Both the position numbers and the translations under genes were made by a program. From an uncultured bacterium (GTDB lineage: Bacteria; UBA8481): a stretch of 64,000 nt of DNA. This document shows positions 1 to 64,000 of this stretch, one piece after another. The notes under the pieces were generated by a model that was not told where the DNA came from, searched no databases, and saw only the letters and a program-made list of their open reading frames with translations. The stretch lies in NCBI GenBank assembly GCA_964499705.1, contig CAZCME010000014.1, positions 1 through 64,000 on the forward strand, given 5' to 3'. The number at the start of each line of letters is the position of its first letter. Position 1 is the stretch's first letter.

Positions 1-2209
1 GCCACTGGCCGTCGGTCTTCCGAAGTTCGATGCGCACCGTCGCGGAATAGTCGCGCGTCTCGTCGAAGCTGCCCGTCGTGGACTTCCTGGCCCACTGGAA
101 CGTGACGATCAGGAACTTGTCCGGCGTCACGATCTCGATCTGCTCGGAACTCCATCGGCAGAACGACGTCGTCGTCTTGTTGAACTGGTCGCGGATCGAG
201 TTCTCGAACTGCTGGTAATCCACGAAGCCCGGCTCCGGTGAGATGAAATCGCGGTCGATGATGGTAAGCAGTTTCGCGCGATCGTTCTGGAGATAGGCGT
301 CGCGGAGGGTATCGAGGAGCAATTTTATGCGCTGTACCTGCGTGAGATTGATGTAGCGGAGAATTTCCAGATCGCCGTCCATCTTGCGGATCACTCCCTC
401 CGCCGGGCCGGCGGCCGTGTTGAACTTGAAGAGGAATCGGTAGTCCGTGTTCTCCGCGAGCTTGAGGGTAAACGTGAAATCGCCCGTCGAGGCGTCGTAT
501 GTGAGAGGCAAGTAGGTGGCGCCGTTGTCGACCGAGATCGACGCGGCGGTGACGGCTTTTCCGTTCGAGACGCGGCCGGAGATCGTGAGCGTTCCGTCCG
601 GCGCTTTTTCACGATCGATCAACGTCATCCTCTCAAAGCTTGTCGAAGAGTACCCGTTGAGATTCGCGGAGACGATCTCGATCGCTCCGTCGGCCACCAC
701 GCGAGGCGGCGGCGCGAGCTGGACGGTGAAGGACGAGAGGAATCCGGCCGGCGGCGTCATCATGAAGTTCCCGGCTGCGTTCTTCGGAATGACGAGGAAG
801 CTATAGGATCTGGCGTCGCGAAGAAGCTCCGATCCATCCTGCGCGGTCATTTGGAAACGTGTCATCGGGAGATCCCGAGCGAGAATCGTGTTGTCCACGG
901 AAAACGGACTGCGGGAGAGATAGAGCGTGTAGGTCGCGGCGCCCGGATACTGCGGCCAGGTGAACGCCGGAGTCGCGGTGTTCGCGGTCATCGAAGCCGC
1001 AACGACGAAGGGCAGAGACGCAACGGGCGTCGTCGGAGCCGTGCCGCCCGGCCAATCGACGGCTGCGATGGCGGTCACGAAGACTCCCGCGGATACCGTC
1101 GATGTCGCGTCGGTCAACTGGATCTTGTCGGCGACGCCGCCGGTCATGCCCGCGGTGTAGAGCCCGCTGACGGGTTCGATCGAGCCGCCGGAGTTGTTCT
1201 CGGCGATCGAGAATCTGTGGCTTCCCGCTCTCGGCGTTCCGTTCTCACTGTGATAGACATTCCCGGCGCGACCGCCGCTCGCGCCGAACCGGATCGTTCC
1301 GCCGGTCGCGACGCGCACGAGCCCGTCCGCTCCGATCTCCGCGTCCGCGGGATTCTCGATCGTCAGGGCGCGCTTCTTCCTTATAAACATCCGCGAGAAC
1401 TTCAGGTTCGCGACGTCGGTGTAGTTTCCGGCGTCGAGCGTCATCATATTCGCGCCCGACGCGCTCACTTCCAATGCCGCCGCGGTCGCTTCCGCCTCGA
1501 ACGCGCTCTTCAACTGATCGAGAACTTCCTTCACCGCGGGCTGGGGTTCGCCCGGAGTCGCGCCCTGCAGAACGTTCAGATATTCGCCAGCCGTGACGTT
1601 CCTCTTCCATCCGCCGGGCCCGGACATTTCCACCTTGCCGTCGACGACGGTGATGACCAGCTTGCCGGATTTCCCTGCGGCCCGCGCGACGGAATCCACG
1701 ACGTCCTGATAGGACAGTTCAAACAGCGTGCCGCGAACTCCCGCGACGGCGACTGGCGTGCTGATCGAATAGTTTCCCGTGCGACCCGCAGGGCGATTGA
1801 ACGAGTTTTTCAGCGTGCCCGATGTGAGCGAAAGAGAAATATCGTCGCGAACGGTCTTGGTGGTGCGGAGGAACGAGCGCGCTTCGCTCTCGACCTGCCG
1901 GAGATCCTCCACCGTGACCGTGGTCTGCGCACCAAGCGAGGTCATGCCGACGTCACTGATCACGATGCGGCACGAGCTGTTCGCTCCGGTCCTGATCATG
2001 TCGCCCTTCTTCACCGACATCTTCGCAACGGCCGGAACCCAATCCTTCCCCGCGTTGACGCTCACCTTCACGTCACCGTTCAGCCCATCGAGATGCGCCT
2101 TGTGGACGAGAAGCTCGCGTTCCGCGTTAGGCGCCGCGCCCGCGGGCACCACGACCGTCATGCAGAGAGCGAGCAGGAGAATCCAGGATGTGAATCGCGC
2201 GACCGTCAT
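1..2209 (-). CDS. Secreted FecR-domain protein with Ig/FN3-like middle and NTF2-like distal domain (3' end off window)
   Basis: Not in ORF track because there is no stop in the window. Hand translation from ATG 2209 (ATGA overlap with the giant gene stop) is open to the edge: signal peptide [25 protein letters not shown], FecR-type motifs [12 protein letters not shown] and [15 protein letters not shown], distal [13 protein letters not shown]...[10 protein letters not shown]. Confidence 0.8.
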
Positions 2210-5200
2210 TGCTTCAGCTCCAGAACGGCTTCGTATCCCTCGGGCACGACGATCGAATTGAGCGCGCCGTCGGCAAGACCGGGGAAGCTCGCCGCGGGAT
2301 AGACTCCGATCCCGTAGTTCGCCGACTTCGCGGCGGCGGCGGCATCGGTCCACTGGATCGTGCCCGCGCCCGCCGTTGGAACGCTCAACGACGTAGCCGG
2401 CGGCGCGGGAACATAAGTGAAGGCTTCCCTCCGGAGTATCCGCCTGTAGCCGTGGCCCGGGACGAGCACGATATTCTTGAGTCCGAGCGTGCCCGCGGGC
2501 GTTGTCGCCGTGAGTTCCGTCCCGGCGGCGTTCGCTGTCACCGATGTCATGGGCGTGCCGTCGATCGAGAGCGATCCCGGATCCTGGAGGTTCGTGCCTG
2601 AGATGACGATCCTCGTTCCGCCGGAGATCGGTCCCATAGTCGGGCTGATGGCCGTGATCGTGGGGCTTCCCACGTAGGTGAAAGCATTAGCTGACGTGAC
2701 CGGACCGCCAGCGATCGTTACCACGACGTCCTTCGCGCCCTCTGTTCCAGGCGGCGTCGTCACAGTGATCGAGGCCGGCAGGGACGCCGTGATTCTCGCG
2801 GCCACGCCGCCGATCGAGACGGATGTCGCTCCGGCAAGGTTCGTCCCCGCGATCGTGATTCTGTCGCCGCCTGCCGTCGATCCCCGGTTCGGCGTCACGG
2901 TCGTCACGGTCGGCGATGTCGTGGTCGCGCCCGACGTTGACGCGCTCGTACCGGCACCGGTCACCGTGAACGATCCCTCGAATGTTCGTGCCGGCATGGT
3001 CACCGACGTCACCGCCGGCACCACCGGTAATTGGGTACGTGCTTCGGGAGCGAATGCGGCGACGGCGATGTAATCGAGTTTGTTCGAGACTGCCTCCGGC
3101 AGCGCAAGCGACGCCGCATAATTCCCGGCGGGAAGGTCGCTGGGGATAGCAAAGGTGACGGATGCCAGCGTGCTGACTTGACCTCGCACTCTCGCCGCGA
3201 CGCTTCCATTCGTGCCGCCGCTGATGACGATCTCAGCGCTCCCGGCGATATCCTTGTTTCTTATACGAAGCGCTACGGTGTTCCATGAGGTTTTGAGAAG
3301 ATCGAGCGCCTTCTCGAAATCATATCCCACGCCTTGAAGAGCTTCTCTGGCCAGCGCCCTATCCTGGTTTTGAATCGCAATAAGCATTTTTGCTTCGTTC
3401 TTGCCCCTTAGCCACGAGAACGGCAGGTCGAACGTGGCCTGGATCGCTCCGCCTTGCGCGACAGACACGGGGGCGATCGTCAGCTGATTGGAGCCCGTCG
3501 TGATGTTGCCTGTTCCGCCGGTCGACGTTGTCGCAGTCGGCGCCGCCGCCGCGACCGTGATCGTCGCCTCGGCCGGCTTGATTGTGATCGTGCCGGGCGG
3601 ATCGATAGGAGCGGCATCCATGGTCGTGGTCGCGGAGGTGATTCCGATTGAAGAGGAAGCGGCCGTGAAGATTTGATTGGAACCGGCTTGATCGATAGAG
3701 AGACCGAAGAAGGTCGCACGTCCGGCGACGGCCGCCATCGTCGCCGTGCCGCTGAGAGTTGCGCCCGACACGGTAAGGGAGATTGAAGAGGTGGACGCAG
3801 CGACCACAGTCCCATTCGCGTCGACCACAGCCACCACCGGCTGTCGCGTGAAGGGCTTACCGGGCTGGGCGCCTCCGGGCGGGGTCAGAAATACCAGTTT
3901 CGTGGCGGTCGTGGCGGCCGGGACGGATCCGGTAATCGGTGCGGCGGTCGCCGTTATGGAATGCGATCCTTCGCTGCTGATCGTGAGGCCTCCGAAGGTC
4001 GCCACTCCGGCGACCGCGCTCATCGACAGAATGCCGCGCAACTGCGGACTCGCGAGCGTAACCATACCGGTGTAGTCGCTCATCTTTGTGCCGCCCGCGT
4101 TCATAACCGTGGCGGTAATGGAGAACTCCGCGCCCGGCGCGACGTTACCGGTCGGTAGCGTGAGCGAGATGCTATTCTGGGCGCTCGCTGAGGTGGTGCC
4201 CGTCGCCGTGCTCGCTCTGCCCGTGACGGTGACCGATCCATCGGCGCCGATCGGGGACTCGCCGAAGAGAACTCGAGCCTTGTGGGCTCCGTTGATCGCG
4301 CCGGCGGGAACCGTCCACTCGAAGGTGACCCCGCCGATCATATTGGCGATCCCGAGACGCGGAGTGAGCGCCTTCTCATCCGGTCCGAGAATCTCGACCA
4401 TGAACTTCGTTTGGGCATCCGGGAGTTGCAAAATCTCGCCGAGATACGTGGCGAGATCGGCTGTCGAGGTGCTCGAGAGAGCGAACGTCACCTTTTCGCC
4501 CGGCTTCGCGCTCTCCTTGTCCGGCGTGAGCTTCGTGCCCGCGGGAGTGGCGGGGAGCTTCGTCGCGGCCGAAGCTCCGGATGCAATCAGAAACGCGTCG
4601 AGAGCGGCGAGGAAGTTGGAGCGACGCGTTCCGGTCTTGAGCCAGTTGCGGGGAGCCCCGATCATGGTCTTGAGGCTGCCGACTGATACCTTTGTCTTCG
4701 CGGCGTTGCCATCCCTCATTTGATCGCGAGCTTCGGCGAGCCGTAAGAGGATGGCCGAGAGGCGCTGATCATTCTCCCGCGCCGTGTTCGCGCTCATGTC
4801 GGAAGTCGGAATGGTTGTCTTGATTCCCTCGAGCGTCCTGAGAGCGCCGTTGTACGCGCGCGCCGCGGCGTCGTCGAGCGGATCGTACGTGAATCTCGGG
4901 TCGACTGTTGAAGTGGCGGCGGGAGTCGTGGCATCGTCATCCGTCACACTTGCCGTCAACGACGCATTCCTGATGTTCGGGGTCGAGAGCGTGATCGTGA
5001 CCGCTTCGTTCGCGGCATCGGCGTCCTGCACGCCCGTCACGGTCACGGTCTGCGGCATGGCGTAGTTGACAGGAGTGAATGTGAGCGTCGTGGGTGCGCT
5101 CGTGGCCGCCTCCGCGTCGGATGAGGAGATGGTCACGACCGCATTGGACAATGGATCGAAGGCAAGCTGGGCCGTAAAGGTCGCGGTAGCGCCCTCGGTG

Positions 5201-8200
5201 ATCGAGCGCGAGGCCGCATTCAAGATGATCGCCTGGACGTCGTCATCCGTCACGTTCGCCGTAACGGTCACGTTCGGCTCATTCGGGGACGAGAGCGTGA
5301 TCGTGACCGCCTCGTTGGAGGCGTCCGCGTCCTGCACGCCCGTCACGGTCACGGTCTGCGGGATATTCCAGCTCGTCGGGGTGAATGTGAGAGTCGTCGG
5401 AGAACCGGTCGCGGCGCCGGCGTCCGCGGTTATGATGGAAACTAATACGTTGGCGGTCGGTTGCACCTTGAAGTTGACGGTGAATGAACCTGTGCCGCCC
5501 TCAGCGACATTCACAGAGTTGGGGCTGACCACAATATTCGACGGCGCGCTTGTCGTGACCATCGCCTCCGCGGTCGTGAGCGTACCGGATTTCGCTAATA
5601 GCTTCATGCCGGAGTTCATCTCGTCGGTCTTCAGGTCGGTGAAGGTCGCTACGCCCTTCACGGCATTGACCGTAAGCGCTGTCGCAGGACCGAGATCCGC
5701 GGGCGAGTTTCTGTCGAACGGCTTGATCAGCGAGACTGTGATCGCGATATCGGATTCGACGACCTTGTTGTTCGCGTCCTGAACTTCCACGACCGGCGTG
5801 ACGGTGAAAGGCGAGCCCGCCGGCCCGGTATAACCTTGAGCCGTGAAGACGAGCTTCGTCGCGGGCCCGACCGCGGCCCCGGCCGTTGTCGGGTACGTCA
5901 TGGTCGCCAACTGATCCGTGCCCCAATACGCGGTGGCTGTGTAGGTCGCGGGGAGCGCGACACCGGAGGCCGCCTTGAAGGTGACTTTGCCACCATTAAC
6001 CCACGCTTCCAAATCGGCGGCTTTGTCATCAGGGGCTACGACGTGGACCGTGATGGATTGATCTCCGACAGCCGTGCCTACGATGCGCACTTTGAGGTTG
6101 GATCGAATAGCATTGGCAATGGCGGTTACGCCATCTGACCCACCAAGATGCGCAAAGTTTTGGGTCGCCAAAGCCTGGGCAAGCAATTCGGGGGGTGTCA
6201 CAGCGATGGCCTTTGCCATCCTCGCGAGCATCTCCGCCCCAACGCCGGCTCCTTCGAGAACGAACGTCGCCGCTTCACCATCGTCCGGCCCGCGGGTAAG
6301 CGTCATTACACTAGCGGAAGAGCCGCCGGTGGATGTTCCGCTCGCCGTCCCGGCCGTGCCATACGCGAATCCACGAGTGAGCGTGACGGTCTGCGCCGGG
6401 GAGGGGGAACCGGCGCTCACGCCGGACTGCGACTGCCGCGTCATTCTCGCCGTCGCTGCCGTCGCCGCATCTGCCACAATGGTTACGTTGGCCTCTGCCG
6501 ATGCATATCCAGGGAACGATGCGACCAGGGTATATTCGCCCGATTGGGTGATCTTGAGTTCGGTAAAAGCCGCGATGCCCGCAACAGCCGTAGCTGTTAA
6601 TAGGCCGCTCAGTCCAGTGCCCGACTTGAGCGACATCGTCACTACGCCGGTCGCAGTCGCATCTGTGTTTCCATCTGATTTCTGGAAGGTCACCTGCGGC
6701 TGAGTCGTAAATTCCACATTCGCCACTTCCACGATCGGCGACTGCGTGAATACCATTCGCCTACCGCCCGTCGTCACGACGAGATCCTTCGCGCCCGTCG
6801 TGCCCGCGGGCGTGGTCGCCGTGATCACGGTGCCAGCCGCGTTCACGCTGACCGAGGTCGCGGCCACGCCGTCGATCATCACCGAGGATGTCTGGCCGAG
6901 GTTCGTTCCGGTGATTGCGATGACCGTTCCGCCCGCCAGAGGTCCGGACGATGGAACCACGGATGTCACCGTCGGCGCCGGCGTCGAAGCGCCTGAAGTC
7001 GTAGACGCGCTCGACGTGGAGGTGCTCGCCGCCGCGACCGGCACCCCGCTCGCAGTTGCGGTCGGCTTTTCCCACCATAATTGGTAGCCCGGCCCCAACT
7101 CTTCAGGCGTGACGACGCATGAAATGCTTTTGCCCTCGTCCTCAGTCGTGGTCGTATACCTGTTTTCTTTGGCGGTTCCAATGGCAACTCCGTTCCGTGT
7201 CCACTGGTATACGAATTTCGTTACCGACGGATTCCAATCACCCGGAGCCACGCTCAGTTCATCTCCGACTTTCGGTGTGAGCGGATTGACCGAGGGGATC
7301 TTCGTGTTCACCGGAAGTGCAGCGTCGAGGATAGCGATGCTCACGCCTTCCGCCATTTCGCCATTCTCATTCGCGGAGAAAGCGAGCAGATGAGTGACGC
7401 CGGATGGGATGGCCGTGTTCTCTTCCACGCTCTTACCCGGATCCCATCCTCCCTCGATTCTCATGAGCGCTTCTCTTCCAGGCAACTTCGTCGAAGAACC
7501 GCTACCCCAATACACGAAGTAGTGAGTGATATCCGAGGATACGTTGGGGGTGCGCACCTTGACGTAACCTTTCAGTTCTCCTGCGTCCTTGTCGGAATCC
7601 TCGAACTCCACGGCCAACGGTTTATTGGCGGGCACTGCAGCCGCCTCCGCCGCCGCGACGACGATGTCCTGCTCGGCCACGGTGAGCGGACCGGAAGCAA
7701 ACCTCAGCTTATACGTGCCGGCCGTCCCGAGCGCGAGGTTGGTGAATTCCGCTTCTCCACTCGTGAGTGCCTGCGCGAGCACGCTTCGCGACGTGAAGAC
7801 TCCGCCGGTCGGGCCGGTTGCGATCGAGACCGTGACATCACCGGTCGGCGTGGTGACGGAGTTCCCGTACGCATCCTGAGCCGCTATCCGAACCGCGCTG
7901 GCAGAAGTGGCAAACGCCTCGCCCGCGTTCGCGGTTGACGGCATCTTTCTGACGACCAATTTCACCGCCGGGCCCGGCGTGACCGTAAATTTCGCCGTGG
8001 GTAGAGTAACGGCGCCGCCGTCGGCACCCTGAAACACGTTGCCATCGCGATCATTGATCCCGCAGTCTATCGACCACTCCCCAGCCGCCGTGACTTTCAC
8101 CCCGGAGAACACGGCAAGGCCGTTTGAGATACTCGCACGCACCGTCTGCGACAGGTCTCCCTTGGTTAACGTCGCAACCACGGTTCCGCCGTCAGCGCCG

Positions 8201-11200
8201 GTCACGCGTTGCCCCGCCGCATTCAAAGCTTCAGCCTCGAGCGCGAACACATCTCCGGCTGCGACACTCTTCGGAACCTTCACAAAAGCGAGTGTCGACG
8301 GCAGACCTGCAACGGCCGCCGCGACCGCGCGCGCCGCCACCGTGAAGTTCCCCAAGCCCATGTCGCCGAGGGAGTAGGAGTATTCGCCGGGGACAGCGTC
8401 GACCGGGACATTCCATGTCGTCGGGAGGATGATCCATACTCCGTCGCGGAGGATCTCCTCGGGGTTGAGCGTCGCGACCGTGACCTGCGCATTCGTCGCC
8501 TCGTTGTACCTTGTCACCTTGAATGTCCGGCCGGTCCGCTTGAAACCGGCCACCTGATACAGATTCTTAAACTGACTGCTCGATGAAGCGCCAAATCGTT
8601 TCTGCCCGCCCTGTTGGACGGGAGGCTGCCTCACGGGTTGCCAGTCGCCGTCCGGATTGAGGTCGGCGGCGATCTCCGGTTCGGTATGCGTCGCCGACCT
8701 GAACACGAGGTCGTCGTTGCCCTCGATTCGGAACTCGATCACGTACGCGCCCGGGAGATCGACCGTGAGATCGCCGAATGAACCGTCGGTTCCCGCCGGC
8801 ATGGTCACGGTCTTACTACCGGAAAGAACGGCGCCCGCCGGGCCTGTCGCGATCGAGGCCGTCAACGTGTTCGCCCCGGATCCCGCAGCATTCGCCTCGA
8901 TCACGTACACGGGCAGCTTGCCGTCCGCCTCGCCGCCGCCGGTCATGGTAATGCCATTGGAGCTCGCAGCGGCAGGCGCCGCCGCGACGGTGACCTGATT
9001 CGAGGTCGCGGGCGAGGGCGCTGCGAAGCCCGTATTCGGCTCCGCCCTCACGACGCAGGTGAGTGTCTGCCCAGCGTCCGCTATTACGGTCGTGTACGTT
9101 GAACGCGTCGCACCCGAGATCTCCGTGTTGCTGCGCTTCCACTGGTAACCTGCGACGTTTCCGTGCTCGACGTTAACCGCGCACGTGAGCATGTCGCCGA
9201 CCGTGACCGCCTTGGGCGTAACCGCTGGCGTGCTTATCGCCGCTAGCGGCATCGCCGTGAGCGTGATGGGGATTTCGAGGGAGGTGAGCCCATCGGAACT
9301 AAAAGTGAGCGTACCCGATCCGGTTCCGAGCAAGCTTGTGCTCGCATCAACGAGAAGCGTCGCCTGCCCGGCCCTCCAAGCAAGGACTGGAGGTGCAATC
9401 ACACTTAGAGAACCTGAAGTCGTCAAGCTCAAAGCCAACGTTCCCGCATTGGTGATCCCAGGTTCACCTGTGGCGGCCAGGGCCTTCACGGTGATGGAGG
9501 CTCTATAATTTCCAGGTCCGAAGTTCAGACTGGTCACCTCGCTGCCGATCTTCGTCGCGGTCGCCGCCGCAATAACCCTCGCCGTCGCCTGCGCCCTCAG
9601 GCGTACGCCCTCGGAAGTCGGCGCCGAGAGGAAGTTGAGTTGGACGTCTCCGGCCCGATCCAGGATCAGGTTTTTGAAGGTCGCGACGCCGTCCACGACA
9701 TCGGCCTCGAGCGTGCCCGTGAGAGTACCCTCACCGGTGCCCTTGCTGACGGTGATCTTGCCCGTGTAACCCTTATAAAGCCGGCTCGCTGCGTCCTGAA
9801 CCTGAACCCGGACCAGGAAGGGGCTCCCGGTGGTCGCGTTCGTAACCGCGATTTCTCCGAGCTTCGTGGCCTCCGGCCGCTCGGTGAGCGTGAGGGTAAT
9901 GGGAACTGCCGGATCGGACGTGCGCGTGATCGCGACGGGTTCGGAACGCAGAACCATCATATTCTCATTGAAGCCCTTGGCGAAGACGTTGTAGGAGGAC
10001 TGCGCGACGGTGGGAGCGGTGAGCGTTGCGGTGCGCGTAGTCAGGGTGGATGCTTGGTCGAGAGTTATCGTCTGTCCATTCGCATCCGTGTAAGCGACCG
10101 ACGCCGTGGCGTTCCGCGAGCCGCTCGGGAAGACGATGTTGAAAGTGAACGGATTGGCGAGGAACCGAGCAGCCACCGCGTCGGCGTCCGCGGTCGGACC
10201 GCCGCTGACCGTGAATATCGTCGTCGCTTTCGTGGTCGAACCCTGGAGAACCTTCACGGTATACGTGCCATCCGAGAGAGAGGTCGGGACGGTCCAGGTG
10301 TACGAACCTCCTGTCGCGGAGGCCGTGACGCGCCCGACTTCGGCGTCGTTTGCGTCGAGAAAGACGATCACAACGGCGTTCGCATCATCCGCCGCGCCGA
10401 TGAGCGCGTGCACAAGGAGCGAGTAGATATTGGGCGGGGCGCGGAGGAGCGGGACGCGAACAAGCCCCTGATCGGTCCGGACGCCACCATCCGTGCCGGC
10501 GGGCGGAATCAGCCAAGAGGTCGATGGCGAAGAGGAGGCCGAACTCTCCATGAGTTGCTGAAACAATGCCAAGAGAGCCTCGACCCTCCCGGCTTCGGTC
10601 TTTCCGAGGAACTCCGCCGAGGTCATGTAGCTTGTGACCTGCATTTTCTGAGCGTCGGACAAGCCAAGATACGCCGTCGAGTTGAGGACATCGCTCACGG
10701 TGGACGCCGCAGCGGTCGGAACCGCGATCGTGAAGGTCACCTGGCCGCCGCGCGCCTGCGAAGTGGGATTCACCGTGACCGTCCACGCCGCCGCGGCCGG
10801 AGTGGCGGAGCTTCCGGAGGTCGACGAGGCCGCCGCGGCCGTCGTCAGCGAGACGAGTCTGGAGATCATGTTGCTCTGCTGAAGCGCCGCGTAGAAGTCG
10901 TAGGTCGTTGCGGGGCTCAGGCCGGTGATCGTCACTGACTGGCTCTGGCCTGTCGTCGCTACCTTCTCGGGCGAGACACCCTGAGCTCCGGTGGCCGCGA
11001 TCACCGCCGCCGCCGTGGGCGCCGCGGATCCGCTCGCCACCGCAATAACGCGTACCTTGTCGGTGGTGCCGCTCGTCGTGAAGGAGACCGAAGCGCTCGT
11101 GGAGGTCGGCGTGCCCGAACCGACCGGCTGAGTCGTGAAGGTGAGCCGTGTAAAGGCCGGCGCGGTGCCCCTCATTGTGGATAGCGAATATTTGCCGGAG

Positions 11201-14200
11201 ACCACGTTGCTACGCTCCAGCGCCGCGTAGAAATCGTACTGGGTTGAGGGCGAAAGTCCGGTAACAACAAATGTCTGAACCTCGCCGGTTGTAGCCTCCT
11301 TGGCCGGCGCCGTTCCCTCCATGCTTGGGTGATTTCCTGCGATCACTTCCGCCGCCGTCGGCGCCGCGGATCCGCTCGTCATCGCGATGACGCGAGCGTT
11401 GTCGCCGGTACCGCTCGCCGTGAGGATGATAGCGATCTGGACGCGCGATCTCGAAACGTAAGACAGATCTCCCGAGAAGGTAAGATCTGGCGAGGTGGCG
11501 GAAGCCCCCGTCGTGGCCGCCGCGACCGCGACCGCGTTCGAGGACATGGAAAGAGCGGCGCCAGTCGGCCGAGCGTAACCATCGTTCGCCGTCTGAATCG
11601 TCGCCACGCAGGTGAGCGACTGACCCGCGTCGGCGCTGATCGGCGTGTAGGTGTGCGAGGTCGCGTCGGCAATGATCTCGTTTCCGCGTTTCCACTGATA
11701 GCCGAAAGTCGAAACTCCGACGCCCTCGGCGGCGCAGTTAAGCATCTCATTCACTCTACTCGTCGCTGGTGTGACGGTGACGGAAGTGATCGACGCTTCC
11801 GGCATCGCGGGGATCGCGACCGTCACCGTTCCGAACTTCGTGGGATCGGCCACTGATGTCGCGCGCACGATCGCGGTTGAGGCCGTAAACGATAAGGGTT
11901 CCGTACTGGGCGTATACAATCCCGCCGGAGAGACCGTGCCCCCGCCCTCGACGACGCGCCAGGTCACCGCCGTATTCGTTGTGCCGCTCACCGTGACAAG
12001 AGACGAGAGGTTGATCGGCTGAGGCTGACCCGTCACGTCGCGAATTGGATTAGCCGTGGCGTCGCTAACCGAGACAGTTGAGGGAGCGTTCGCCACGGTA
12101 TTTACGTTAATGCTCAGAGGCGCAGCCGCCGCATTGTTGTCACCGGCGCCGTTGGTGAAACTGCCACCAGCCACAGTGATGGTCGCCGGCGTGGTGCTGT
12201 TGGGTGTCGGCGTGAAGGTGGCCGAATAGACAGTCCTGGAGATGACGGTGAAGCCGCTAATCGTTCCACCGGACACGTTGATGTCACCGAAACCAAAGTT
12301 AGACGAGGCTTCGCTGAGGGTGAATATCAGAGTTGCTGTTTGGCCGGCGTTCAGGATGCTACTGCTTGTGGTGATAACAACCGCGGGCGCCGCCCCCGCG
12401 ACCGTGATCGCGGTCGAGGTCGCGGTCGGAACGGTGGCCGGCATCGCGACGCCGGCCGCCATGGACGTCGGCGTCACCTCGAAGACGAGACTCTTGCCGA
12501 TATCCTCTGCGACGAGCACTCGGGTCCAGGTCTGATCCGAGATCGTGCCGGCAACAATCTCGATGTTCTCTCGAAGGAATCGGTATCGATAGGTCGCCAC
12601 CGATGCGCTCCAGGTTCCAACATTCCACGTCAGCGCGCTTCCGACCTGCGCAGTTCCCCCCGCTACTGCGGTCGCCGACACCGCGTTCAAGCCGGGCTTT
12701 ATCGTGTTCGTTAGCGGGGGGGCCGTCACAGTGATCGCCACCTCGGCCGCGGTGAGCGAGCCCGACGACGCCGTGAGAATGTAGCCTGTTCCCACGAGAT
12801 CGATCGAGAGGCCCGAGAAGGTCACGACGCCCTTTACGGCGGCGAGAGATTTTGTGCCGCCGAGGGAGGCGCCCGTCGCGCCCGTGCTCGCCTTGATCGC
12901 GATCGCAACAGTTGCGGTGTTGTCGGCGACCTTCCTGTTCCGCCCGTCTCTGACCTCGACGACGACGTCGCCGAAGGCCGTGCCTGCGGTCGCCGTGGTG
13001 GGCGAGGACGTGATGATGAGTTTCGCGGGGAGGATCAGCCGCTGGTATTCAGCACCATTCTTGATCGTCGCTTCGACCTGTTCGAGTGTTGCCAAATGCT
13101 GAACGAGCGCGTTCACAAAGCCCGAGGCTTCGTTGGCCAATGGATCACGTGCCAGAAGTTCCTGAAAGAGGTCTTGAACCTGCTTGAGCCTGCTCTCACT
13201 TGAATCCCTGATGGCCTGCTCAACCTGAGCAACCGTCATCCCCCCATTGAGCAAACCGAGAAAGAAGGCCAATCCGCCGGGGTCGGCGTCGCGCCCCAGG
13301 ATCTGCTTGTAGAGCCCTTTGACGATCGTTTCATTCGTCACGTTCGACGAGGAAGTAGTCGATGTCGTCACCTTATGCTCGCCCGCCGTTGCGCTCTCGA
13401 GCGTGATGGGTGTCGAGATACCGGCGGTGACGAGATCCGCCGCCGGAATCGTGACGACGCCGTTCACGATGGTGACATTCACGACCCTGCCGTTGAGCGT
13501 GATGGTTCCGGCGCCTGAGAACGACGAGACGTTGCCGTACTTGTCGCGGTACTCGACCGTGAGCGGCGCGGTCGGCGGCGCGGCGACGAGCGAGTGGAGT
13601 AGAACTTGAGTTGTCGTGTGGAGAGCGAATAGTCCGATCGGCGCGCCGAAGGAACCGGCTTGCCGGGTAGCGATTCGGATCGGCGCCGCGTCGGATGAAA
13701 CGGGGAGAGGCACGTTCGCCTCGCTACCGAGCCAGTCCCCATTTCGCCCGGGTCCGCCGCCGCCGGATGAGGCGAGAGATCCGGTGATGCCTGAGGGCAA
13801 CGCCGAGGTCTGAGCGCCTCCACTGGTAATCACCGCGCTCGCCGGCGCGCCGCCTTTGATCTCGAACTCGGTCGAGGTCGCCGCAGTGAGCGAGCCCGAG
13901 GTGAACTTCAGCGTGTACTTCCCCGCCTTCTCGATCTTCAAGTCCTCGAATGTCGCGACTCCAGCTTTCGCTGAAACCTTAGACGTGCCGAGAAGTGCGC
14001 CCGGACCCGAGGCGACTTCGACCGTGACCTCGTTCGTCGCGGTCGATACGGTCGCGCTGGCTGCCGTCTGGATCGCGACCGTGAACTTCGGCGAGAAGAT
14101 CTCGCCCGCCGTCACCGTCTTCGGCTGCGCGGTGACCGCCAGCTTCGCGGCAGTCGCTCCGCTCACGGTAGGTGTCGCGGCCGCCGCAACGTCGATCGTC

Positions 14201-17200
14201 GCCTCGATCGGGGGGAGATTCCCCGCCTTCGCGACGATGACGTAGCCCTTGCCGGGTTTGTCGATCGCGAGGTCGGAGAACATCACATTGTCCATGACCC
14301 CGTAGCCTTGGTCGAACGAGAGTTTCGTCGTCCCCACGAGCTTCGCTCCCGCGGTGCCGCCCTTGAGGGTGAGCGTGACGTCGTCGAGGTCGTGGTACGG
14401 CATGTGATTACCGACCGCGTCACGGACGTGGATTATGGGCTGGGCCGTGAAGGGGCGATTCTCGACCGCTCCGGCAGGTTTCTCCATGAATTCGATGCTC
14501 GTCGCGAGCTGGAGGTCCTGGCCCACGGTGAAGCGCCCGCCCTTCACGCGCGGAGTGCCTCCATCGCCCGGACCGCGGAACCAGAGCGACGGCCGATAGA
14601 TCCCCGTGGGAGCGTCCGACGGAAGGGAGAAATTCATCTTCACCCCACCCTCGGCAGTGACTTCCTCGACGGTGGCCGAGATATCGTTGCCCTCCGGGGG
14701 CTTGCACGAGGCAGAGAGCCACCACGTGGGCCTGTTGTCTTCGGACGACCTGTTTACGGCATCGAGCCACGCCTGGATCTCTGGCCAGGTGAAGGTGACC
14801 GACACTGAAGCTCCCTGTTCATACCGGATCTGAGGCACGGTCGCGGTCAAATCGCTGACGATCGGCCCGACCCTCAGATTCGCGGTCGCGGCCGTCGCGC
14901 CGTCGGCCGTGAAGGTCAGGACGTTATCGCCCGCCTCGTCGATCCGCAGATCCGTGAACCTCGCGACGCCCAGCTTGGCGTCGACCTCGATCGTGCCCTG
15001 AAGTTTGCCGGATCCGCTCGTGACCGCGACCTTCACTTTGCCGACGTAGTCCTCGACGGTCTTGCCGTCCGCGGTACGAACCGTCACAACCGGCTGGGTC
15101 TTGAACGTCTGCTTCGCCGTGGTCGCTCCCGAGGGCTCGGTCGTGACCGCAAGCTTCGCGCCGGTCACAGTCGACTTTGCCGGATCGGTTTTCGTCGTGG
15201 ATGTTGAGGATGCCGCGGCGACATCGAATTGATCCGACGAGGCCTGACTGAGCTGAGACGAGATCGCGACGATGTAGTATTTCCCCGCATCATCCGCCTT
15301 GAGGTCGCTGAAGGTCGCGACACCCTCGACGGCGTTCACGTCGCGCCTCGCGACCGCCGTGCCCTTTCCACCGTTCGTGCCGTCGGCCTTATAGAGAATG
15401 AGCGAGATCTTCGCGGTGCTCGTCGCGACCTTCTTGCCGTCTTTGTCCTGAACCTCGACCGTAACCGCCGAGAAGATATCGCCCGCCTTCGGCGTCTTCG
15501 GAAGTGCGGAGATTGCGAGCTTAGTCGCCGCGCCCGCGGCCGTCTCGACTTTCGGCTCGGTCGTGGTCTTCGTCTCCGTCGGCTTCCAATCCGAAGGCTT
15601 CGCCATGGATTTCAGCTTGTCTCCCAGCGCGGCTTTCTGCTCGGGAGTCAGCGCCGCGACCTGATCGGGCGTCATGGCCTTCAGTTGATCGAGCTTCAAG
15701 CGCTTCAACAGCGCCACGCTCATGAGGCGGACGTGCTCGGGCTTGAAAGCCGCGACCTGAGCGGGCTTCAGGTAGATCGCGCCGGTGAGAAGGCCTTCGT
15801 TGTCTTTCAGCTTCTCGAACTGCTCGTCCGAGAGAGCCTTGATGTGCTCGGGCTTGAAGGCGACAACCTGCGCCATGCGGGCTCCGGTGAAGGCGTCCGG
15901 CGAGATCTTCTTGAAGCGCTCGACCGAGAGCTTGTTGATCTCCGCGGGCACAAGCTTCTCGAAGGCCGCGGCGTCGATCGTCGCGTTCGGGTCGACCTTC
16001 GGAACGAGTCCTAGGAATCCACGCTGGGTCTCGGTCAACGCCTTTTTCTGATCCTCCGTCAGCGCCGCGATCTGGTCCTTCGTGAGCGTCTTGAGTTGCG
16101 CCTCGGAGAAGCGCGCGAGCTGAACGCCCTGCAGGTTCTTGAAGTTCTCGGGCGAGAAGGCCGCGAGCTTCGCCATCTTGTCCTTCTGGAAGTAGAGCGC
16201 GAAGTCGAGGTTCTCGCTCATCACCTTGAACTGCGCCATCGTCATCGCCTTGTATTGCTCGACCGAGATGGCGCCATGATGCAGGTTCGTGAACTTCGCG
16301 AAGGCCTCGGGCGGGATCTTCGCGAATTCGTCGGGCGTCATCTTCTTGATCTGCGCCGGAGTCGGGATGACGTACTTCACCTCGAACTCCTTCGAGGTCG
16401 CCGCCTTCGCGGCGCCCGACGAGAAGGTGAGCGTGAATTTTCCGCTTCGGTCGATCGCGAGGCCCGAGAAGGTCGCTACGCCGTTGTCCCCAGACTTGAC
16501 CGTCGCAGAGCCGGAGAGCGTTCCCTCGCCCGATGCGATCTTGGCCGTGACCTCGGCGCCCGCGACCGGATTTCCGCCCGCGTCGACAACCTTAACCTTC
16601 GGCTGAGTCGCGAGGGCCTTGCCGGCATCGCCGCCGACAGGCTCGGTCGCGATCTCGATCGCCGCCGCGGCACCGCCTGTGACGGTCAGCTTCGCCTCGG
16701 CCGCCGTGAGGTTCGGCGATGCGAACTTCAGGACGTACGCTCCGGCCTTCGTGAAGGTGAGATCGGAGAACGTTGCTGTCGTTCCCGCTCCGCTCACATT
16801 CGTCGTGCCGCCGATCTCGCCGGGCCCGCTCACCTTCGTGACCGTCACCGCAGGTGTCGTCACCGCGGCGGTCATGAAGCCTCCCGCCGAGGGATGCCCA
16901 ACGTCGGCCGGATTGCCGGCCACATCCTGGAACTCCAGGCTGAATTTCACGGGCGAACCCGCAGCCGCGGCTGAAGGCAGGTTTGTGAAACCGAGCTTCG
17001 CAGGAGTCGGCCTGTCCACGACGTCGAAGGGCTTGGAGTAGCCGGCGGCCACACTCGGGCCCGACGATCCTCCAAACGGATTGAAGCTCCCGCTGGAATG
17101 CGTGGCCTCGATCACGTACCCCTTGCCGGGTTTATCGATCGAGTTGCCCCAGATGTACTTGCTCCCGCCTCCGAGCTGGTATCCGCCCATTAGGTTGCCA

Positions 17201-20200
17201 ATGTCGAATTGCCTGTTCAGATACGCCCCCGACGTACCGGTTCCTTGCTTGATCCCAATCTCAACCCTGCCTCCGACATCTCTCACGACGCCATTGGCAT
17301 CCACGACCGAGACCGTGAAGTCGATTCGCTCGTTCGTGTACGCCATGTTCGGCGACCATGTGAAGACGAGCCGGTCGCCCTCGGGACCTTTCGCGACGTC
17401 GACGGTCGTCGTAGCATCAGTCGCGCCGGGCGCGCTGAAGGTCAAGGTGTGTTTCCCTGAGCCTGCGATCGCGATGTAATCAAAGGCCGCCCTGCCGCCG
17501 CGCGCGCGGATCGTCTGTGGCGAGACGAGCTTGCCGGATCCCGATGTGACCGTGGCCGTGACCTCGGCGTCGGTCGGGATGATCTTTCCGGCAGCGTCGC
17601 GGATCTCGACCACCGGCTGGGTCGTGAAGTACTCGCCCGCTTTCGCGCCCGCCGGCTGCTTCGTGACGACAAGCTTCACGCCGGTTTTACCGGCCGCCGC
17701 GCCCGAGGCGGACGATGTGACGTCCGCGACCGACATTGTCTTTCCCGTCGCGGTGGCGGCGTCGAGCTTGTAGGGCTCGACGACTCCGGCGTTGGCGAGT
17801 TCCGTGGACGAGATCGTCGCGCGGCCGTTCGAGATCGTGATGTTGACGAGCTTGCCATTGATCGTGACCGTGCCTGAGCCGTTCGTCGAGGTCGCGCGGT
17901 TGCCGAAAGCGTCCTGATACTCGATCTGGACGGCGCTACCCGCGGCGATGAGGGAGTTGAGGAGGATGTGCGTCGTGGCGAGAATGGGGTGAGCGCCGAT
18001 CGACGTGACGGTCGCGTCGGCGCGTGCATCGACGCGGAGGGAAGTGGGGACTGGCTCCGAAGCGAGGCGGTGCAGGTGCCTGTCCCCATTTCCCGGCCCG
18101 CCGACCGACCGGATGGAGGAAGTGTCGCGGGCGCCAAGGATGGCGCGAGAGCGACCGCCGCCCGCGGACGCAAGCGTTCCCGTGATGCCGCTCGGCAGAG
18201 CCGAGGTCGACATGCCGCCTACAATCACGGCCTTCACCGCGTCGCCCGCTTCGATCTCGAACTCGGCCGAGGTCGCCTCGGTCAGCGGCCCGGCGTTGAA
18301 CTTGAGAGTGTACTTCCCCGCCTTCTCGATCTTCAAGTCGTCAAAGGTCGCGACGCCGCTCTTCGCAGAGACCTTCTTCGATCCCATGAGCGGGCCCGGA
18401 CCTGACGCAACCGTGACCGTCACATCGTTCGTCGCGGTAGCGATCGTCGTGCCGCTCGCGGACTGAAGCGCGATCGTGAATTTCGGACTGAAGACCTCGC
18501 CCGCCTTCACCTTCGTCGGCTGAGTCGAGATCGCAAGCTTCGTCGCGACCTCGGGCGCCTTCTCGAAGCCGAGCAGGATCTTCTGTGCCGTCGAGAGCTC
18601 CTTCTTCTGCGCGTCCGTCATCGCCGCGCGCTGTTCGGTCGTGAGCGCGTTCAGTTGTTCGTTCGACATCCGAGAGAACTGCTTCGGCTGGTAGAGCGCA
18701 ATGTTCGCGGGCGTGATCGCGGCGATCTTCGCGGGCGTGAACATGATCGAGATGATCGCGCCGCCCTTGAAGATCTCCGTCTGCGCCGCGGTCATGACCT
18801 TCACCTGCTCGGCTGTGATCGCCTTCATCTGCGCCTCGGAGAGCGACCCCAAGGCGGCGGCCGGAATCTTCGCAAACTGCTCGGGCGTCAAGGCCGCGAT
18901 CTGCTCGGGCGTCATCTTTTTCACGTCGTCCACGGTGAGCTCGGCGGACTTGATCGTGAAAGAGTTCGAGGTAGCCGCCGTGAGCGTGCCGGAGTTGAAC
19001 TTTAGCGTGAAGTCGCCCGCCTTGTCGATCGCGAGGCCGGAGAACGTCGCGACGCCGTTCGCCGCAATCGCTTTCGCCGTACCGGAAAGCGTTCCGTCAC
19101 CCGACGCCACCGCGACCGTGATCTCGTCCGTCGCGCTCGTCATCACTTTGTCGAACTGGTCCAGAATTTCAACCTTGGGCTGTGTCTTCAACGCTTTTCC
19201 GGCCTTCGCGCCTGAAGGCTGAATCGACACTCGAAGCTTCGTCGCCTTGGGAAGCGCCGCAATGCTCACGGCATTTGAAGTGGCCGAACCGGATCCTCCC
19301 GAGTTCGTTCCCGTCACAACGCACTTGAGCGATTGCCCGCCGTCGGCCGAGGTCGTCGTGTAACTGGCCGAGGTCGCGCCCGTGACATCCGCGTCGCCGC
19401 GCTTCCATTGGTAGGTAAAGGCGGGGTCGTTCTTCCACGTCCCGGTCGAGCACTTCAGGACGTCGCCTTCTTTAGCCGTCGCGGGCGCGATCGCCGGCGG
19501 CGCGTTTCCGTTGACGCGTGGCTTGGGCATCTTCGGGATCACCGCAACCGCAGTGGCCGTGATGGACCCTTCGGCTTTTGTTCCGGTCACGACGCAGGTG
19601 ATCGGTTTCCCGTCGTCGGTTTTTGTTGTCGTGTAGGTCGCGTTCGTCGCGCCAGTGATCGCCGCGCCGTCCCGAATCCAAGCGTAAGTGAATTTGGGAT
19701 TTCCGGTCCACGTGCCCGGCGCGCAGGTCAATGCGTCTCCGATCTCGACGGCGGCGGGTGAAATCGAAGGCTTGACCGTGTTCCCGAGCGGGGCCGTCAC
19801 CTCGAAGGAAGCGGAGACGACAGAGTGGCTCCCCTCCGTGAACTTCAGCGTGTATTTGCCGGCCTTGTCGAGCGCGAGATCGCCGAACGTCACGAAGGCG
19901 TCGCCCTGTGTCGTTGTCACGCTCGAGGCGCCGCTCAACGTGCCGTCGCCGGACGCGACCTCGACGGTGACGGCCGACTTCAATCCCGGCACGTTTCCGA
20001 ACGCGTCCGTGAGCTTGACCTTCGGCTGGGTCTTGAGCGCCTTCCCTGCTTCATCGCCGACCGGCTGCGTCGCGATCTCGATCGTCGCGGCGGAATTGCC
20101 GTGGATCGTGATTTCCTTTTCGATCGGCGCAAGCCCGGTGGACGAGAACCGGAGAGTGTACGTCCCGGCCTTCTCGATCTGGAGATCGGCGAACGATGCC

Positions 20201-23200
20201 TTCCCGCTTGAGGCATTCACCTTCGTAGTGCCTTTGAGCGTAGCCTCGCCCTTCGCGAGAGCGACCGTGACTTCTCGCGCCTGATCGTCCGAATGATCGG
20301 ACGCCTTGCCGTCGTCCAGATCGAATCCGATCGTCGAGGCGCTCAATTTTTCGCCTGCAAGCGCGGAGAGGGTCGCTTGCCCGCTAAAGCTCAACTTCGT
20401 AGCGCACGGTTTCGGCGCCGCGAGATTGAACGACGCGGAGAAGACCGAGAATCCCGCGCCTGTGAACTTCAGCGTGTACTCGCCGCCTTCGCTCAAGGCG
20501 AGATTCGTGAAAGTCGCAACGCCATTGGCCGCCTTCACCTTTGTCGTGCCCGAGAGCTTGCCTGGACCCACTTCGACCGTGGCCGTGATTTCACTCGTAC
20601 CCCTGGCGAGGGCTTTCCCATATTGATCGCGGATCTCGACCTTCGGCTGGGTCGCGAGAACGACGCCTGCGTTTTCGCCGACGGGCTGAGCGGCGACGGC
20701 GAGCGAGGAAGCCTTGGCCGCGGGGGGCTTGGCGAGCTGGCTCGCCTTCGAACCAAGCGCCGCCTTCTGCGCGTCTGAGAGCGCCGCGACTTGCTCGGGC
20801 GTAAAGGCTTTGACCTGTTCAGGCTTCAACCGCTTGAGCAGGGCGTCGCTGAAGAGCTTGATATGATCGGGCTTGAAAGCCGCGATCTTGTCCGCCTTGA
20901 AGTAAATAAGGGCTGTCAGAAACTGCGGATTATCCTTGAGCTTCGCGAACTGCTCGTTGGTCATCGCCTTTAGCTGCGCGGGCGTAATCGCGGCAATCTG
21001 GCCGGAGCTCAGCGAAGAGAATGCGTCCGGCGCTATATTGCTGAACTGTTCGGGCGACATTTTGTTGAGCTGAGCCGGCGTGATCGCCTTCATCTGCGCC
21101 GCCGTCGTCACCGCCTTGGGGTCGACCGGCTTGATGAGCCCCAGCAGTTTCTTCTGGTCATCCGTCAGCATCTTCTGCTGGTCCGCGGTCAACGCGGCGC
21201 GTTGATCTTTCGTCAGCGCCTGCAACTGGGTGGTCGAGAACCGCGAGAGCTGAATCGGCTGGAGGTTCTTCAGATTCTCCGGCGAGAATGCCGCGATCTG
21301 GTCGGGCTTGAACGCCAGCGCGAAGTTCACGTTATTCTTCATGACTCCGAACTGTGCCGTCGTCATCGCCTTGATCTGCTCGGGTTTCAGAGAGCTGGTT
21401 TGAGCCTGCGTGAACTTCGAGAAGACCTCGGGCGGAAGCTTCGCGAACTGCTCCGGCGTCATCGATCCAATCTCGTTTGCCGAGGGAACCGGCACCTTCA
21501 TTTCGATTTCATTCGAGGTTGCCGTCATCGTCCCGGATGTGAACTTCAGTTTGAACTTTCCGGATTTGTCGATCGCGAGCCCCGAGAATGTCGCGACGCC
21601 GTTCGCGGAGGCGACCTTCGACGTGCCGACGAGTCTTCCATCGCCCGAAGCGATCGCGGCGGTGACCTCGGCACTAGCGACAAGATTCCCGCCGGCGTCG
21701 GTAATCTTGACGTTCGGCTGGGTCGCAAAAGCCTTTCCGATATCGCCGCCGACAGGCTGGGTGACAATCTCGAGTTTACTCGCCGCGCCCGGAGTAACCT
21801 TGATCTCCAGATCCAGGTTCGGCAGTCCGGGCGAGGAGAATCTTAGCGTGTGCGTTCCGGCTTTATTAATAATAACGCTATGGAACCCCGCCTGGCTCCC
21901 GCTCGCCTTGAGCATTGATGTCCCCTTGATTCCAATATCGCCCGCGACGGAGGAGATCGTGATCTCCCGGATTTTGTCGGCATCGCGACGGGCCAACGTG
22001 CCGTCAGCCGCGACGATCTCGACCATGAATTCCCGATCCGGCATGTCCACTCCGGCCGTGAACGTGGTGCGAGGCGTACCATTGAAGCGGAGCTTTGCAG
22101 CCGCAGGCGCAGGCAAGGCCTCTACCTTGACGGATGTCTGAACCGAGGGAAGATTCTCGACTCCGAAACTGATCGAGTGCGTGCCGACAAGGGTCAGTCC
22201 GAGATCCGTGAAGGTCGCGACGCCATTGATCGCTTTCACGCGCGAAGTTCCTACGAACCGCGGAGGAGTCGCGCCGCCGACAACGGCCTTGATCCGCGCA
22301 ACCACCTCGACACTGGACGTGGTGACGATCTTACCGTTCGCATCCTGGATTTCGATCTTCGGCTGAGTCGCAAAGGCCCTTCCCTCCACTGCTCCCGCAG
22401 GCGCCGTGGCGAGATTAATCTTCGTCGCGACAGGCACCGCCTCCGCGACGGTGAAGGAATTCGAAGTCACGGCGGGGATATCGTCGCGTTCATTCATAGA
22501 GAATTTCAGCGTATACGTTCCGGCCTTGTCGATGGCGAGCCCGAGCGCGTTGAAGTCGGCGACTCCGTTCTTATCGTAAATCGCCGCGAGGTTCTCCGCG
22601 TCGCTCCAGTACTTCTTCGTCGTGTTGAGTTTTCCGTTTCCCGAAGCGATCGCCACATCGATCCGATTGGTGCCGAAGTCGGCGATGTTTCCGTAAACAT
22701 CGTATTCTTCCACGACCGGCTGAGTGGTGAACGCTTTCCCCGGCTCGCCGCCGGACGGCTGAGTCTTGATGACCAGTTTCTTGGTCACACCCCCTTTAAT
22801 TTGGATGTTGCCGAGGGTGAGATCCGGAAGACCCGGAGATGTAAACTTCAGGGAGTAGGTCCCGGTCTTCTCGATGACGAGATCTCTGAAGTCCGCCGAT
22901 ACGAAATCGGCCTCGACCTTTGTCGTTCCTTTGAGCGTTCCGCCTCCGACAAGCGCAACGGTAACTTCGCGCGCCGGTTTAATCGAGGTGACCTGGTGAC
23001 CGCCCTCGTCGAAGAAATCGATCGAGACGCTGAACGTGCTCCCGGCCATCTCATCGATTCCGCCGGACGAGATTCGCGACACGGCCATCGTCGCTGGCGG
23101 ACCCCAGATCTCATAGGGCGCCTCGCTCTCTTTGAGCCCGGTTGCGGTAAACTTCAACCTGTATTTGCCGGCCTTCGTCACCGTGAGGTCGCTGAACTTC

Positions 23201-24840
23201 GCCCTTTTACCCGATGCCATGATCTTGGTCGCGCCCTGCAGTTCACCGGGCCCGCTCACCTTCGTCACGGTTACTTCGATTGGCGCGCTCGCCGGAACCT
23301 CGATTTCCCTCCCATTGGCGTCCATGAAACCGACTTCAGGAAAGCCCTTGGAAGAGATATGGATCCCTTTAATGCCATACGCCTGGAGTTGAGTAGCCGA
23401 CTTCGCCGCCGCGATGTTGAATTTGGAGCCGTACGCGTCGACGTTCTTGCCTCCGACGACGGTGCGCGCGCCGAAGTTGAAATCGTTCCCGGCGCTCGGG
23501 GCTTTGAGTCCGGTGAAGGTCGCCACGCCATTCTTCGCGTTCACCGTCGCCGCGCCGTTCGCGACGCCGGTGCCCGTGAGCGTAATGTTCTTCGTGCCCT
23601 GCCAGAGCCAGAGCGTGACCGCGCCGCTATAATCGGCGACCGTCTTGCCGGAGGCGTTCTGCGCAGTGACCGTGACCGAGAAGTCCTGCCCGGCCGTCAA
23701 ACTCGCCGGAGTCGTCGCCGAAACCGCAAGCTTCGTCGGCACCGGCTTGGCCGCCTCTGCGACCGTGAACGGTTTCGACGTCGCGGTGAACTTGTTTCCG
23801 AATTGGTCGGTGAACTTGAGCGTGTACGTTCCGGGCTTGTCGATCGTGAGATCCGAAAAACTGACCGTCGCACCTCGCGTAGGAGAACTCTGTTCGACCG
23901 TGCCGGTGAGTTTTCCATTGCCGGACGCGATCTCGACCTTGATCAATCCGACATAAGATGACACCAGATCGCCATTCTCGTCGACGGCATGGAGGACGGG
24001 CTGAACCGTGAAAGCCTTCCCCGCCACCGCGCCGGAAGGCTCCGTCTGAACGATAAGCTTATTCGCCCGCCCGGGCGGGACAATGTACGTAGCCTCCGCA
24101 TCCTTGAGCCCCGGAGAAGAGAACTTCAGCTTGTAGGTGCCGGCTTTAACGAAAGTTGTTTTATTGAGCCCAAGAGATCCGGTCGATGCCTTCGTCGTCA
24201 TCGGACCGCTCAAGGCTTTCGGACCGCTCACCATCGTGACCGTGACGTCACGCGGCGCGCTCGCCGGGATCTTGACTTCCTTTCCACTAGCGTCGAGGAA
24301 CGATAACTCGGTGTAGAGGTCGAGGCTTCCACCGCCGCCGAGACCAATTTTGAAGGTTTCCACCGAGAGCTGTTTCGGCTCGGACGCCGCGGGCGGGTTG
24401 AGCACCTTCGTCATCGCGTCCTCGACCGCTTTTGTCGGCGTATAGCTGAGCACGTTGATGAGCGTCGCGCCGTTGGTGGCGGTCTTGAGCGCATTTTCGA
24501 GCCCGCGCTTGCCGTAGTGCGTCCGTTTTCCGTTCTCGACTTCACTAATGTCGTCGAGCGCGACCTCGCCCTTGGTGGCGACGCCCTTCAGGTTCGTGTA
24601 GGTGACGACGAACTTCGTGCCGACCATCTCAAACGTGACACTGCCGGCCGTGATCGTGATCTTCTCCGCCGCCCCGATCACGCCGCCGTTGAGGATCTCG
24701 CTTGCGACGGCGAGCAAGTTCGCGGCGGGCGAAATGCCGAACGCCGCCGCGGGTGGAGCGAGCGACATGAGGTGAAGAGCTAGCATCAGAGATGCGACGC
24801 GTCGATGAAAGATCGGATTCATCCCGGATCCCGCGCTCAT
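2206..24840 (-). CDS. Giant (~7544 aa) secreted multi-Ig-repeat surface protein / adhesin
   Basis: Start moved to ATG 24840 (ATGA overlap with upstream stop), followed by a Sec signal (...[17 protein letters not shown]). Many repeats of QP.V.I.D..G...L.GT....GVATF..L.I.KAG.YTLKF, C..GTW...YQW.R Ig units, three helical TPEQ blocks, DUF4214-like [16 protein letters not shown] (~13040-13325), Calx-beta/cadherin-like pair (~4930-5540), IPT/TIG domains (~6770-6975, ~2415-2915). Confidence 0.85.
13697..13745. repeat. Palindromic element family B, copy 2 (in frame in giant gene)
   Basis: GAAACGGGGAGAGGCACG...GAGCCAGTCCCCATTTC; its reverse complement matches 18041-18092, including the loop AGCGAGGCG. 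Confidence 0.8.
18041..18092. repeat. Palindromic element family B, copy 1 (in frame in giant gene)
   Basis: GAAGTGGGGACTGGCTCC...GGTGCCTGTCCCCATTTC, arms 15/18 complementary. Confidence 0.8.
18104..18158 (+). repeat. Palindromic element family A (in frame in giant gene)
   Basis: ACCGACCGGATGGAG-GAAGTGTCGCGGGCGCCAAGGATGGCGCGAGAGCGACCGC; matches the reverse complement of 33941-34010 in panE. Confidence 0.85.
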
Positions 24841-27800
24841 CGGAAGATCACCAGCTTCTCCGTGATCCGGCGCTTCTCCGTCGGCGCGGCGTAATCGAGC
24901 ACATAGACGTAGACGCCGGTCGAGATCGACTGGCCCTGCTCGTTGCGGCAGTTCCAGGAGTACTCCGTTGGAAACGTGTTCAGGTCGATCGTCCGATCGA
25001 TCACGTTCCTGCCTCCGAGATCGAAGACGCGGAGCTTCAGCGTTCCTCCGGCGGTCGCGTTGTATTTGAAGACTACGTTGCCGGCGCCGTCGGGACCGGG
25101 ATTCGGCGTCACGAATGTCTGCGACGTCGATAGCGCGGGAATGGCGAGCGCTCGGACCTGGGCTTCCGTGCCCGCAAGAATCCGGAACGATCTCGACTGC
25201 GCGAGTCCGCCGGCGTTGAATTGATATGTAGGCGTCGTCAAGAGCGTCGTCTGCGCGCCGTTCGAGAGGTCGACGAGCAGCGCGACGAAACCGGGCGGGA
25301 GATTTCCGAGATCGGAGAATGTCAGCGTCACGATATTGTCCGTCGTCGTGGGCGTCACGGTGAAGTCCCAGCGCTGAGCCGTCGTGAACGGCGGCTTCAT
25401 CTCTTGAGCGAACGCGCCGCTCACGCCAAGACCGCCCGCGAACTGACCCGAAACGATCGGCGGATTCTCTACGGTCGATGCGGTGGAACTCGCTCCGAAG
25501 AGATTCGAGAATTCGTTTCCGCCGTCGCCGCGCACCGTCAGCTTCGCGGTCCAATCGCTCGTGGTGCCGACGGCCTGCGCCGACGCGAGCGGGGCGCTGG
25601 CTTCGCTGAAGTAGAAGTACGGCGAGAGACGGAGCGTCGCGGCGGTGTTCGCTTTCAGCCAGAATCCGTTCCATGGCGTCAGGATCGGATCGACGTTCGT
25701 CGCGCTCGGTCCGAACTGATACGCATTATCCTTGTACCAGAAGATCTTGTTCTGGATGATGCCGGCCGCCTCCGCCGCCGCGACCGTCATGACCGTTCCG
25801 CCGCTCGAGACGATCTGCGAGGCGTTCCATCGCGTCAGGTTCGCGAACGGCGTCCCAACCATGTTCCATCCTTCCTTGATCGCGATGTCGCGGGTGTCGG
25901 TCACGAGCGTCGCCCCGTTGACGGAGTAACGGACCGCGACCGCGTTGCGGATGTAGTAACCGTCGCCCGAAACGAACGACGTCGGGATTTCATAGCGGCG
26001 GTTGATGGCATGATCGGCGATGGACGGATTCCAGTGGAAGATGCTCGTGGGCGCAAGTCCCGAGAGCGCCTGAGAAACTGTGGCGTTTGTCGGGACGCGG
26101 TTGACGGCAATGAGACGCCAGAGCGTCGCGGGCTGATCGTATTCGAGCGTGTGGAATCCGATGTAGACCGGAGAAAGCGCGCCAACGACCGCCTTCACGA
26201 CGTAGACCCCCGCCACGTTGCCCGCCAGAAGGTTGAGGCGGCTGATTCCGCCCGCGTCCGTCGGAGTGTACGTGATCGACTCCCCTGTCGCGCCGGTCGG
26301 CTTCGCGACGACCGTGAAGGTGGGAACGAATCCCGCGAGCGCGGCGCCGAAATTGTCCGTCACAAGGATCTGCGCCGAGTCGACCGAAAACGTCGCCGGA
26401 GATAATCTGAACGAGGATGCCCCGGAAATTGTGACGGTGTTCGGCGTGGTCGAGATGTTGATCCGGAGCCGGAACGAATCGGACGTGCGCGTGTTGCCGA
26501 CGGTGTCGCGGGCGATGATCCGCCAGTACCACGTCTCGTTTGTCGCGAGCGTCCGAGTGCTGCTTGTGGAAGTTCCCATCGGTGAATCGACGAACGGATT
26601 CGTGAACGCGATGGAGGAGTCGATCTGGAGCCGGTACGAGTCGAAGCCCGCGCCCGTGTCCGACGCAGCGCTCCATGTGAACGTGATCGTCGTCGCCGAC
26701 GTTTCATGGCCATGCGCGGGAGCGGACGGCCCGAACCCGAACGGCGGGAACGAATCGACGAGCACCGTCGTCGACCGCGAGTCGCTCGCCAGAGCGCTGT
26801 CCCGGACGGTCACCCGGAGAACGTTCGCGCCGTCGGTCGCGGCGAGAGGAATGAAGTACGTGGAGTCCGACGTCGTATCGGTGAAGGCGCCTCCGGGGCC
26901 GGAAACCACCGACCAGACATACGTGAGCGAGTCGCCGTTCGTCGCGGTGTCGACGTCGAACGAACCTGTGATCCGGAGAAATGTGGAGTCGATCGGGCGG
27001 ATCGTGCTGTCGGAGATCGAGATCGTGCCGGCGGTCGGCGTGTCGTTCACGACGGTGAGCGTGATCGCGAGCAACTGCGTGATCGTGTCCTTATTGTCGG
27101 AGAGCCGCAGCGTCACGGTCTCGGTTCCGTTCGAGTCCGCGGTCGGCGAGATCCGGAGCGTTCGCGAATCGAGCATCGTCGCCATGAAGATTCCTCCGCC
27201 GCCGGTCACGCTCCAAAAGGCGATGATCGAGTCCGCCGGGCTTGAATCATTCGTGAACGGCGAAAGAGCGACCGTCCAGACCACGGTATCTTCCGGACGC
27301 GACTGCGCGGGGGCGGTGGGAAAAATGGTGGGCGTGTCGTTGGGTGTGATGTTGATCCGGAGCCGGAACGAATCGGATGTCGAGGAGTTGCCGACGGTGT
27401 CGCGGGCGACGATCCTCCAGTACCACGTCTCGCCCGCCGTAAGCGTCCGCGAACTGCTGGTCGACGTTCCCACCGCCGAGTCGATCTTCGGGTTGGCGAA
27501 GGACGTGGAGGAATCGATCTGGATCCGGTACGAGTCGAAGCCCGCTCCGGTGTCCGACGCGGCCGTCCACGTGAACGTGATCGTCGTCGCCGTCGTCTCG
27601 TGTCCGTGCGCGGGCGCGGACGGCGCGAATCCGAACGGCGGAAACGAGTCGACGAGGACGGTCGTCGAGCGGGAGTCGCTCAGGAGGGCGCTATCCCGAA
27701 CCGTCACTCGGAGGACGTTCGTTCCGTCGGTCGCGGCGAGCGGAATGAAATATGTGGAGTCCGACGTCGTGTCGGTGAAGGCGCCGCCCGGCCCGGAGAC

Positions 27801-29915
27801 GACCGACCAGAGGTAAGTGAACGTGTCGCCATTCGTGGCGATGTCGGTGTCGGTCGAACCGGTGATCCGGAGAAACGTGGAGTCGATCGGACGGATCGTG
27901 CTGTCGGAGATGGTGATAGTACCGGCGACGGGTGTGTCGTTCACGGGGGTGAGCGTGATCGCGAGGAACTGCGTGACCGTTTCACTGGTATCGGAAAGTC
28001 TCAGCGTCACGGTCTCGGTGCCGTTCGAGTCCGCCCTCGGCGCGATGCGGAGCGTGCGCGAATCATTCATCGAGACCGTCACGATGCTCCCGCCACCAGA
28101 AACGGTCCAGAAAGCGATGAGCGTGTCACCGGCGTCGGTGTCATTGGTGAAGGGCGTGAGCGCGATCGTCCAGACAACCGTATCCTCCACCCGCGACTGG
28201 GCGGGTACGGAGGGCGACGAGATGAAGGGCGTGTCGTTCACTGCAGCCAGTGTAATCGCAAGGGTATCGCTGGTCGTGTCCTTGTTGTCCGACAGGCGGA
28301 CCGTCACGGTCTCGGTGCCGTTCCGATCCGCGATCGGCGTGATCCGGAGCGTCTGCGAATCGTCCATCGAGACAGTCACGACCGTGCCGCCGCCCGTAAC
28401 GCTCCAGAAGAGAATCGGAACATCGAGGAAGTTCGTGTCGTTGCCGAAGGGCGTAAGAGTAACAGTCCATGCCGCGGTGTCCTCATTACGCGACTGCGGC
28501 GGAAGAGGAACGATTGTGGGCGCCAGGTTCCCGGTAAGAGCGATCCGGAAGTGCGTATCCGCCGCATCGAACGTCACCCAGGATGTCGCAACGCCAGCGG
28601 AACCGCCGATAGCGCGCGCCTGCCAGTGGTACTGGCCATTCGCCAGGCTGTCGGCGAGGATCGAGAGCGTCTCGCCTCCCGACGACGCCGAGGGGGCGCT
28701 CTGGAAGAATGTGATCGTGTCGATGGCAGGATTCGCCGGGCTCGTGAAGGCCGTTCCCGCCGCGCGCAGTTCAACCTGGATCCGGAACGTTTCGCTGCCC
28801 GTTCCGGAGGCGAAAATGTTGAAGCGGATCGAGTTCGTGTCCGTCACCTGGTCGTTGAGCGCGATCGGCGTCATATCGGGCTTCGTCTGCGCAAGCCCGG
28901 TCGGCGTATTCGGCGCGGCGGAATCGAGGTAGAACCGGGAGAAGCTGGTCGAGATTCCTCCGTGAAGACCATACAGGAAATTGCCGCTTCCGGGATACAC
29001 GAGGCCACCGCCGGCCTGGAAAGTGTTCGGTGCCGTATCCGAGATCAACGTCCAGTTGTTGCCGCTGATCGAGTAGCGGTACATGTCGCTGGAGTTGTCG
29101 CCGCGCGTCGCGTAAATGAAGTTGCCGGAGCCCGGATAGAGCAGCGACCCGCCGCCTTGCACGTTCACCGGCAGAGAGGTCATCGCCGACCATGTATTCG
29201 ACGAGATGATGTAGCGGTAAAAATCCGGGTTCAGACCTCCTCGCAGAGCGAAAATGGTGTCGCTGCCGGCTTGCGCGAGCGCCGCGCCGGCGTCGATGGT
29301 ACCCGGAGCATCAAGCATTGCCGTCCATGTATTCGTGGAGATGGTGTATTGATAGAAGTTCATCGTGCCAACGCCCGGCGTGGCGAAGATCGTGTCGTCA
29401 CCCGTCGTGACAAGCGCGCCGCCCCCCTGCACGACCTGCGGAATATCGAGCATCGCGGTCCAGGCGTCCGCCGAGATGACGTACCGAGTGAAGGCCTGCG
29501 ACAATCCTCCCGACAGGACGAAGATCGTATCGCTCCCGGCTAGTTCGAGCGTTCCGCCACCCGCCAGGGTCCCCGTCAGATCGGTCATCTGAGACCACGC
29601 GTCCTGCGAGATGATGTACCTGTAAAGCGTGGCGGCGTTGTCGCCGCGCATCGCGAAGATCGTATCCGTTCCGGCCTCGGTCATGAGCCTGCCTTCGTTC
29701 AACCCGCCGCCGATATTCAACGGCGTCGCGGCGCGCGTGTCCCAGTTGAACGCGGTGGCGGCTCGCGCGGGAGCGACGAGCGCGAAGAAGAGGATGAGGA
29801 AGGAACAATATTTAATTTGTAATTTGTAATTTGTAATTTGTAATTTTTCAGCTCGATCAGGAGCAAAATTAAATATTTCAAATTTCAAATTACACATTAT
29901 AAATCGTCTTTTCAT
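24837..29915 (-). CDS. 1692-aa secreted Kelch-like propeller + cadherin-like/PKD/FN3 repeat protein with C-terminal FlgD-Ig / T9SS-CTD-like domain
   Basis: Start ATG 29915 (TGATG overlap). About six repeats of DTIFA..G......Y.Y.IS...W..M; 298-aa tandem duplication; C-terminus TPNP...[11 protein letters not shown]...[20 protein letters not shown]...EKLVIFR. Confidence 0.8.
26454..28240. repeat. Intragenic tandem duplication, period 894 bp (298 aa)
   Basis: GATGTTGATCCGGAGCCGGAACGAATCGGA starts at 26454 and 27348, and the protein units are near-identical. Right boundary approximate. Confidence 0.85.
29808..29904. repeat. 97-bp AT-rich heptamer palindrome (family C) inside a signal-peptide coding region
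   Basis: (AATTTGT)x4 at 29814-29841, short GC spacer, degenerate inverted arm. Confidence 0.9.
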
Positions 29916-32167
29916 CAAAAGATCACCTTCAACCCGAGCAGGGTCGTCCACCGGTGATGATTATTCGCCGTGATCGCGAAGTCGTTGATCTCATAGTCGC
30001 CGCGCGCGGTCAGAGTGTTCTTGAACTCGGCGCGCTCGTTCGTGTACGAGAGATCGAGCGTGAACCGGTCCTTCGTCGAGTCCTGCGACTGGAGCGTCCC
30101 GCGCTTCAGATCCCGCAGATAATCGAACCGTCCTGTGAAGGCATCCTTCTCGTACGAGAGTGAACCTCCGAACGTCGAAAAGCGATCCTGTTGAACTCCG
30201 CCGTCGCGCGAGCGGTAATTGCCCTTCAGCTCGACCTTCAGAAAGTCATTGATCGATTTCGAGACCGTGTTATCCCACCGCAGCTCCTGGATCGTCTGCA
30301 GCTCGAACCTCAGCTTGTCGCGTTCCCGCTCGTCGTCCCACGTGAAGCTGGTCGTGTAGATGTCCCATAGCGTGTTCTTAACGTTGAATGAGGCCTTGAA
30401 GTTCTCGCGATTGTTGGACGGCGCCGTTCCGACGACCTTGATGTCGTCATACGTCCGGCGGAGAGAATAGTCGGTGGTGAAGACGGACTTATTGAGATAC
30501 GGGCTCTTCCACGTCGCGAACGGCTTGGAGACGAGATTCAGGCCCGATGTCAGAAGCACGTCCACGGAGGTGCGATTCGCGACGCGGTTCGATCGCGTAG
30601 CTTCTCCTCTCCATGTATAGTCGATCCACTTCACTTTTCCGGGCAAATTCGCGGTCACGCCCAGCTTCTCGCGATCCGAAGTTGCGCTGCCGTAGATAGT
30701 CCGGAAATTCTCGTCCACATACGTGTAGACGCCCTCCAGCGTCAGATCGTGGTATTTCTGCGTCAGCCGGAGGTCCAGGAGATCGCCGCGGTTGTACGTC
30801 GTGTCAGGCAACCGGATTTCCTTGTGGTACGACCGGTCGAGATCGAACTTCAGCTCGGTTGAGTGCTTCCACGGCGCTTTTGCGCTTCCGCTGATTCCGT
30901 AGATCTGATTGTCCACCTGAGTCCTGACGCCCGCGGCTACGGTCGGATCCTGGTCGCGCGCCGCGTCGGCCAGGAATCGGACCTTCACGATGTCCTTGAA
31001 GGCCGCTTCCCACGCGCCGCCCACCGAGTAGCGCGGCAGATCCCCGAGGCCGTTCGCCCGGAAATCCCGGCCGCCGATAACCAGCAGGTTGTGCTTCATC
31101 CCGCCGAATTCGTATTTCCCGTCGTAGGATGCGCCGGCAAGCGTCTGGTCGAAGACATACTTGTTCAAGGTCGCGCTCACGGTGCCGAACTTGAAGAGGT
31201 TGTTCGGATTGACGAGATACTCCAATTCGCCCCGCTGCAGGGACAGCGCGCGAATCTCCCTCGGTTCGTACTTCCCGATGGCGACGCCCTTGACTTCCGA
31301 ATTGTCCCAGCGGATCGGCTCGAGCTTCATCGTCGTCGTCTGCGTGAATCGGTTCGTCGTGAACTTGTTCTGCCCCGCCGCCGCAAGCGTCCCTTCCGGG
31401 ATATTGATGATCTCGTCCTCGAAATTGAGGTTCCACGAAAGATACTTTCGCCGCGGAACCGGCGGCCCGACGCCGCCCAGCAGCGCTTTCTCCTCATCCG
31501 ATAGTTCGACCTTTTCGCGCGGAGCCGCCGGCGCCGTCACGGGGAGTCGATCCCGCTCCCGGTCTAGAACGGCGTGGATAGCCTCAGCAAGTTCGACGAG
31601 AAGTTTCTCCTCGATCGCCTCGCGGTCGGTCATGCCAAGTTCGAGCGAATAGGTATCCGTGTAATAGTTCAGCTCCCGGATAAAATTCTTACGCTCCACA
31701 ATATCCCGGCCCGTTCCTTCGTCGAGCACGGCGAAGTCGACGCGGATCTGGACGAGTCGTTCGAGCGGTCTGCCGTTGGCGTCCGTCCGCCGATCGGTGA
31801 TCGTCAGCTCCCGGATCGTTCCGGAGAGCGAAAGCGCCGCGGTCGTCGAGAGCGTGAACCCGGTGTCCGAGAGAAGTGTCCGCTCGATCGCGCGCTTCAG
31901 GATTCCGACGACCGTCTTGCCCTGACCTGACCCGTCCGCAACTTCCGTAATACGGACGTTTGCGGCTGTCTGAAACTCGTCCACACGGAGCGCGATCGGA
32001 GCAGGCGCAGAAGCGGAAGCGGAAAGGGCGAGAGTCAGGCAGAGCAGGATCGGGAGATATTTAATTTGTAATTTGTAATTTGTAATTTGTAATTTTCCGG
32101 TTCGAGCAGTAGAAAAATTACAAATTAAACATTTCAAATTAGAAATTAAATATTGATTTTTCTTCAT
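29915..32167 (-). CDS. 750-aa outer-membrane protein: LptE-like N-terminal domain + large beta-barrel
   Basis: Start ATG 32167 (TGATG overlap). Signal ...LLCLTLALSASA; LSLSGTIREL...VQIRVDFAVLD...EAIEEKLLVELAEAI resembles the LptE fold; ~500 aa of amphipathic strands ending LGLKVIF. Confidence 0.65.
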   Translation of the reverse strand: MKKNQYLISNLKCLICNFSTARTGKLQITNYKLQIKYLPILLCLTLALSASASAPAPIALRVDEFQTAANVRITEVADGSGQGKTVVGILKRAIERTLLSDTGFTLSTTAALSLSGTIRELTITDRRTDANGRPLERLVQIRVDFAVLDEGTGRDIVERKNFIRELNYYTDTYSLELGMTDREAIEEKLLVELAEAIHAVLDRERDRLPVTAPAAPREKVELSDEEKALLGGVGPPVPRRKYLSWNLNFEDEIINIPEGTLAAAGQNKFTTNRFTQTTTMKLEPIRWDNSEVKGVAIGKYEPREIRALSLQRGELEYLVNPNNLFKFGTVSATLNKYVFDQTLAGASYDGKYEFGGMKHNLLVIGGRDFRANGLGDLPRYSVGGAWEAAFKDIVKVRFLADAARDQDPTVAAGVRTQVDNQIYGISGSAKAPWKHSTELKFDLDRSYHKEIRLPDTTYNRGDLLDLRLTQKYHDLTLEGVYTYVDENFRTIYGSATSDREKLGVTANLPGKVKWIDYTWRGEATRSNRVANRTSVDVLLTSGLNLVSKPFATWKSPYLNKSVFTTDYSLRRTYDDIKVVGTAPSNNRENFKASFNVKNTLWDIYTTSFTWDDERERDKLRFELQTIQELRWDNTVSKSINDFLKVELKGNYRSRDGGVQQDRFSTFGGSLSYEKDAFTGRFDYLRDLKRGTLQSQDSTKDRFTLDLSYTNERAEFKNTLTARGDYEINDFAITANNHHRWTTLLGLKVIF
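32057..32153. repeat. 97-bp AT-rich heptamer palindrome (family C) inside a signal-peptide coding region
   Basis: ATATTT(AATTTGT)x4...AATTAAATAT; same length and left arm as 29808-29904. Confidence 0.9.
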
Positions 32168-33048
32168 CAGAACTTCACCCCAAGGCTCACGGTATGCGTG
32201 AAGTCCAGTTCGCGATGCGCCGCGAGGCCGTACTCGAGCGCGATGTTGTTGTAGCGGACGACGCCGCCCGCGGTCCATTGTCGCGAGGCGTCCTGATAGC
32301 CGCCCATGATGGAGAGGAACTCGAACAGTTCATATTCCGCTCCGATCTGAAAGTCGCTCGAGCCGTCCTCGCGCCACGTGAGCCCGCCGCCAAGATGGAG
32401 AAGCGAGTACGGCGACCACTCGCCGCGAAGTTCGCCCGTAATCGGCAGAGCGTCCGCGTCTCCGCGATTGGTCGAGAGATTACGGAGGTTCACCGTGAAC
32501 AGGGCGCTCTTCCATGTGTAATCGGCGCCGAGATCGAGCCCGAAGCGCGAGCGCGACCGATCACGGACCGAAAATCCGACATAGTTGATCTGCGCGCCGT
32601 ATCCGAAGCGCGACGATACTCCTGATCGTCGCGGCGCGAAGGAGAGGCGCACGGCGTCCATGCGCGCGTCGAAGAGATTTCCGGTCAGCACTCCGTTGGC
32701 CGCCTCACGGATCCCTGCGACCCTCAGCTGGCTGAAAGAGAACCCGATATTCCCGTAACGCAGACGGTCCGACGTGATGTCGACGCTGCCGAGATCGAAG
32801 CCGTCGATATTGTCGAATGGTTTGGAGTAGGTCGTTCCGATCGCGTCTCCGGAGTTTTCTCGGATCCGTGACGGACCGCTGTACATGCGTGAAACGTTAT
32901 TCCGAGCGACAGCCTTCCCGGATGCGATCCAGCCGGCGGGCCCCAGGAGATCCGTAAACGCATCGAAGCCGCCGCCCTCCCCGGTGAGCGTCGAACCGGA
33001 AGCCAGTGTGGGAGATGCAATCATTAAGGTGAGAAGGATAGAGAGCAT
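32167..33048 (-). CDS. PorV/PorQ-like (FadL-type) outer-membrane beta-barrel
   Basis: Probable start ATG 33048 with signal MLSILLTLMIASPTLA; motifs FGLDLGADY, IGAEY, IMGGY, LEYGLAAHRELDFTHTVSLGVKF. Confidence 0.7.
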   Translation of the reverse strand: MLSILLTLMIASPTLASGSTLTGEGGGFDAFTDLLGPAGWIASGKAVARNNVSRMYSGPSRIRENSGDAIGTTYSKPFDNIDGFDLGSVDITSDRLRYGNIGFSFSQLRVAGIREAANGVLTGNLFDARMDAVRLSFAPRRSGVSSRFGYGAQINYVGFSVRDRSRSRFGLDLGADYTWKSALFTVNLRNLSTNRGDADALPITGELRGEWSPYSLLHLGGGLTWREDGSSDFQIGAEYELFEFLSIMGGYQDASRQWTAGGVVRYNNIALEYGLAAHRELDFTHTVSLGVKF

Positions 33049-33435
33049 GACCGTGTGAAATCGAACCCGCGAGTTCAAAAGAAGGTCCGTACGACGGCTA
33101 TTCACTTGATCACCGCAATAAGTTCCACCGGTCATTGTCCTTAAAGAGCGCCGCATCCTGCGGCACCGTTTCATTGCGCTCGAAGAAGAAGAGAGCGAGA
33201 TCGACCCGTCACCGCGCAGCATCCATGAGGGAAGTTGCAGGGAAAAATATGGGGTCTGCCAACCATCGCCGAAACGCGGATAGGCGCGCGAGAAAGATCA
33301 CCTCACCTATATTTGTGCATCATTGCTCAACATTTAAATCAGAACAAGCCCTAAGTAGACTCTGGATCCCGAAAGTTAAACCACGAAACACAAAGAAAGA
33401 ATCCATTCATTCTTAGTCCCAGGATGATAAAGGCC

Positions 33436-33470
33436 GAGGTCCCTTTCACCCCGAAGGTGAAAGGGACCTC
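33436..33470. terminator. Perfect 15-bp hairpin between panE and the surface operon
   Basis: GAGGTCCCTTTCACC-CCGAA-GGTGAAAGGGACCTC; no clear U-tract, so terminator function is uncertain. Confidence 0.5.
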
Positions 33471-33573
33471 TCGGATATTAGCATGATAATGTGTGCCCCC
33501 TGGAATATTCCCAAGGCCCCAAGAACGGCTGAAAATGGTCAAAAAACGCTATTTAGAGAAGAAAAGCCATCGT

Positions 33574-34545
33574 CTATCGCGGAACGCCCGATAGCAGCTT
33601 GCGCATCAGCGGCAGCGAGGCTCCGCCGGCTTCGCCCCGCCGGAGCGGTTCCGCGAAGATCTGCTCCGTCTCGAGCGGTCGTCCGCTCAGGAAATCGACG
33701 AGCATCGACGGACGGTATGCTCCCATCTTCTCCGTCGCCGCGAAATTCGCCTCCACCATCGACGAATCGAGCGTCACGCCATCTGCACGGGCCGCCGCGA
33801 TCACTTCTTCCATCAACCCGCGCGCGAACGCCCTTTTATCCGGATCGTTCATGATCACATCCGTCGTCACGCCCCCGAAATAAATGGAGAGCCCGCTGAA
33901 CGGAACGTTCCAGACGAGCTTCAACCACTTGATCTTCTTCGCGGCCGCTCCTGCGCCATCCTTGGCGCCCGCGGCACTTCTACCCGGCAAGCCGGCTCCA
34001 TCCGGTTGGTCGTCGGGTTCGACGCTGCACTTCACTCCAGCAGCCTTGAACCGCGCGGCAATATCCTCGACACCCGCTCCCGGATGAACGGCGGAGGAAT
34101 CGAACCAGGCCAGGCGCATGGTTCCCGCGCTCGTGTGGAGCACGACGCCGGGCCTCACTTTCTCTGAACAAATGAACGCGGACCCCGCAATGACGCGTTC
34201 CGGTCCGCAGACGGACGCGATCGCTTCCTCGTTGCCCAAGCCGTTCTGGAGCGTGACGATCAGAGAGGTGGAGAGGAGAAGAGGCGGGAGGAGATCCCTT
34301 AGTGCCGGAGTATCGAACCCCTTCAGCGACACGATCACCACGTCGGATTGAGGCATGTCGCGGACGTTCCGATACGCGTGCACATCAACATGAAAATCCC
34401 CATCGCAGCTCTCGACCTTCAGCCCCTTCTCCTTCATGACGTCGTAATCGCTCCGGCAGAGATAGTGAACTTCCTCGCCATGCTGCGCCAGCCGCCCGCC
34501 GTAGTAACACCCCACGGCGCCGGCACCGATCACGGCGAATCTCAT
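33574..34545 (-). CDS. panE: 2-dehydropantoate 2-reductase (ApbA/PanE family)
   Basis: IGAGAVG Rossmann motif, [19 protein letters not shown]...LE. Carries a ~23-aa insertion. Confidence 0.9.
33941..34010 (-). repeat. Palindromic element family A (in frame in panE)
   Basis: Minus strand ACCAACCGGATGGAG-CCGGCTTGCCGGGTA-GAAGTGCCGCGGGCGCCAAGGATGGCGCAGGAGCGGCCGC. Confidence 0.85.
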
Positions 34546-34724
34546 TGAGCGCTCTCCACGTCGGCGTGAATGGCACCGTCCTCGATATGGATACGCACCC
34601 GCAGGGGATTGCAGCAGACGGAGCAGTCCTCGACATATTCCTGGCGCGACACGGACGGATCAACGAGGAGCATGATTGTTTCCCAGCAGCAGGGACACTG
34701 GACATGGGCTTCTTCGAGGTTCAT
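34542..34724 (-). CDS. CPXCG-family cysteine-rich small protein
   Basis: CPCCWE...[15 protein letters not shown] overlap with panE. Confidence 0.85.
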
Positions 34725-34756
34725 GAGAAAACAATGATATCTGATTTCAGTTTTAA

Positions 34757-34790
34757 GATTTTAGATTTTAGATTTTAGATTTTAGATTTG
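34757..34790 (+). repeat. (GATTTTA)x4 heptamer tract in a divergent promoter region
   Basis: Four perfect units 34757-34784 plus degenerate flanks. Confidence 0.9.
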
Positions 34791-34807
34791 GCGGTACAAT
34801 CCCGGCC

Positions 34808-35449
34808 ATGAACCTTCTCGATCCCCGACTTGTCGCGTATGCGGAGGCGCGCACGGCGGCCGAACCGGCGCACCTGCGCCGTCTCTCGGCTTATACGTAT
34901 GAGAATCACGATTGCCCGCAGATGCTCTCGGGGCATCTCCAGGGCCGCCTACTCTCCCTTCTCTCCCGGATTGTCCGGCCCCGCCGCGCGCTGGAAATCG
35001 GCACGTTCACCGGCTACTCGGCGGTCTGCCTCGCCGAGGGACTAGCTCCCTCCGGGAAGCTCAATACGATCGAAATCAACCCGAAGCTCCGCCCCGTCAT
35101 CGAAAATTCCCTGGATGCGGGCCGAGCCCGCAAAAAGGTAAAGGTGCATTTCGGAAAAGCGCTGGAGATCATCCCGACGATTCGCGGCGCATTCGACCTC
35201 GTCTTCATCGACGCCGATAAGACGAATTACGGGAAATACTTCGACGCCGTGATCGACCGTGTGCGTTCAGGAGGCCTCGTGATCGCCGATAATGTGCTCT
35301 GGAGCGGACGCGTCCTTCTGCCGCGGAAGAAGCAGGATCGCGACACGCGAGCGCTGTCCGCGTTCGCCCGGAAACTGAAGCGTGATCCTCGCGTGATGCC
35401 CGTGCTGCTCCCCGTACGAGACGGCCTGCTTGTGGCCGTAAAATTGTAA
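34808..35449 (+). CDS. SAM-dependent O-methyltransferase (Methyltransf_3 / CCoAOMT-like)
   Basis: LEIGTFTGYS, FDLVFIDADK, ADNVLWSG. Confidence 0.92.
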   Translation: MNLLDPRLVAYAEARTAAEPAHLRRLSAYTYENHDCPQMLSGHLQGRLLSLLSRIVRPRRALEIGTFTGYSAVCLAEGLAPSGKLNTIEINPKLRPVIENSLDAGRARKKVKVHFGKALEIIPTIRGAFDLVFIDADKTNYGKYFDAVIDRVRSGGLVIADNVLWSGRVLLPRKKQDRDTRALSAFARKLKRDPRVMPVLLPVRDGLLVAVKL

Positions 35450-35462
35450 GCGCCCCCACAGA

Positions 35463-35530
35463 AAATCCTGAATCCGAAATTACAATGTCATCCCTCAAAG
35501 CTCAATGTTGGGAATTGGGATTTAGGATTT
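35463..35530. terminator. Imperfect AT-rich inverted repeat between convergent genes
   Basis: AAATCCTGAATCCGAAATT...AATTGGGATTTAGGATTT. Confidence 0.5.
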
Positions 35531-35555
35531 CAACGCGTGCTTTCCACCAGAAGCC

Positions 35556-36101
35556 TCACGACGCAATGACATTGATCTCCGTGTTGAGCTCCGTCCGCAG
35601 CAGATTCTGAATCGCATACATCGTGCCCGCGATGGAGCTGGGGCAGCTTCCGCAGGCGCCCTGGTAACGGATCAGGAGGTCGTGACCGCGGAGCCCCATG
35701 ATCTGGAGCCCTCCGCCGTCACCGGCAAGCGCGGGTCGCACGCGCGCATCCAGGACTTCGTTGATCCGGTCGAGCAAATCCTCATCGGAAGTTTCGACAT
35801 CCGGAGCCGACTCCGGCTTCATCATCGACGCGGGCGGACGAAGGCCTTCCTCCAGCATCTGGTTGATGCCGAGCTCCATCGCGCGCCAGTCCGGCCCCGC
35901 CGGCTTGTCGATCGAGATGAAATCATCCATGTAGTAGACCGATCGGACCGTCGGGATCATGAAGAGCGCGTAGGCCAGAGGATCTTCCTGTTCCGCTGGA
36001 GCCTTGTCGTACTGGCGCGAGCCGCCGGGACAGATCGGTTCGTCCAGGACAAGTTTCATGGCGGTCGGGTTGGGCGTGGCTTCGATACGGATGATTTTCA
36101 T
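35556..36101 (-). CDS. Nfu/NifU-family Fe-S carrier (Nfu_N + NifU)
   Basis: EATPNPTAMK, VRPALAGDGG, YQGACGSCPSS; start set at ATG 36101. Confidence 0.9.
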   Translation of the reverse strand: MKIIRIEATPNPTAMKLVLDEPICPGGSRQYDKAPAEQEDPLAYALFMIPTVRSVYYMDDFISIDKPAGPDWRAMELGINQMLEEGLRPPASMMKPESAPDVETSDEDLLDRINEVLDARVRPALAGDGGGLQIMGLRGHDLLIRYQGACGSCPSSIAGTMYAIQNLLRTELNTEINVIAS

Positions 36102-36181
36102 GAGAAAAGTGTACTCCTCCGATGCGATTTTAGCAATCGCCATCCCGGCCGTTAAAGCAGGCTAGAGATGCCTGAACAGAA

Positions 36182-37126
36182 TCAGAGCGCGTTGAAGAGA
36201 TATCCCGTGAAGATGATCCCCAGCGTCGTCACTCCGAAGAAAATGAGAATCAGGTGCAGCGTCATGGCGCGACGGAGCATGATCGCCTCGGGGAGCGAAA
36301 GAGCGGCGGTCGCCATCATGAAGGCCAGCGCCGTGCCCAGCGGAACTCCCTTCTGAAAAAGCACCACCGCGATGGGCACGATCGCCGCGCAGCTCCCATA
36401 CATCGGTACACCGATCAGCGTGGCGACGGGAACGGAAAAGACTCCCGCCGAGCCCGCGATGCTCTGGAGCGTTTCCGCCGGCACATAATTGTGGATACCC
36501 GCGCCGATGCCAACGCCCACGAGCACCCAGATCCAGATCTTCCTCGTGATGGAGACGGCCTCGTCTAAACCGAAGCGGATTCTCCCGCGCATGCGCATAG
36601 TCTCGTCCTTCACTTCCGTCGGCGTGTCGGTGCTCACGAGGTCGCGCACCAGGTATTTTTCCAGATTCATCCGCCCGAGCACCACGCCTGCGATAATTCC
36701 CAGGGCAAGGCCGCTGGCGACGTAAAGTGCCGTGATCCTCCAGCCGAAGTAACCGAACATCAGGATGACGAGGTATTCGTTAATGAGCGGTGACGTGATG
36801 AGGAATGAAAACGCGACGCCAAGCGGAATGCCGGCTTCCATGAAGCTGAGGAAAAGCGGGATGGAGGAGCAGGAACAGAACGGCGTCACGGCTCCGAAGA
36901 GCGACGCGCCCATGTTGGCTACGACTCCCCTCCCGGCCATCCACGCCTTGACGCGATGCTGCGGAAGAAACGTTCGCAGCACACCGATGACCAGGATCAT
37001 GGTAAAGAGCAGCAGCAGGATCTTCACCGAATCATAGACGAAGAAACTGACCGAGGCACCGAGCCGCGACGTGCGCTCCAAGCCGAGGATGTCGTAGGCG
37101 AGTCCGTCTGCCATTTCTATCAGCAC
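36182..37126 (-). CDS. ArsP/DUF318-family permease
   Basis: [22 protein letters not shown]; multiple TM segments; ars operon context. Confidence 0.88.
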
Positions 37127-37281
37127 CTGGAACCCTTGTCCTTTTTCGACCCGGCGCAGCAGGACGCTTCCCTGGCCTTTTTTTCGAGCTTCCTGTCGAG
37201 CGAATCGAGGATTCGCCCGAAGAATCCCTTGCGTTTCTCCGCGCGTGCCGTTGTCACTTTCTCATCTGTTTTCACCTTCAT
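37120..37281 (-). CDS. 53-aa basic protein with a Cys-Cys pair (ars operon)
   Basis: AAGGAG RBS before ATG 37281; MKVKTDEK...[17 protein letters not shown]...RC. Confidence 0.65.
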
Positions 37282-37303
37282 CGACTCCTTCCGGATTTCT
37301 TCT

Positions 37304-38392
37304 TCATGACGCTTCCGCCGTGCATACGCCGACCGCGGGCGGTGGAAACCAATGCCTGGTCCTGACGCAGAACGAGCAGACCGTGAGCATGACCGGAACT
37401 TCGACAAGAACGCCGACCACCGTGGCCAGCGCCGCTCCTGAACCCGGACCGTACAACGCGATGGCCGTTGCGACGGCGAGCTCGAAGAAGTTGGAAGCTC
37501 CGATCAGGGCCCCGGGAGCGGCGACCGCGTATTCGACCCGCAGTGCGCGCATCAGACCATAGGCCAGGGCCGAATTGAAATAGACCTGAATGAGAATCGG
37601 GACGGCGATCAGGATGACATGAAACCATCGCGTTGTGATGTTCTCCGCCTGGAACGCAAAGATGAGGACGAGCGTCGCCAGGAGAGCCATGATCGTCACG
37701 GGCTGGAAGATCGGCAGCAGTTTCTGCTCGAACCATGCGCGGCCGCGGCGGGGGATCGCGAAGGAACGCGTGACCGCGCCGAGCGAAAGAGGAATCACGA
37801 CGAAGACCGCTACGGCCCACAGGAGAACCTGCCAGGGAACAACAAGAGTCGAGGCGCCGGAAACGAGGAACCGGACCAGCGGCGCGAAAAGAATCAGCAT
37901 GATGAGATCGTTCACGGCGACCTGAACAAGCGTATAGGCCGGATCGCCGTCGGACAGCGCGCTCCAGACGAAAACCATGGCCGTGCATGGCGCGGCGGCA
38001 AGGATGATGACGCCGGCCGTGTACTGGTCGGCCAGTTCCGGCCCGATCCAGGGCAGAAAGACGTGGCGGAAAAAAATCCAGCCGAGGAATGCCATCGAAA
38101 AGGGTTTCACGAGCCAGTTGACGACGAGCGTCACGGCCAGCCCTCGCGGCTTCTCCCGCACGCGCAGCACGCTCGCAAAGTCGATCCTCAGCATCATGGG
38201 ATAGATCATGAACCAGAGAAGGATCGCGATCGGGATGTTGATCTGGCTGCCGCCGCCGAACTCCATGCCCCGCAGAACCACGGTGGCCTCGGGAGCGAAT
38301 CGGCCGATCAGGATGCCGCCGGCCATGCAGAGCGCGACCCAGAGCGTCAGGTAGCGCTCAAAGATATTCATGTGCGGCGCCCGTACGCTCAT
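37304..38392 (-). CDS. acr3: ACR3-family arsenite efflux transporter
   Basis: FERYLTLWV, MIYPMM, APCTAMVFVW, GASNFFELAVA, VLVEVPVML; ATGA overlap with arsC. Confidence 0.95.
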   Translation of the reverse strand: MSVRAPHMNIFERYLTLWVALCMAGGILIGRFAPEATVVLRGMEFGGGSQINIPIAILLWFMIYPMMLRIDFASVLRVREKPRGLAVTLVVNWLVKPFSMAFLGWIFFRHVFLPWIGPELADQYTAGVIILAAAPCTAMVFVWSALSDGDPAYTLVQVAVNDLIMLILFAPLVRFLVSGASTLVVPWQVLLWAVAVFVVIPLSLGAVTRSFAIPRRGRAWFEQKLLPIFQPVTIMALLATLVLIFAFQAENITTRWFHVILIAVPILIQVYFNSALAYGLMRALRVEYAVAAPGALIGASNFFELAVATAIALYGPGSGAALATVVGVLVEVPVMLTVCSFCVRTRHWFPPPAVGVCTAEAS

Positions 38393-38841
38393 CGCGGAGC
38401 CTCCAGGTTTTCCGGCATTCCTTCCACGAACCGCCGGATCTCGTCCCGGACGCGCCGATAGTGCGCCAGCGCCTCCTCCTCGGTCTTCGCGCCCTGCGCC
38501 AGTTTCGGCGGATCGTCGAAACCGACGTGGACGATCCGCGCTCTCCGATTCAGCCAGGCCGGACACGTCTCGTGGGCGTGGCCGCAGACCGTGACGACCA
38601 CGTCAAAGGCGATGTCCATCAGGGATTCGACGTTCTTGGAGCGATGACCGGATATATCCACGCCGGCTTCCGCCATGACCGCGACCGCGCGGGGATTCAA
38701 CCCGTGTGTCTCGATGCCCGCGGAATACGGTTCGATTCGCTCGCTCTTCAAGGCGCGCGCCCATCCTTCGGCCATCTGCGAGCGGCAGGAGTTCCCGGTG
38801 CAGAGGAAGAGCACTTTCATTTTCGCGTCCGGCGCCGGCAT
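38389..38841 (-). CDS. arsC: Arsenate reductase (LMW-PTP type)
   Basis: FLCTGNSCRSQMAEG, CGHAHETCP, FDDP; GGAGG before ATG 38841. Confidence 0.93.
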   Translation of the reverse strand: MPAPDAKMKVLFLCTGNSCRSQMAEGWARALKSERIEPYSAGIETHGLNPRAVAVMAEAGVDISGHRSKNVESLMDIAFDVVVTVCGHAHETCPAWLNRRARIVHVGFDDPPKLAQGAKTEEEALAHYRRVRDEIRRFVEGMPENLEAPR

Positions 38842-39224
38842 AAGGCCTCCTTGTCGATACGACGGATCTTCGCCATCTTCGCCCGGTCCGCCCGGATCTC
38901 CGGAATATTCCTCCCCGCCTCGATCGCCCACCGGATCGCGCGGCGAACGGGAGCCGGAGCCGAAGAATCCGCCGCGCGGCAGTGGATCCATCTCCCTTCC
39001 TTGCGGGTCGCGACGAGCCCGGCGGCCTTCAGGAGAAAGAGATGCTTGGAGACCGTCGACGGAGCCAGCCGCAGCAGTTCCACGAGCTGGCAGACGCAGA
39101 GCTCCTCGCCTCCGAGAGCCACGAGGATGCGCAGACGCCCCGGGTCGCCGAGCGCCTTCCCGACCGCCGCCAGCGACGCGAGCGGCCACTCCGCTCCGGA
39201 GGAATCATTCCTATAATTCGCCAT
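38817..39224 (-). CDS. arsR: ArsR/SmtB repressor
   Basis: KALGDPGRLRI, ELCVCQL, STVSKHL. Confidence 0.92.
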   Translation of the reverse strand: MANYRNDSSGAEWPLASLAAVGKALGDPGRLRILVALGGEELCVCQLVELLRLAPSTVSKHLFLLKAAGLVATRKEGRWIHCRAADSSAPAPVRRAIRWAIEAGRNIPEIRADRAKMAKIRRIDKEALCRRRTRK

Positions 39225-39261
39225 ATGACGAATTATAAACCGGCATTTCAGGCGGTGTCAA
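39212..39261 (-). promoter_or_regulatory. ars promoter and ArsR operator
   Basis: Minus-strand TTGACA (39256-61)-N18-TATAAT (39232-37). Palindrome TATAATTCG-cCATATGa-CGAATTATA (39212-37) covers the -10 box and the ATG. Confidence 0.85.
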
Positions 39262-39569
39262 TGCTCGCGCTGTCACGGGCGTGTCCGCTAATAGTGAATT
39301 ATGCGGCCAGCATTGCAAGGCTGCATCATGACGCCTCAAGGTGAAGGGGAAAGATGTGCGAGCGGCGAGCCTCGATACGTGATACCAATCTACGGGACTC
39401 GATGGCCGCCAAAACCGAAGAAATCCGAACCACACTCCGGTGGGTCGGGCTTCATCGGAAGCTATGCGACCAAGTTCGAACCCGACTTGTACCGGCTATC
39501 CGAGCTGCGAAACAAGACGCTGAAACTCTTGAATCAGCAGGTTTTAACCGCACTCCGCAGGCGTGAAAA

Positions 39570-40730
39570 CTATTTGCTCTTCCCGCCCGGCTGCTGTGTT
39601 CTCCCTTTCTTTTTTCGCAACGAGGCGCCCCCTGGCGCCGATTTCGGCGAAACTTCCCCCCGCTCACTGGACGGCGCGTGAAGCCGATAGTGGTCGCGTG
39701 AGAATTCGAATTGCCGCGAGTAGATTTGCTTAATCCCAGCCGCGGAACCGGTTTCGTAAAAGGTGAGCATCGCGGAAAGAAACTCGCTGTTTTCCACTCC
39801 ACGATACGAAAGAGGATGGAGATTTCGCGATAGCAAGACGGCGTCGGCAACCAACCGGGAAGTCCGTTTGTTTCCGTCGACGAACGGCTGGACGTAGCTT
39901 AGCCCGGCCAGCGCCGTGAGAGCGGCAGTATGCGAATTCTCCGTTCTGCCGACTGCATCAAGAATGTCCTTCACGGCTTCTTTGATCTGGAACTCGTTGT
40001 CCGCCGGGCGGTATGACGTCGACGTTATTCCCACGAGTCGCCGCCGGAAACCTGTATCGACATTCAGCCCCTTTACCATGACGGCGTGAACCTGTCGCAG
40101 TACAGCCTCCGAGGGGCGATTGCGGAATTCGTCGAGATTCTCCAGTACAAATTGAAATGCGGTCTTGTGATTCAGAATCATGATCGCTTCCTCGGCCTTG
40201 CGGCCTGGAGCACGGCGACCGGTCGTTAACAGCTCCTGCGTATCCAACAGCGAATATGTGTTTCCCTCGATACTCGACGATTTCCAGGCTAGCTCGATTA
40301 CGAATCGCTCCAGTTCTTTTCTAGCCGCCGTATCGCCTGCTCTCAGATCCATGGATCTTTCCGGTGGAAGCGGGGCTAGTTTTGCCAATTCGTCGTCGCG
40401 GAATAGCGAGATCGGAAGATTCCGGATAAGTTCGGGGTCGAACGGTCGGCAGAAACGCTTGTCAGGATCCACGGCGCAGTGGAGCACCGGATCGATAGGC
40501 GCGGACAGCCGCCCGAGAACTGTGAGAGTGTATCCACCACCGCGCCCTGGGCCGGTCGAAGCGACGTATCCGCCCTTCAAGAGGTCAGCCATGTCTCGGC
40601 GTATGGTGGCGATCGAAACCTCAAGCTTCTCGCCGAGGTTCTCAGCGGTGGTGGGAGATGTTGCGTCCGGTTTCGTAGCCAGAATGGCAAGAGCCTCGCC
40701 TTGGCGTTTGGAAAAAGGTATCATAATCAC
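39570..40730 (-). CDS. Winged-HTH + Fic-domain protein
   Basis: N-terminal LGEKLEVSIATIRRDM; SSSIEGNT; Fic loop QPFVDGNKRTSR. Confidence 0.88.
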   Translation of the reverse strand: MIMIPFSKRQGEALAILATKPDATSPTTAENLGEKLEVSIATIRRDMADLLKGGYVASTGPGRGGGYTLTVLGRLSAPIDPVLHCAVDPDKRFCRPFDPELIRNLPISLFRDDELAKLAPLPPERSMDLRAGDTAARKELERFVIELAWKSSSIEGNTYSLLDTQELLTTGRRAPGRKAEEAIMILNHKTAFQFVLENLDEFRNRPSEAVLRQVHAVMVKGLNVDTGFRRRLVGITSTSYRPADNEFQIKEAVKDILDAVGRTENSHTAALTALAGLSYVQPFVDGNKRTSRLVADAVLLSRNLHPLSYRGVENSEFLSAMLTFYETGSAAGIKQIYSRQFEFSRDHYRLHAPSSERGEVSPKSAPGGASLRKKKGRTQQPGGKSK

Positions 40731-40736
40731 GCGGAT

Positions 40737-40765
40737 AAGCTATCACAATGATAGCTTTTAGTCAA
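40737..40765 (-). promoter_or_regulatory. Fic gene promoter with palindromic operator
   Basis: TTGACT (40760-65)-N17-TAGCTT (40737-42); AAGCTATCA-caa-TGATAGCTT at 40737-57. Confidence 0.7.
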
Positions 40766-40937
40766 GTTTTTGATAGTATTCGAACCCCGAGGATTAAACC
40801 ACGAAATACACTAAACACACGAAGATATACTGCCGGCTGCATCTTGCGAGGGCGCTGATAGGAAGTTTTACGCTATCGCACCGTATATTCGTCTGCAGGA
40901 GGCGCGAATTTCCAGAGCCAGACCTTTGAGGACGGTC

Positions 40938-43900
40938 TCACGCTACGAAGTTCTTCAGCTCCCTCCATTCGAGATCGCCTTGCACGCGGACGAGAGCATC
41001 GGGATTCGAACCGGCTTGTTCGAGGGCGTCATCGAGAGTAAACGGCCCTTTGATACCCTCGGAAATCTTGATGCTCCATATTCGCAATCCTTTGGCCGCG
41101 CACCAGAACGGAATCCATTCTTCACCCAGCCTTGCGATCAGGGCGACCACGGAAAATCCAGGCGTGCGGATCAGTTCTTCAAGCGTGAAAGGCCCTTCAA
41201 CCGACGTCCCGTTCCAGAGATGCCAGCCACCTGGATCGTTTTCCGAAAGAAGCGGACCGCTGTGGCCTTGATACCAAATTACAGCGTGGATCGCCACTGG
41301 CTGTGCGAATCCTTTCAACGCGAGCGATTGGTATTCCTTCACGGGAACCGGGTTTCTGAGCGAATAGAGCGTCCTATCGCTGATGAAGATGCGATAGGGC
41401 CATGCCTTGGAGGAAATTCTTTGCGAAAGATTGACGTCCGAACCGATCACGGTCCAATCGGTGCGCTCGGGAGTGCCAACGTGCCCGGCAAGAACCTCGC
41501 CGGTTGCAATGCCAATGCCGAAGAAGAGTTGCATTTGTCCTAACCTTGCACGCTCGTTGTTGATTTCATAAATGCGCTCCTGCATCTTGATCGCTGCCGC
41601 GATAGCTCGATCGGCGTAATCGTCGACGGGCTCGGGAGCGCCCCAGACAGCGAGAACAGCATCGCCGATGAATTTGTCCACAACGCCGCCCGAGGCGATG
41701 ACTTCTTCGACGACGGGGACGAAATAGAGATTGAGGAGCCGCACCACTTCACTGGCTGGCAGAAGCTGTGAAGCGTGCGTGAACCCGCGAACGTCAGCAA
41801 ACATGATGGAACAGGTGTGAAGCGATCCGCCCAGCGTAGCCTGTCCTTTTGCCGCCTCGCGTACGACAGCGCCCGGTACGTATTTGCGAAATGCCGACTC
41901 GAGTTGAAGCCTTTCCTTGATAGAAACCACCATGTGATTGAATCCGGTGGCTATTCGCGACAGTTCATCGCGTCCATAGGAATCGAGGTTCGGGGTAAGA
42001 TCGCCCTGCCCTACCTTGCCGATCGCCGAATCGAGTCTGTAAACTGGCCGAACGATGCCGTGTCCGACGAGCTGAATTCCCACGAAGGAGAGCAGAAATA
42101 CAATGGCAACGCCGCCGAAAGCGGTCCAACGGATTGCCGCGACCTCCTGTACGTACGCCGTGCGATCGACCAGAAATTGGAGAGTCACGTCCCGGGGCAG
42201 TTTTTCGAGCGTCGTGACGATGAATTCGCGCCCGTTCAATTCGACGATTTCTCCATCCACGCGCGGCCGCGCATAAACGCTCCGTCCCGCTTCCCAAGTC
42301 TCAGGATTTTCCCGGAAAAAGAGACCGGAAAGAATATCGGCGTCCGAAGGATCGAGTCCCGGAATCTTTCGCATCTCTTCGGAGGAGTAGGGTTGACCGG
42401 CGGGGCCAAGGCACGGCGCAAGCGCATCGCCAATAGCCTCCGCATTCGCGATCGCAAGGAGATCGAGGTATACTTTCAAATCTTCAGGCGTCGCCGTTTG
42501 GAGGTTGAACGGCGACAAGGTCTGAGTGGGGCGCCAGTCGAAATCTCTAAGTAATCCCACGTTGAGTTCGGGAGTCGTCACGACGGGCCGACCATCCCAG
42601 ATCGTCGTGGCCACGACCGTGTCGGTGGCGGTACAGATGAGGTCAATGCCTGTTCCGATTTTCATGTGTTCGAGGAAGAGGGCATCGAGGTGCACGAGGT
42701 TGATCAGGATTCCCCAATCGTCTATATTGCTTCTTCCCACGATCAGAAATACCTCGCGCCCTCCGGATTTGGCTTCGATCGCGAGAACTGGTGGAACCAG
42801 GTCATCGAATACCGCTCGGGTGTCCGCAATCAGAGCGTCTTTGAGCGGTTTCCGGATCTCTCGGGGAATTGTCGGAGGAAAATACATTTCAGGCACGAGA
42901 CCCCTGAGATCGATAAAAGTGGCTTCCACGCCGAGCTTGTGGCCGAGTCCCACGGCCCAGCTGTAGGCATTCTCGATGTTGGCGAAGTTTCCCCTCTCAC
43001 CGCTGTCCATCCGGGCAATTGTGGCCGAGTCGGCAATAAATCGCGCGCGGATTTCGGATTTCTTCGCAGCCTTGATGGTGGACCGCCAACTGGAAGTGAG
43101 AATTGGCGCGCTGCCGTCAGTCACGTTGTAGGTGATCGACCAGCGGTCGTGCAGGATGCGCCGCATCTCTTCCCGGCGAGCGTCAAAGCGGTCCGTAGCC
43201 GTGCGAACTACGAATTGCTCCACAATGACCCAAGTCAGAAGCCCCGCTCCGGCCGCCGACAAGATCGAGACGAGCGCGAGGCGGGGACGAAGATTCACTT
43301 TCGACAGCGCGCGTTCGGCAATATCGCCTAACAGATCGCGTCGTCGCAGCACGAACCATGCTATGAAGACGATGCCGATCACGGCAACGCCGATGAAAAG
43401 CCAGCTCATGGACGATGCGCGCTCCGGCGCTTTCGGCGGCGGCTCGGAATTGCCCGGGCTTTCACCTCGAACACTCGCATTGACGAGTCCGCTGTCGACG
43501 AGGATGCGCAGTTTGTTGTAACGAAGGAAATTAAGCAGTTCCCACGGATTTTTAAATCCTCCTTCCGCCGTTCTCCTTTCGATGATTTGCTTGGCCACGA
43601 AGGGACTGATCCAGGGAAGTTGATCCAAGGCAGCCTCGTCGCAGGTATTGATATCAACCGGTGTGATCGTTCTTGAAACAGGGGATTCGTCCGTATCGTC
43701 AGGATCATACTCGTCGGCTGGCGATACAATCTCGTCTGCTTCAGCGGGTTTCTCAACAGGCGGTGGCGACTGCGGCGACCGAGGCGGAGCAGAGTTCGGG
43801 GCGGAGCGGCTATTCTGGGGAACGAAGGACGAACGTGGCGACGTCGCGCCCGCACCTCCGACGGTCACGAGGTTTCTGAATTTGTCCAAGCGTTCCTTGC

Positions 43901-44120
43901 CGATGCCTTTGACAATTTGCAAATCGTCGACCGTCCTAAAAGGCCCCTTTGCCGCACGGTGCTCGACAATCGCCTTGGCCTTGGCTGCCCCTATTCCCGG
44001 CAGCTTGTCGAGTTCCTCGATGGTTGCAGTGTTGATGTCGATTTCTCCCGCGGCGTGTAACGCGGCGGCGGTTGAGAGCAAGAGGACGCAGAAGATGAAT
44101 GCCCGGATATTCAATTGCAT
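40938..44120 (-). CDS. Membrane class III adenylate cyclase with N-terminal ComEA-like HhH domains, HAMP and C-terminal GYF_2-like repeats (1060 aa)
   Basis: Start ATG 44120 with signal peptide. IDINTATIEELDKLPGIGAAKAKAIVEHR; three TM helices; HAMP GRDELSRIATGFNHM; FADVRGFT, DKFIGDA, TVIGSDVNLSQR; two W...GPFTL motifs. Confidence 0.88.
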   Translation of the reverse strand: MQLNIRAFIFCVLLLSTAAALHAAGEIDINTATIEELDKLPGIGAAKAKAIVEHRAAKGPFRTVDDLQIVKGIGKERLDKFRNLVTVGGAGATSPRSSFVPQNSRSAPNSAPPRSPQSPPPVEKPAEADEIVSPADEYDPDDTDESPVSRTITPVDINTCDEAALDQLPWISPFVAKQIIERRTAEGGFKNPWELLNFLRYNKLRILVDSGLVNASVRGESPGNSEPPPKAPERASSMSWLFIGVAVIGIVFIAWFVLRRRDLLGDIAERALSKVNLRPRLALVSILSAAGAGLLTWVIVEQFVVRTATDRFDARREEMRRILHDRWSITYNVTDGSAPILTSSWRSTIKAAKKSEIRARFIADSATIARMDSGERGNFANIENAYSWAVGLGHKLGVEATFIDLRGLVPEMYFPPTIPREIRKPLKDALIADTRAVFDDLVPPVLAIEAKSGGREVFLIVGRSNIDDWGILINLVHLDALFLEHMKIGTGIDLICTATDTVVATTIWDGRPVVTTPELNVGLLRDFDWRPTQTLSPFNLQTATPEDLKVYLDLLAIANAEAIGDALAPCLGPAGQPYSSEEMRKIPGLDPSDADILSGLFFRENPETWEAGRSVYARPRVDGEIVELNGREFIVTTLEKLPRDVTLQFLVDRTAYVQEVAAIRWTAFGGVAIVFLLSFVGIQLVGHGIVRPVYRLDSAIGKVGQGDLTPNLDSYGRDELSRIATGFNHMVVSIKERLQLESAFRKYVPGAVVREAAKGQATLGGSLHTCSIMFADVRGFTHASQLLPASEVVRLLNLYFVPVVEEVIASGGVVDKFIGDAVLAVWGAPEPVDDYADRAIAAAIKMQERIYEINNERARLGQMQLFFGIGIATGEVLAGHVGTPERTDWTVIGSDVNLSQRISSKAWPYRIFISDRTLYSLRNPVPVKEYQSLALKGFAQPVAIHAVIWYQGHSGPLLSENDPGGWHLWNGTSVEGPFTLEELIRTPGFSVVALIARLGEEWIPFWCAAKGLRIWSIKISEGIKGPFTLDDALEQAGSNPDALVRVQGDLEWRELKNFVA

Positions 44121-44311
44121 TTGCCCCCTTAGAAAGAAAGTCTCATTTTCAACCGAACCGCGTCCGCGCGGCGAATATATTTCCTCTGAGCGTCGGTCGC
44201 TCGCGTGGCGCCAGTCGTCACGTGATAGGAAGCCCTTGAAGATAATTTCGGGGGCCTTTTCGTTTCGGCCTCCTCGCCTCGTTGGATCGTCATCCAGTCG
44301 ACTCGCATCAC

Positions 44312-46343
44312 CTAACCCAACTTCAACAGTTCGGAAGCTTGAATGACACTGGCGGGCAAATAGAGGCCGAGTAGACAAAAAGTCTGCACTACATTTCGGG
44401 ATTCGCTTTTGGGCTCCACGTAGGAGCGGCAAGTCGCCGCGGAACGCTGAGCCCGAGACGCTGCAACAGGGTTTGGAGCGGTTTTTCGGCGGTGCTGATG
44501 CAGGAGATCCGGATTTCGCGACCACCCTTGGTCGGCAGGATCACATCGGTAGCCTGAAGCGATCGTATCGCTTCAAGCAGCGTCTTCACGCTGGAACCGA
44601 GCCCGGCCCGCTCACTCCATTTTTGAATTGTCTTCCATGTCGCGTAAGCGAGGAACGCGACGAGGATATGCGCCTCGACGCGCCTCTGCTTTTTGTGCCA
44701 TATCGGGCGAAGGTCGAGGCAGGTCTTGATGGTTCGGAAGGAATCTTCCACGTCCGTCAGGCCGATGTAGGTCCGCCACAATTCCGTGGCGGACATCTCC
44801 GTCACGTTTGTGCGGAGCAGATAGCATCCTTCCGAAAGTTCCGCCCACTCATTTCGCTCCTTGCGGCGAGTCCACTCCAGTTTCAAGCCGCAAGGTTGAT
44901 CGGAATCTTCTTTCAAGTCGATGTCGAAAAATCCCGCTCCGCGAGAAGACTTCTGCAGGATGCGCCCGATCTGGCGACTGACTTCAAGCGCATCGGCTTT
45001 TTTCTTCCTTTTGACGAGCCGCCCCTGCAGTTTTGTCAGACTCTCTTCGATCCGTGTCACAAATCGCTCGTGCATCGCCTTTTCTTTTTCTTTTCGATCA
45101 CGGCTCCGGCACAGCACGAAGGTTTCCGTCTCATCCGGCCCCGCGCATTTCCGAACCTCGATGCCGTCGCGGATCGTCTCCCACTCTTTCGCCAACAGGT
45201 CCTTCTCGAATTTGCGAAGCATGGATTTCGGCGTGCCCACGATGTAGCGAGCCTCCCGCTTCTGAAGAAACTCGATGTTCTCTTCGCTGACCATTCCGCG
45301 ATCCATGACCCAGATGCGTCTCGCCTTGCCGTGGCGAGCTTCCATCGTTTTGACGATCTTCTCGACGGTGGTGGAGTCCGCGGTGTTTCCGGCGAATACC
45401 TCGTAGCCGAACGGCAGTCCGTCTTTCGTCGTCAGGAGAGCGATACAGACTTGCTTGCAGTCGAATCGCTGGTCGCGCGAATACCCCCGTTTCGCGAGCT
45501 CGTTTTCTTCGGCTTGTCCTTCGAAATAGGTGGAGGTGATGTCGTACAGAACGATCTCGTACTCCGCCGCGAACAATTCGCCGAGTCGATTCTTCAAATG
45601 TGTTTCAATGGCGGCCTTGTGCGGCAGAAGTTCATCGAGCGCCCGGTAGAGACGTTGAGGATAGATATGGTCCGACTCGAGTCCGAAGATATCGACAAGT
45701 GCAGTCCCGGGATACCAGGCTTCCGCGGTGTGCAACTCGCTTCCGGGTGAAATCACGCGACCCAGGACCATAATCGCGGCGACATGAGCCCATGGAATCT
45801 CTTCTCGCCCCTCGGGAATGATTTCCAGAAGCAGTTTTTCGAGACCGAGCGCTCGCCATGCGGAGAGTGCCAGCCAAATATCGCCAAAGGCGCGGACATT
45901 TTCCGTCCGAACACCATCGAGCCGAACTTCGACGGTTTCGGGAACGGGATCAAGCCTTGTCGATTCGTTCAGCAGAGATGCCTGTTGGAGGCAGCGCATC
46001 GCCGGGTCGGAGAGACGCGACTGAAATGCAGCCCATCCCTGGCGCTGCGACGGAGTCAGCTCACCAAGATACGCCACGCTTTTCTGGCGCGGTCCCTTCG
46101 CGGTTCGGATCGACTCCACAAGATCCCAATACGTGTGAGTCTTCCCGTCTTTGCACCGCTTCTTTTTTCGCAGGTACATGCGACTATCGTCGCACAGGCT
46201 ATTCGAGCTTCAAGAGGGTAAGTCTGCACTACATCGCGGAAAATATTCTACACCGCATCTGAGAGCGCCTTGCACGCCCAACTTTGACTTTCCACAGGCC
46301 GAAAACAGCTGAAATTAATCGCAAACTGTTGAAGCTGGGCTAG
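44312..46343 (-). mobile_element. IS1634-family insertion sequence
   Basis: Ends CTAACCCAACTTCAACAGTT (44312-31) and AACTGTTGAAGCTGGGCTAG (46324-43) are 18/20 inverted. The outer CTAA/CTAG may be target site rather than IR. Confidence 0.85.
44389..46179 (-). CDS. IS1634-family DDE transposase
   Basis: LYDITSTYFEG, GYSRD, VMDRGM, VEDSFRTIK..L..RPIWH; frame intact. Confidence 0.93.
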   Translation of the reverse strand: MYLRKKKRCKDGKTHTYWDLVESIRTAKGPRQKSVAYLGELTPSQRQGWAAFQSRLSDPAMRCLQQASLLNESTRLDPVPETVEVRLDGVRTENVRAFGDIWLALSAWRALGLEKLLLEIIPEGREEIPWAHVAAIMVLGRVISPGSELHTAEAWYPGTALVDIFGLESDHIYPQRLYRALDELLPHKAAIETHLKNRLGELFAAEYEIVLYDITSTYFEGQAEENELAKRGYSRDQRFDCKQVCIALLTTKDGLPFGYEVFAGNTADSTTVEKIVKTMEARHGKARRIWVMDRGMVSEENIEFLQKREARYIVGTPKSMLRKFEKDLLAKEWETIRDGIEVRKCAGPDETETFVLCRSRDRKEKEKAMHERFVTRIEESLTKLQGRLVKRKKKADALEVSRQIGRILQKSSRGAGFFDIDLKEDSDQPCGLKLEWTRRKERNEWAELSEGCYLLRTNVTEMSATELWRTYIGLTDVEDSFRTIKTCLDLRPIWHKKQRRVEAHILVAFLAYATWKTIQKWSERAGLGSSVKTLLEAIRSLQATDVILPTKGGREIRISCISTAEKPLQTLLQRLGLSVPRRLAAPTWSPKANPEM

Positions 46344-46478
46344 TAAGGCGGGTGAAGTCGGGATGAGGCGAACGCATGCAGATTCGGGGCATGTCACGTC
46401 GCCGGAGTCTCCGATGATATTAGGCTTGTCCCGGTCCTCGGCAAGTTTACGGACCGGCTGTTCCACAGAAGAAACGAA

Positions 46479-47942
46479 TTACACCAGCGATTTTACGGCG
46501 GCATCCAGCCGCTGCAATGCCCGCGTTCGGCCCGTGTAGAAGACCGTCTCGAACAGGCCCGGGGAAAACGCGCGGCCGGTGACGGCGACGCGGAGCGGGT
46601 GCATCACCTTCGGAGGCTTGATGCCTTCCGCTTCCGCGCGCGTGCGGATTTCGTGCTCGAGCGCCTCGATCGACCACGGCGTCGCGGCTGTGATGGACTC
46701 GCGGCCGATCTCCAGGCGCCGGACCAGCGCCTCGCCCTTGAAATTCTTCGCGGCGGCGGCTTCGTCGATCGTGATCTCTTCCGCCAGGAAGAAGCGGATC
46801 TGCTCGATGCAGTCCGGCAGCACCGCGGCGCGATCCCGGCCATACTGAAGAACAGCCTTCAGCCATTCCTCCAGCGGCAGCTCGATTCCCCAGGACGAAA
46901 GCTTCTCCTGTGTGAGGGCGAAGGCGGCCAGTTCGTCCCGGAGCAGGGGTAGCAGTCGCTCGACAGGCGATTCGGTGATGTACTTGCCGTTCATCCATGT
47001 GAGCTTCACCTGGTCGAAGACGGCTCCGCGCTTGTTGACGCGGCCCAGGTCGAAGAGCGCGGCGATCTCGTCGAGCGACAAGATTTCCCGATCGTCTCCC
47101 GGCGACCACCCAAGAAGCGCCAGGTAGTTGATGAGCGCCTCGGGCAGGAACCCTTGCTCACGGTACTCGCGCACCGAGACGGCGCCGTGGCGCTTGGAAA
47201 GCTTTCCGCCGTCGGGCGATAGGATGACGGGAAGATGCGCGAAGATCGGCGCCGGCCATCCGAACGCCTCGTAGAGGCGCACGTGCTTCGGGGTCGAAGG
47301 GATCCATTCTTCGCCGCGCATGACGTGCGTCACCTGCATCCCGCGATCGTCGACGACATTGGCCAGGTGGTAGGTCGGATAGCCGTCGGTCTTCTGAATG
47401 ACAAAGTCGTCCTGTTGCACGTTGGGATACTCGATGTATCCGCGAATCGCATCCTCGAACGTCGTCGAACCTTCGGTCGGCATCTTGAATCGCAGCACGC
47501 ATGGCTCGCCCGACGCGGCCCGGCGCTCGGCCTCGGCGGGCTCGATCCCCAGGCAGTGCCGATCATAGCCGGTCTGGTCGGCGCCCTGGTCCTTGCGGAG
47601 CAAATCGAGCCGCTCGGTCGTGCAGAAGCACCGATACGCCTTTCCCTCCGCGAGAAGTCGTGCCGCATGCTCGGCGTAGAGCGCGTTCCGCTCGGACTGC
47701 ACGTACGGCCCGTTCGGGCCGCCGACTTCCGGCCCCTCGTCCCACTCGAGCCCCAGCCAGCGGAGGCTCGTAAGAATATCCCGCATCGCATCCTCGCGGT
47801 AGCGCGCGCGATCCGTGTCCTCGATGCGCAGGAGAAACTTCCCGCCGCTTCGGCGCGCCCACGCCCAGCTGTACAATGCGGTACGGGCGCCGCCGACATG
47901 GAGAAAACCGGTGGGTGAAGGAGCGAAGCGGGTGACGATCAT
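46479..47942 (-). CDS. gltX: Glutamate--tRNA ligase
   Basis: RFAPSPTGFLHVGG, RIEDTD, KLSKR; start ATG 47942 (ATGA overlap). Confidence 0.96.
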   Translation of the reverse strand: MIVTRFAPSPTGFLHVGGARTALYSWAWARRSGGKFLLRIEDTDRARYREDAMRDILTSLRWLGLEWDEGPEVGGPNGPYVQSERNALYAEHAARLLAEGKAYRCFCTTERLDLLRKDQGADQTGYDRHCLGIEPAEAERRAASGEPCVLRFKMPTEGSTTFEDAIRGYIEYPNVQQDDFVIQKTDGYPTYHLANVVDDRGMQVTHVMRGEEWIPSTPKHVRLYEAFGWPAPIFAHLPVILSPDGGKLSKRHGAVSVREYREQGFLPEALINYLALLGWSPGDDREILSLDEIAALFDLGRVNKRGAVFDQVKLTWMNGKYITESPVERLLPLLRDELAAFALTQEKLSSWGIELPLEEWLKAVLQYGRDRAAVLPDCIEQIRFFLAEEITIDEAAAAKNFKGEALVRRLEIGRESITAATPWSIEALEHEIRTRAEAEGIKPPKVMHPLRVAVTGRAFSPGLFETVFYTGRTRALQRLDAAVKSLV

Positions 47943-48913
47943 GCTTCCGCTTCGAGGAAGACTCCCATCGCGCGGAATTTCGCGTGGCGTTTTTCCAGGA
48001 GGGCTTCGATCGGCTCGCGGGAAAGTTCCGCAAGCGCCGCGTCCAGGGCATCGCCGAGCCTGTGCGCGGCGTCGTCCCAGTCGCGGTGCGCGCCGCCGGG
48101 CGGCTCCTCCACGATGCCGTCGATCACGCCGAATCCCGCGGCGTCCCTGGCCGTCACCCGCATCGCGGCGGCGGCTTCTGGAGCGCGGGCGGCATCGCGG
48201 AAGAGAATCGACGCGCAGCCCTCCGGAGAAATCACGGAATAGATGGCATTCTCCATCATGAGCACGCGGTCGGATACTCCGAGCGCCAGCGCGCCGCCGG
48301 ATCCGCCCTCTCCCACGACAACGGCGATCGTCGGAACACGCAGGTTGATGAATCGCTCGATGCTCTCCGCGATCGCCCACGCCTGTCCTCGTTCCTCCGC
48401 GCCGATGCCGGGGAAGGCACCGGGCGTATCGATGAACGTCACGACGGGACGGGAAAATCGCTCCGCGAAGGCGGTCATGCGCATCGCCTTGCGATAGCCT
48501 TCGGGATGCGCCATGCCGAAGTTATGCTTCACGCGCTCATGGGCGTCGTGGCCCTTCAGCTGGGCCATCAGGAGAATTTCCCGGCCCCGGAAATGAGCGA
48601 GGGATGCGCGGATCGCGGAATCCTCCGCGAAGAGCCGGTCGCCGTGGAACGAGAAGATATTCTCGAAGATACGTGTCGTCAAATCCCAGGCGCCCGGACG
48701 CATCGGATGGCGCGCGAGCTGGGCTCTCTGCCAGGGCGAAAGGCGCGCGGCCAGCTCCCGCTGGGCCGCGTCCAGCTTCTGCTCGACGTCCTGGATCTCC
48801 CCCATCAGGGATTCAACGCCGCCCTCGTGAGCCGAAGCCCGGAGGGCCGCTATCCGTTCCTCGAGCTCGAGAATCGGGCGCTCGAAGTCGAGATATTTAT
48901 CCTTGTCCGCCAT
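47939..48913 (-). CDS. accA: Acetyl-CoA carboxylase carboxyltransferase alpha
   Basis: LDFERPI, PEGYRKA, DTPGAFPGIGAEERGQ, GEGGSGGAL. Confidence 0.96.
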   Translation of the reverse strand: MADKDKYLDFERPILELEERIAALRASAHEGGVESLMGEIQDVEQKLDAAQRELAARLSPWQRAQLARHPMRPGAWDLTTRIFENIFSFHGDRLFAEDSAIRASLAHFRGREILLMAQLKGHDAHERVKHNFGMAHPEGYRKAMRMTAFAERFSRPVVTFIDTPGAFPGIGAEERGQAWAIAESIERFINLRVPTIAVVVGEGGSGGALALGVSDRVLMMENAIYSVISPEGCASILFRDAARAPEAAAAMRVTARDAAGFGVIDGIVEEPPGGAHRDWDDAAHRLGDALDAALAELSREPIEALLEKRHAKFRAMGVFLEAEA

Positions 48914-48916
48914 GCT

Positions 48917-51154
48917 CTAGAATGAGAGGCGAGCGTATCCGACGTTGCCGTTCTGGTCTATCGCCTTGAAGATGATGGCGCGCGCCGTCGCGCCGTCGGA
49001 ACTCGCGGGTGAAGTCGGACGGACGACATGGAAGATTTCCTCGGACTGGTCGGCAATGCCGTCATCCGGAGACAAACGCTGCCAGACTCCGTCCTCGTCG
49101 TAGTACCAGATCGATTCGATCCGGCCCGTCGCATCCGTGGCTGATCCTGCCAGCTCCACCTTGCCGTCCGAAAGGAAATCCTTCACCTCCACCTTCACAA
49201 CCGGCGGCGTGTTGTCGACCGTGAAAATATCCGACGTCTGCGTCGCGGTTCGCTCGTTGCCGGCGTCGTTGTCCTTCTCGTCCGTCACGGTCACGACGGC
49301 GCTGTATCGGCCATCGGGAAAGTTATTCGTGTTCAGCAGGTATCCGTCGCCCTCGAATTCCTCCTCGATGAGAAGTCTTCGGGATGTTGCTTCGTCGATC
49401 ACCTCGATCCGGGCGGCCAGCTTGTCCAGATCGGGATCCTCCGCCATCCAGATCACGTGCACGAGCCCCGCGAAAGGTTGGAGCAGTTCCTCCATCGTGA
49501 ATTCCGTGAATCCCCTGGCGGCCTGCTGGGACGCGTTCTTCGCGGCCTGCGCGAAGGAATTGACGACCTGGCCGAGCGGACCTGAGCGGGAGAGGCGCGA
49601 CAGATTGCGTTGCTCGAAGGAGACAGGCTTCACGGATACGGATGAGACGCGCGGCGCGCGATTGGTCACCTGGTATGTGATGGAGAGTTCGCGCATGTAG
49701 TCGTTGTCCGATTCTCCGGAATGTCTCACTTCGAACTGCAGGTAGCGCGCGAGGGGACTTTCGATCCTCATCCCCGGCTCCTTGATCGGCAGGCTCCACG
49801 CCGACCACGTGTTGTTCGGCGTCTCCGCGTTGCCGCTTCTCGTTCTCACTTCCCATGGCCCCTTCGACTCGAAGGTCACGACTCCCCAGTCGCCCTGCGT
49901 CTTCGCGTCCAGCGCGTCCGACCTGAGGAATCCGCCGCGCTCCACGCGCCTGTATTCATGCAGCATCGCCGGCTTGCCGGTGCCGACGAAGCGATCGGTC
50001 AGGGAGAGCAGAAGCTTTTCATCGAGCGCGAGCATCAGCGAACTTTGCAACGGGCCGTCGATCCGGAAGACCTGTCCCATGTCGGAGTTGGCGACGAGGA
50101 GCCCGTGCCTGTTGAAGTTCATGGCGCGGATCGCGGTCCGCGCACGGACCCACTCCTCAACATGGCCTGACGCATCGATGCGGAAGATGGTGTTGCCGCC
50201 CTCGGGCTGAGGACGAGCCTGCGGACGCTCGGGCGGCGCTTCCTCCCCTTCTTCTTCTTCGCCTTCGCTCGGTGCGATCTCCGTGCGGGCCGGGCGCCTG
50301 CCGGACTGCGCCAATCCCATGAAGTAGACGTAGCCGTCCGGGCTCAAGGCAACATCGACGATCTCGTTCTGCGGCGGATCGTAGGCGATGGAGACGCGGG
50401 GCGAACGAGCTGTCAGCGCATCGACGGCCAGCAGGACGCCCTGCTGCCCCTGGGTTCCCGCGTAGATCCTGTTGCCCGATCGGGCCATGGAGAGAATATG
50501 CGGATCGTCCGCGCGGTAGATGAGCTCCATCTCGCCGCCGCTCGACGAAAAATTGCGCCGGCGGAAGATGCCGCCGCCGACGCCGGTCCTGCCGCTGCCC
50601 GTCACCAGCCACAGGTCGTCTTCGACCGGCAGGACGCGCCAGATATACGAATCGGAGATCGTCTCCGACCAGACGACCTGCAGAGCGGTCTCCGTGGGTT
50701 CGAGAATCAGGAGCGTCCCGACGGGAGAGACGCCGGCCGCGAGCTTGCCGTCGGGCAGGAGCGCGAGCGTGTACACTTCAAGCCCGTCGCCTTCCCACGC
50801 GACCTCGACGCCGGATTCCACACCGCCCTCCGCATTCTTGCGCGCGTACAGGATCTTCGCTCCGTCGCCCACGCCCATGTAGACGCGGTCGGCGGTCTCC
50901 ACGATCGACCAGACATAATCCGCGGGCACGGGGATGGATGAGGAGACGAGACCGTCCTTGATGCGGCCTTCCTGCGTGACTTCGAACCCGGAGATCTTGA
51001 ATTTCGCGAAGGCGGCGCGATCGGAGAATTCCCACCTCCCTGCCCGGACGGCGCCGGCGGGATTGGATGCGGCCAGCAGAAACAGCACGCCGGCGGCGGC
51101 GAGGACAAGCCTGTTGACGATATTAATCTTATGAATCCGGCCGTTATTCTTCAT
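48917..51154 (-). CDS. Secreted beta-propeller + Ig/FN3-like protein downstream of the S55 peptidase
   Basis: Signal peptide, propeller-like repeats, TRSGN..P...WSAWS, ARYLQF, VDNTPP. Confidence 0.7.
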   Translation of the reverse strand: MKNNGRIHKINIVNRLVLAAAGVLFLLAASNPAGAVRAGRWEFSDRAAFAKFKISGFEVTQEGRIKDGLVSSSIPVPADYVWSIVETADRVYMGVGDGAKILYARKNAEGGVESGVEVAWEGDGLEVYTLALLPDGKLAAGVSPVGTLLILEPTETALQVVWSETISDSYIWRVLPVEDDLWLVTGSGRTGVGGGIFRRRNFSSSGGEMELIYRADDPHILSMARSGNRIYAGTQGQQGVLLAVDALTARSPRVSIAYDPPQNEIVDVALSPDGYVYFMGLAQSGRRPARTEIAPSEGEEEEGEEAPPERPQARPQPEGGNTIFRIDASGHVEEWVRARTAIRAMNFNRHGLLVANSDMGQVFRIDGPLQSSLMLALDEKLLLSLTDRFVGTGKPAMLHEYRRVERGGFLRSDALDAKTQGDWGVVTFESKGPWEVRTRSGNAETPNNTWSAWSLPIKEPGMRIESPLARYLQFEVRHSGESDNDYMRELSITYQVTNRAPRVSSVSVKPVSFEQRNLSRLSRSGPLGQVVNSFAQAAKNASQQAARGFTEFTMEELLQPFAGLVHVIWMAEDPDLDKLAARIEVIDEATSRRLLIEEEFEGDGYLLNTNNFPDGRYSAVVTVTDEKDNDAGNERTATQTSDIFTVDNTPPVVKVEVKDFLSDGKVELAGSATDATGRIESIWYYDEDGVWQRLSPDDGIADQSEEIFHVVRPTSPASSDGATARAIIFKAIDQNGNVGYARLSF

Positions 51155-51178
51155 CCTTCATACCTCGTCGTGTTCATG

Positions 51179-52831
51179 TCATTTCCTCCGAATCATGATC
51201 TGCGCATTGGCTCTTCCGAAAACGGTCGCGTCCATGGTCTCGGTCTGCGTGAAGCCGGTCGAAGCCCTGTCGAGCCCCGACTGGATCTTCCGCAGGGACG
51301 GCGGAAGCGCCGGGAGAATTCCGCCCTCCACCTCGAGATTCCGGCCGCCGTCGCCCAACCCGTACAGCACGAGCATGTTGCTCGGCTCGTACGATTCCAG
51401 GCGGTCCAGCAGGAGGTCCATGTTGACGGGTTCCGGGAGATCGGTGCGGCCCAGGCCGCGTCCGCCTCCGGCAGTGAGCGTCAGCAGCCCTTCCGGAAAG
51501 CCGGCGGGAACTGCGACCATCACGCGATGGATCCAGCGTCCCGCGTCATACGAGCGGAAGACCAGGTCCACGGGGACGATCTCCCCGGGTTCCGCGGCGG
51601 CGACGAGCGGTTTCATGCTGACGATCTCGTGCGATCGGCGGTCGTCGTTGAACGAGATATGGATGGCGACACTGTCGGGATGAATGCGCATGAAGGGATT
51701 GTCGTACAGGATTCTCAAGGGGACCGTTGGCATCATGTCGAGGATCGAACGCTCCACGACGCCCTTGTCCTTCAGGGTGACTTCGCGCCCGCCCACGACG
51801 AGCGAAACGGAAACCTCCGCGCCCGCCGGCCCCGCGGTGTAGGCTCCGGCTTCCGCCGCGGACGCCCAGGCGATGTCGAAGAGCACGTTCGTGATGGCGT
51901 CATCGCGACAGATCCGGAAGGAATAGCGGTTCGATCCCCACGGCGCGTCGATCGCGACGCTCATCGGAATCATCGCCGGGGCTTCGCCGAGGCTGCCGGA
52001 GATCCCGGGCTGCGCGTCGCGGAGAATCGCTCCGACGTCCTCCGATGCGGAACCCATCTTGAAGGAAATGTCCGCGGCGGGAAGAATCGTTTCGATGCGC
52101 GCGCCCGTCATCGGCATCCGCGAAAGGCCGCGGTTGAGGAACGGATGGCCGAAGGCGATGACGCCTGAATCGCGGACGTACGTGACGGTGCCGATGGCGG
52201 TAAGGGAGAGATCGCCGTCGACGAGCCGGACTCCGATCGCGGAACCGGGTTGCAGGCGGGCGCGGCCCGATGCGCGGCCGCCGGCGGCGGCCAGGTAGCC
52301 GAGCGATTCGACGCGGCGCCACGCTTCGCCCTTCCGGTCGGGCGAAAGACCGGCGACGGAAAGGGGAGCGGCGAGCGACCGCATGCCCCGGGGCGGATGA
52401 TCGGCCATCGGCATGCGGGTATCGGCGGCCTGCTCGGCGAGGAGCCGGACCATCAGCTTGATCGGCGTCACGCCCGCGATCGGATCCTTGGCGAACTGCC
52501 AGCCGTAGGCGAGCGCGCCGAGCAGCTTGCCGCGGAAATAGATCGGGGATCCGCTCATGCCCTGGATGATGCCGGACTTGTCGAACGGCTCGCCCACGAG
52601 CCGGATGAGGATCATGTCCTGGGTCACCATGGCGTTTTCGAGCCGTCCCACGAACGTGACGGGAAAGCGGATTACGGAGTCGCCGTACAGGACGGTAAGC
52701 CCGTAACCTGTTTCGCCGGGGACAAGAACGGAGGCGTCGATGAAATCGAGATCCTCGTCCGACGCGCGGGCGGAGGCTGAAAAGATGAAGAGGACGATAC
52801 AAGAGAGCGCGATCACACGCGATGCAAGCAT
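51179..52831 (-). CDS. SpoIVB-like peptidase (S55 domain)
   Basis: GIIQGMSGSPIY, AGVTPI, AFGHPF; signal peptide from ATG 52831 (alternative start 52888). Confidence 0.88.
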   Translation of the reverse strand: MLASRVIALSCIVLFIFSASARASDEDLDFIDASVLVPGETGYGLTVLYGDSVIRFPVTFVGRLENAMVTQDMILIRLVGEPFDKSGIIQGMSGSPIYFRGKLLGALAYGWQFAKDPIAGVTPIKLMVRLLAEQAADTRMPMADHPPRGMRSLAAPLSVAGLSPDRKGEAWRRVESLGYLAAAGGRASGRARLQPGSAIGVRLVDGDLSLTAIGTVTYVRDSGVIAFGHPFLNRGLSRMPMTGARIETILPAADISFKMGSASEDVGAILRDAQPGISGSLGEAPAMIPMSVAIDAPWGSNRYSFRICRDDAITNVLFDIAWASAAEAGAYTAGPAGAEVSVSLVVGGREVTLKDKGVVERSILDMMPTVPLRILYDNPFMRIHPDSVAIHISFNDDRRSHEIVSMKPLVAAAEPGEIVPVDLVFRSYDAGRWIHRVMVAVPAGFPEGLLTLTAGGGRGLGRTDLPEPVNMDLLLDRLESYEPSNMLVLYGLGDGGRNLEVEGGILPALPPSLRKIQSGLDRASTGFTQTETMDATVFGRANAQIMIRRK

Positions 52832-52914
52832 AAGGCTCCTGACATAAAAAAAGCGGCAGTCCTTGTTCCGCGTTTCATCGCAGAACAAGGCCGCCGCTTA
52901 TCGTAACAATCACT

Positions 52915-52989
52915 CGGGACTTTCGCAAGGAAAGCCCGGCCTGCGGACGCCGAAATCCCGGTCGAAACCGGGGAGTCGGCCCGCAGGTC
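52915..52989 (-). terminator. Structured 3' region of the histone-fold gene (long UUCG-capped stem plus second hairpin)
   Basis: GGCCTGCGG/CCGCAGGTC, GCCGA/TCGGC and CCCGGT-CGAA-ACCGGG nested pairs; CGGGACTTTC-GCAA-GGAAAGCCCG adjacent. Confidence 0.55.
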
Positions 52990-52991
52990 GA

Positions 52992-53195
52992 CTAAATATC
53001 CTGCGGTCTGATCGTCTGACGACCGTTGCCCTTCGCGCGACCGATTGCCGCGTTGATGAGACCGACGGCCGCAGCGTTTGCTGCGTCGACGAAGTCACCT
53101 GAAACGCGAACTCCGGCGCTACGCGCGATGTCCTTGATGCGGGACGCGAGGACCACCTGCACCGCAGGCTTACCTCCCTTTTTCGCTTTTGCCAT
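52992..53195 (-). CDS. Bacterial histone-fold protein (67 aa) with short Lys-rich N-terminal tail
   Basis: GGAGGTG RBS 9 nt before ATG. VLASRIKDIARSAGVRVSGDFVDA...AIGRAKGNGRQTIRPQDI fits the three-helix histone fold with L1 RVS and L2 R-x-T-I-x-x-x-D. Confidence 0.85.
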   Translation of the reverse strand: MAKAKKGGKPAVQVVLASRIKDIARSAGVRVSGDFVDAANAAAVGLINAAIGRAKGNGRQTIRPQDI

Positions 53196-53303
53196 TCTTC
53201 CACTCACCTCCCGTTGTCCAATTTAATTCCCAGAAGTACCGCTTCCCCCGCCGTCGTCGAATGACGCGGCGGGAACGCTCTGAAAATCACGGAAACAGGC
53301 CGG

Positions 53304-53332
53304 AAGCTACCGTAATAGCGCGTACGCGTCAA
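53304..53332 (-). promoter_or_regulatory. Putative sigma70 promoter of the histone-fold gene
   Basis: TTGACG (53327-32)-N17-TAGCTT (53304-09). Confidence 0.55.
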
Positions 53333-53359
53333 TCATTTATTCTCGATTTTTTTCCACCG

Positions 53360-54883
53360 CTATTGCCTCTGTGGAATAACCGCGCCCGTATCCGTGAGAA
53401 TGAGCTCGAAGCCGACGGGATTCCGGAGGCGTGATACGTACGTGATTCCGCCTCGTTCGAGCAGAGGAATTCCGATTTTTTCTCCCGCGCCGAGGACGAG
53501 GAGATAGTCCGCATGTTGCGGAATCGTGAAGCGGACCTTCTCGCTCGTCCACTTCGCGGCATGGCGATTCATCGCCGCGCGCCACATCGGATCGTAGAAG
53601 TTCAACGGCCGGTCGCAGGAGGCTCCGGGAATCACCGCGTACGATCCCTCCGGCAGTTCTCGAATCATATCGTGCGACAATATGTCGCCGGACGATGTTA
53701 TGGGAAGTTTCCATCGCGCCGCCGCGGCGGGTCCCCCGGCCAGTTCGCTGACGTAGAACGATTCCGCGGGGTGCTGGCGTATCAGCGAGAAGACGAAGGA
53801 GCCGGCGACGAGAACGATCACGAGCAGAAAGCGATAACCGCGCGCGCGCCACCCGGCCAGCCGGGCCGCACCGAGTCCTCCGGCCACGGCGACGACGACA
53901 GCCACCGGCAGAAGATGGCGGATCCCTTCTCTCAGGTAGGAGTGAAAGGCGATTGCGGAAAGAAGTCCTGTGGCGATGTGGATCCGCAGGAGCCTTGTGA
54001 GGGGACCGGCGCCCTTCCACAACTCGATTGCCGCGCCGAGCAGGAGCAGCGGGGGCAGGCCGATTGCGAGCCAGAGCGGAGCGTAGTACCAGGGAGGAGA
54101 ATCGACGAAGCCGAAGAAGAGCGTCGCGGGACGACGCGCGGCTTCGTCGGCCGCCGCGGGGAGCGCGGCGAAATGCGCGACATGATCGAGGACCGCGCGC
54201 GGATTCAGCGCGAGCGCCGGCCAGGCGCAGAGAAAGCCCGTGAAAAGCGCCAGCGCGAACAACAAGAAGGATCGCCGCGAGAAATTTCCGGACGGAGCGC
54301 ATCTCCAGGCCCAGACCGGCACGGCGATGATCCCGACCAGCGCGGTGATCTTCGTGCCGAGGGCCAGGCCCGCGATGAACCCGGCGACGAACCATTCGCG
54401 GGGCGCGCGGGCGCGCGAGGCGGTCGCCAGCAGGAGGAGCGTCAACGCGGAGACGACGGATTCGTTGGAGGCCTGAGCGGAGTAAGCGAAGAAGGGCGGC
54501 GCCAGGATCAGCGAGGCCAGCACCAGCACGCCCGCCGCCGGGCCTCGCGGCCGGCGGACGGCGCCGTACACCGCGATCGCCGCGAGGGCATAAAGCATCG
54601 CCGTAAAAATCCGGAGAGCGCGGAAATCGCGAACCGGGAGATATCCCAGGGCGCCGAGAATTTTCGCGGGAGAAGGATGCTCCGCGCCGAACCAGACTTC
54701 CTCCGTGTCCGCCGTTCCGCGGATCCAACCCGCCAGCTGGTGGGCGTCGTGGATGAAGCGCGCTTCGTCGAACGTCATGCCGTATCGCGAAATGTGGCCG
54801 AGAATAATCAGCAGCATCGGAATAAACAGAACCGCGGGGCGAATGCCCGCCGCTTGCTGACCTGTCGGCCCCGTGGCGCTCAT
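53360..54883 (-). CDS. GT-C membrane glycosyltransferase (ArnT/PMT-like)
   Basis: Start ATG 54883; TFDE after the first TM, EHPSPAK, GLALGTKIT, PPWYY, RHLLP; many TM segments. Confidence 0.8.
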   Translation of the reverse strand: MSATGPTGQQAAGIRPAVLFIPMLLIILGHISRYGMTFDEARFIHDAHQLAGWIRGTADTEEVWFGAEHPSPAKILGALGYLPVRDFRALRIFTAMLYALAAIAVYGAVRRPRGPAAGVLVLASLILAPPFFAYSAQASNESVVSALTLLLLATASRARAPREWFVAGFIAGLALGTKITALVGIIAVPVWAWRCAPSGNFSRRSFLLFALALFTGFLCAWPALALNPRAVLDHVAHFAALPAAADEAARRPATLFFGFVDSPPWYYAPLWLAIGLPPLLLLGAAIELWKGAGPLTRLLRIHIATGLLSAIAFHSYLREGIRHLLPVAVVVAVAGGLGAARLAGWRARGYRFLLVIVLVAGSFVFSLIRQHPAESFYVSELAGGPAAAARWKLPITSSGDILSHDMIRELPEGSYAVIPGASCDRPLNFYDPMWRAAMNRHAAKWTSEKVRFTIPQHADYLLVLGAGEKIGIPLLERGGITYVSRLRNPVGFELILTDTGAVIPQRQ

Positions 54884-54955
54884 GATGAAACAGGATGGGG
54901 GATGAAAGATGAATTGTGAAGGAGGAACAGAGCTGCCGATATAGAATAGCGGACG

Positions 54956-56086
54956 ATGCGCATCCTGATGCTCACGGAAGTTTTTCATCCCGACACCATC
55001 GGCGGCGCGGGTCGCGTGGCCGCGGAACTGGCGCGCGAGCTGGCCGCGGACGGACATGAGCTGAGGATCATCACAAGAATCACGAAGAAGGCGGGCGCGG
55101 TAGAGGAGTCGCGGCACGGCTTCCGCCTGTACCGGTATCCCTTGAATCTCTCGACCCCGATCGCCGCCTACCGCAGCACTGCACAGGGCGTCACGACGCT
55201 CCTCGACAAGGTCCTCGATGACTTCCATCCTGATGTCCTCGACATTCACCAGCCCCATATCGCCTCGCATGCTCTGAAGCACCGCCTCCTGCGCGGTCTC
55301 CCCTCGGTCTACACGTTCCATTCCAGCTGGGCGGACGAGATGAAGATCCGCGGCGGCGTCCATGCGCTCATCTCGCCCATGGCCGGCAGGATCGAACGCG
55401 AAGTGCTGCGCCGTTTCTCGCTTATCGTGACGCTCTCGGAATATTCCCGGCGTCGCGCGATCGAACTGGCGAAGTCCGCGGTCATCGAGATCATTCCCGG
55501 CGGCGTGGGTCTCGCGGCGTTTCCTCTCAAGAAAGCCGTCGCGCCGAAGGAGACGCCCGTCCTCCTGACCGTGAGGAATCTCGTGCGACGCATGGGGATC
55601 GATTCGCTGATCCGGGCCGCGCACATCCTGCGGCAGTCGGGCAGGAAGATCCGCCTGGAGATCGGCGGCACGGGTTCGATGCGCGAGGAACTGGAAACCC
55701 TGGCGCGGTCGCTCAACGTCGATTGTCATTTCCTCGGGTTCATTCCGGAGGACAAGCTCAGCGACCTGTATCAGCGCGCCGATCTCTTCGTCCTCCCCAC
55801 GGCGGCGATCGAGGGTTTCGGCCTCGTCATCCTGGAAGCCTTCGCATCCGGCACACCCGTCGTCGGGACTCCAATCGGAGCCATCCCCGAGGTCGTCGGG
55901 CTCCAGGGACACGGCTATGTCAGCGCGACGTCCGCTCCCGAGGATCTCGCCCGCTCCATCGCCGACTTTCTCGACCGTCAGGACAAGCCACGGCCGGAGG
56001 CGCTCCGAACGATCGCGGAGGAATTCTCCTGGACGAAACGCATGAAGCGCATGACGAATCTGTACAGCCGGGTCACACAGAGCTGA
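54956..56086 (+). CDS. Glycosyltransferase family 4
   Basis: IGGAGR, EGFGLVILEAFASGTPVV. Confidence 0.92.
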   Translation: MRILMLTEVFHPDTIGGAGRVAAELARELAADGHELRIITRITKKAGAVEESRHGFRLYRYPLNLSTPIAAYRSTAQGVTTLLDKVLDDFHPDVLDIHQPHIASHALKHRLLRGLPSVYTFHSSWADEMKIRGGVHALISPMAGRIEREVLRRFSLIVTLSEYSRRRAIELAKSAVIEIIPGGVGLAAFPLKKAVAPKETPVLLTVRNLVRRMGIDSLIRAAHILRQSGRKIRLEIGGTGSMREELETLARSLNVDCHFLGFIPEDKLSDLYQRADLFVLPTAAIEGFGLVILEAFASGTPVVGTPIGAIPEVVGLQGHGYVSATSAPEDLARSIADFLDRQDKPRPEALRTIAEEFSWTKRMKRMTNLYSRVTQS

Positions 56087-56159
56087 TGTCGTGGCCGCGT
56101 CCCACGATGCGAAATTCGCTTGCCCGGCGGCTTAATCCTGCGCAGACTGATCCACGACT

Positions 56160-56645
56160 ATGAGCGCCGCGGAATCCAGCCAGGCTCCTCCCGACGTAGG
56201 TGACGCCGCTCCTGACTTCAGCCTCCCCTCCTCGCAGGGCGGAGAAGTCAGGCTTTCCGATTTCCGCGGCAAATCGTCCGTTCTCCTGATCTTCTATCCC
56301 GGCGATTTCACGCCGATCTGCACGCTCCAGCTCTGCTCCTACACCGAATCCTACAAGGCCTTCGCCGACCGCGGCTTCGCGATCATGGGCATCGGCACGG
56401 ACTCCGTGGACGTGCATAGGAAATTCGCGAAGGAAAAAAGCATCAGCTTTCCTCTTCTCTCGGATGATGGCGGAAAAGTCTGCCGGGACTACGGCGTGTT
56501 CGGGAGCATCATGAAGCGCCCGCAGCGCGCCCTCATCATGATCGACCGAAACGGGATCATCAAGATGCGCCACGTGGAGATGACGCGACTTCTGTACAGA
56601 AAAGCCGATGCCGTGCTGGCGCTCCTGGAAAAAGCCCTGTCCTGA
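56160..56645 (+). CDS. Peroxiredoxin, BCP/PrxQ type
   Basis: FYPGDFTPICTLQLC. Confidence 0.9.
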   Translation: MSAAESSQAPPDVGDAAPDFSLPSSQGGEVRLSDFRGKSSVLLIFYPGDFTPICTLQLCSYTESYKAFADRGFAIMGIGTDSVDVHRKFAKEKSISFPLLSDDGGKVCRDYGVFGSIMKRPQRALIMIDRNGIIKMRHVEMTRLLYRKADAVLALLEKALS

Positions 56646-57374
56646 TTATTCCTCCTCCTGGCGATGTTCCAGGATGAGCGTCGTGATCCGCTTGAAGAAC
56701 CAGAGGACATACCCCTGGTACACCGAAAGGCTCAGGAGCTGCAGCCATCCGAGAACCTGGTGCCCCTTCTCCTCGATGAAGTACACGGGCCAGTGCCCGA
56801 TCGCCGCCCAGGATGCGGCGTAGAAAATCGTCACCCCCGGCATCACGAACTTCATGTTCAGCACCTGCTCCGTCTCGAGAATCCGATACAGCTCGACCGA
56901 ACGCGGGCCCGACTTCTCGCGCATGCGTTCGTGGATCATCCGCATATCGAACCAGAAGAGGAAGGAGACGGTGCCCCAGAAGATCATGCCCCAGAGGTGC
57001 CAGGCGGCGGGGTCGGCGAGCTGCGTGAACATGACGGACTCCACGAATGTGCAGACGATGTAGAGAAAGTTGTGGCCGTACTCGATCGGCCAGCGGATGA
57101 GCGTGAACGTGTGGATGAGGGCGCGGGACCAGAAGAGCAGGATGATGAGAAGGCCGGAGGCGATGTAGGGCCAGTACTGGACGCCGGCGCGGTTGAAATG
57201 CATGAAGCCGCCGTTGATGACCCAGTACAGAGCGCTGCCCTGGATGATGCTGATAAGCGTCAGCTCGGTGTTGATGACGAGCCCGTCCATCTCCTCGCGG
57301 GCGCGGATTTTCCGACCCGGGTCCACGACCGACGCCGTCGCTTCCTGCCGCGGATCGGACGGCGGCAATGTCAC
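56646..57374 (-). CDS. Multi-pass membrane protein of unknown function
   Basis: Start GTG 57374 (GTGA overlap); about 6 hydrophobic segments. Confidence 0.7.
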   Translation of the reverse strand: MTLPPSDPRQEATASVVDPGRKIRAREEMDGLVINTELTLISIIQGSALYWVINGGFMHFNRAGVQYWPYIASGLLIILLFWSRALIHTFTLIRWPIEYGHNFLYIVCTFVESVMFTQLADPAAWHLWGMIFWGTVSFLFWFDMRMIHERMREKSGPRSVELYRILETEQVLNMKFVMPGVTIFYAASWAAIGHWPVYFIEEKGHQVLGWLQLLSLSVYQGYVLWFFKRITTLILEHRQEEE

Positions 57375-57760
57375 TCCGCGAAGGCGGCGAGCATCTTCAT
57401 CGGATCCCAGTAGGCCTTGATCTCCGTGATCTTCCCGTCGTCGTTGATCCTGAAGAGGTCGATCCCTTCGAAGGAAATGTGACGGCCGTTGACGGCGGTT
57501 CCGTCGCATGTCCATTTGGCGGCCGCTTCATTTTCGAGGCAGTAGAAGAATTCCTCCTTCACGGCGATCGCGTCGAAATGATTCAGGACTCCCTGGAAGA
57601 ATTCCCGGATGGCGTCCTGCCCGACGCGCGGGGGATCTCCGACGGGACAATGCTGCACGGCGTCCGGAGCGAACGTCTTGACGGCGGCTTTCAGGTCGAG
57701 AGACCGTAAAGCCGCGTAATAATTCTTGAGGACATCCTCAACCTGGGTTCGACTTGGCAT
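57371..57760 (-). CDS. NTF2/SnoaL-like (ketosteroid-isomerase-like) protein
   Basis: FAPDA...PVG...GQDAIREF, GIDLFRINDDGKITEIKAYW; GGAGG RBS. Confidence 0.88.
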   Translation of the reverse strand: MPSRTQVEDVLKNYYAALRSLDLKAAVKTFAPDAVQHCPVGDPPRVGQDAIREFFQGVLNHFDAIAVKEEFFYCLENEAAAKWTCDGTAVNGRHISFEGIDLFRINDDGKITEIKAYWDPMKMLAAFAE

Positions 57761-57784
57761 GCGTGCCTCCTCCGCTATGTCAGG

Positions 57785-59815
57785 CTACCATACGCCGAGG
57801 TAGAAATCATAGGCTTTGCGTAGCTGACGCTCGAAGGGGCTGTTCTTCCCTTCCCCCTGCCCCACGATACCGAACCATTCCTCATGGCCCTGACCGTCGG
57901 GAAACGGCGCTCCCCAGTTCGATTTCACGTCGTGCTTCGTTCCCGCCTTGTCGTCGCCGTGCGTGTCCTTCCACCATTCGTCCATGAACTGGAAGATGCT
58001 GCCGCCGATCGAGTTGCCCGCGCGGCGGCCTCCCGCCTGGTTGAGGACTATGTCCCGCAGGGCGCCCTCGTGATATCTCGCCTGCCCGTCGTAATCGGGG
58101 CCGCGGCCCTCGTAGTAAGCATCGCAGCCGTATTCGGTGATGAGAACGGGACGGTCGAATTTCCTCTTCACTTCGCTCCAGAGGTCGCCGAATCCTTTTT
58201 CGCCCCGGTAGGCGTTGACGCCGAAGATGTCGATTGCCGGAGCATGCTGGCTGTACACGTCGGCGAGAAATGTCTCCAGGTTGCCGATGGCCACGGGATG
58301 ATCCGGATCGATCTCGTGGATCATCTCCGCGACTTCATTCAGGAACTTCGCGTACTCGGCGGGATGCGAGCCGGCGTTCGTGCGCGACGCGTTGACGCCC
58401 ATCTCCGCGGCGGGCATGTTGTTCTCGTTCCCGAGGATCCACAGCAGGACGAACGGCTCATCCTTCAGGTCCGTCACCTTCGCGCGGACATACTCCTTCA
58501 GCTTCCTCCTCTGCTCGGAATCGGTGTAGTCCGTTCCCGCTTCCCAGCCGGCGCCGGACCCTATGCAGTATGCTCCGAGAAAATCCCCCACCATGACGCG
58601 GATGCCGTAGGTCTTGAAGAGGTCCCGCAGGAGATCCTTGTTCATGACCGAAGGATCGTAATCGGTCTTGCCGGGATCGGGCGAGATGTACAGGCGGATC
58701 ACGTTGAGGCCCATGTCCTTCATCAGCTGAAAATCTCCGACGGCCGGTTCGTTCTCGTCCTTCGCTCCATTCCCGTTCCGATCCACCCACGCGTCGTAGG
58801 CCGCGTCGTTCTTCCCGTTGCCGTCGGCGTCGGCGAACATCCATCGCTTCGCGAAATCGCTCGCGTGCAAGGGCGACAGCCCCACCATCGTGGGCGAATA
58901 CGATGCGGACCGGACGACGAAGGCCTTTCCGTCGACGCGCAGCTGCCAATGGCCGTTGGTGAATTTCACCAGCTGCACTTTTCCGGCTCCGCGCGTTTCC
59001 GCGACCGCCAGGTCGTAGGGATCCCACGCCGCGGCGTCCCCCGCCTTGACGATCCTGCCGGGACTCACACTGATGATGTCGTTGGAGGGATCGACATCCT
59101 TCGTATTCTCCATCTCGACCTTCGCGTCCTTGTACTCGAGTCCCAGCGAAGGAAATTCCTCGCAGATCCGCTGGATGCTCGACATCGCGACGGGCGTCGT
59201 GTACCAGACGAAGGAATTGTTCGCGGCCCAGACATAGGTGCGCGGATAATGGACGATCGCGGCGTGGTAAGCCTTGACGGCCGGAAGCAGGAGACCGGCC
59301 TTCTCCAGCATCACCGCCGTGTAGAAGGCCTTCACGCCCGGATCCTCCGACGCCTGCGCCCAGACGAAAAAGGCCGCCTGGAAGTTTCCGCTCTTCTCCG
59401 CGTCCCAGTGGGACATGGCGAGCTTATTGGCGGAGGAGAGCGTTCCATAGGCCGGGTCGTCGCGAACCTTGTCCTGGTTCGGAAAGATCCCTTCCCCCAC
59501 CGCGACCTTCAGCCCGTCGAAGTCGGAGATCTCATACTGGTAATCGTTCGTTCCGACACCCTTGAACTTGCCGAATTTTTCGTAGTCCACAGGCCCGTCG
59601 AGGCCGGGATGAGCGAGCGTGAATTTCGGAACGGGCAGCTTGTAGCCGGCCATGAATGTTTTCATGAGCTCCGTGTAGGGATCGGTCACCGCGGCCGCGG
59701 CAACGGGTGCCGCAACGGGCGCGGGCGGGGGCGGAGCGGAAGATCCGCACCCGATCACGAAGGCAACGAGAATAAAAAAGGAACATGCGCATGATCGCCG
59801 TACTTCATCCGTCAT
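57785..59815 (-). CDS. Lipoprotein with clan GH-A (GH2-like) TIM-barrel glycoside hydrolase domain
   Basis: Lipobox VIGC; MKDMGLNVIRLY, WILGNENN (acid/base), LITEYG (nucleophile), DEWWK. Confidence 0.78.
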   Translation of the reverse strand: MTDEVRRSCACSFFILVAFVIGCGSSAPPPPAPVAAPVAAAAVTDPYTELMKTFMAGYKLPVPKFTLAHPGLDGPVDYEKFGKFKGVGTNDYQYEISDFDGLKVAVGEGIFPNQDKVRDDPAYGTLSSANKLAMSHWDAEKSGNFQAAFFVWAQASEDPGVKAFYTAVMLEKAGLLLPAVKAYHAAIVHYPRTYVWAANNSFVWYTTPVAMSSIQRICEEFPSLGLEYKDAKVEMENTKDVDPSNDIISVSPGRIVKAGDAAAWDPYDLAVAETRGAGKVQLVKFTNGHWQLRVDGKAFVVRSASYSPTMVGLSPLHASDFAKRWMFADADGNGKNDAAYDAWVDRNGNGAKDENEPAVGDFQLMKDMGLNVIRLYISPDPGKTDYDPSVMNKDLLRDLFKTYGIRVMVGDFLGAYCIGSGAGWEAGTDYTDSEQRRKLKEYVRAKVTDLKDEPFVLLWILGNENNMPAAEMGVNASRTNAGSHPAEYAKFLNEVAEMIHEIDPDHPVAIGNLETFLADVYSQHAPAIDIFGVNAYRGEKGFGDLWSEVKRKFDRPVLITEYGCDAYYEGRGPDYDGQARYHEGALRDIVLNQAGGRRAGNSIGGSIFQFMDEWWKDTHGDDKAGTKHDVKSNWGAPFPDGQGHEEWFGIVGQGEGKNSPFERQLRKAYDFYLGVW

Positions 59816-59834
59816 ATTTCGTCCTTCATCCTTT

Positions 59835-60797
59835 TCACATGATATTGGGAATCGACCTCATGAGATCCCGGCCGGGTTCGTAGATGATGTCGGCCGTCAA
59901 TCCCGGAATGCAGGATCCGCGGACGATGAGTTCCTCGGGAAGGAGGATATCCTGGAGGTGACCGTGCTGGCCGGCGACGACGGACAGGAGCATCTCCGCG
60001 GCGCGCCTGCCGGTTTCCTCGAAGGGCTGCCTGACGGAGGAAAGCGGAGGCGTCATATTCTGGGCGGCGGTCGAATTGTCGAATCCGATGATGGCGATCT
60101 TCTGCGGAATCTCGATGCCGCGCTCCCTCAGCATGCGCACTCCTCCGAACGCCTGGACGTCGCTGGCGTACACGATCGCGTCGATGTCCGGCACGCGATC
60201 GAGAAGCCGCCCCGTCGCTTCAGCCGCAAGTTCGTTGTCATACTTGAAGCATTCCTCGGTCTCCAGGACGAGCCCGGCTTTTTCGACGGTCTCGCGGCAT
60301 CCCGTGCAGCGCTGTCCGCCCGCCCAACCTGTCTCCTTCGTCGGACCGATGAACGCGATCTTCTTCCGGCCGAGTTCCAGCAGAGCCGAGGCCGCGACGC
60401 GCCCGCCGCTCTCGTGATCGAAGGAGACATTGCCGCGATGCTTGCACGGGGAGGGGCGCTCGATGAAGACCACGGTTTTCCCCGCCGCATAAAGATTCTC
60501 GACCTCCGTTTCCGGAAGGTCGAGGATCACCGTGATGACTCCGGTCACCGACGCGTCGGAACGGATCTGCGCGTCGTATCTCTGGATGTCGTACGCGAGT
60601 TTCTCCGGCTCGTCGGAAAGAAGATGGATGTGGTTGACGCGATAACCCCGGGCGGAAAGAACTTCGTCGATGCCCTTCCGGACGGTCCGGAGCACATTCT
60701 GTCCGACGGGAGTCCAGAGGACGACCACCTGACCGGCGGCGGAGGAAGAGCGGCCGGAGGACGGCGGAGGCGGAACCGCTCCGGGCATGATCGTCAT
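59835..60797 (-). CDS. LacI-type ligand-binding protein lacking an HTH
   Basis: LLELGRKKIAFIG, ASDVQAFG, IIGFDN, PPLSSVRQP, LIVRGS; N-terminus is Pro/Ser-rich. Confidence 0.85.
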   Translation of the reverse strand: MTIMPGAVPPPPSSGRSSSAAGQVVVLWTPVGQNVLRTVRKGIDEVLSARGYRVNHIHLLSDEPEKLAYDIQRYDAQIRSDASVTGVITVILDLPETEVENLYAAGKTVVFIERPSPCKHRGNVSFDHESGGRVAASALLELGRKKIAFIGPTKETGWAGGQRCTGCRETVEKAGLVLETEECFKYDNELAAEATGRLLDRVPDIDAIVYASDVQAFGGVRMLRERGIEIPQKIAIIGFDNSTAAQNMTPPLSSVRQPFEETGRRAAEMLLSVVAGQHGHLQDILLPEELIVRGSCIPGLTADIIYEPGRDLMRSIPNIM

Positions 60798-60950
60798 CGC
60801 TTCACCTCGTCCCGCTTAAACCGTGTCATATCCATTCCTCCCGCTCAACAAGCGCTTGCATCGACGGAATTCATCTTATCCTGTTTCCCCGATTCCCGTC
60901 CAGCCGACGATAGCAGAAATCCGGTCCGGGTGAAATACAATCATGGGGCG

Positions 60951-62486
60951 TCAACCGGCCAGCTCCGGCGCCGTGCAGACCCGGTTGCGCCCCGTGCGCT
61001 TGGCCTGGTACAGAGCCGCGTCCGCCGCCGCGAGAAGATCGGCCTTCGACTTCGCGTGCAGCGGAAAGGTCGCGAGGCCCACGCTTACGGTCAACTTCCC
61101 GTACGGCAGCTTGTCGTAATTGGCGATCGCCGACCGGAGCCTCTCCGCGATCATGTGCGCGGTCTCGTGCGAGATTTCCGGCAGGATGATCCCGAACTCC
61201 TCGCCTCCGTACCGCGAAACAAAGTCGACTTCCCGCAATGTGGCCTTGATGATCCCGGCCACGGTCTTCAGCACTTCATCGCCGGCGCTGTGACCGTGCG
61301 TGTCGTTGAACCGCTTGAAGTGGTCCACGTCGAGCATCAGGAGAGGCGCGTGCGATTTGTCCTCCGCCGACCGCTGGCATTCCTCCTCCAGGCGCTGGTG
61401 GAAATACCACGCGACATAGAGCCCCGTGAGATTGTCCGTCATCGCCATCGCCTGGACGCGGCGGTAGAGAAGCGTCTTGTCGAGGCCGAGGCCGAGCTGG
61501 CGGGCCAGCAGGCCCAGGCGGAAGTCCCGCTCCTCGGGCGCACCTCCCCCGATCAATTCCAGCTTGTCGATGGCCAGCGCTCCGACCGGTCGACCTCCGC
61601 TCACAAGCTCGCAGGACAGGATCGAGCCGTCCGCGGAGACATGTTCCAGGACGACGGTGCGATCCTTCTCCTTGTCCTCCGCCTTCACGCGCGACGCCAT
61701 GGCGTCGATGAGCACGCGGATCTCCTCCGGCACGTCAGCCGCCGCCGCCTTTTTTTCCTCGGAGAGGCTCTGGATTTCCAGGATCGCCGGCGAATCCGTC
61801 TCCTCCGTGTTGAAAGCCGCCAGGTAGCCCCTCGAAAAGTTGAAGGACGATTTCAACCGGTCGCGCACGATCCTGTAGAGCTGGTCGGATTCCATCGTGC
61901 CGACGATCTGCTTCATGAAATCGAACGCCTCGGAGATCGAATCGACTTCGCGCTGGAGCGTCTTCTGATGATCGACCACGCAATTGTTCCAGGACTGCAG
62001 ATCCCGGTGCTCCGCGATCTTGATGTCGAATCTCCCGTGAAACATGGAGTTTGTCCGGGCGGCGACATGGCCGCGGTACAGGACCGCCGGACCCAGGGAG
62101 AGGCCGTAGGCGATCGAGTTGAGGAGCGCGGACACGGAAAGACCCAGGAGGTCGCTGTAGGGATACCGGGCGATGAAGAGCATCGACCAGGCGACATGAA
62201 AGAGAACGATGCCCATGACGAGCACGATGAGACGCCGGAGCGGCCAGATGCAGGAGAGCAACATGAGGGGCGCCAGGGCGAGCGTAAATCCCATGGAGAG
62301 CACGTATCCGTTCGCCGGTTCCTCGAAGAAGAAGAGGACGAGGTTCAGGGCCATCAGCACTCCGAGGATGCCCAGAAGCCAGGAGGCCGACCAGCGATTG
62401 CCGAAGGAGAGATCCCGCCGTTCGAAATCCTTCACGTCGCCCTGCATTCCGGCCGTCGCGGCGACGGATGAAATCGTATCGCTCAT
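60951..62486 (-). CDS. Membrane diguanylate cyclase (TM + GAF-like + GGDEF)
   Basis: Start ATG 62486 (ATGA overlap); DVDHFKRFNDTHGH, REVD I-site, RYGGEEF. Confidence 0.9.
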   Translation of the reverse strand: MSDTISSVAATAGMQGDVKDFERRDLSFGNRWSASWLLGILGVLMALNLVLFFFEEPANGYVLSMGFTLALAPLMLLSCIWPLRRLIVLVMGIVLFHVAWSMLFIARYPYSDLLGLSVSALLNSIAYGLSLGPAVLYRGHVAARTNSMFHGRFDIKIAEHRDLQSWNNCVVDHQKTLQREVDSISEAFDFMKQIVGTMESDQLYRIVRDRLKSSFNFSRGYLAAFNTEETDSPAILEIQSLSEEKKAAAADVPEEIRVLIDAMASRVKAEDKEKDRTVVLEHVSADGSILSCELVSGGRPVGALAIDKLELIGGGAPEERDFRLGLLARQLGLGLDKTLLYRRVQAMAMTDNLTGLYVAWYFHQRLEEECQRSAEDKSHAPLLMLDVDHFKRFNDTHGHSAGDEVLKTVAGIIKATLREVDFVSRYGGEEFGIILPEISHETAHMIAERLRSAIANYDKLPYGKLTVSVGLATFPLHAKSKADLLAAADAALYQAKRTGRNRVCTAPELAG

Positions 62487-63922
62487 TTCGTTCCGACTTC
62501 CGCCGCGCAGACCACGCGATTGCGGCCGCGGGACTTGGCGGCATAGAGCGCCATGTCGGCGGCATCGAAGAGCGAGTCGACCTTGTCGACATCGTCGGGA
62601 AACGTCGACGTCCCCACGCTCACCGTGATTTTCACGGGCTCCGGCATCGCCTTCCCCGCCTCCCGCTCCACGATCTCCCGGATCCGCTCCGCCATCATCC
62701 GCGCTCCGTCCCTGCCGCACTTCGGAAGGATGACCGTGAACTCTTCTCCGCCGTACCGTCCCGCGATATCCACCTTCCGCACCGTCTTCTTCACGAGCTC
62801 CGCGACGCGCGCCAGCACCTTGTCGCCGAAAACATGGCCGTGCGTGTCGTTGAACTTCTTGAAGAAATCGATATCGGTGATGATGAGGCTCACCTTCGTC
62901 TTGTACCGGAGAGCGCGCTGGCATTCCGATTCGAAGCGGTCGTTGAAATACCACCGGGCGTGCAGCTTCGTCAAGCCGTCATGCATCGCCATCTCGCGCG
63001 TCCGGGCGAAGAGACGGGAGTTGTCGCAGGCGACGGAGGCGACCTGCGCGATGATCGCGAGCAGGCGGAGATCGTCGGTGGAGAACGCGTCCGGTTTCGA
63101 GCCGTGCACCCGCAGGACACCGACGACCTTGCCGCCGACGATGAACGGCGCCGCGATGAGCGACTGGAAGCTGGCGCCGGAAATTCCCTTGAATCGGAAA
63201 TCCCGCGTCACGTCGGAAACCGACAGGACCGACGCCGTCCGGATCACCGCCTGGTTGAATTCATCGTTCGCCAGCGGCTCCGCGGCTTTCCGCAGCGTCT
63301 CGGCGAGATTGGACGCCTGCAGCCGCATCGATCCCTCGTGCGTCAGGAAGAGATGGCAGACTTCTCCACGCACGACCCGCGTCGTCTCCGCGACCACCCG
63401 CGCGGCCACCTCGGTCTCGTCCAGCGAGCTCCCCAGGCTCGACGCCGCCTCCCCCAGCATCCGGAATCGCGCGCCTTTCTCCTCCAGAGCATCGCACCGC
63501 GATTGATGCCGAAGAACCTCCTCCTGCAGCAGGTTGTATTCCTCATCGAGCTGGTTGGCGGAGAGCGTATTGGATTGATGGAGATCCTGCGCGGCCGCGA
63601 AGAAGGCGGAGCCGACCTGCGCCGTCTTGTAGAAGAGAAGCACCTCCGCCACGAGCGCGAGGTTCGTCGTCCACGGCGCCTGCATGGACCGGTACGCGAG
63701 CACCAGCGCCGCGAGCGTCGTGAGACCGAAGGTGAATTCCCGTCCAGTGAAGATTCCCGACCAGATGATCAGGAGGAGAAAGCCATGGGCCAGGGCGACG
63801 GGATTCGAGGAGCGGATGACGTAATTGCTCAGGGGAAAGAAAAGAATCGTCGCGATGAACCCCGCCGAGAGCGGTATGAGAAACGACCGGAACTTCAGCG
63901 TCTCGGTGGAGTAATCGAACAT
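62483..63922 (-). CDS. Membrane diguanylate cyclase (TM + coiled coil + GAF + GGDEF)
   Basis: SLIAAPF...FSTDDLRLL GAF; DIDFFKKFND, RKVD I-site, RYGGEEF. Confidence 0.92.
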   Translation of the reverse strand: MFDYSTETLKFRSFLIPLSAGFIATILFFPLSNYVIRSSNPVALAHGFLLLIIWSGIFTGREFTFGLTTLAALVLAYRSMQAPWTTNLALVAEVLLFYKTAQVGSAFFAAAQDLHQSNTLSANQLDEEYNLLQEEVLRHQSRCDALEEKGARFRMLGEAASSLGSSLDETEVAARVVAETTRVVRGEVCHLFLTHEGSMRLQASNLAETLRKAAEPLANDEFNQAVIRTASVLSVSDVTRDFRFKGISGASFQSLIAAPFIVGGKVVGVLRVHGSKPDAFSTDDLRLLAIIAQVASVACDNSRLFARTREMAMHDGLTKLHARWYFNDRFESECQRALRYKTKVSLIITDIDFFKKFNDTHGHVFGDKVLARVAELVKKTVRKVDIAGRYGGEEFTVILPKCGRDGARMMAERIREIVEREAGKAMPEPVKITVSVGTSTFPDDVDKVDSLFDAADMALYAAKSRGRNRVVCAAEVGTK

Positions 63923-63928
63923 GGGCGC

Positions 63929-63981
63929 AAGTATGATGTATCAAGTATGAAGTATGAAGGATTTTCATCCTTCATACTTCA
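63929..63981. repeat. AAGTATG/TTCATAC heptamer hairpin upstream of the cyclase genes
   Basis: Perfect 15-bp inverted repeat TGAAGTATGAAGGAT-TTTC-ATCCTTCATACTTCA (63948-81) plus extra heptamers. Confidence 0.85.
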
Positions 63982-64000
63982 CTTGCTAGAAGACCGATTT

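Follow-up and report, generated by a model that had tools for sequence, protein, structure and literature searches.

A surface-protein cassette with an unnamed large-barrel family, present in three copies, may plug into a reduced T9SS-like system in an uncultured bacterium

The locus described here raises the question of how a CTD-bearing surface protein and a giant protein with no recognizable export tail may be exported and held by the products of the genes to which theirs are coupled. The window that we analysed (64,000 nucleotides, contig positions 1–64000) carries five such genes, all on the minus strand. Gene A (33048..32167) encodes 293 aa, gene B (32167..29915) 750 aa, gene C (29915..24837) 1,692 aa, gene D (24840..2206) 7,544 aa and gene E (2209..2) more than 736 aa. 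Since the window begins at the contig start, the 3' end of gene E is missing; from a paralogue, about 23 residues are estimated to be cut off. Successive genes overlap as TGATG at the A/B and B/C junctions and as ATGA at the C/D and D/E junctions, confirming the order of five coupled genes given in the preliminary description. Its statement that SprA, GldKLMN and PorU are missing from the window also stands, as genome profile searches gave no match there. A terminator-like hairpin found by consensus scan (33434..33454, minus strand) follows an upstream panE-like gene, which matched ApbA/PanE in a domain search, and marks the 5' boundary of the cassette. Promoter and terminator scans of the cassette interior, uninformative for this host, gave no convincing promoter and fewer terminator-like sites than in shuffles.

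Gene A carries a signal peptide and a C-terminal ...GVKF beta-signal. Its match to the NCBIfam PorV_fam model (NF033709, curated cut-off 90 bits) covers residues 232–293 only and is below cut-off (37.8 bits; 23.6 bits in the genome scan). In profile–profile comparison with hhalign, the A family (five sequences) aligned with eight of the genome's canonical PorV paralogues at 97.2% probability (E 2.9e-11) over 239 columns. This supports the earlier view of A as PorV-like: A shows homology to genuine members of the PorV family along almost all of its sequence and is read as a divergent outer-membrane barrel of the PorV/PorQ superfamily. Membership of that family would imply a 14-strand FadL-like barrel that binds the CTD of its cargo. 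Two paralogues in the genome, A' and A'', are 47% and 53% identical to A, and a search among 5.8 billion clusters returned only three close homologues.

Gene C encodes a signal peptide, a Kelch-like propeller and tandem-95/cadherin-like, PKD and fn3 repeats; the PKD, fn3 and Big_9 matches are above their cut-offs, and those to Kelch, cadherin-like and tandem-95 families below. The protein ends in a type-A-like T9SS CTD (about residues 1600–1692; window 24840–25112, minus strand), which was located with TIGR04183 (Por_Secre_tail, cut-off 23 bits) and with an HMM built from the CTDs of this genome. The CTD of C scored 20.6 bits against TIGR04183 by hmmscan and 22.1 bits in the genome scan (23.4 with neighbours), and the paralogues C' (31.4 bits) and C'' (26.8 bits) are both above the cut-off. 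With the genome-specific HMM the whole C ORF scored 75.4 bits, the match falling on the last 90 residues. We therefore read the tail of C as a true but divergent type-A-like CTD, in agreement with its first annotation. Preceding the CTD is a conserved module (about residues 1187–1600) common to C, C', C'' and two Lindowbacteria NHL-propeller proteins. The model obtained for this module (513 aa, four-sequence alignment) was poor, with a mean pLDDT of 48.9 and a pTM of 0.30. The head of the protein varies from Kelch-like propeller to right-handed beta-helix and NHL propellers, with the module beside B being conserved. Close relatives of the module carry beta-helix families in precomputed Pfam annotation, one being named a parallel beta-helix repeat protein in its source, and distant relatives are S8 peptidases.

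Gene D has a signal peptide and Pfam matches to ALTTAQ, Ig, TIG, Big_12 and DUF4214 domains. A self-derived HMM identified 31 copies of an Ig-like repeat of about 90 aa, which make up 37% of its length. Judged from its sequence, D is a giant secreted fibre protein. Neither TIGR04183 nor the HMM of the genome's own CTDs matched it, and no RTX or autotransporter beta-domain Pfam family was found in either half at E ≤0.01, consistent with the original remark that the giant has no tail of these kinds. The C-terminal tail of D (about 53 aa; window 2209–2367, minus strand) is 40% identical (E 3.7e-5) to that of a 940-aa protein that precedes E'' on contig C12, its sole match in the genome. We considered whether D'' and this next gene on contig C12 are one frameshifted gene and rejected this, the 940-aa protein having its own start and signal peptide. 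Twelve ORFs in the genome reach at least 5,000 aa, and four of them are without a CTD. One of the four, on contig C10, was discarded, since it overlaps an ORF with a CTD and has the appearance of a gene broken by a frameshift. The three credible CTD-less giants (D, D'' and a giant on contig C9) each lie in a cassette or at most 3.5 kb from one. They show no homology to one another, and on contig C9 a YhcG-type nuclease gene and a 330-aa ORF stand between E' and the giant. Because the giants are unrelated and that on contig C9 is separated from E', a giant may be a neighbour of the cassette, not its client.

Gene E matches FecR (PF04773) over residues 71–194 with 33.5 bits (cut-off 24). Its signal peptide is of the cleavable type, and reading of the sequence revealed no anti-sigma N-domain. 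A conserved C-terminal part (residues 379–736), ending in an NTF2-like (DUF4440/SnoaL-like) region, is 36–41% identical to E'' and E' and 37% identical to a 591-aa neighbour of B in Lindowbacteria; DUF4440 matches are below threshold in two of the four E-family members. The FecR domain is restricted to the E of the window, being absent from E', E'' and the Lindowbacteria homologue.

The cassette is present three times in the genome, the window copy included. The second copy, on contig C9, reads A'-B'-C'-E', and the third, at the ends of contigs C35/C12, reads A''-B''-C''-D''-F''-E''. The TGATG at the B/C junction recurs on contig C9. Since content and order recur in two paralogous cassettes, the gene set is more than a chance arrangement. 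In addition, B and the C pre-CTD module adjoin in two Lindowbacteria genomes, in one case with a relative of E. Neither Lindowbacteria locus contains A or a giant, and their C-like proteins lack a CTD. Across the five complete loci, of which this genome contributes three and Lindowbacteria genomes two, B and the C module are neighbours in all five, an E-like gene is present in four and A in three; a giant lies inside the cassette in two and near it in a third. Because the two Lindowbacteria loci retain B and C but have no A, the conserved core is B with C, not A with B. Retention of B without a CTD or A indicates that the job of B is independent of the CTD route.

To place the CTD of C in context, we turn to T9SS-like machinery in the rest of the genome. 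On contig C5, a divergent SprA-like ORF of 2,168 aa aligned to TIGR04189 (cut-off 200 bits) as three separate segments, scoring 97.8, 35 and 26.8 bits, and gave no Pfam match at E ≤0.001. SprA-like ORFs occur in five of five genomes of the phylum examined and in the Lindowbacteria genome G005. Profile searches of this genome gave no match to GldL or GldN, and none to GldM with TIGR03517; with PF12081 no GldM was above cut-off in five genomes of the phylum. A GldK orthologue was not found in this genome (a 34-bit fragment, cut-off 350), nor was PorU (NF033707, best 27.6 bits, cut-off 420), all 11 matches to NF033707 falling at profile positions 937 onward, which correspond to PorU's own CTD. 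These searches were made on a genome that is 96% complete, with controls that included no T9SS-positive genome, and their scope is five genomes of the phylum for GldM and this genome only for GldK, GldL, GldN and PorU. Within that scope, whole-genome searching revealed no complete canonical T9SS elsewhere, the result that the preliminary description had named as refuting its reading.

The genome encodes 34 ORFs with a C-terminal CTD and, outside the A type of the cassettes, 24 PorV/PorQ-family genes. Of these canonical PorV-family genes, 21 lie 72–329 bp downstream of a CTD ORF. Among the 13 CTD ORFs without a downstream PorV gene are C, C' and C'', which have an A-type barrel in their cassettes in its place. 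PorV-type matches number 14–25 per genome in this genome, four relatives and one Lindowbacteria genome. The SprA-like ORF, together with PorV paralogues following 21 of the 34 CTD cargos, indicates that CTD export most likely proceeds via shared machinery, and the notion of a self-contained system, put forward from the window, does not hold at the level of the genome. Given that 21 of the 24 canonical PorV genes lie just downstream of a CTD cargo gene, A is by analogy most likely a carrier or anchor dedicated to C, much as PorQ serves PorZ. Barrel and CTD distances co-vary across 20 canonical pairs (Mantel r 0.79; one partial pair on contig C2 was left out), and the value is 0.78 when the three A–C pairs are added; none of 5,000 permutations was as high. 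Divergence is above average for A-type barrels as well as for C-type CTDs, and the A–C co-variation could come from co-duplication alone.

Among the closest known parallels is the T9SS attachment complex of Porphyromonas gingivalis. PMC10947112 describes an uncleaved CTD on PorZ and the anchoring of PorZ by PorQ, and cites anchoring of type-B CTD proteins on PorP-like proteins. Like PorQ–PorZ and PorV–PorU, A and C would combine a PorV/PorQ-type barrel with a CTD-bearing surface propeller. The present case differs in that the searches recovered neither PorU nor a PorZ orthologue nor the genes of the Gld motor and ring, A is far below the family cut-off, and A and C, whose pairing is predicted, are separated by the unrelated barrel B. 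The failure to find a PorU sortase makes it plausible that cargo is kept on a barrel without a covalent bond. Type-B CTD cargos such as SprB of Flavobacterium johnsoniae and PG1035 of P. gingivalis are co-transcribed with a cognate PorP/SprF-like partner (SprF and PorP, respectively). The dedication of one barrel to each cargo is similar here, with 21 of 24 PorV genes so placed, whereas the barrels are of the PorV/PorQ family instead of PorP/SprF, and TIGR04183, which models type-A CTDs, recognises the CTDs.

Gene B gave no Pfam or NCBIfam match, and thus none to a TonB plug or TonB-dependent receptor. Its layout comprises an alpha/beta N-domain (about residues 55–205) and a barrel of about 24–26 strands (about residues 243–750) with the terminal residues ...LKVIF. 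In an AF2 model of moderate confidence (mean pLDDT 65.5, pTM 0.46) these two parts are seen as an alpha/beta domain followed by a large barrel. Structural comparison ranked MtrB first (6r2q_B; Z 16.0, rmsd 6.2, 451 residues aligned; Foldseek E 3.6e-7), which is within 1 Z of generic porins (18-strand Occ porins). Ushers matched with Z 14.6 and the second-lowest rmsd (5.2–5.6 Å) among the best 50 matches listed. SusC and BtuB complexes are also among the barrel matches, and LptD is among the Foldseek matches. Weak matches to LptE (PF04390), all sub-threshold with a best E of 7.5e-4, were found in 6 of 16 B-family members, across which no other Pfam family recurs; the window's own B did not match PF04390 (cut-off 23 bits). 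These matches support a similar fold for the N-domain, not membership of LptE. Together with the predicted structure they favour the proposal, made at the outset, that B combines an LptE-like domain with a large barrel. No sequence match of B to LptD (PF04453) or LptE was above threshold, and a B profile found nothing significant among solved structures (best E 0.59).

The B family has 23 representatives among 1.84 billion proteins, about 16 of them with E ≤1e-30, and on this evidence B belongs to a rare family without a name. None of the four other genomes of the phylum that were examined contains a true B orthologue, and its own genome has no further true relative beyond the cassette copies. 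A metagenome scan with a seven-sequence alignment of B recovered only the known Lindowbacteria contig. A scan of genome collections recovered the Lindowbacteria contig and a 5.3-kb MAG contig, on which just an N-terminal stretch of 199 aa of the B homologue is present, with unrelated ORFs after it; this contig was not usable as a related locus. In the ESM Atlas the clusters nearest to B are unnamed barrels from Omnitrophota, Rifleibacteriota and Elusimicrobiota and a 'TIGR03016 PEP-CTERM-associated OMP' cluster; all score 0.85–0.86 and are leads only.

In the model that we favour, which has about an even chance of being right as a whole, the window holds a surface-protein cassette, one of three copies, that plugs into a reduced T9SS-like system. 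That system, apparently motor-less, would consist of one divergent SprA-like protein and about one PorV/PorQ-type barrel per CTD cargo. C would be a CTD cargo exported by the shared SprA-like translocon; the divergent PorV/PorQ-like barrel A would afterwards carry it or keep it permanently on the cell surface. B would be a self-plugged barrel of about 24–26 strands from an undescribed family, forming a conserved core with the pre-CTD module of C and usually the C-terminal part of E; these three may assemble into an outer-membrane platform. D, with a Sec signal and no CTD, would be a co-translated passenger exported and/or tethered by the platform. The model builds on the observed gene structure, homologies, paralogy, co-occurrence and genome-wide pairing rule, and from these we infer the physical interactions, the route by which D is exported and the function of B. 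Counting against it, A is not adjacent to C, B lying between them, and the tail of D is common to two proteins only.

An unlikely alternative is that B itself forms a new kind of translocon, resembling ushers or LptDE and with its N-domain as the gate, which threads CTD-less Sec-exported giants such as D through the outer membrane. C, anchored by A, and E would then be surface and periplasmic accessories in a route distinct from T9SS. The barrel of B is as large as those of MtrB, LptD and ushers, which hold a protein or plug, and the match to MtrB over 451 residues, the usher matches and the LptE-like matches in 6 of 16 members are in keeping with this. So are the signal peptide of D, its lack of a CTD or of Pfam RTX or autotransporter matches, and the location of all three credible CTD-less giants beside B cassettes. 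Against this, B and C are kept without a giant in both Lindowbacteria loci, the giants are mutually unrelated and share only the 53-aa tail in two proteins, and the structural matches are generic, being tied with small porins. B resembles LptD–LptE and the MtrB sheath of MtrCAB in its predicted combination of a barrel of about 26-strand size with, as in LptE, an alpha/beta domain; it differs in fusing both parts in one chain, in a genome with its own LptD and LptE, and in a context of surface proteins, not LPS or cytochromes. Since the genome encodes canonical LptD and LptE at other sites, we rejected B as the housekeeping LptDE that translocates LPS. With chaperone–usher and two-partner (TpsB) systems the locus would share a gated dedicated barrel encoded beside a large Sec-dependent surface fibre, but no usher, chaperone, POTRA or TPS domain was detected here and the resemblance is that of generic barrels. 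Equally doubtful is the proposal that B founds a new class of outer-membrane translocon or anchor, single-chain, LptDE-like, self-plugged and of about 26 strands, which with PorQ-held C and a periplasmic NTF2-tailed E exports or tethers CTD-less megadalton Sec fibres.

Less probable still is a nutrient-capture complex made up of B, C and E, on the lines of a utilisome or BtuB–BtuG, with B as uptake channel, a surface propeller or beta-helix protein that binds or cuts the substrate, and the giant as an unrelated co-transcribed adhesin. The variable head of C on a conserved module beside B, the beta-helix families and S8 peptidases among relatives of that module, and the SusC and BtuB complexes among the barrel matches would fit such a role. 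However, neither a TonB plug nor a TonB-dependent receptor was recognised in B, the cassette has no linked genes for transport, regulation or catabolism, and the FecR domain is confined to the E of the window.

The earlier reading, in which A and B would on their own export and anchor C and D as a self-contained T9SS-like pair, now seems quite improbable. The window lacks SprA, Gld and PorU genes, and the genome lacks a canonical motor or sortase, which speaks for that reading. On the other side stand the SprA-like gene on contig C5, with its counterparts in all five phylum genomes and in a Lindowbacteria genome, and the absence of the A-type barrel from the two Lindowbacteria loci in which B and C are retained. 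Moreover, 21 other CTD cargos have a PorV gene beside them, and the genome contains no other true relative of B. That the genes are merely packed together and form no functional unit is very improbable, as four consecutive start/stop overlaps, a cassette triplicated in the same order and B–C linkage across two candidate phyla outweigh the lack of a true B orthologue in four related genomes.

T9SS is described for Bacteroidota and the FCB group in PMC11205867, and a full-text search of the literature returned no paper combining Hydrogenedent* with T9SS or 'type IX secretion'. An SprA-like gene and many PorV types with no recognisable motor gene raise the question of how CTD export is energised, and the failure to find a sortase that of how cargo is retained. 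To these the cassette adds a nameless barrel family, tightly linked to a conserved protein module and beside the genome's only credible CTD-less giants. If B moves or holds the giants, it would account for the arrival of Sec-dependent proteins of megadalton size at the cell surface in these uncultured phyla. Should B prove to be a new class of translocon or anchor, it would represent a secretion or display route undescribed for any phylum, grafted onto a motor-less T9SS-like system.

Finally, an AT-rich repeat hairpin recurs at gene starts within the cassette. Copy 1 (32057..32153, minus strand) lies within the first 35 or so codons of B and precedes the hydrophobic signal core (RNA fold −27.1 kcal/mol, z −9.6). 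Copy 2 (29805..29907, minus strand) lies within the first codons of C (−24.0 kcal/mol, z −5.2); for each copy, none of 200 shuffles was equal. The motif occurs nine times in the window, compared with zero expected, and further copies are found on contigs C3, C6 and C9.

Five long open reading frames (ORFs) lie on the minus strand of the window, which covers the opening 64 kb of contig C14 in the genome under study (G000; 4.67 Mb, 45 contigs, 96% complete), and span 33048 down to position 2. In order, they encode a PorV/PorQ-like barrel (A), a large barrel (B), a protein bearing a T9SS C-terminal sorting domain or CTD (C), a giant protein (D) and a FecR-domain protein (E). The A stop and B start have TGATG in common (32169-32165), B and C overlap by another TGATG (29917-29913), and ATGA overlaps join C to D (24840-24837) and D to E (2209-2206), all on the minus strand. 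All four junctions were confirmed by reading, and the five-gene operon set out in the preliminary description is real and conserved. E is cut by the contig start and, judging by its paralogue, has lost about 23 residues. Upstream of the cassette is a 526-bp spacer containing a terminator-like hairpin (33454-33434), beyond which the genes are unrelated and housekeeping (panE-like, methyltransferase, NifU-type, ars-type, gltX and accA). A DDE transposase gene (PF01609; 44389-46179, minus strand) is located between a HAMP/adenylate-cyclase gene and gltX. The 1,195-aa protein encoded at 40938-44525 (minus strand) has an unusual architecture, in which HHH_3 (ComEA-like) repeats are combined with HAMP, a class III cyclase and a C-terminal GYF_2 domain.

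Two paralogous cassettes were found in the same genome. On contig C9 the order is A'-B'-C'-E', and an ordinary cargo-PorV pair directly precedes this cassette. Beyond E' come an inserted nuclease gene of the YhcG/DUF1016 PDDEXK type (L026 17633-18796; G000 C9:124632-125795), then a 330-aa gene and finally a CTD-less giant of 6,150 aa. From the end of C35 to the end of C12 the order is A''-B''-C''-D''-F''-E'', F'' being an extra gene. The Lindowbacteria genome G005 (MFPR01000041.1) has a B homologue with 41% identity to B, then an E-like gene (591 aa; 37% identity to E residues 379-736, E 2e-67) and a C-like gene (933 aa). The latter encodes an NHL-propeller protein whose C-terminal half matches C residues 1187-1640 (27%, E 8e-25), with a different short tail where the CTD would stand. 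In G008, from the same phylum, a C-like NHL protein (954 aa; 50% identity to that of G005) is encoded directly upstream of a B homologue, and AbiE genes follow. Both NHL proteins end in a conserved two-cysteine tail of about 45 residues (L023 16500-16659; L040 8080-8230), which may be a different sorting signal.

The gene orders in these five complete loci, three here and two in Lindowbacteria, place B next to the C-module (the conserved pre-CTD part of C) in every case. An E-like gene is present in four of the five and A in three, and two include a giant within the cassette. The conserved core consists of B with the C-module and the E tail. Matching contig sizes suggest further B-C and A-B linkage, since database proteins P0003 and P0037 are both on 14,754-bp contigs, and P0005 and P0030 both on 6,781-bp contigs. 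No true B orthologue was found in four other genomes of the phylum, either by single-protein search or by profile search (nothing >40 bits).

Gene B (750 aa) has no Pfam or NCBIfam match. A word-indexed search recovered seven relatives among 5.8 billion clusters, and an exhaustive profile search 23 among 1.84 billion representatives (16 at E <=1e-30). Pfam scans of 17 relatives gave no family, save one sub-threshold LptE match. When 16 members were scanned singly at E <=1, LptE was matched by six (best E 7.5e-4) and any other family by one member each. The AlphaFold2 model (mean pLDDT 65.5, pTM 0.46) predicts an alpha/beta domain spanning roughly residues 55-205; after a poorly modelled linker, a barrel of about 24-26 strands runs from residue 243 up to the C-terminal ...KVIF. 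Foldseek ranked the 26-strand MtrB first (E 3.6e-7, TM 0.36/0.41), with Occ porins, ushers and LptD after it. Because VIA-align placed MtrB (Z 16.0, rmsd 6.2, 451 residues, the longest alignment) within 1 Z of generic porins, the modelled fold identifies nothing beyond a 'very large barrel'. The earlier label of an LptE-like/large barrel is supported, in that the LptE matches among the relatives speak for a similar fold though not for family membership; the window's own B does not match LptE even at E <=1. Canonical LptD and LptE are encoded elsewhere in the genome. The B family is unnamed.

Gene A (293 aa) scores 37.8 bits against NCBIfam PorV_fam (cut-off 90 bits), via its last 62 residues only. 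We compared a profile of A, its two paralogues and two database relatives with one of eight canonical PorV-family paralogues of the same genome, and the match (97.2% probability, E 2.9e-11) extended over 239 columns, nearly the full length. On this evidence A is, by sequence, a divergent PorV/PorQ superfamily member, though below the curated threshold for membership, and its proposed PorV-like nature is upheld. Gene C (1,692 aa) begins with a signal peptide and has a repeat region with weak Kelch matches, tandem-95, Big_9 and cadherin-like repeats, and PKD and fn3 domains. Its C-terminus aligns to the T9SS type-A sorting domain with borderline scores (20.6 bits in one scan; 22.1, or 23.4 with neighbours, in the genome scan); C' (31.4 bits) and C'' (26.8 bits) both pass the CTD model TIGR04183. 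An HMM built from 18 CTDs of the genome gave C 75.4 bits for the whole ORF, with one of the matches on the last 90 residues. The heads of the copies differ, that of C' reading as a beta-helix versus Kelch-like in C, and the last ~500 residues align well.

Genome-wide, PorV_fam gave 25 matches (22 of them above the cut-off, two scoring 74-76 bits, and one being A), TIGR04183 gave 20 CTD matches, and the own-genome HMM found 34 ORFs with a CTD at the very end. Of the 24 canonical PorV-family genes, 21 follow an ORF ending in a CTD, in the same direction and at a distance of 72-329 bp; example loci are C1:40740-70732, C22:44517-80224 and C8:31177-59637. Barrel distances co-vary with cargo-CTD distances (Mantel r 0.79 for 20 pairs, leaving out one partial pair on C2; r 0.78 after three A-C pairs were added), and none of 5,000 permutations gave as high a value, with or without the A-C pairs. 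This co-variation fits cognate pairs; co-duplication alone would give the same. C, C' and C'' are among 13 CTD ORFs with no downstream PorV gene, and their cassettes instead have an A-type barrel two genes upstream. The best interpretation of A, given the pairing rule, the homology and the failure to find a sortase, is as a dedicated carrier or anchor for C. Its nearest precedent is PorQ-PorZ, in which PorQ holds the propeller protein PorZ with its CTD uncleaved (PMC10947112).

The whole-genome HMM search for T9SS core genes, which had been advised earlier, yielded a single SprA-like ORF (2,168 aa, on C5; three sub-threshold pieces). PorU was matched through CTD tails only, GldK by a 34-bit fragment, and GldL, GldM and GldN not at all, which is not proof of absence as the control genomes included no T9SS-positive organism. 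Each of the five genomes covered for the phylum has one SprA-like ORF and 14-25 matches to PorV, and none has a Pfam GldM_1st match over the cut-off, again with no T9SS-positive control. In the Lindowbacteria genome G005, 22 matches to PorV were obtained and the SprA-like ORF scored 69.9 bits. Contrary to the earlier proposal, the operon is not 'self-contained'; proteins with a CTD are most likely exported through the SprA-like protein that they share.

Gene D (7,544 aa) starts with a signal-peptide-like segment and has 31 copies of a ~90-aa Ig-like repeat (37% of its length); Pfam also detects ALTTAQ repeats, DUF4214, Big_12 and three TIG domains. As described previously, it has no CTD (CTD model and own-genome HMM) and no RTX or autotransporter match in Pfam. 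Eight of the 12 stop-to-stop frames of at least 5,000 aa in the genome end in a CTD, the largest having 11,547 aa. Those that do not are D, D'' (~5,362 aa, 39 TSP3 repeats), the C9 giant (F5/8 type C domains) and a 5,804-aa frame on C10. In that region (C10:97150-117223, minus strand) this last frame overlaps another, of 1,177 aa, with a CTD at its end; the two probably represent a single cargo gene of ~7,000 aa, interrupted by a frameshift or assembly error. D, D'' and the C9 giant have no mutual sequence homology. The last ~53 residues of D share 40% identity with the tail of F'' (E 3.7e-5), a protein of ~940 aa with its own signal peptide whose gene precedes E''; no other copy of this tail was found in the genome. 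E has a signal peptide and, as first described, a FecR domain (33.5 bits, cut-off 24); an NTF2-like region closes its conserved C-terminal portion (DUF4440 sub-threshold in two of four members).

B could serve as an anchoring platform, the role we prefer; alternatively, the CTD-less giants could use it as a translocon, or it could be an uptake channel. As a whole, the cassette represents a new form of cargo-plus-dedicated-barrel arrangement that includes an unnamed barrel family. In one review T9SS is assigned to the FCB superphylum (PMC11205867), and our literature search found no paper combining Hydrogenedent* with T9SS or 'type IX secretion'.

AT-rich palindromic repeats, in which arrays of the heptamer AAATTAC face their complement, were observed in this genome of 62% G+C. 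Just after the start codons, on the minus strand, B carries one at 32057-32153 (RNA fold z -9.6) and C another at 29805-29907 (z -5.2); both are translated as a ~35-residue extension before the hydrophobic signal core. The element is also present at the start of B', C' and E' on C9 and of a metagenomic B homologue (P0006), and copies outside the window are located at C3:~115.6 kb, C6:~152.5 kb and C9:~118.0, 122.9 and 123.3 kb. Gene callers passed over these elements: A and B, as they stand in the databases, begin 60 and 61 residues too late.

What the first reader, a model, noticed from the sequence alone, without database searches (positions are those of the whole stretch)
40938..44120. Candidate DNA-sensing receptor cyclase: ComEA HhH domains fused to a membrane adenylate cyclase
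Seen, in one open frame: signal peptide; ComEA-type HhH domain (~43870-44050); Pro/acidic linker; second HhH domain (~43480-43660); TM1-RRR...TM2; a large loop holding a third degenerate HhH-like insert (PFNLQTATPEDL...MRKIPGL, ~42325-42515); TM3; HAMP; class III cyclase; two GYF_2-like motifs. Established: ComEA HhH binds dsDNA non-specifically outside the cytoplasm, and the Asp/Asp, Lys, Thr, Asn/Arg set seen here is that of active class IIIb adenylate cyclases. Inference: the topology puts all three HhH units outside and the cyclase inside, so incoming DNA (transforming, phage-injected or biofilm eDNA) could control cAMP synthesis for competence or defence. I do not know this architecture as a described system.
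Basis: partly seen in the sequence, partly recalled or inferred. Interest (0 to 1): 0.88.

Follow-up and report, generated by a model that had tools for sequence, protein, structure and literature searches.

The report
Membrane adenylate cyclase with ComEA-type ectodomain
An uncultured groundwater bacterium carries an intact gene for a membrane receptor that makes cAMP inside the cell and displays a DNA-binding domain of the DNA-uptake protein ComEA outside it, a very rare design that could let a cell sense DNA directly, though this has not been tested.

Summary
Window 40938-44120 (-) is one uninterrupted 1060-aa gene. It reads: signal peptide, canonical ComEA-type HHH_3 domain (d1), Pro/acidic linker, degenerate HHH_3 (d2), TM1, basic loop, TM2, a ~356-aa ectodomain with no Pfam family, TM3, HAMP, class III cyclase with the D/D, K/T, N/R set, and a GYF_2 tail. 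Contigs from runs of two studies and a 1059/1060-identical protein from another assembly support the frame.

An exhaustive phmmer search of 1.84 billion representatives gave one other protein among its 150 best hits with the same HhH-to-cyclase layout (P0040, 33% identity). It also gave a sister that lacks the N-terminal HhH part (P0039).

The "third HhH" is a real conserved module with weak but significant similarity to HHH_3. It lacks the DNA-binding hallmarks.

Only d1 looks able to bind DNA. The host genome has the core DNA-uptake genes, an HhH-tagged PilQ-type secretin, an HhH nuclease and 29 cNMP-binding domain matches.

DNA control of cAMP synthesis is plausible (about 0.4) but rests on architecture alone. 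The main rival is that the HhH domains only tether the receptor. I rate it a new variant of a known kind, interest 0.66.

The parts
40938..44120 (-). Whole CDS, 1060 aa plus stop (P0001)
   Evidence: 1059/1060 identical to P0188 from another contig; contigs of 4 runs lie on it without indels
44052..44120 (-). Signal peptide, residues 1-23 (R6, hydrophobic core, AAA/LHA)
   Evidence: hydropathy peak 1-21; P0040 has an equivalent N-terminal hydrophobic segment at 6-24
43857..44048 (-). HhH d1, residues 25-88: canonical ComEA-type HHH_3 (IDINTA, LPGIG, VKGIG, K47, R82)
   Evidence: Pfam HHH_3 and TIGR00426 above cut-off; best solved relatives are ComEA 8dss and 8dfk; 48% identical to d1 of P0040
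43665..43856 (-). Pro/Ser/acidic low-complexity linker, residues 89-152
   Evidence: read from the translation; 16% identity and 33 gapped positions against P0040
43473..43664 (-). HhH d2, residues 153-216: degenerate HHH_3 (VDINTC; LPWIS in place of LPGIG; second hairpin lost)
   Evidence: second HHH_3 stretch; own HMM matches 155-197 only, 49.4 bits; sequence
43347..43409 (-). TM1, residues 238-258
   Evidence: hydropathy 2.73; equivalent segment in P0040 at 210-228
43284..43346 (-). Short basic cytoplasmic loop, residues 259-279 (RRRD...K..R.R)
   Evidence: 7 K/R against 3 D/E in the stretch 258-300; aligns with the cytoplasmic N-terminus of P0039
43215..43283 (-). TM2, residues 280-302
   Evidence: hydropathy 2.11; conserved in P0039 (25-43) and P0040 (251-269)
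42147..43214 (-). Ectodomain, residues 303-658, no Pfam family; possibly Cache-like
   Evidence: no Pfam hit at E<=10; no significant PDB sequence hit; Atlas neighbours are Cache-type clusters at 0.93-0.94, a lead only; hhalign to Cache-bearing cyclases not significant
42306..42539 (-). Module 3, residues 528-605: conserved HhH_3-like module (PFNLQTA...KIPGLD...LSGLFFRENPETWE)
   Evidence: conserved in P0039 and P0040 at 35-38%; hhalign to HHH_3 profile 22.1, P 9.5e-4, reached by 0 of 300 shuffles; no hit with the HMM, Pfam or the Atlas
42066..42146 (-). TM3, residues 659-685
   Evidence: hydropathy 2.3
41916..42068 (-). HAMP domain, residues 685-735
   Evidence: Pfam 35.4 bits, cut-off 25
41310..41819 (-). 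Class III cyclase catalytic domain, residues 768-937 (D776, K816, D820, T890, N897, R901)
   Evidence: Pfam 70.1 bits; PDB 6fht 3e-37, 2w01 8.4e-37, CyaB 3r5g 5.6e-25 with motifs aligned; residues
41085..41258 (-). First GYF_2-like unit (sub-threshold), within residues 955-1012
   Evidence: 13.5 bits, E 0.062 when scanned alone; P0045 has two GYF_2 stretches
40950..41078 (-). GYF_2 domain, residues 1015-1057
   Evidence: 27.1 bits against cut-off 25.8 in the whole protein; 23.3 bits in the six-frame genome search
44312..46343 (-). IS element with DDE transposase, 192 bp upstream of the start codon; not part of the gene but bounds the island
   Evidence: inverted repeats 44312-44331 and 46324-46343; its ends recur at contig ends of the genome; DDE_Tnp_1
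39573..40730 (-). Downstream neighbour, HTH + Fic protein, same low G+C
   Evidence: Pfam Fic and HTH_11; PADLOC PDC-S04 57 bits and SoFic 51 bits; G+C 0.568

Best explanation
This is an intact, probably horizontally acquired gene for a receptor-type class III (K/T, 'IIIb') adenylate cyclase.

Shown:
- After signal-peptide export, two ComEA-type HHH_3 units sit outside the cytoplasmic membrane on flexible Pro-rich tethers.
- They are anchored by an extra helix, TM1. TM1 forms a hairpin with TM2 of an otherwise ordinary two-TM receptor: ectodomain, TM3, HAMP, cyclase.
- The catalytic residues are complete.
- The tail carries GYF_2 units.

Inferred:
- d1, the only unit with all ComEA DNA-binding hallmarks, binds double-stranded DNA that reaches the periplasm. 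The source would be free DNA or DNA drawn in by the pilus and secretin machinery.
- Because DNA is a long multivalent ligand, binding would act in one of two ways. It could cross-link the d1 units of the two protomers, or of neighbouring dimers. Or it could pull the degenerate d2 and the HhH-like module 3 out of an intramolecular contact.
- This shifts the TM1/TM2/TM3 bundle. HAMP passes the change to the cyclase dimer, and cAMP synthesis changes.
- cAMP is then read by the genome's many cNMP-binding proteins, plausibly those that control DNA uptake or DNA degradation.

I put the architecture and topology at about 0.9. The claim that DNA is a regulatory input is about 0.4, and that is the confidence given.
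For: Gene integrity:
- Domains and order; topology.
- The frame is confirmed by contigs from 4 runs of 2 studies without indels, and by P0188, 1059/1060 identical, from another contig.
- G+C is uniform across the four parts of the gene, 0.56-0.58. A recent chimera is therefore unlikely.

Conservation of the layout:
- P0040 has the same layout at 33% identity: HHH_3 x2, TM-TM, ectodomain, TM, HAMP, cyclase.
- d1 is as conserved as the catalytic domain, 48% against 47%.
- The four family members form one clade (100/99). A single origin of the HhH module is not rejected (AU p 0.277).

d1 as a DNA binder:
- Its best solved matches include ComEA 8dss and 8dfk.
- It keeps IDINTA, both GIG hairpins, and K47/R82 at the spacing of the two critical ComEA lysines.
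- The VNINTA motif plus both HhH motifs are what dsDNA binding needs in ComE1.

HHH_3 partners elsewhere are DNA-related:
- SNase, a PilQ-type secretin, Lactamase_B and Exo_endo_phos.
- 0 of 10 tandem-HhH proteins scanned carry another kind of output.

The cyclase:
- It aligns motif for motif with solved class III cyclases, CyaB 3r5g and the 6fht fusion.

Genome context:
- 3 ComEC-like ORFs, DprA, PilM_2 6 kb upstream of a secretin that carries 4 HHH_3 units, and 29 cNMP_binding matches.
- A membrane cNMP-binding protein lies directly upstream of the SNase-HHH_3 gene.
- One ComEC-like protein also carries GYF_2.
Against:
- The HhH units hang on long, low-complexity linkers, which transmit force or conformation poorly.
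- d2 of this protein has lost both hairpins. Module 3 is acidic and has no hairpin glycines. At most one unit per chain is a credible DNA binder.
- The sister protein P0039 works without the N-terminal HhH part. The core receptor therefore has another input, and its ectodomain may be Cache-like.
- The family is tiny: 3 full-length members, P0041 with another N-terminus, and 2 fragments. One relative is cut by an IS-like ORF.
- No competence or DNA-handling gene is adjacent. The neighbours are an ars operon, a Fic gene, an IS and gltX.
- The gene occurs in 1 of 5 genomes of its phylum.
- ComE1-type HhH units can also bind a protein, fibronectin.
Confidence: 0.4

Rival explanations
1. Tether, not sensor. 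The regulatory ligand is a small molecule, or bicarbonate or pH, sensed by the 356-aa ectodomain or by the IIIb catalytic domain itself. The HhH units only hold the receptor on DNA: the eDNA matrix, or DNA at the uptake machinery. cAMP is then made at the right place, without DNA changing the enzyme's rate.
For: P0039 has the same ectodomain, HAMP, cyclase and GYF tail without the HhH part. The linkers are flexible and low-complexity. Atlas neighbours of the ectodomain are Cache-type sensor clusters at 0.93-0.94. 3 of 10 related HAMP cyclases have Cache-type Pfam hits, only 1 above cut-off, and P0143 is Cache-like + HAMP + cyclase + GYF_2 x2. In this genome HHH_3 is added to many envelope proteins: secretin, TPR protein, nuclease. 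That class IIIb enzymes respond to bicarbonate is recalled knowledge, not a call.
Against: A Cache fold is not shown: no Pfam hit and hhalign P 0.06-0.09 at best. An extra TM helix packed next to the signalling helices is an odd way to add a mere anchor. d1 is as conserved as the catalytic domain.
Confidence: 0.3
2. The HhH units have a partner other than DNA. They might bind a protein of the pilus or secretin system, another envelope component, or the receptor's own module 3, and so act as protein-interaction or structural modules.
For: ComE1 HhH motifs bind fibronectin through the same residues that bind DNA. Pfam also matches the region to non-DNA HhH families, T2SSK 26.7 bits and PsbU 23.2 bits. 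d2 and module 3 have lost the DNA-binding signature yet are conserved.
Against: d1 keeps every ComEA hallmark and is closest to ComEA among the bacterial solved structures. The other HHH_3 fusions found are to nucleases and DNA-uptake parts.
Confidence: 0.12
3. Anti-phage defence. A Pycsar-like cyclase that detects injected phage DNA in the periplasm and raises a cyclic nucleotide alarm, located in a small defence island next to a SoFic-like gene.
For: PADLOC PycC models match the cyclase domain, best 75.2 bits over 769-901. The neighbour matches PDC-S04 (57.4 bits) and SoFic (51 bits). The region has low G+C and is flanked by an IS.
Against: The PycC match covers only the generic cyclase fold. 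There is no adjacent effector gene such as a TM or TIR protein. The K816/T890 pair is the purine (ATP) type (specificity rule recalled). No relative was found in phage, plasmid or viral collections. The HAMP receptor design is typical of sensory cyclases.
Confidence: 0.05
4. A functionless passenger. A rare domain accretion carried on a mobile island, not expressed or decaying, with no selected role for the HhH part.
For: It is present in 1 of 5 genomes of the phylum. It lies in the lowest 3% of G+C among 2108 long ORFs and next to an IS. Relative L108 is interrupted. Very few relatives exist anywhere.
Against: 1060 codons are open with all catalytic residues intact. The protein is 1059/1060 identical in a second assembly. 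The same layout is kept at 33% identity in P0040, with d1 at 48%. The start has a good Shine-Dalgarno sequence.
Confidence: 0.05

Closest known systems
ComEA / ComE1 periplasmic DNA receptors (HHH_3, TIGR00426; solved 8dss, 8dfk, 2duy)
   Same: Signal peptide or anchor followed by an extracytoplasmic HHH_3 domain. d1 has the I/V-N-I-N-T-A motif, two G-I-G hairpins and the conserved basic pair.
   Different: ComEA has no transmembrane signalling output. Here the domain is the N-terminal appendage of a three-TM HAMP cyclase. The full-length comEA model is not reached (86.3 bits against 152.35). The second unit is degenerate.
HAMP-linked membrane class III adenylate cyclases (two TM + ectodomain + HAMP + cyclase), e.g. 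the Cache-bearing P0049 and P0143 found here; solved catalytic domains CyaB 3r5g, CyaC 1wc0, Cya2 2w01
   Same: The TM-ectodomain-TM-HAMP-cyclase core and the complete D/D, K/T, N/R set. P0143 even shares the GYF_2 x2 tail.
   Different: It has an extra signal peptide, two HhH units and a third TM helix in front. Its ectodomain has no Pfam family and contains an HhH_3-like module.
P0040 and P0039 (unnamed metagenomic proteins; the only full-length relatives found)
   Same: P0040 has the same whole architecture. P0039 has the same ectodomain C-part, HAMP, cyclase and GYF tail. Together with P0041 they form one clade.
   Different: P0040 has a ~200-aa longer ectodomain and keeps the first hairpin of d2. 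P0039 lacks the signal peptide, both HhH units and TM1. Their gene neighbourhoods could not be fetched.
Pycsar cyclases (PycC)
   Same: Class III cyclase fold; matches PADLOC PycC models.
   Different: No effector gene beside it, a purine-type specificity pair, and a receptor/HAMP design. I do not file it there.
cGAS and bacterial CD-NTases (DNA or infection sensed, cyclic nucleotide made); analogy only, recalled
   Same: The logic proposed here: nucleic acid detected, nucleotide second messenger made.
   Different: Unrelated fold. These are cytosolic enzymes that are themselves the sensor. Here a membrane receptor would sense DNA outside the cytoplasm.

Membership tests
Class III nucleotidyl cyclase (PF00211), adenylate type 'IIIb' | Catalytic domain match above the curated cut-off | tested here: met
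   70.1 bits against 21.9; 31 distinct PDB cyclase sequences at E<=1e-10
Class III nucleotidyl cyclase (PF00211), adenylate type 'IIIb' | Two metal-binding Asp, and the transition-state Asn and Arg | tested here: met
   D776, D820, N897, R901. They align with the same motifs of 6fht, 2w01 and 3r5g
Class III nucleotidyl cyclase (PF00211), adenylate type 'IIIb' | Substrate pair Lys + Thr (ATP; Thr in place of Asp marks IIIb; the rule is recalled) | tested here: met
   K816 and T890. In one search the query Lys aligns with K of the 6fht fusion and E of 2w01
Class III nucleotidyl cyclase (PF00211), adenylate type 'IIIb' | Makes cAMP | not testable with these tools
   needs an enzyme assay or cya complementation
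ComEA-type HHH_3 DNA-binding domain (PF12836 / TIGR00426) | Domain match above the curated cut-off | tested here: met
   HHH_3 114.3 bits against 27; TIGR00426 70.9 against 53.1
ComEA-type HHH_3 DNA-binding domain (PF12836 / TIGR00426) | VNINTA-type motif plus two G-h-G hairpins in each unit | tested here: inconclusive
   d1: met (IDINTA, LPGIG, VKGIG). d2: VDINTC present but both hairpins lost. Module 3: FNLQTA only
ComEA-type HHH_3 DNA-binding domain (PF12836 / TIGR00426) | Basic residues at the two positions critical in ComEA (Bs K164 and K199, 35 apart) | tested here: met
   d1 has K47 and R82, 35 apart. This is my mapping from the alignments and the passages. Not met in d2 or module 3
ComEA-type HHH_3 DNA-binding domain (PF12836 / TIGR00426) | Binds dsDNA | not testable with these tools
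   needs EMSA or anisotropy
Full-length ComEA (TIGR01259) | Whole-protein match above cut-off | tested here: not met
   86.3 bits against 152.35. It is not a ComEA orthologue and only shares the domain
HAMP (PF00672) | Match above cut-off, directly after a TM helix | tested here: met
   35.4 bits against 25 at 685-735; TM3 is 659-685
GYF_2 (PF14237) | Match above cut-off | tested here: inconclusive
   Second unit 27.1 bits against 25.8 in the whole protein, but 24.9 bits alone and 23.3 bits in the genome search. First unit 13.5 bits
Cache / PDC sensor domains | Profile match or fold match of the ectodomain | tested here: not met
   No Pfam hit at E<=10. hhalign against ectodomains of related cyclases gives P 0.06-0.66. 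Only an Atlas lead at 0.93-0.94.
Pycsar defence system | Cyclase gene paired with an adjacent effector gene | tested here: not met
   The neighbours are a Fic/HTH gene and an IS; no TM or TIR effector

The most novel reading that the evidence does not exclude
This is a direct transmembrane receptor for double-stranded DNA. DNA entering the periplasm is caught by the ComEA-type d1. The degenerate d2 and the HhH-derived module 3 act as the switch that d1-DNA binding releases. The cell answers with cAMP that tunes its DNA-uptake and DNA-degrading machinery. The GYF_2 tail may couple the receptor to the GYF_2-bearing ComEC-like channel. It would be the first bacterial receptor known to signal the presence of DNA outside the cytoplasm through a second messenger.
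Probability: 0.27. Interest if true: 0.87.

Novelty: new variant of a known kind. Interest (0 to 1): 0.66.

Why it matters
How bacteria know that DNA is around them is an open question. As far as I recall, competence and eDNA responses are known to be triggered indirectly, through starvation, quorum signals, chitin or cation chelation. No receptor that reads DNA itself outside the cytoplasm came up in my literature searches.

This gene joins the best-known periplasmic DNA-binding domain to a standard signalling output in one polypeptide. That turns the question into a short list of bench tests: DNA binding by the ectodomain, and cAMP output with and without DNA or with and without the HhH part.

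If DNA proves to be only a tether, the gene still shows a new way of placing a second-messenger source at DNA. The small family (P0001, P0040 and the HhH-less P0039) offers a natural with/without comparison. A DNA-gated cyclase would also be a useful synthetic-biology part.

Tried and rejected
**Structure and complex prediction**
No fold search was possible. The fold of the ectodomain and of module 3 stays open.
- Complex prediction (ectodomain against d1-d2) was never queued. The queue was full, and other hand-ins were not sent on. No result.

**Searches for relatives that found none**
- Word-index searches: whole protein, ectodomain module A2 with longer lengths (only the 3 known), N-terminal 300 residues (2 HhH-nuclease-type proteins).
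- A2 in genome contigs, metagenome contigs and viral contigs.
- tblastn of the ectodomain against plasmids and phages.
- 40 relatives and the 4 other genomes of the phylum.
- The A4 scan of metagenome contigs kept 80 loci. Only L107 and L108 look like family members. L108 is cut short, so it says nothing about the N-terminus.

**Ectodomain annotation**
- Pfam at E<=10 gave nothing.
- PDB by sequence gave nothing credible.
- The Atlas on residues 528-612 gave no usable hit.
- hhalign against ectodomains of related cyclases was not significant.

**Other checks**
- An HHH_3 HMM does not detect module 3.
- d2-to-d2 orthology between P0001 and P0040 is not shown by pairwise scores.
- No RNA holder was listed among the sequencing runs.
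- No Rfam match in 39-47 kb. No tRNA in 36-50 kb.
- The promoter and terminator scan gave nothing usable upstream of the gene.
- Literature searches on GYF_2/DUF4339 and on the cyclase-transducer element gave nothing useful.

**Readings rejected**
- The 1195-aa reading that starts at 44525 was rejected, because it runs into the IS.
- An internal GTG at residue 275 was considered as a start for a separate cyclase gene. It was rejected because no stop separates it from the HhH part and P0040 keeps the fusion.

Full report
**1. What is there**

The minus strand of the window holds an open frame 40938..44525. Its upstream 135 codons run into an insertion sequence.
- The IS has inverted repeats at 44312-44331 and 46324-46343.
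- The IS ends recur at contig ends elsewhere in the genome.
- The transposase has a DDE_Tnp_1 domain.

The gene proper starts at the ATG at 44120, behind an AAGGGGG Shine-Dalgarno sequence, and encodes 1060 residues (P0001). Pfam and NCBIfam find the following:
- HHH_3, 114.3 bits, two stretches.
- TIGR00426, the ComEA HhH repeat region, 70.9 bits against a cut-off of 53.1.
- HAMP, 35.4 bits.
- Guanylate_cyc, 70.1 bits.
- GYF_2, 27.1 bits against a cut-off of 25.8.

Hydropathy gives four hydrophobic segments: 1-21, 240-258, 282-300 and 667-685. The stretch that holds the loop between the second and third has 7 K/R.

**2. Is the frame real?**

- Logan contigs of four runs from two studies lie on the stretch with one base difference (T>C at 41603 in X1), no indels and no joints.
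One of these runs may be the source of the assembly. Depth is low, about 2-8.
- A second assembly holds a 1060-aa protein that is 1059/1060 identical (P0188).
- G+C is the same in the HhH part, the ectodomain, the cyclase and the tail, 0.56-0.58. Nothing suggests a recent chimera.

**3. Topology**

HAMP and the ATP-using cyclase must be cytoplasmic. Three TM passes separate them from the HhH units. The TM1-TM2 loop is short and basic. The N-terminus is a typical signal peptide. These four points are independent and agree: d1, d2 and the 356-aa domain between TM2 and TM3 lie outside the cytoplasmic membrane. The genome encodes secretins, so 'outside' means the periplasm of a diderm cell. That last step is inference.

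**4. The cyclase**

D776 and D820 (metals), K816 and T890 (substrate pair), and N897 and R901 (transition state) are all present. They align with the same motifs of solved class III cyclases, including P. aeruginosa CyaB 3r5g and the bacteriophytochrome-cyclase fusion 6fht. By the usual classification, which I recall rather than tested, K/T is the class IIIb adenylate type. The enzyme looks active. Activity itself cannot be tested here.

**5. The HhH units are not equal**

*d1 (residues 25-88)* is a textbook ComEA domain.
- Its closest bacterial solved relatives are ComEA of Geobacillus and Bacillus, 8dss and 8dfk.
- It has IDINTA, LPGIG and VKGIG.
- It has K47 and R82 thirty-five residues apart. 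These are the positions of B. subtilis K164 and K199, whose alanine mutants cut transformation to 0.005 and 0.003 of wild type (passages of PMC9747964; the mapping is mine, from the alignments).

*d2 (residues 153-216)* keeps VDINTC. It has LPWIS in place of LPGIG and no second hairpin. An HHH_3 HMM matches only its first two thirds. In P0040 the first hairpin of d2 is intact and the second is lost.

It is 35-38% identical in P0040 and P0039.
- Pfam, an HHH_3 HMM and the Atlas do not see it.
- A profile-profile comparison aligns 55 columns in register over almost the whole HHH_3 domain. The score is 22.1 and P is 9.5e-4.
- None of 300 column-shuffled versions reaches that score: mean 10.2, sd 2.1, maximum 18.5.
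- Pairwise scores of the P0001 module against d1 and d2 of P0040 are 6.5 and 5.9 sd above shuffles. The P0040 module shows nothing.

I read module 3 as a strongly diverged HhH_3-derived module. It is acidic (net -6) and lacks hairpin glycines, so it is unlikely to bind DNA.

**6. Relatives**

The word-index search found no full-length relative. The exhaustive phmmer search of 1.84 billion cluster representatives gave 123,072 hits at E<=0.001, almost all of them ordinary cyclases or HhH proteins. The top of the list was:
- P0039: 975 aa, 533 bits.
- P0040: 1148 aa, 388 bits.
- P0041: 510 aa, 255 bits.
- Two fragments, P0045 and P0047.

P0040 has the whole layout: signal peptide, HHH_3 x2, TM, loop, TM, ectodomain, TM, HAMP, cyclase. 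P0039 starts in the cytoplasmic loop and has no HhH part.

Any representative that combined a good HHH_3 with a typical HAMP cyclase should have scored above the 166-bit floor of the 150 listed. Only P0040 does. A fusion to a divergent cyclase could still have been missed.

Other searches added only two short, broken or partial loci, L107 and L108.

On a maximum-likelihood tree of the HAMP-cyclase part of 60 proteins, the four family members form a clade (100/99). P0040 branches first, and P0001 is next to P0039+P0041 (99/94). An AU test does not reject P0001+P0040 as a clade (p 0.277). One origin of the HhH module is therefore compatible with the data, with or without a later loss. d1 is as conserved between P0001 and P0040 as the catalytic domain, 48% against 47%.

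**7. The ectodomain**

It has no Pfam family and no solved relative by sequence.
- The Atlas places it near Cache-type sensor clusters at 0.93-0.94, with 125-159 shared features. This is a lead only.
- Ten related HAMP cyclases have matches that reach into the membrane-proximal part. One of them has dCache_3 above cut-off, and two have Cache-type hits below it. One of those two, P0143, also carries GYF_2 x2.
- hhalign against those ectodomains is not significant.

The core receptor may be Cache-like, but this is not shown. P0001 lacks a ~200-aa stretch that P0039 and P0040 have in front of module 3.

**8. Context**

*The island.* The gene lies between an ars operon (ArsR, LMWPc-type arsenate reductase, SBF/ACR3, ArsP) with an HTH-Fic gene on one side, and the IS and gltX on the other. 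The cyclase, the Fic gene and the IS have G+C of 0.57. That is the lowest 3% of 2108 long ORFs, whose mean is 0.618 with sd 0.027. The module is found in 1 of the 5 species genomes of the phylum. The gene was probably acquired horizontally. No competence gene is adjacent.

*Genome-wide,* the host is well equipped for cyclic-nucleotide signalling and for handling DNA in the envelope:
- 10 further cyclase-domain loci.
- 29 cNMP_binding matches.
- 3 ComEC-like ORFs and DprA.
- 10 ORFs with HHH_3. They include an SNase-HHH_3 nuclease and a 3382-aa secretin with four C-terminal HHH_3 units.
- That secretin lies 6 kb downstream of PilM_2, and its secretin-HhH part is conserved in 5 of 5 genomes of the phylum.
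- One ComEC-like protein carries an N-terminal GYF_2.
- A membrane protein with a cNMP-binding domain lies directly upstream of the SNase-HHH_3 gene.

These are leads. GYF_2 has 22 matches in this genome, so sharing it may be chance.

*The organism* is a deep-branching uncultured bacterium. Its best gltX relative is 73% identical, and the next are at or below 50% in many phyla. The runs that hold the stretch are labelled groundwater metagenome where labelled.

**9. How it most likely works**

Shown: the parts, their order, the topology logic, the intact catalytic set, and conservation of the layout in one distant relative.

Inferred: d1 binds dsDNA in the periplasm.

I favour, at about 0.4, a model in which this binding is a regulatory input. 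There are two possible routes:
- DNA is multivalent and bridges d1 units of the two protomers or of neighbouring dimers.
- d1-DNA binding frees d2 or module 3 from an intramolecular contact.

Either route would move the TM1/TM2/TM3 bundle, and HAMP would pass this on to the cyclase dimer.

The main rival, at about 0.3, is that the HhH units only hold the receptor on DNA while the ectodomain senses something else. P0039 works without them, and the linkers are floppy. A non-DNA partner (0.12), a defence role (0.05) and a functionless passenger (0.05) are less likely, for the reasons given under the rivals.

**10. Comparison and novelty**

At domain level it belongs to the class III cyclases, HAMP and HHH_3. 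It is not a ComEA orthologue: TIGR01259 is not reached. It is not a Pycsar system: there is no effector gene.

My searches of the open-access library found no paper that describes an HhH-cyclase fusion or a periplasmic DNA-binding sensor domain on a signalling protein. For the papers listed by those searches I saw titles and abstract starts only. Papers of subscription journals and supplements were not searchable.

I rate it a new variant of a known kind: a receptor cyclase with an unprecedented ectodomain. If DNA gating is shown it would be a new kind of input for bacterial signalling.

**11. Limits**

There is no structural model, no expression data and no gene neighbourhoods for P0039, P0040 or P0041. 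The family has only three full-length members. The functional claim rests on architecture and on genome-wide, not local, context.

Noticed in passing
G000:C1:479546-489694 (+) = L105: A 3382-aa protein with Big_1, Secretin_N and Secretin domains and four C-terminal HHH_3 units: a PilQ-type secretin fused to ComEA-like DNA-binding domains. PilM_2 lies 6 kb upstream (C1:471900-473579). The secretin-HhH part is conserved in 5 of 5 genomes of the phylum.
   Followed up: partly
G000:C2:165914-169552 (+) = L104:915-4553: A 1212-aa ComEC-like protein (DUF4131 + Competence) with an N-terminal GYF_2 domain. This is the same small domain that ends the HhH cyclase. GYF_2 has 22 matches in this genome and none in 14 control genomes.
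   Followed up: partly
G000:C2:149728-151855 (+), L100: A 471-aa membrane protein with a C-terminal cNMP-binding domain lies directly upstream of, and slightly overlaps, a secreted SNase + HHH_3 nuclease gene. A paralogous cNMP-binding membrane protein sits at C2:144895-146298. This may link cyclic-nucleotide signalling to DNA degradation.
   Followed up: partly
window 2206-25674 (-) and 24837-29951 (-): A 7822-aa open frame, and next to it a 1704-aa one with PKD-like, fn3 and Big_9 domains. These look like giant surface proteins.
   Followed up: no
window 44312-46343: A ~2.03-kb IS with a DDE transposase and 20-nt inverted repeats. Its ends recur at five contig ends or edges of the assembly, so it is multi-copy and breaks the assembly.
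   Followed up: partly
window 39573-40730 (-): An HTH + Fic protein that matches the PADLOC candidates PDC-S04 (57 bits) and SoFic (51 bits). It has the same low G+C as the cyclase, and a promoter-like site of its own at 40748-40720.
   Followed up: partly
L108 (1634-bp metagenome contig): A 57-64% identical relative of the cyclase (P0047). Its ectodomain-coding part is replaced by an opposite-strand transposase-like ORF (9..848), and its frame breaks near 1412. It is a disrupted copy.
   Followed up: partly
window 36185-39224 (-): An arsenic resistance cluster: ArsP-type permease, SBF/ACR3-type carrier, LMWPc-type arsenate reductase and ArsR.
   Followed up: no
whole genome G000: The phylum holds only 5 species genomes in the collection searched. 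The nearest gltX is 73% identical, in an unnamed MAG, and all others are 50% or less.
   Followed up: partly

Follow-up and report, generated by a model that had tools for sequence, protein, structure and literature searches.

A short reading frame on the minus strand of the window, the term used here for the whole stretch of 64,000 nucleotides that was analysed, raises the question of which kind of histone it encodes, whether the lysine-rich segment at the start of its translation belongs to the protein, and whether that segment can be compared with the tail of eukaryotic histone H4. An earlier note on this DNA had described a 67-aa singlet histone with RVS and RQTIRPQD signatures and a tail AKAKKGGKPA, and all of these elements are present in the translated frame.

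52992..53195, minus strand: histone gene, an open reading frame of 67 codons and a TAG stop

According to the translation, the encoded sequence consists of MAKAKKGGKPAV, followed by a core carrying R30-V31-S32 and R59-Q-T-I-R-P-Q-D66, with the tail AKAKKGGKPA occupying residues 2-11. The gene likely encodes a small, nucleoid-associated, alpha3-truncated histone of the face-to-face (FtF) type, similar to HLp of Leptospira perolatii and HTkC of Thermococcus kodakarensis. Direct results of this analysis are the sequence together with its conservation, and the fold and tetramer interface as predicted; the mechanism proposed below is taken in part from HLp.

Fold, class and predicted assembly of the histone

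The histone gene is a real gene. Searches at E ≤ 0.001 recovered 29 close homologues from a collection of 90%-identity clusters and 214 representatives at 50% identity, and the comparisons discussed below make use of these 29 close homologues and of 62 wider singlet relatives, which were also the source of the family profile. Over the 55 core codons compared, the differences from five related loci fall mainly at third codon positions, as in the comparison with locus L009 (5, 4 and 30 differences at the first, second and third positions; 24 synonymous and 7 nonsynonymous codons), and this pattern of conservation indicates that the predicted DNA-contact and tetramer residues are under strong purifying selection. 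The gene is present as a single copy in an assembly of 4.67 Mb that is 96% complete. The Pfam scan of the histone returned no family at E ≤ 10, Pfam DUF1931, the name given by the depositors to the HLp chains, produced no match above its gathering score, and NCBIfam yielded sub-threshold matches only.

The AlphaFold2 model (mean pLDDT 85.5) has the order helix-loop-helix-loop-short-helix, preceded by a disordered tail, with the following predicted elements.

Residues 1-12: disordered Lys/Ala/Gly tail (mean pLDDT 52 over residues 1-10)
Residues 17-26: helix alpha1
Residues 27-32: loop L1
Residues 33-56: helix alpha2
Residues 57-63: loop L2
Residues 64-66: truncated helix alpha3, of three residues

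An alpha3 of 3-4 residues and a shortened alpha2 characterize the alpha3-truncated histones, and both are found in this model; the chain stops at I67, a single residue past D66 of the RxTxxxxD motif. The nucleosomal class of archaea and eukaryotes, which possesses a full alpha3 of about ten residues through which the four-helix-bundle contact is made, was considered and rejected, given this early end of the chain and the 16.5 bits scored with the archaeal-histone model of NCBIfam, for which the cut-off is 50.

Comparison with solved structures was carried out at the level of both sequence and shape. Among PDB sequences searched with phmmer, HLp (9qt0) was matched at E 3.5e-7, HTkC (9f2c) at 1.6e-4 and HBb, the Bd0055 protein of Bdellovibrio bacteriovorus (8cmp/8fvx), only weakly at 0.08-0.12. 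The profile of the 62 singlet relatives gave 2.1e-22, 5.1e-16 and 3.6e-14, respectively, and matched nucleosomal archaeal histones at 7e-5 to 6e-3 (HMfA at 6e-3), so that by these E-values the protein lies nearer the solved FtF histones than the other classes. The Foldseek comparison proposed in the earlier note placed HLp first (9qt0_A; rmsd 0.9 Å over 55 columns, 38% identity), followed by HTkC and then by HBb, whose structures occupy ranks 4-9 at 0.9-1.0 Å. On the basis of these sequence, profile, model and Foldseek comparisons, the protein is assigned to the alpha3-truncated histones as Schwab et al. 2024 define them (PMC11390915). The singlet histone fold of bacterial kind suggested earlier is therefore borne out by phmmer, the family profile and Foldseek; of the two bacteria then named as examples, Leptospira, through the FtF tetramer class of HLp, provides the nearer relative, Bd0055/HBb of Bdellovibrio being the more distant protein in the phmmer and profile searches.

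The FtF category of Schwab et al. 2024 is described as a torus-shaped tetramer, with an HMM featuring R48, N52, R54, T56 and D61 and a conserved alpha1 lysine (PMC11390915), and all defining features of HTkC (PDB 9F2C) and of this category have counterparts here. In the phmmer alignment, R49, N53, R55 and D62 of HLp correspond to R53, N57, R59 and D66, and the RD clamp R55-D62 of HLp thus corresponds to R59-D66. The residues R53, N57, R59, T61 and D66 are invariant in 29 of 29 close homologues; among the 62 wider relatives T61 and D66 are again invariant, and conservation of R53, N57, R59 and K21 reaches 90% or more. The interface arginine and asparagine, the RxTxxxxD motif and the alpha1 lysine are thus all present here.

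Oligomer modelling, another of the checks suggested earlier, gave a four-copy model with a score of 0.83, compared with 0.02 for the best of three controls. The mark that it passes was also attained by 20 of 30 proteins known from their structures as one-chain pairs and by 1 of 23 known as single chains, this calibration having been made with two copies and the histone being modelled as four. Contacts agree between runs to at least 98%, with partner pLDDT of at least 83, and the scored copy takes part in a handshake dimer and in a second interface at residues 52-53, 55-57, 59 and 65-66, the positions used by the HLp tetramer. A closed tetramer of two dimers with the HLp interface is thus confidently predicted; since the tetramers of HLp and HTkC had already been solved, the result expresses likeness, not independent proof, and may reflect those known structures.

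It is quite improbable that the protein is instead a "bacterial dimer" histone of the HBb/Bd0055 kind, which would remain a dimer and bend DNA instead of wrapping it. HBb (PDB 8CMP, 8FVX; PMC11317129, PMC10627809), reported as a DNA-bending dimer, is also a singlet with an alpha3-truncated fold and an RxTxxxxD clamp, it stands among the top fold matches and is found by the profile at the E-value given above, and a truncated alpha3 is common to the bacterial dimer and FtF classes. In the phmmer alignment, however, R53 and N57 stand opposite S and D of HBb, and bacterial dimers are described in PMC11390915 as having neither the interface arginine nor the asparagine and as carrying RKTxxxD, whereas here R53 and N57 are invariant and the motif reads RQT. 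In addition, the profile E-value for HLp is lower than that for HBb by roughly 8 orders of magnitude, and the confident four-copy model is assembled through exactly the residues of the R53/N57 region.

The likeness to HLp (PDB 9QT0-9QT2) extends beyond the interface. HLp is also a singlet of ~65 aa with a truncated alpha3, and the N-terminus is short, basic and disordered in both proteins; in the HLp crystals, residues 1 to 6 or 7 are invisible (PMC12701072). The DNA-contact residues of HLp are given as A13, S14, K15, K17, K21, G29, T56 and T57 (PMC12701072); A17, S18, K21, G33 and T61 here are identical to residues of that set, and the HLp lysines K15 and K21 are replaced by R19 and R25, so that ASK at the helix end of HLp reads ASR and the alpha1 lysine is present in both. 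Three further positions differ, T27, S52 and T56 of HLp being V31, G56 and Q60.

In the mechanism proposed for the histone, two chains would form a handshake dimer, and two such dimers would meet face to face at R53, N57, R59 and residues 65-67 of the C-terminus. DNA could wrap non-specifically around the closed tetramer that results, as do ~60 bp in HLp. The contacts with DNA would be provided by the helix-end motif A17-S18-R19, by K21 and R25 of alpha1, by L1 (G33) and by L2 (Q60 and T61), to which the disordered lysine tail might add non-specific electrostatic contacts, and any role in organizing the nucleoid would likewise follow the example of HLp. For HLp, a stable tetramer in solution and the wrapping of DNA have been measured.

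The N-terminal tail and the start of translation

Whether the tail is translated is a fair question, because the codons K6-G7-G8 form a ribosome-site-like sequence ahead of a GTG codon. The relevant features are as follows.

53212..53204, minus strand: Shine-Dalgarno sequence GGGAGGTGA, with its GGAGG core 11 nt from the ATG
53180..53172, minus strand: internal AAGGGAGGT, formed by the K6-G7-G8 codons, 10 nt before the GTG of V12
53162..53160, minus strand: GTG of V12, a possible secondary start leading to a tail-less 56-aa form, in this genome only

The start at the upstream ATG is conserved. All five species-level genomes of the lineage have ATG-GCA-AAR, with GGAGGTGA located 9-11 nt ahead of the ATG, and retain an in-frame, Lys/Ala-rich tail whose length changes by whole codons; in three of the five, an in-frame stop lies 0-1 codon upstream of the ATG. 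Among the 29 close homologues, 26 combine a MAK start with a tail whose net charge is at least +2. In four of four relatives, by comparison, position V12 is occupied by GTT or ATT, and the tail contains no GGAGG. It is because the ATG, GGAGGTGA, the in-frame stops and the MAK starts are conserved, and the V12 start is not, that the tail is concluded to be translated; a start downstream of the tail, named earlier as an observation that would overturn the proposal, did not emerge.

Translation from the GTG of V12 by way of the GGGAGG of the K-G-G codons, which would leave the tail outside the protein, is accordingly a very improbable reading, even with the 10-nt spacing of AAGGGAGGT in this genome and a homologue of 56 aa (P0008) that a gene finder called from the V12 position. 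This one genome might also yield a minor isoform that lacks the tail, produced beside the full-length histone.

The tail of the full-length histone contains four lysines within residues 3-9, and the earlier note had likened its KGGK to the tail of H4 and proposed tail conservation as a check. The tail sequence proved not to be conserved among the 29 close and 62 wider homologues. KGGK occurs in 5 of the 29 and 4 of the 62, the usual tail of the homologues being MAKAKKAAKA-like (AKKAAKA-like), and the tails of the 29 close homologues are 1 to 23 residues long with no position conserved past MAK, so that neither the conserved motif nor the fixed lysines expected of an H4-like tail are found in these sets. 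The scarcity of KGGK in homologues indicates that the resemblance to H4 is a chance product of low complexity, and this part of the earlier proposal is not upheld. In eukaryotic H4, too, the histone fold is preceded by an N-terminal tail that is basic and disordered and contains glycine; the H4 tail is nevertheless composed of Gly/Lys/Arg, compared with Lys/Ala here, the KGGK match covers four residues and lacks conservation in the family, and the H4 chains in the Foldseek list superpose poorly (rmsd 3-9 Å, E 0.03-0.1).

Acetylated lysines are known from bacterial nucleoid proteins generally, and the present tail is translated, disordered and lysine-rich. A regulatory platform of the H4 kind, with KGGK lysines that are reversibly acetylated, is nonetheless very improbable in view of the motif counts and variable lengths just given, and no acetyltransferase or deacetylase gene is present among the 9 neighbouring genes scanned. 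The tail agrees better with the description of bacterial FtF histones in PMC11390915, according to which positively charged tails are common and share no conserved sequence; archaeal FtF histones are described there as mostly lacking tails, in contrast to the tailed protein encoded here.

Signals for expression around the gene

The claim that the gene possesses its own ribosome site is substantiated by the presence of GGGAGGTGA and by the conservation of the 8-nt Shine-Dalgarno sequence GGAGGTGA in all five species, and GGAGGTGA is also present upstream of the gene in the more distant locus L016. Across the genome, GGAGGTGA occurs 205 times, and only 34 of these sites stand ahead of the start codon of an ORF with at least 60 aa; as these 34 ORFs are mixed, some of them doubtful, the rarity of the motif is concluded from this count, and not its value as a marker of high expression. 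The 3' end of 16S rRNA, sought for its anti-Shine-Dalgarno sequence, was not found in this assembly.

The remaining signals, identified from the five-species alignment and from the sequence downstream of the gene, are located as follows.

53304..53332, minus strand: promoter-like element
53332..53327, minus strand: -35 hexamer TTGACG, followed by a 17-nt spacer
53309..53304, minus strand: -10-like hexamer TAGCTT, of the TAGnTT type
53281..53296, minus strand: direct repeat GTTTCC-N4-TTTTCA, directly 3' of the -10-like hexamer
52846..52897, minus strand: intrinsic terminator (hairpin and U run) between the histone and the next gene
52897..52853, minus strand: long G+C-rich hairpin of the terminator
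52852..52846, minus strand: seven U following the hairpin

A promoter of its own, as formerly suggested for the gene, is supported in the form of this promoter-like element, which would place the transcription start near 53297. A scan of 52500-53700 for consensus sigma-70 promoters returned 0 promoter-like sites; the alignment nevertheless shows TTGAC(G/T)-N17-TA(G/C)nTT in 5/5 species, as well as in L014 and L015, which belong to the same species as L010, with an A/T-rich tract immediately upstream. This pattern has 3 occurrences in the 4.67-Mb genome.

The direct repeat, in the form GTTTCn-N4-TTTTCA, is likewise conserved in 5/5 species and may be an operator or other protein-binding site or a part of the initial transcribed region. 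A genome-wide search for the repeat gave 8 strict matches and no regulon, the other seven not looking like promoter regions in their sequence context. The consensus fold of the histone leader over the five species contains no conserved RNA structure (-0.92 kcal/mol). An insertion of ~25 nt in the leader, with a hairpin CCCGCCG...CGGCGGG at 53247-53273 on the minus strand, is absent from four related genomes.

Downstream of the gene, the stretch 52840-52995 folds at -83.3 kcal/mol with a z score of -7.18, none of 200 shuffles being as stable, and a hairpin followed by a T-run lies 3' of the stop codon in 4/4 relatives. Rfam yielded only sub-threshold chance matches, which fall on the terminator. 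The 3' untranslated region between stop and terminator (52898-52991, minus strand) contains two more stable hairpins, the z score of -7.18 referring to the whole 156 nt, and in the relatives the terminator is situated much nearer the stop than in this window.

Sequences related to the gene also appear in RNA libraries. Libraries X15 and X16, from two studies, contain 3 contigs of 151-234 nt which match only 52994-53212, with 90-99% likeness, and which correspond to the histone coding sequence of relatives with 17 nt of leader; these contigs have loose ends, possibly represent library DNA and are unusable for ranking expression, so they are not taken as a sign of transcription or abundance. Habitat labels of runs with a low share were likewise left aside. 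The DNA runs X1 and X4 covered the flanks as well.

Genomic context and proposed role

The histone is present in 5/5 genomes examined from its phylum-level group, two of which carry the NCBI label Candidatus Hydrogenedentota/Hydrogenedentes. In 4/4 relatives, genes for GT4, PMT_2 glycosyltransferase, histone and S55-like peptidase follow one another in this order, and a 745-aa protein beyond the peptidase is matched in 3 relatives, the sequence of L011 ending inside the peptidase gene. The conserved signals, the gene order and the presence in all five genomes characterize the gene as an old, vertically inherited single-gene unit at a fixed place, which would be expressed from its own promoter-like element with a strong ribosome site and its own terminator. 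The neighbouring genes, encoding glycosyltransferases and the peptidase, give no suggestion of a link to chromosome biology.

Two details of the neighbourhood may be added. The 745-aa protein (48917-51154, minus strand) has no Pfam match at E ≤ 1e-5 and shares 38-43% identity with its counterparts in the 3 relatives. The longest ORF of the S55-like peptidase (51179-52888, minus strand) begins at a TTG within the histone terminator, and the true start is likely the ATG at 52831, which has AGGAG 5 nt upstream.

The genome also contains two HU/IHF-family genes, at C24:17597-17863 (minus strand) and C10:92390-92659 (plus strand), which score 108 and 86 bits against PF00216. Because these genes coexist with it, the histone need not be the main chromatin protein of the cell, "major" remaining an inference, and it may be one architectural protein among several. 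Leptospira, by comparison, is reported to have neither HU nor Dps (PMC12701072). The host of HLp belongs to a different phylum-level lineage, and its histone neighbourhood comprises SMC, MAP and DUF350 genes, whereas the PMT_2 glycosyltransferase and S55-like peptidase flank the gene here.

A protein with the FtF fold that is a low-abundance or condition-specific accessory, or that has a role outside the nucleoid, leaving the bulk of the work to HU/IHF, is an unlikely alternative, to which the two HU/IHF genes lend some weight. FtF histones are described as not always highly expressed, HTkC lying 34-fold below HTkA, and not every histone-fold protein need be a global organiser (PMC11390915). 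Against this reading stand the DNA-contact and tetramer residues, conserved under strong purifying selection, the 8-nt Shine-Dalgarno sequence, promoter-like element and dedicated terminator, all conserved in 5/5 species, and the occurrence of the gene as a single copy throughout the five lineage genomes.

A more elaborate proposal builds on the nucleoid-associated FtF histone: acting alongside HU/IHF, the histone might have its dosage controlled through the repeat as an operator, by itself or by a growth-phase regulator, and its tail tuned by acetylation or, in this one genome, by the internal start with its tail-less isoform. This combination is improbable; if true, it would represent a simple and regulated form of bacterial chromatin with two states.

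With respect to earlier work, the FtF class, its tetramer, the wrapping of DNA and the presence of tails are already in print (PMC11390915, PMC12701072), the main bacterial holders of FtF histones being given as Spirochaetota, Planctomycetota, Bdellovibrionota and Myxococcota (PMC11390915). A literature search, in which some matches were judged by title and abstract, found no paper linking Hydrogenedentota/Hydrogenedentes with histones. The lineage is unmentioned in the main texts of PMC11390915 and PMC12701072, the supplementary distribution figures lying outside this check, and "Hydrogenedent" is absent from a supplement of PMC11390915 that lists only UniProt accessions and categories, the homologues considered here having no UniProt accession. 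The result thus adds a small, uncultured, mostly groundwater-associated lineage to the bacteria with tetramer-type histones and is a modest widening of their known phyletic range. It also offers a case in which histone and HU coexist, which could help in studying the division of labour between them. Present knowledge of bacterial histones and of their tails is unchanged, and the link to the eukaryotic H4 tail fails.

Two further groups of sequences were encountered in the course of these searches. The first is an orphan protein of 166-187 aa (L012:1360-1923; region of contig C3:48013-48147), the middle of which matches the FtF profile weakly (E 3e-4). It has no RxTxxxxD motif, its N-terminus is acidic and its C-terminus is rich in K/R/S, and one other homologue is known; it has no Pfam or PDB match, and its low-confidence single-sequence model (pLDDT 53.9) displays a helix-loop-helix pattern. 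The second group comprises the nearest representatives outside the histone's own family, which are tandem doublets of ~120-175 aa with two alpha3-histone units per chain (P0031-P0047 and others). Several of these doublets (P0032, P0036 and P0040 were examined) carry hydrophobic, signal-peptide-like N-terminal leaders, which is odd for a DNA-binding protein.
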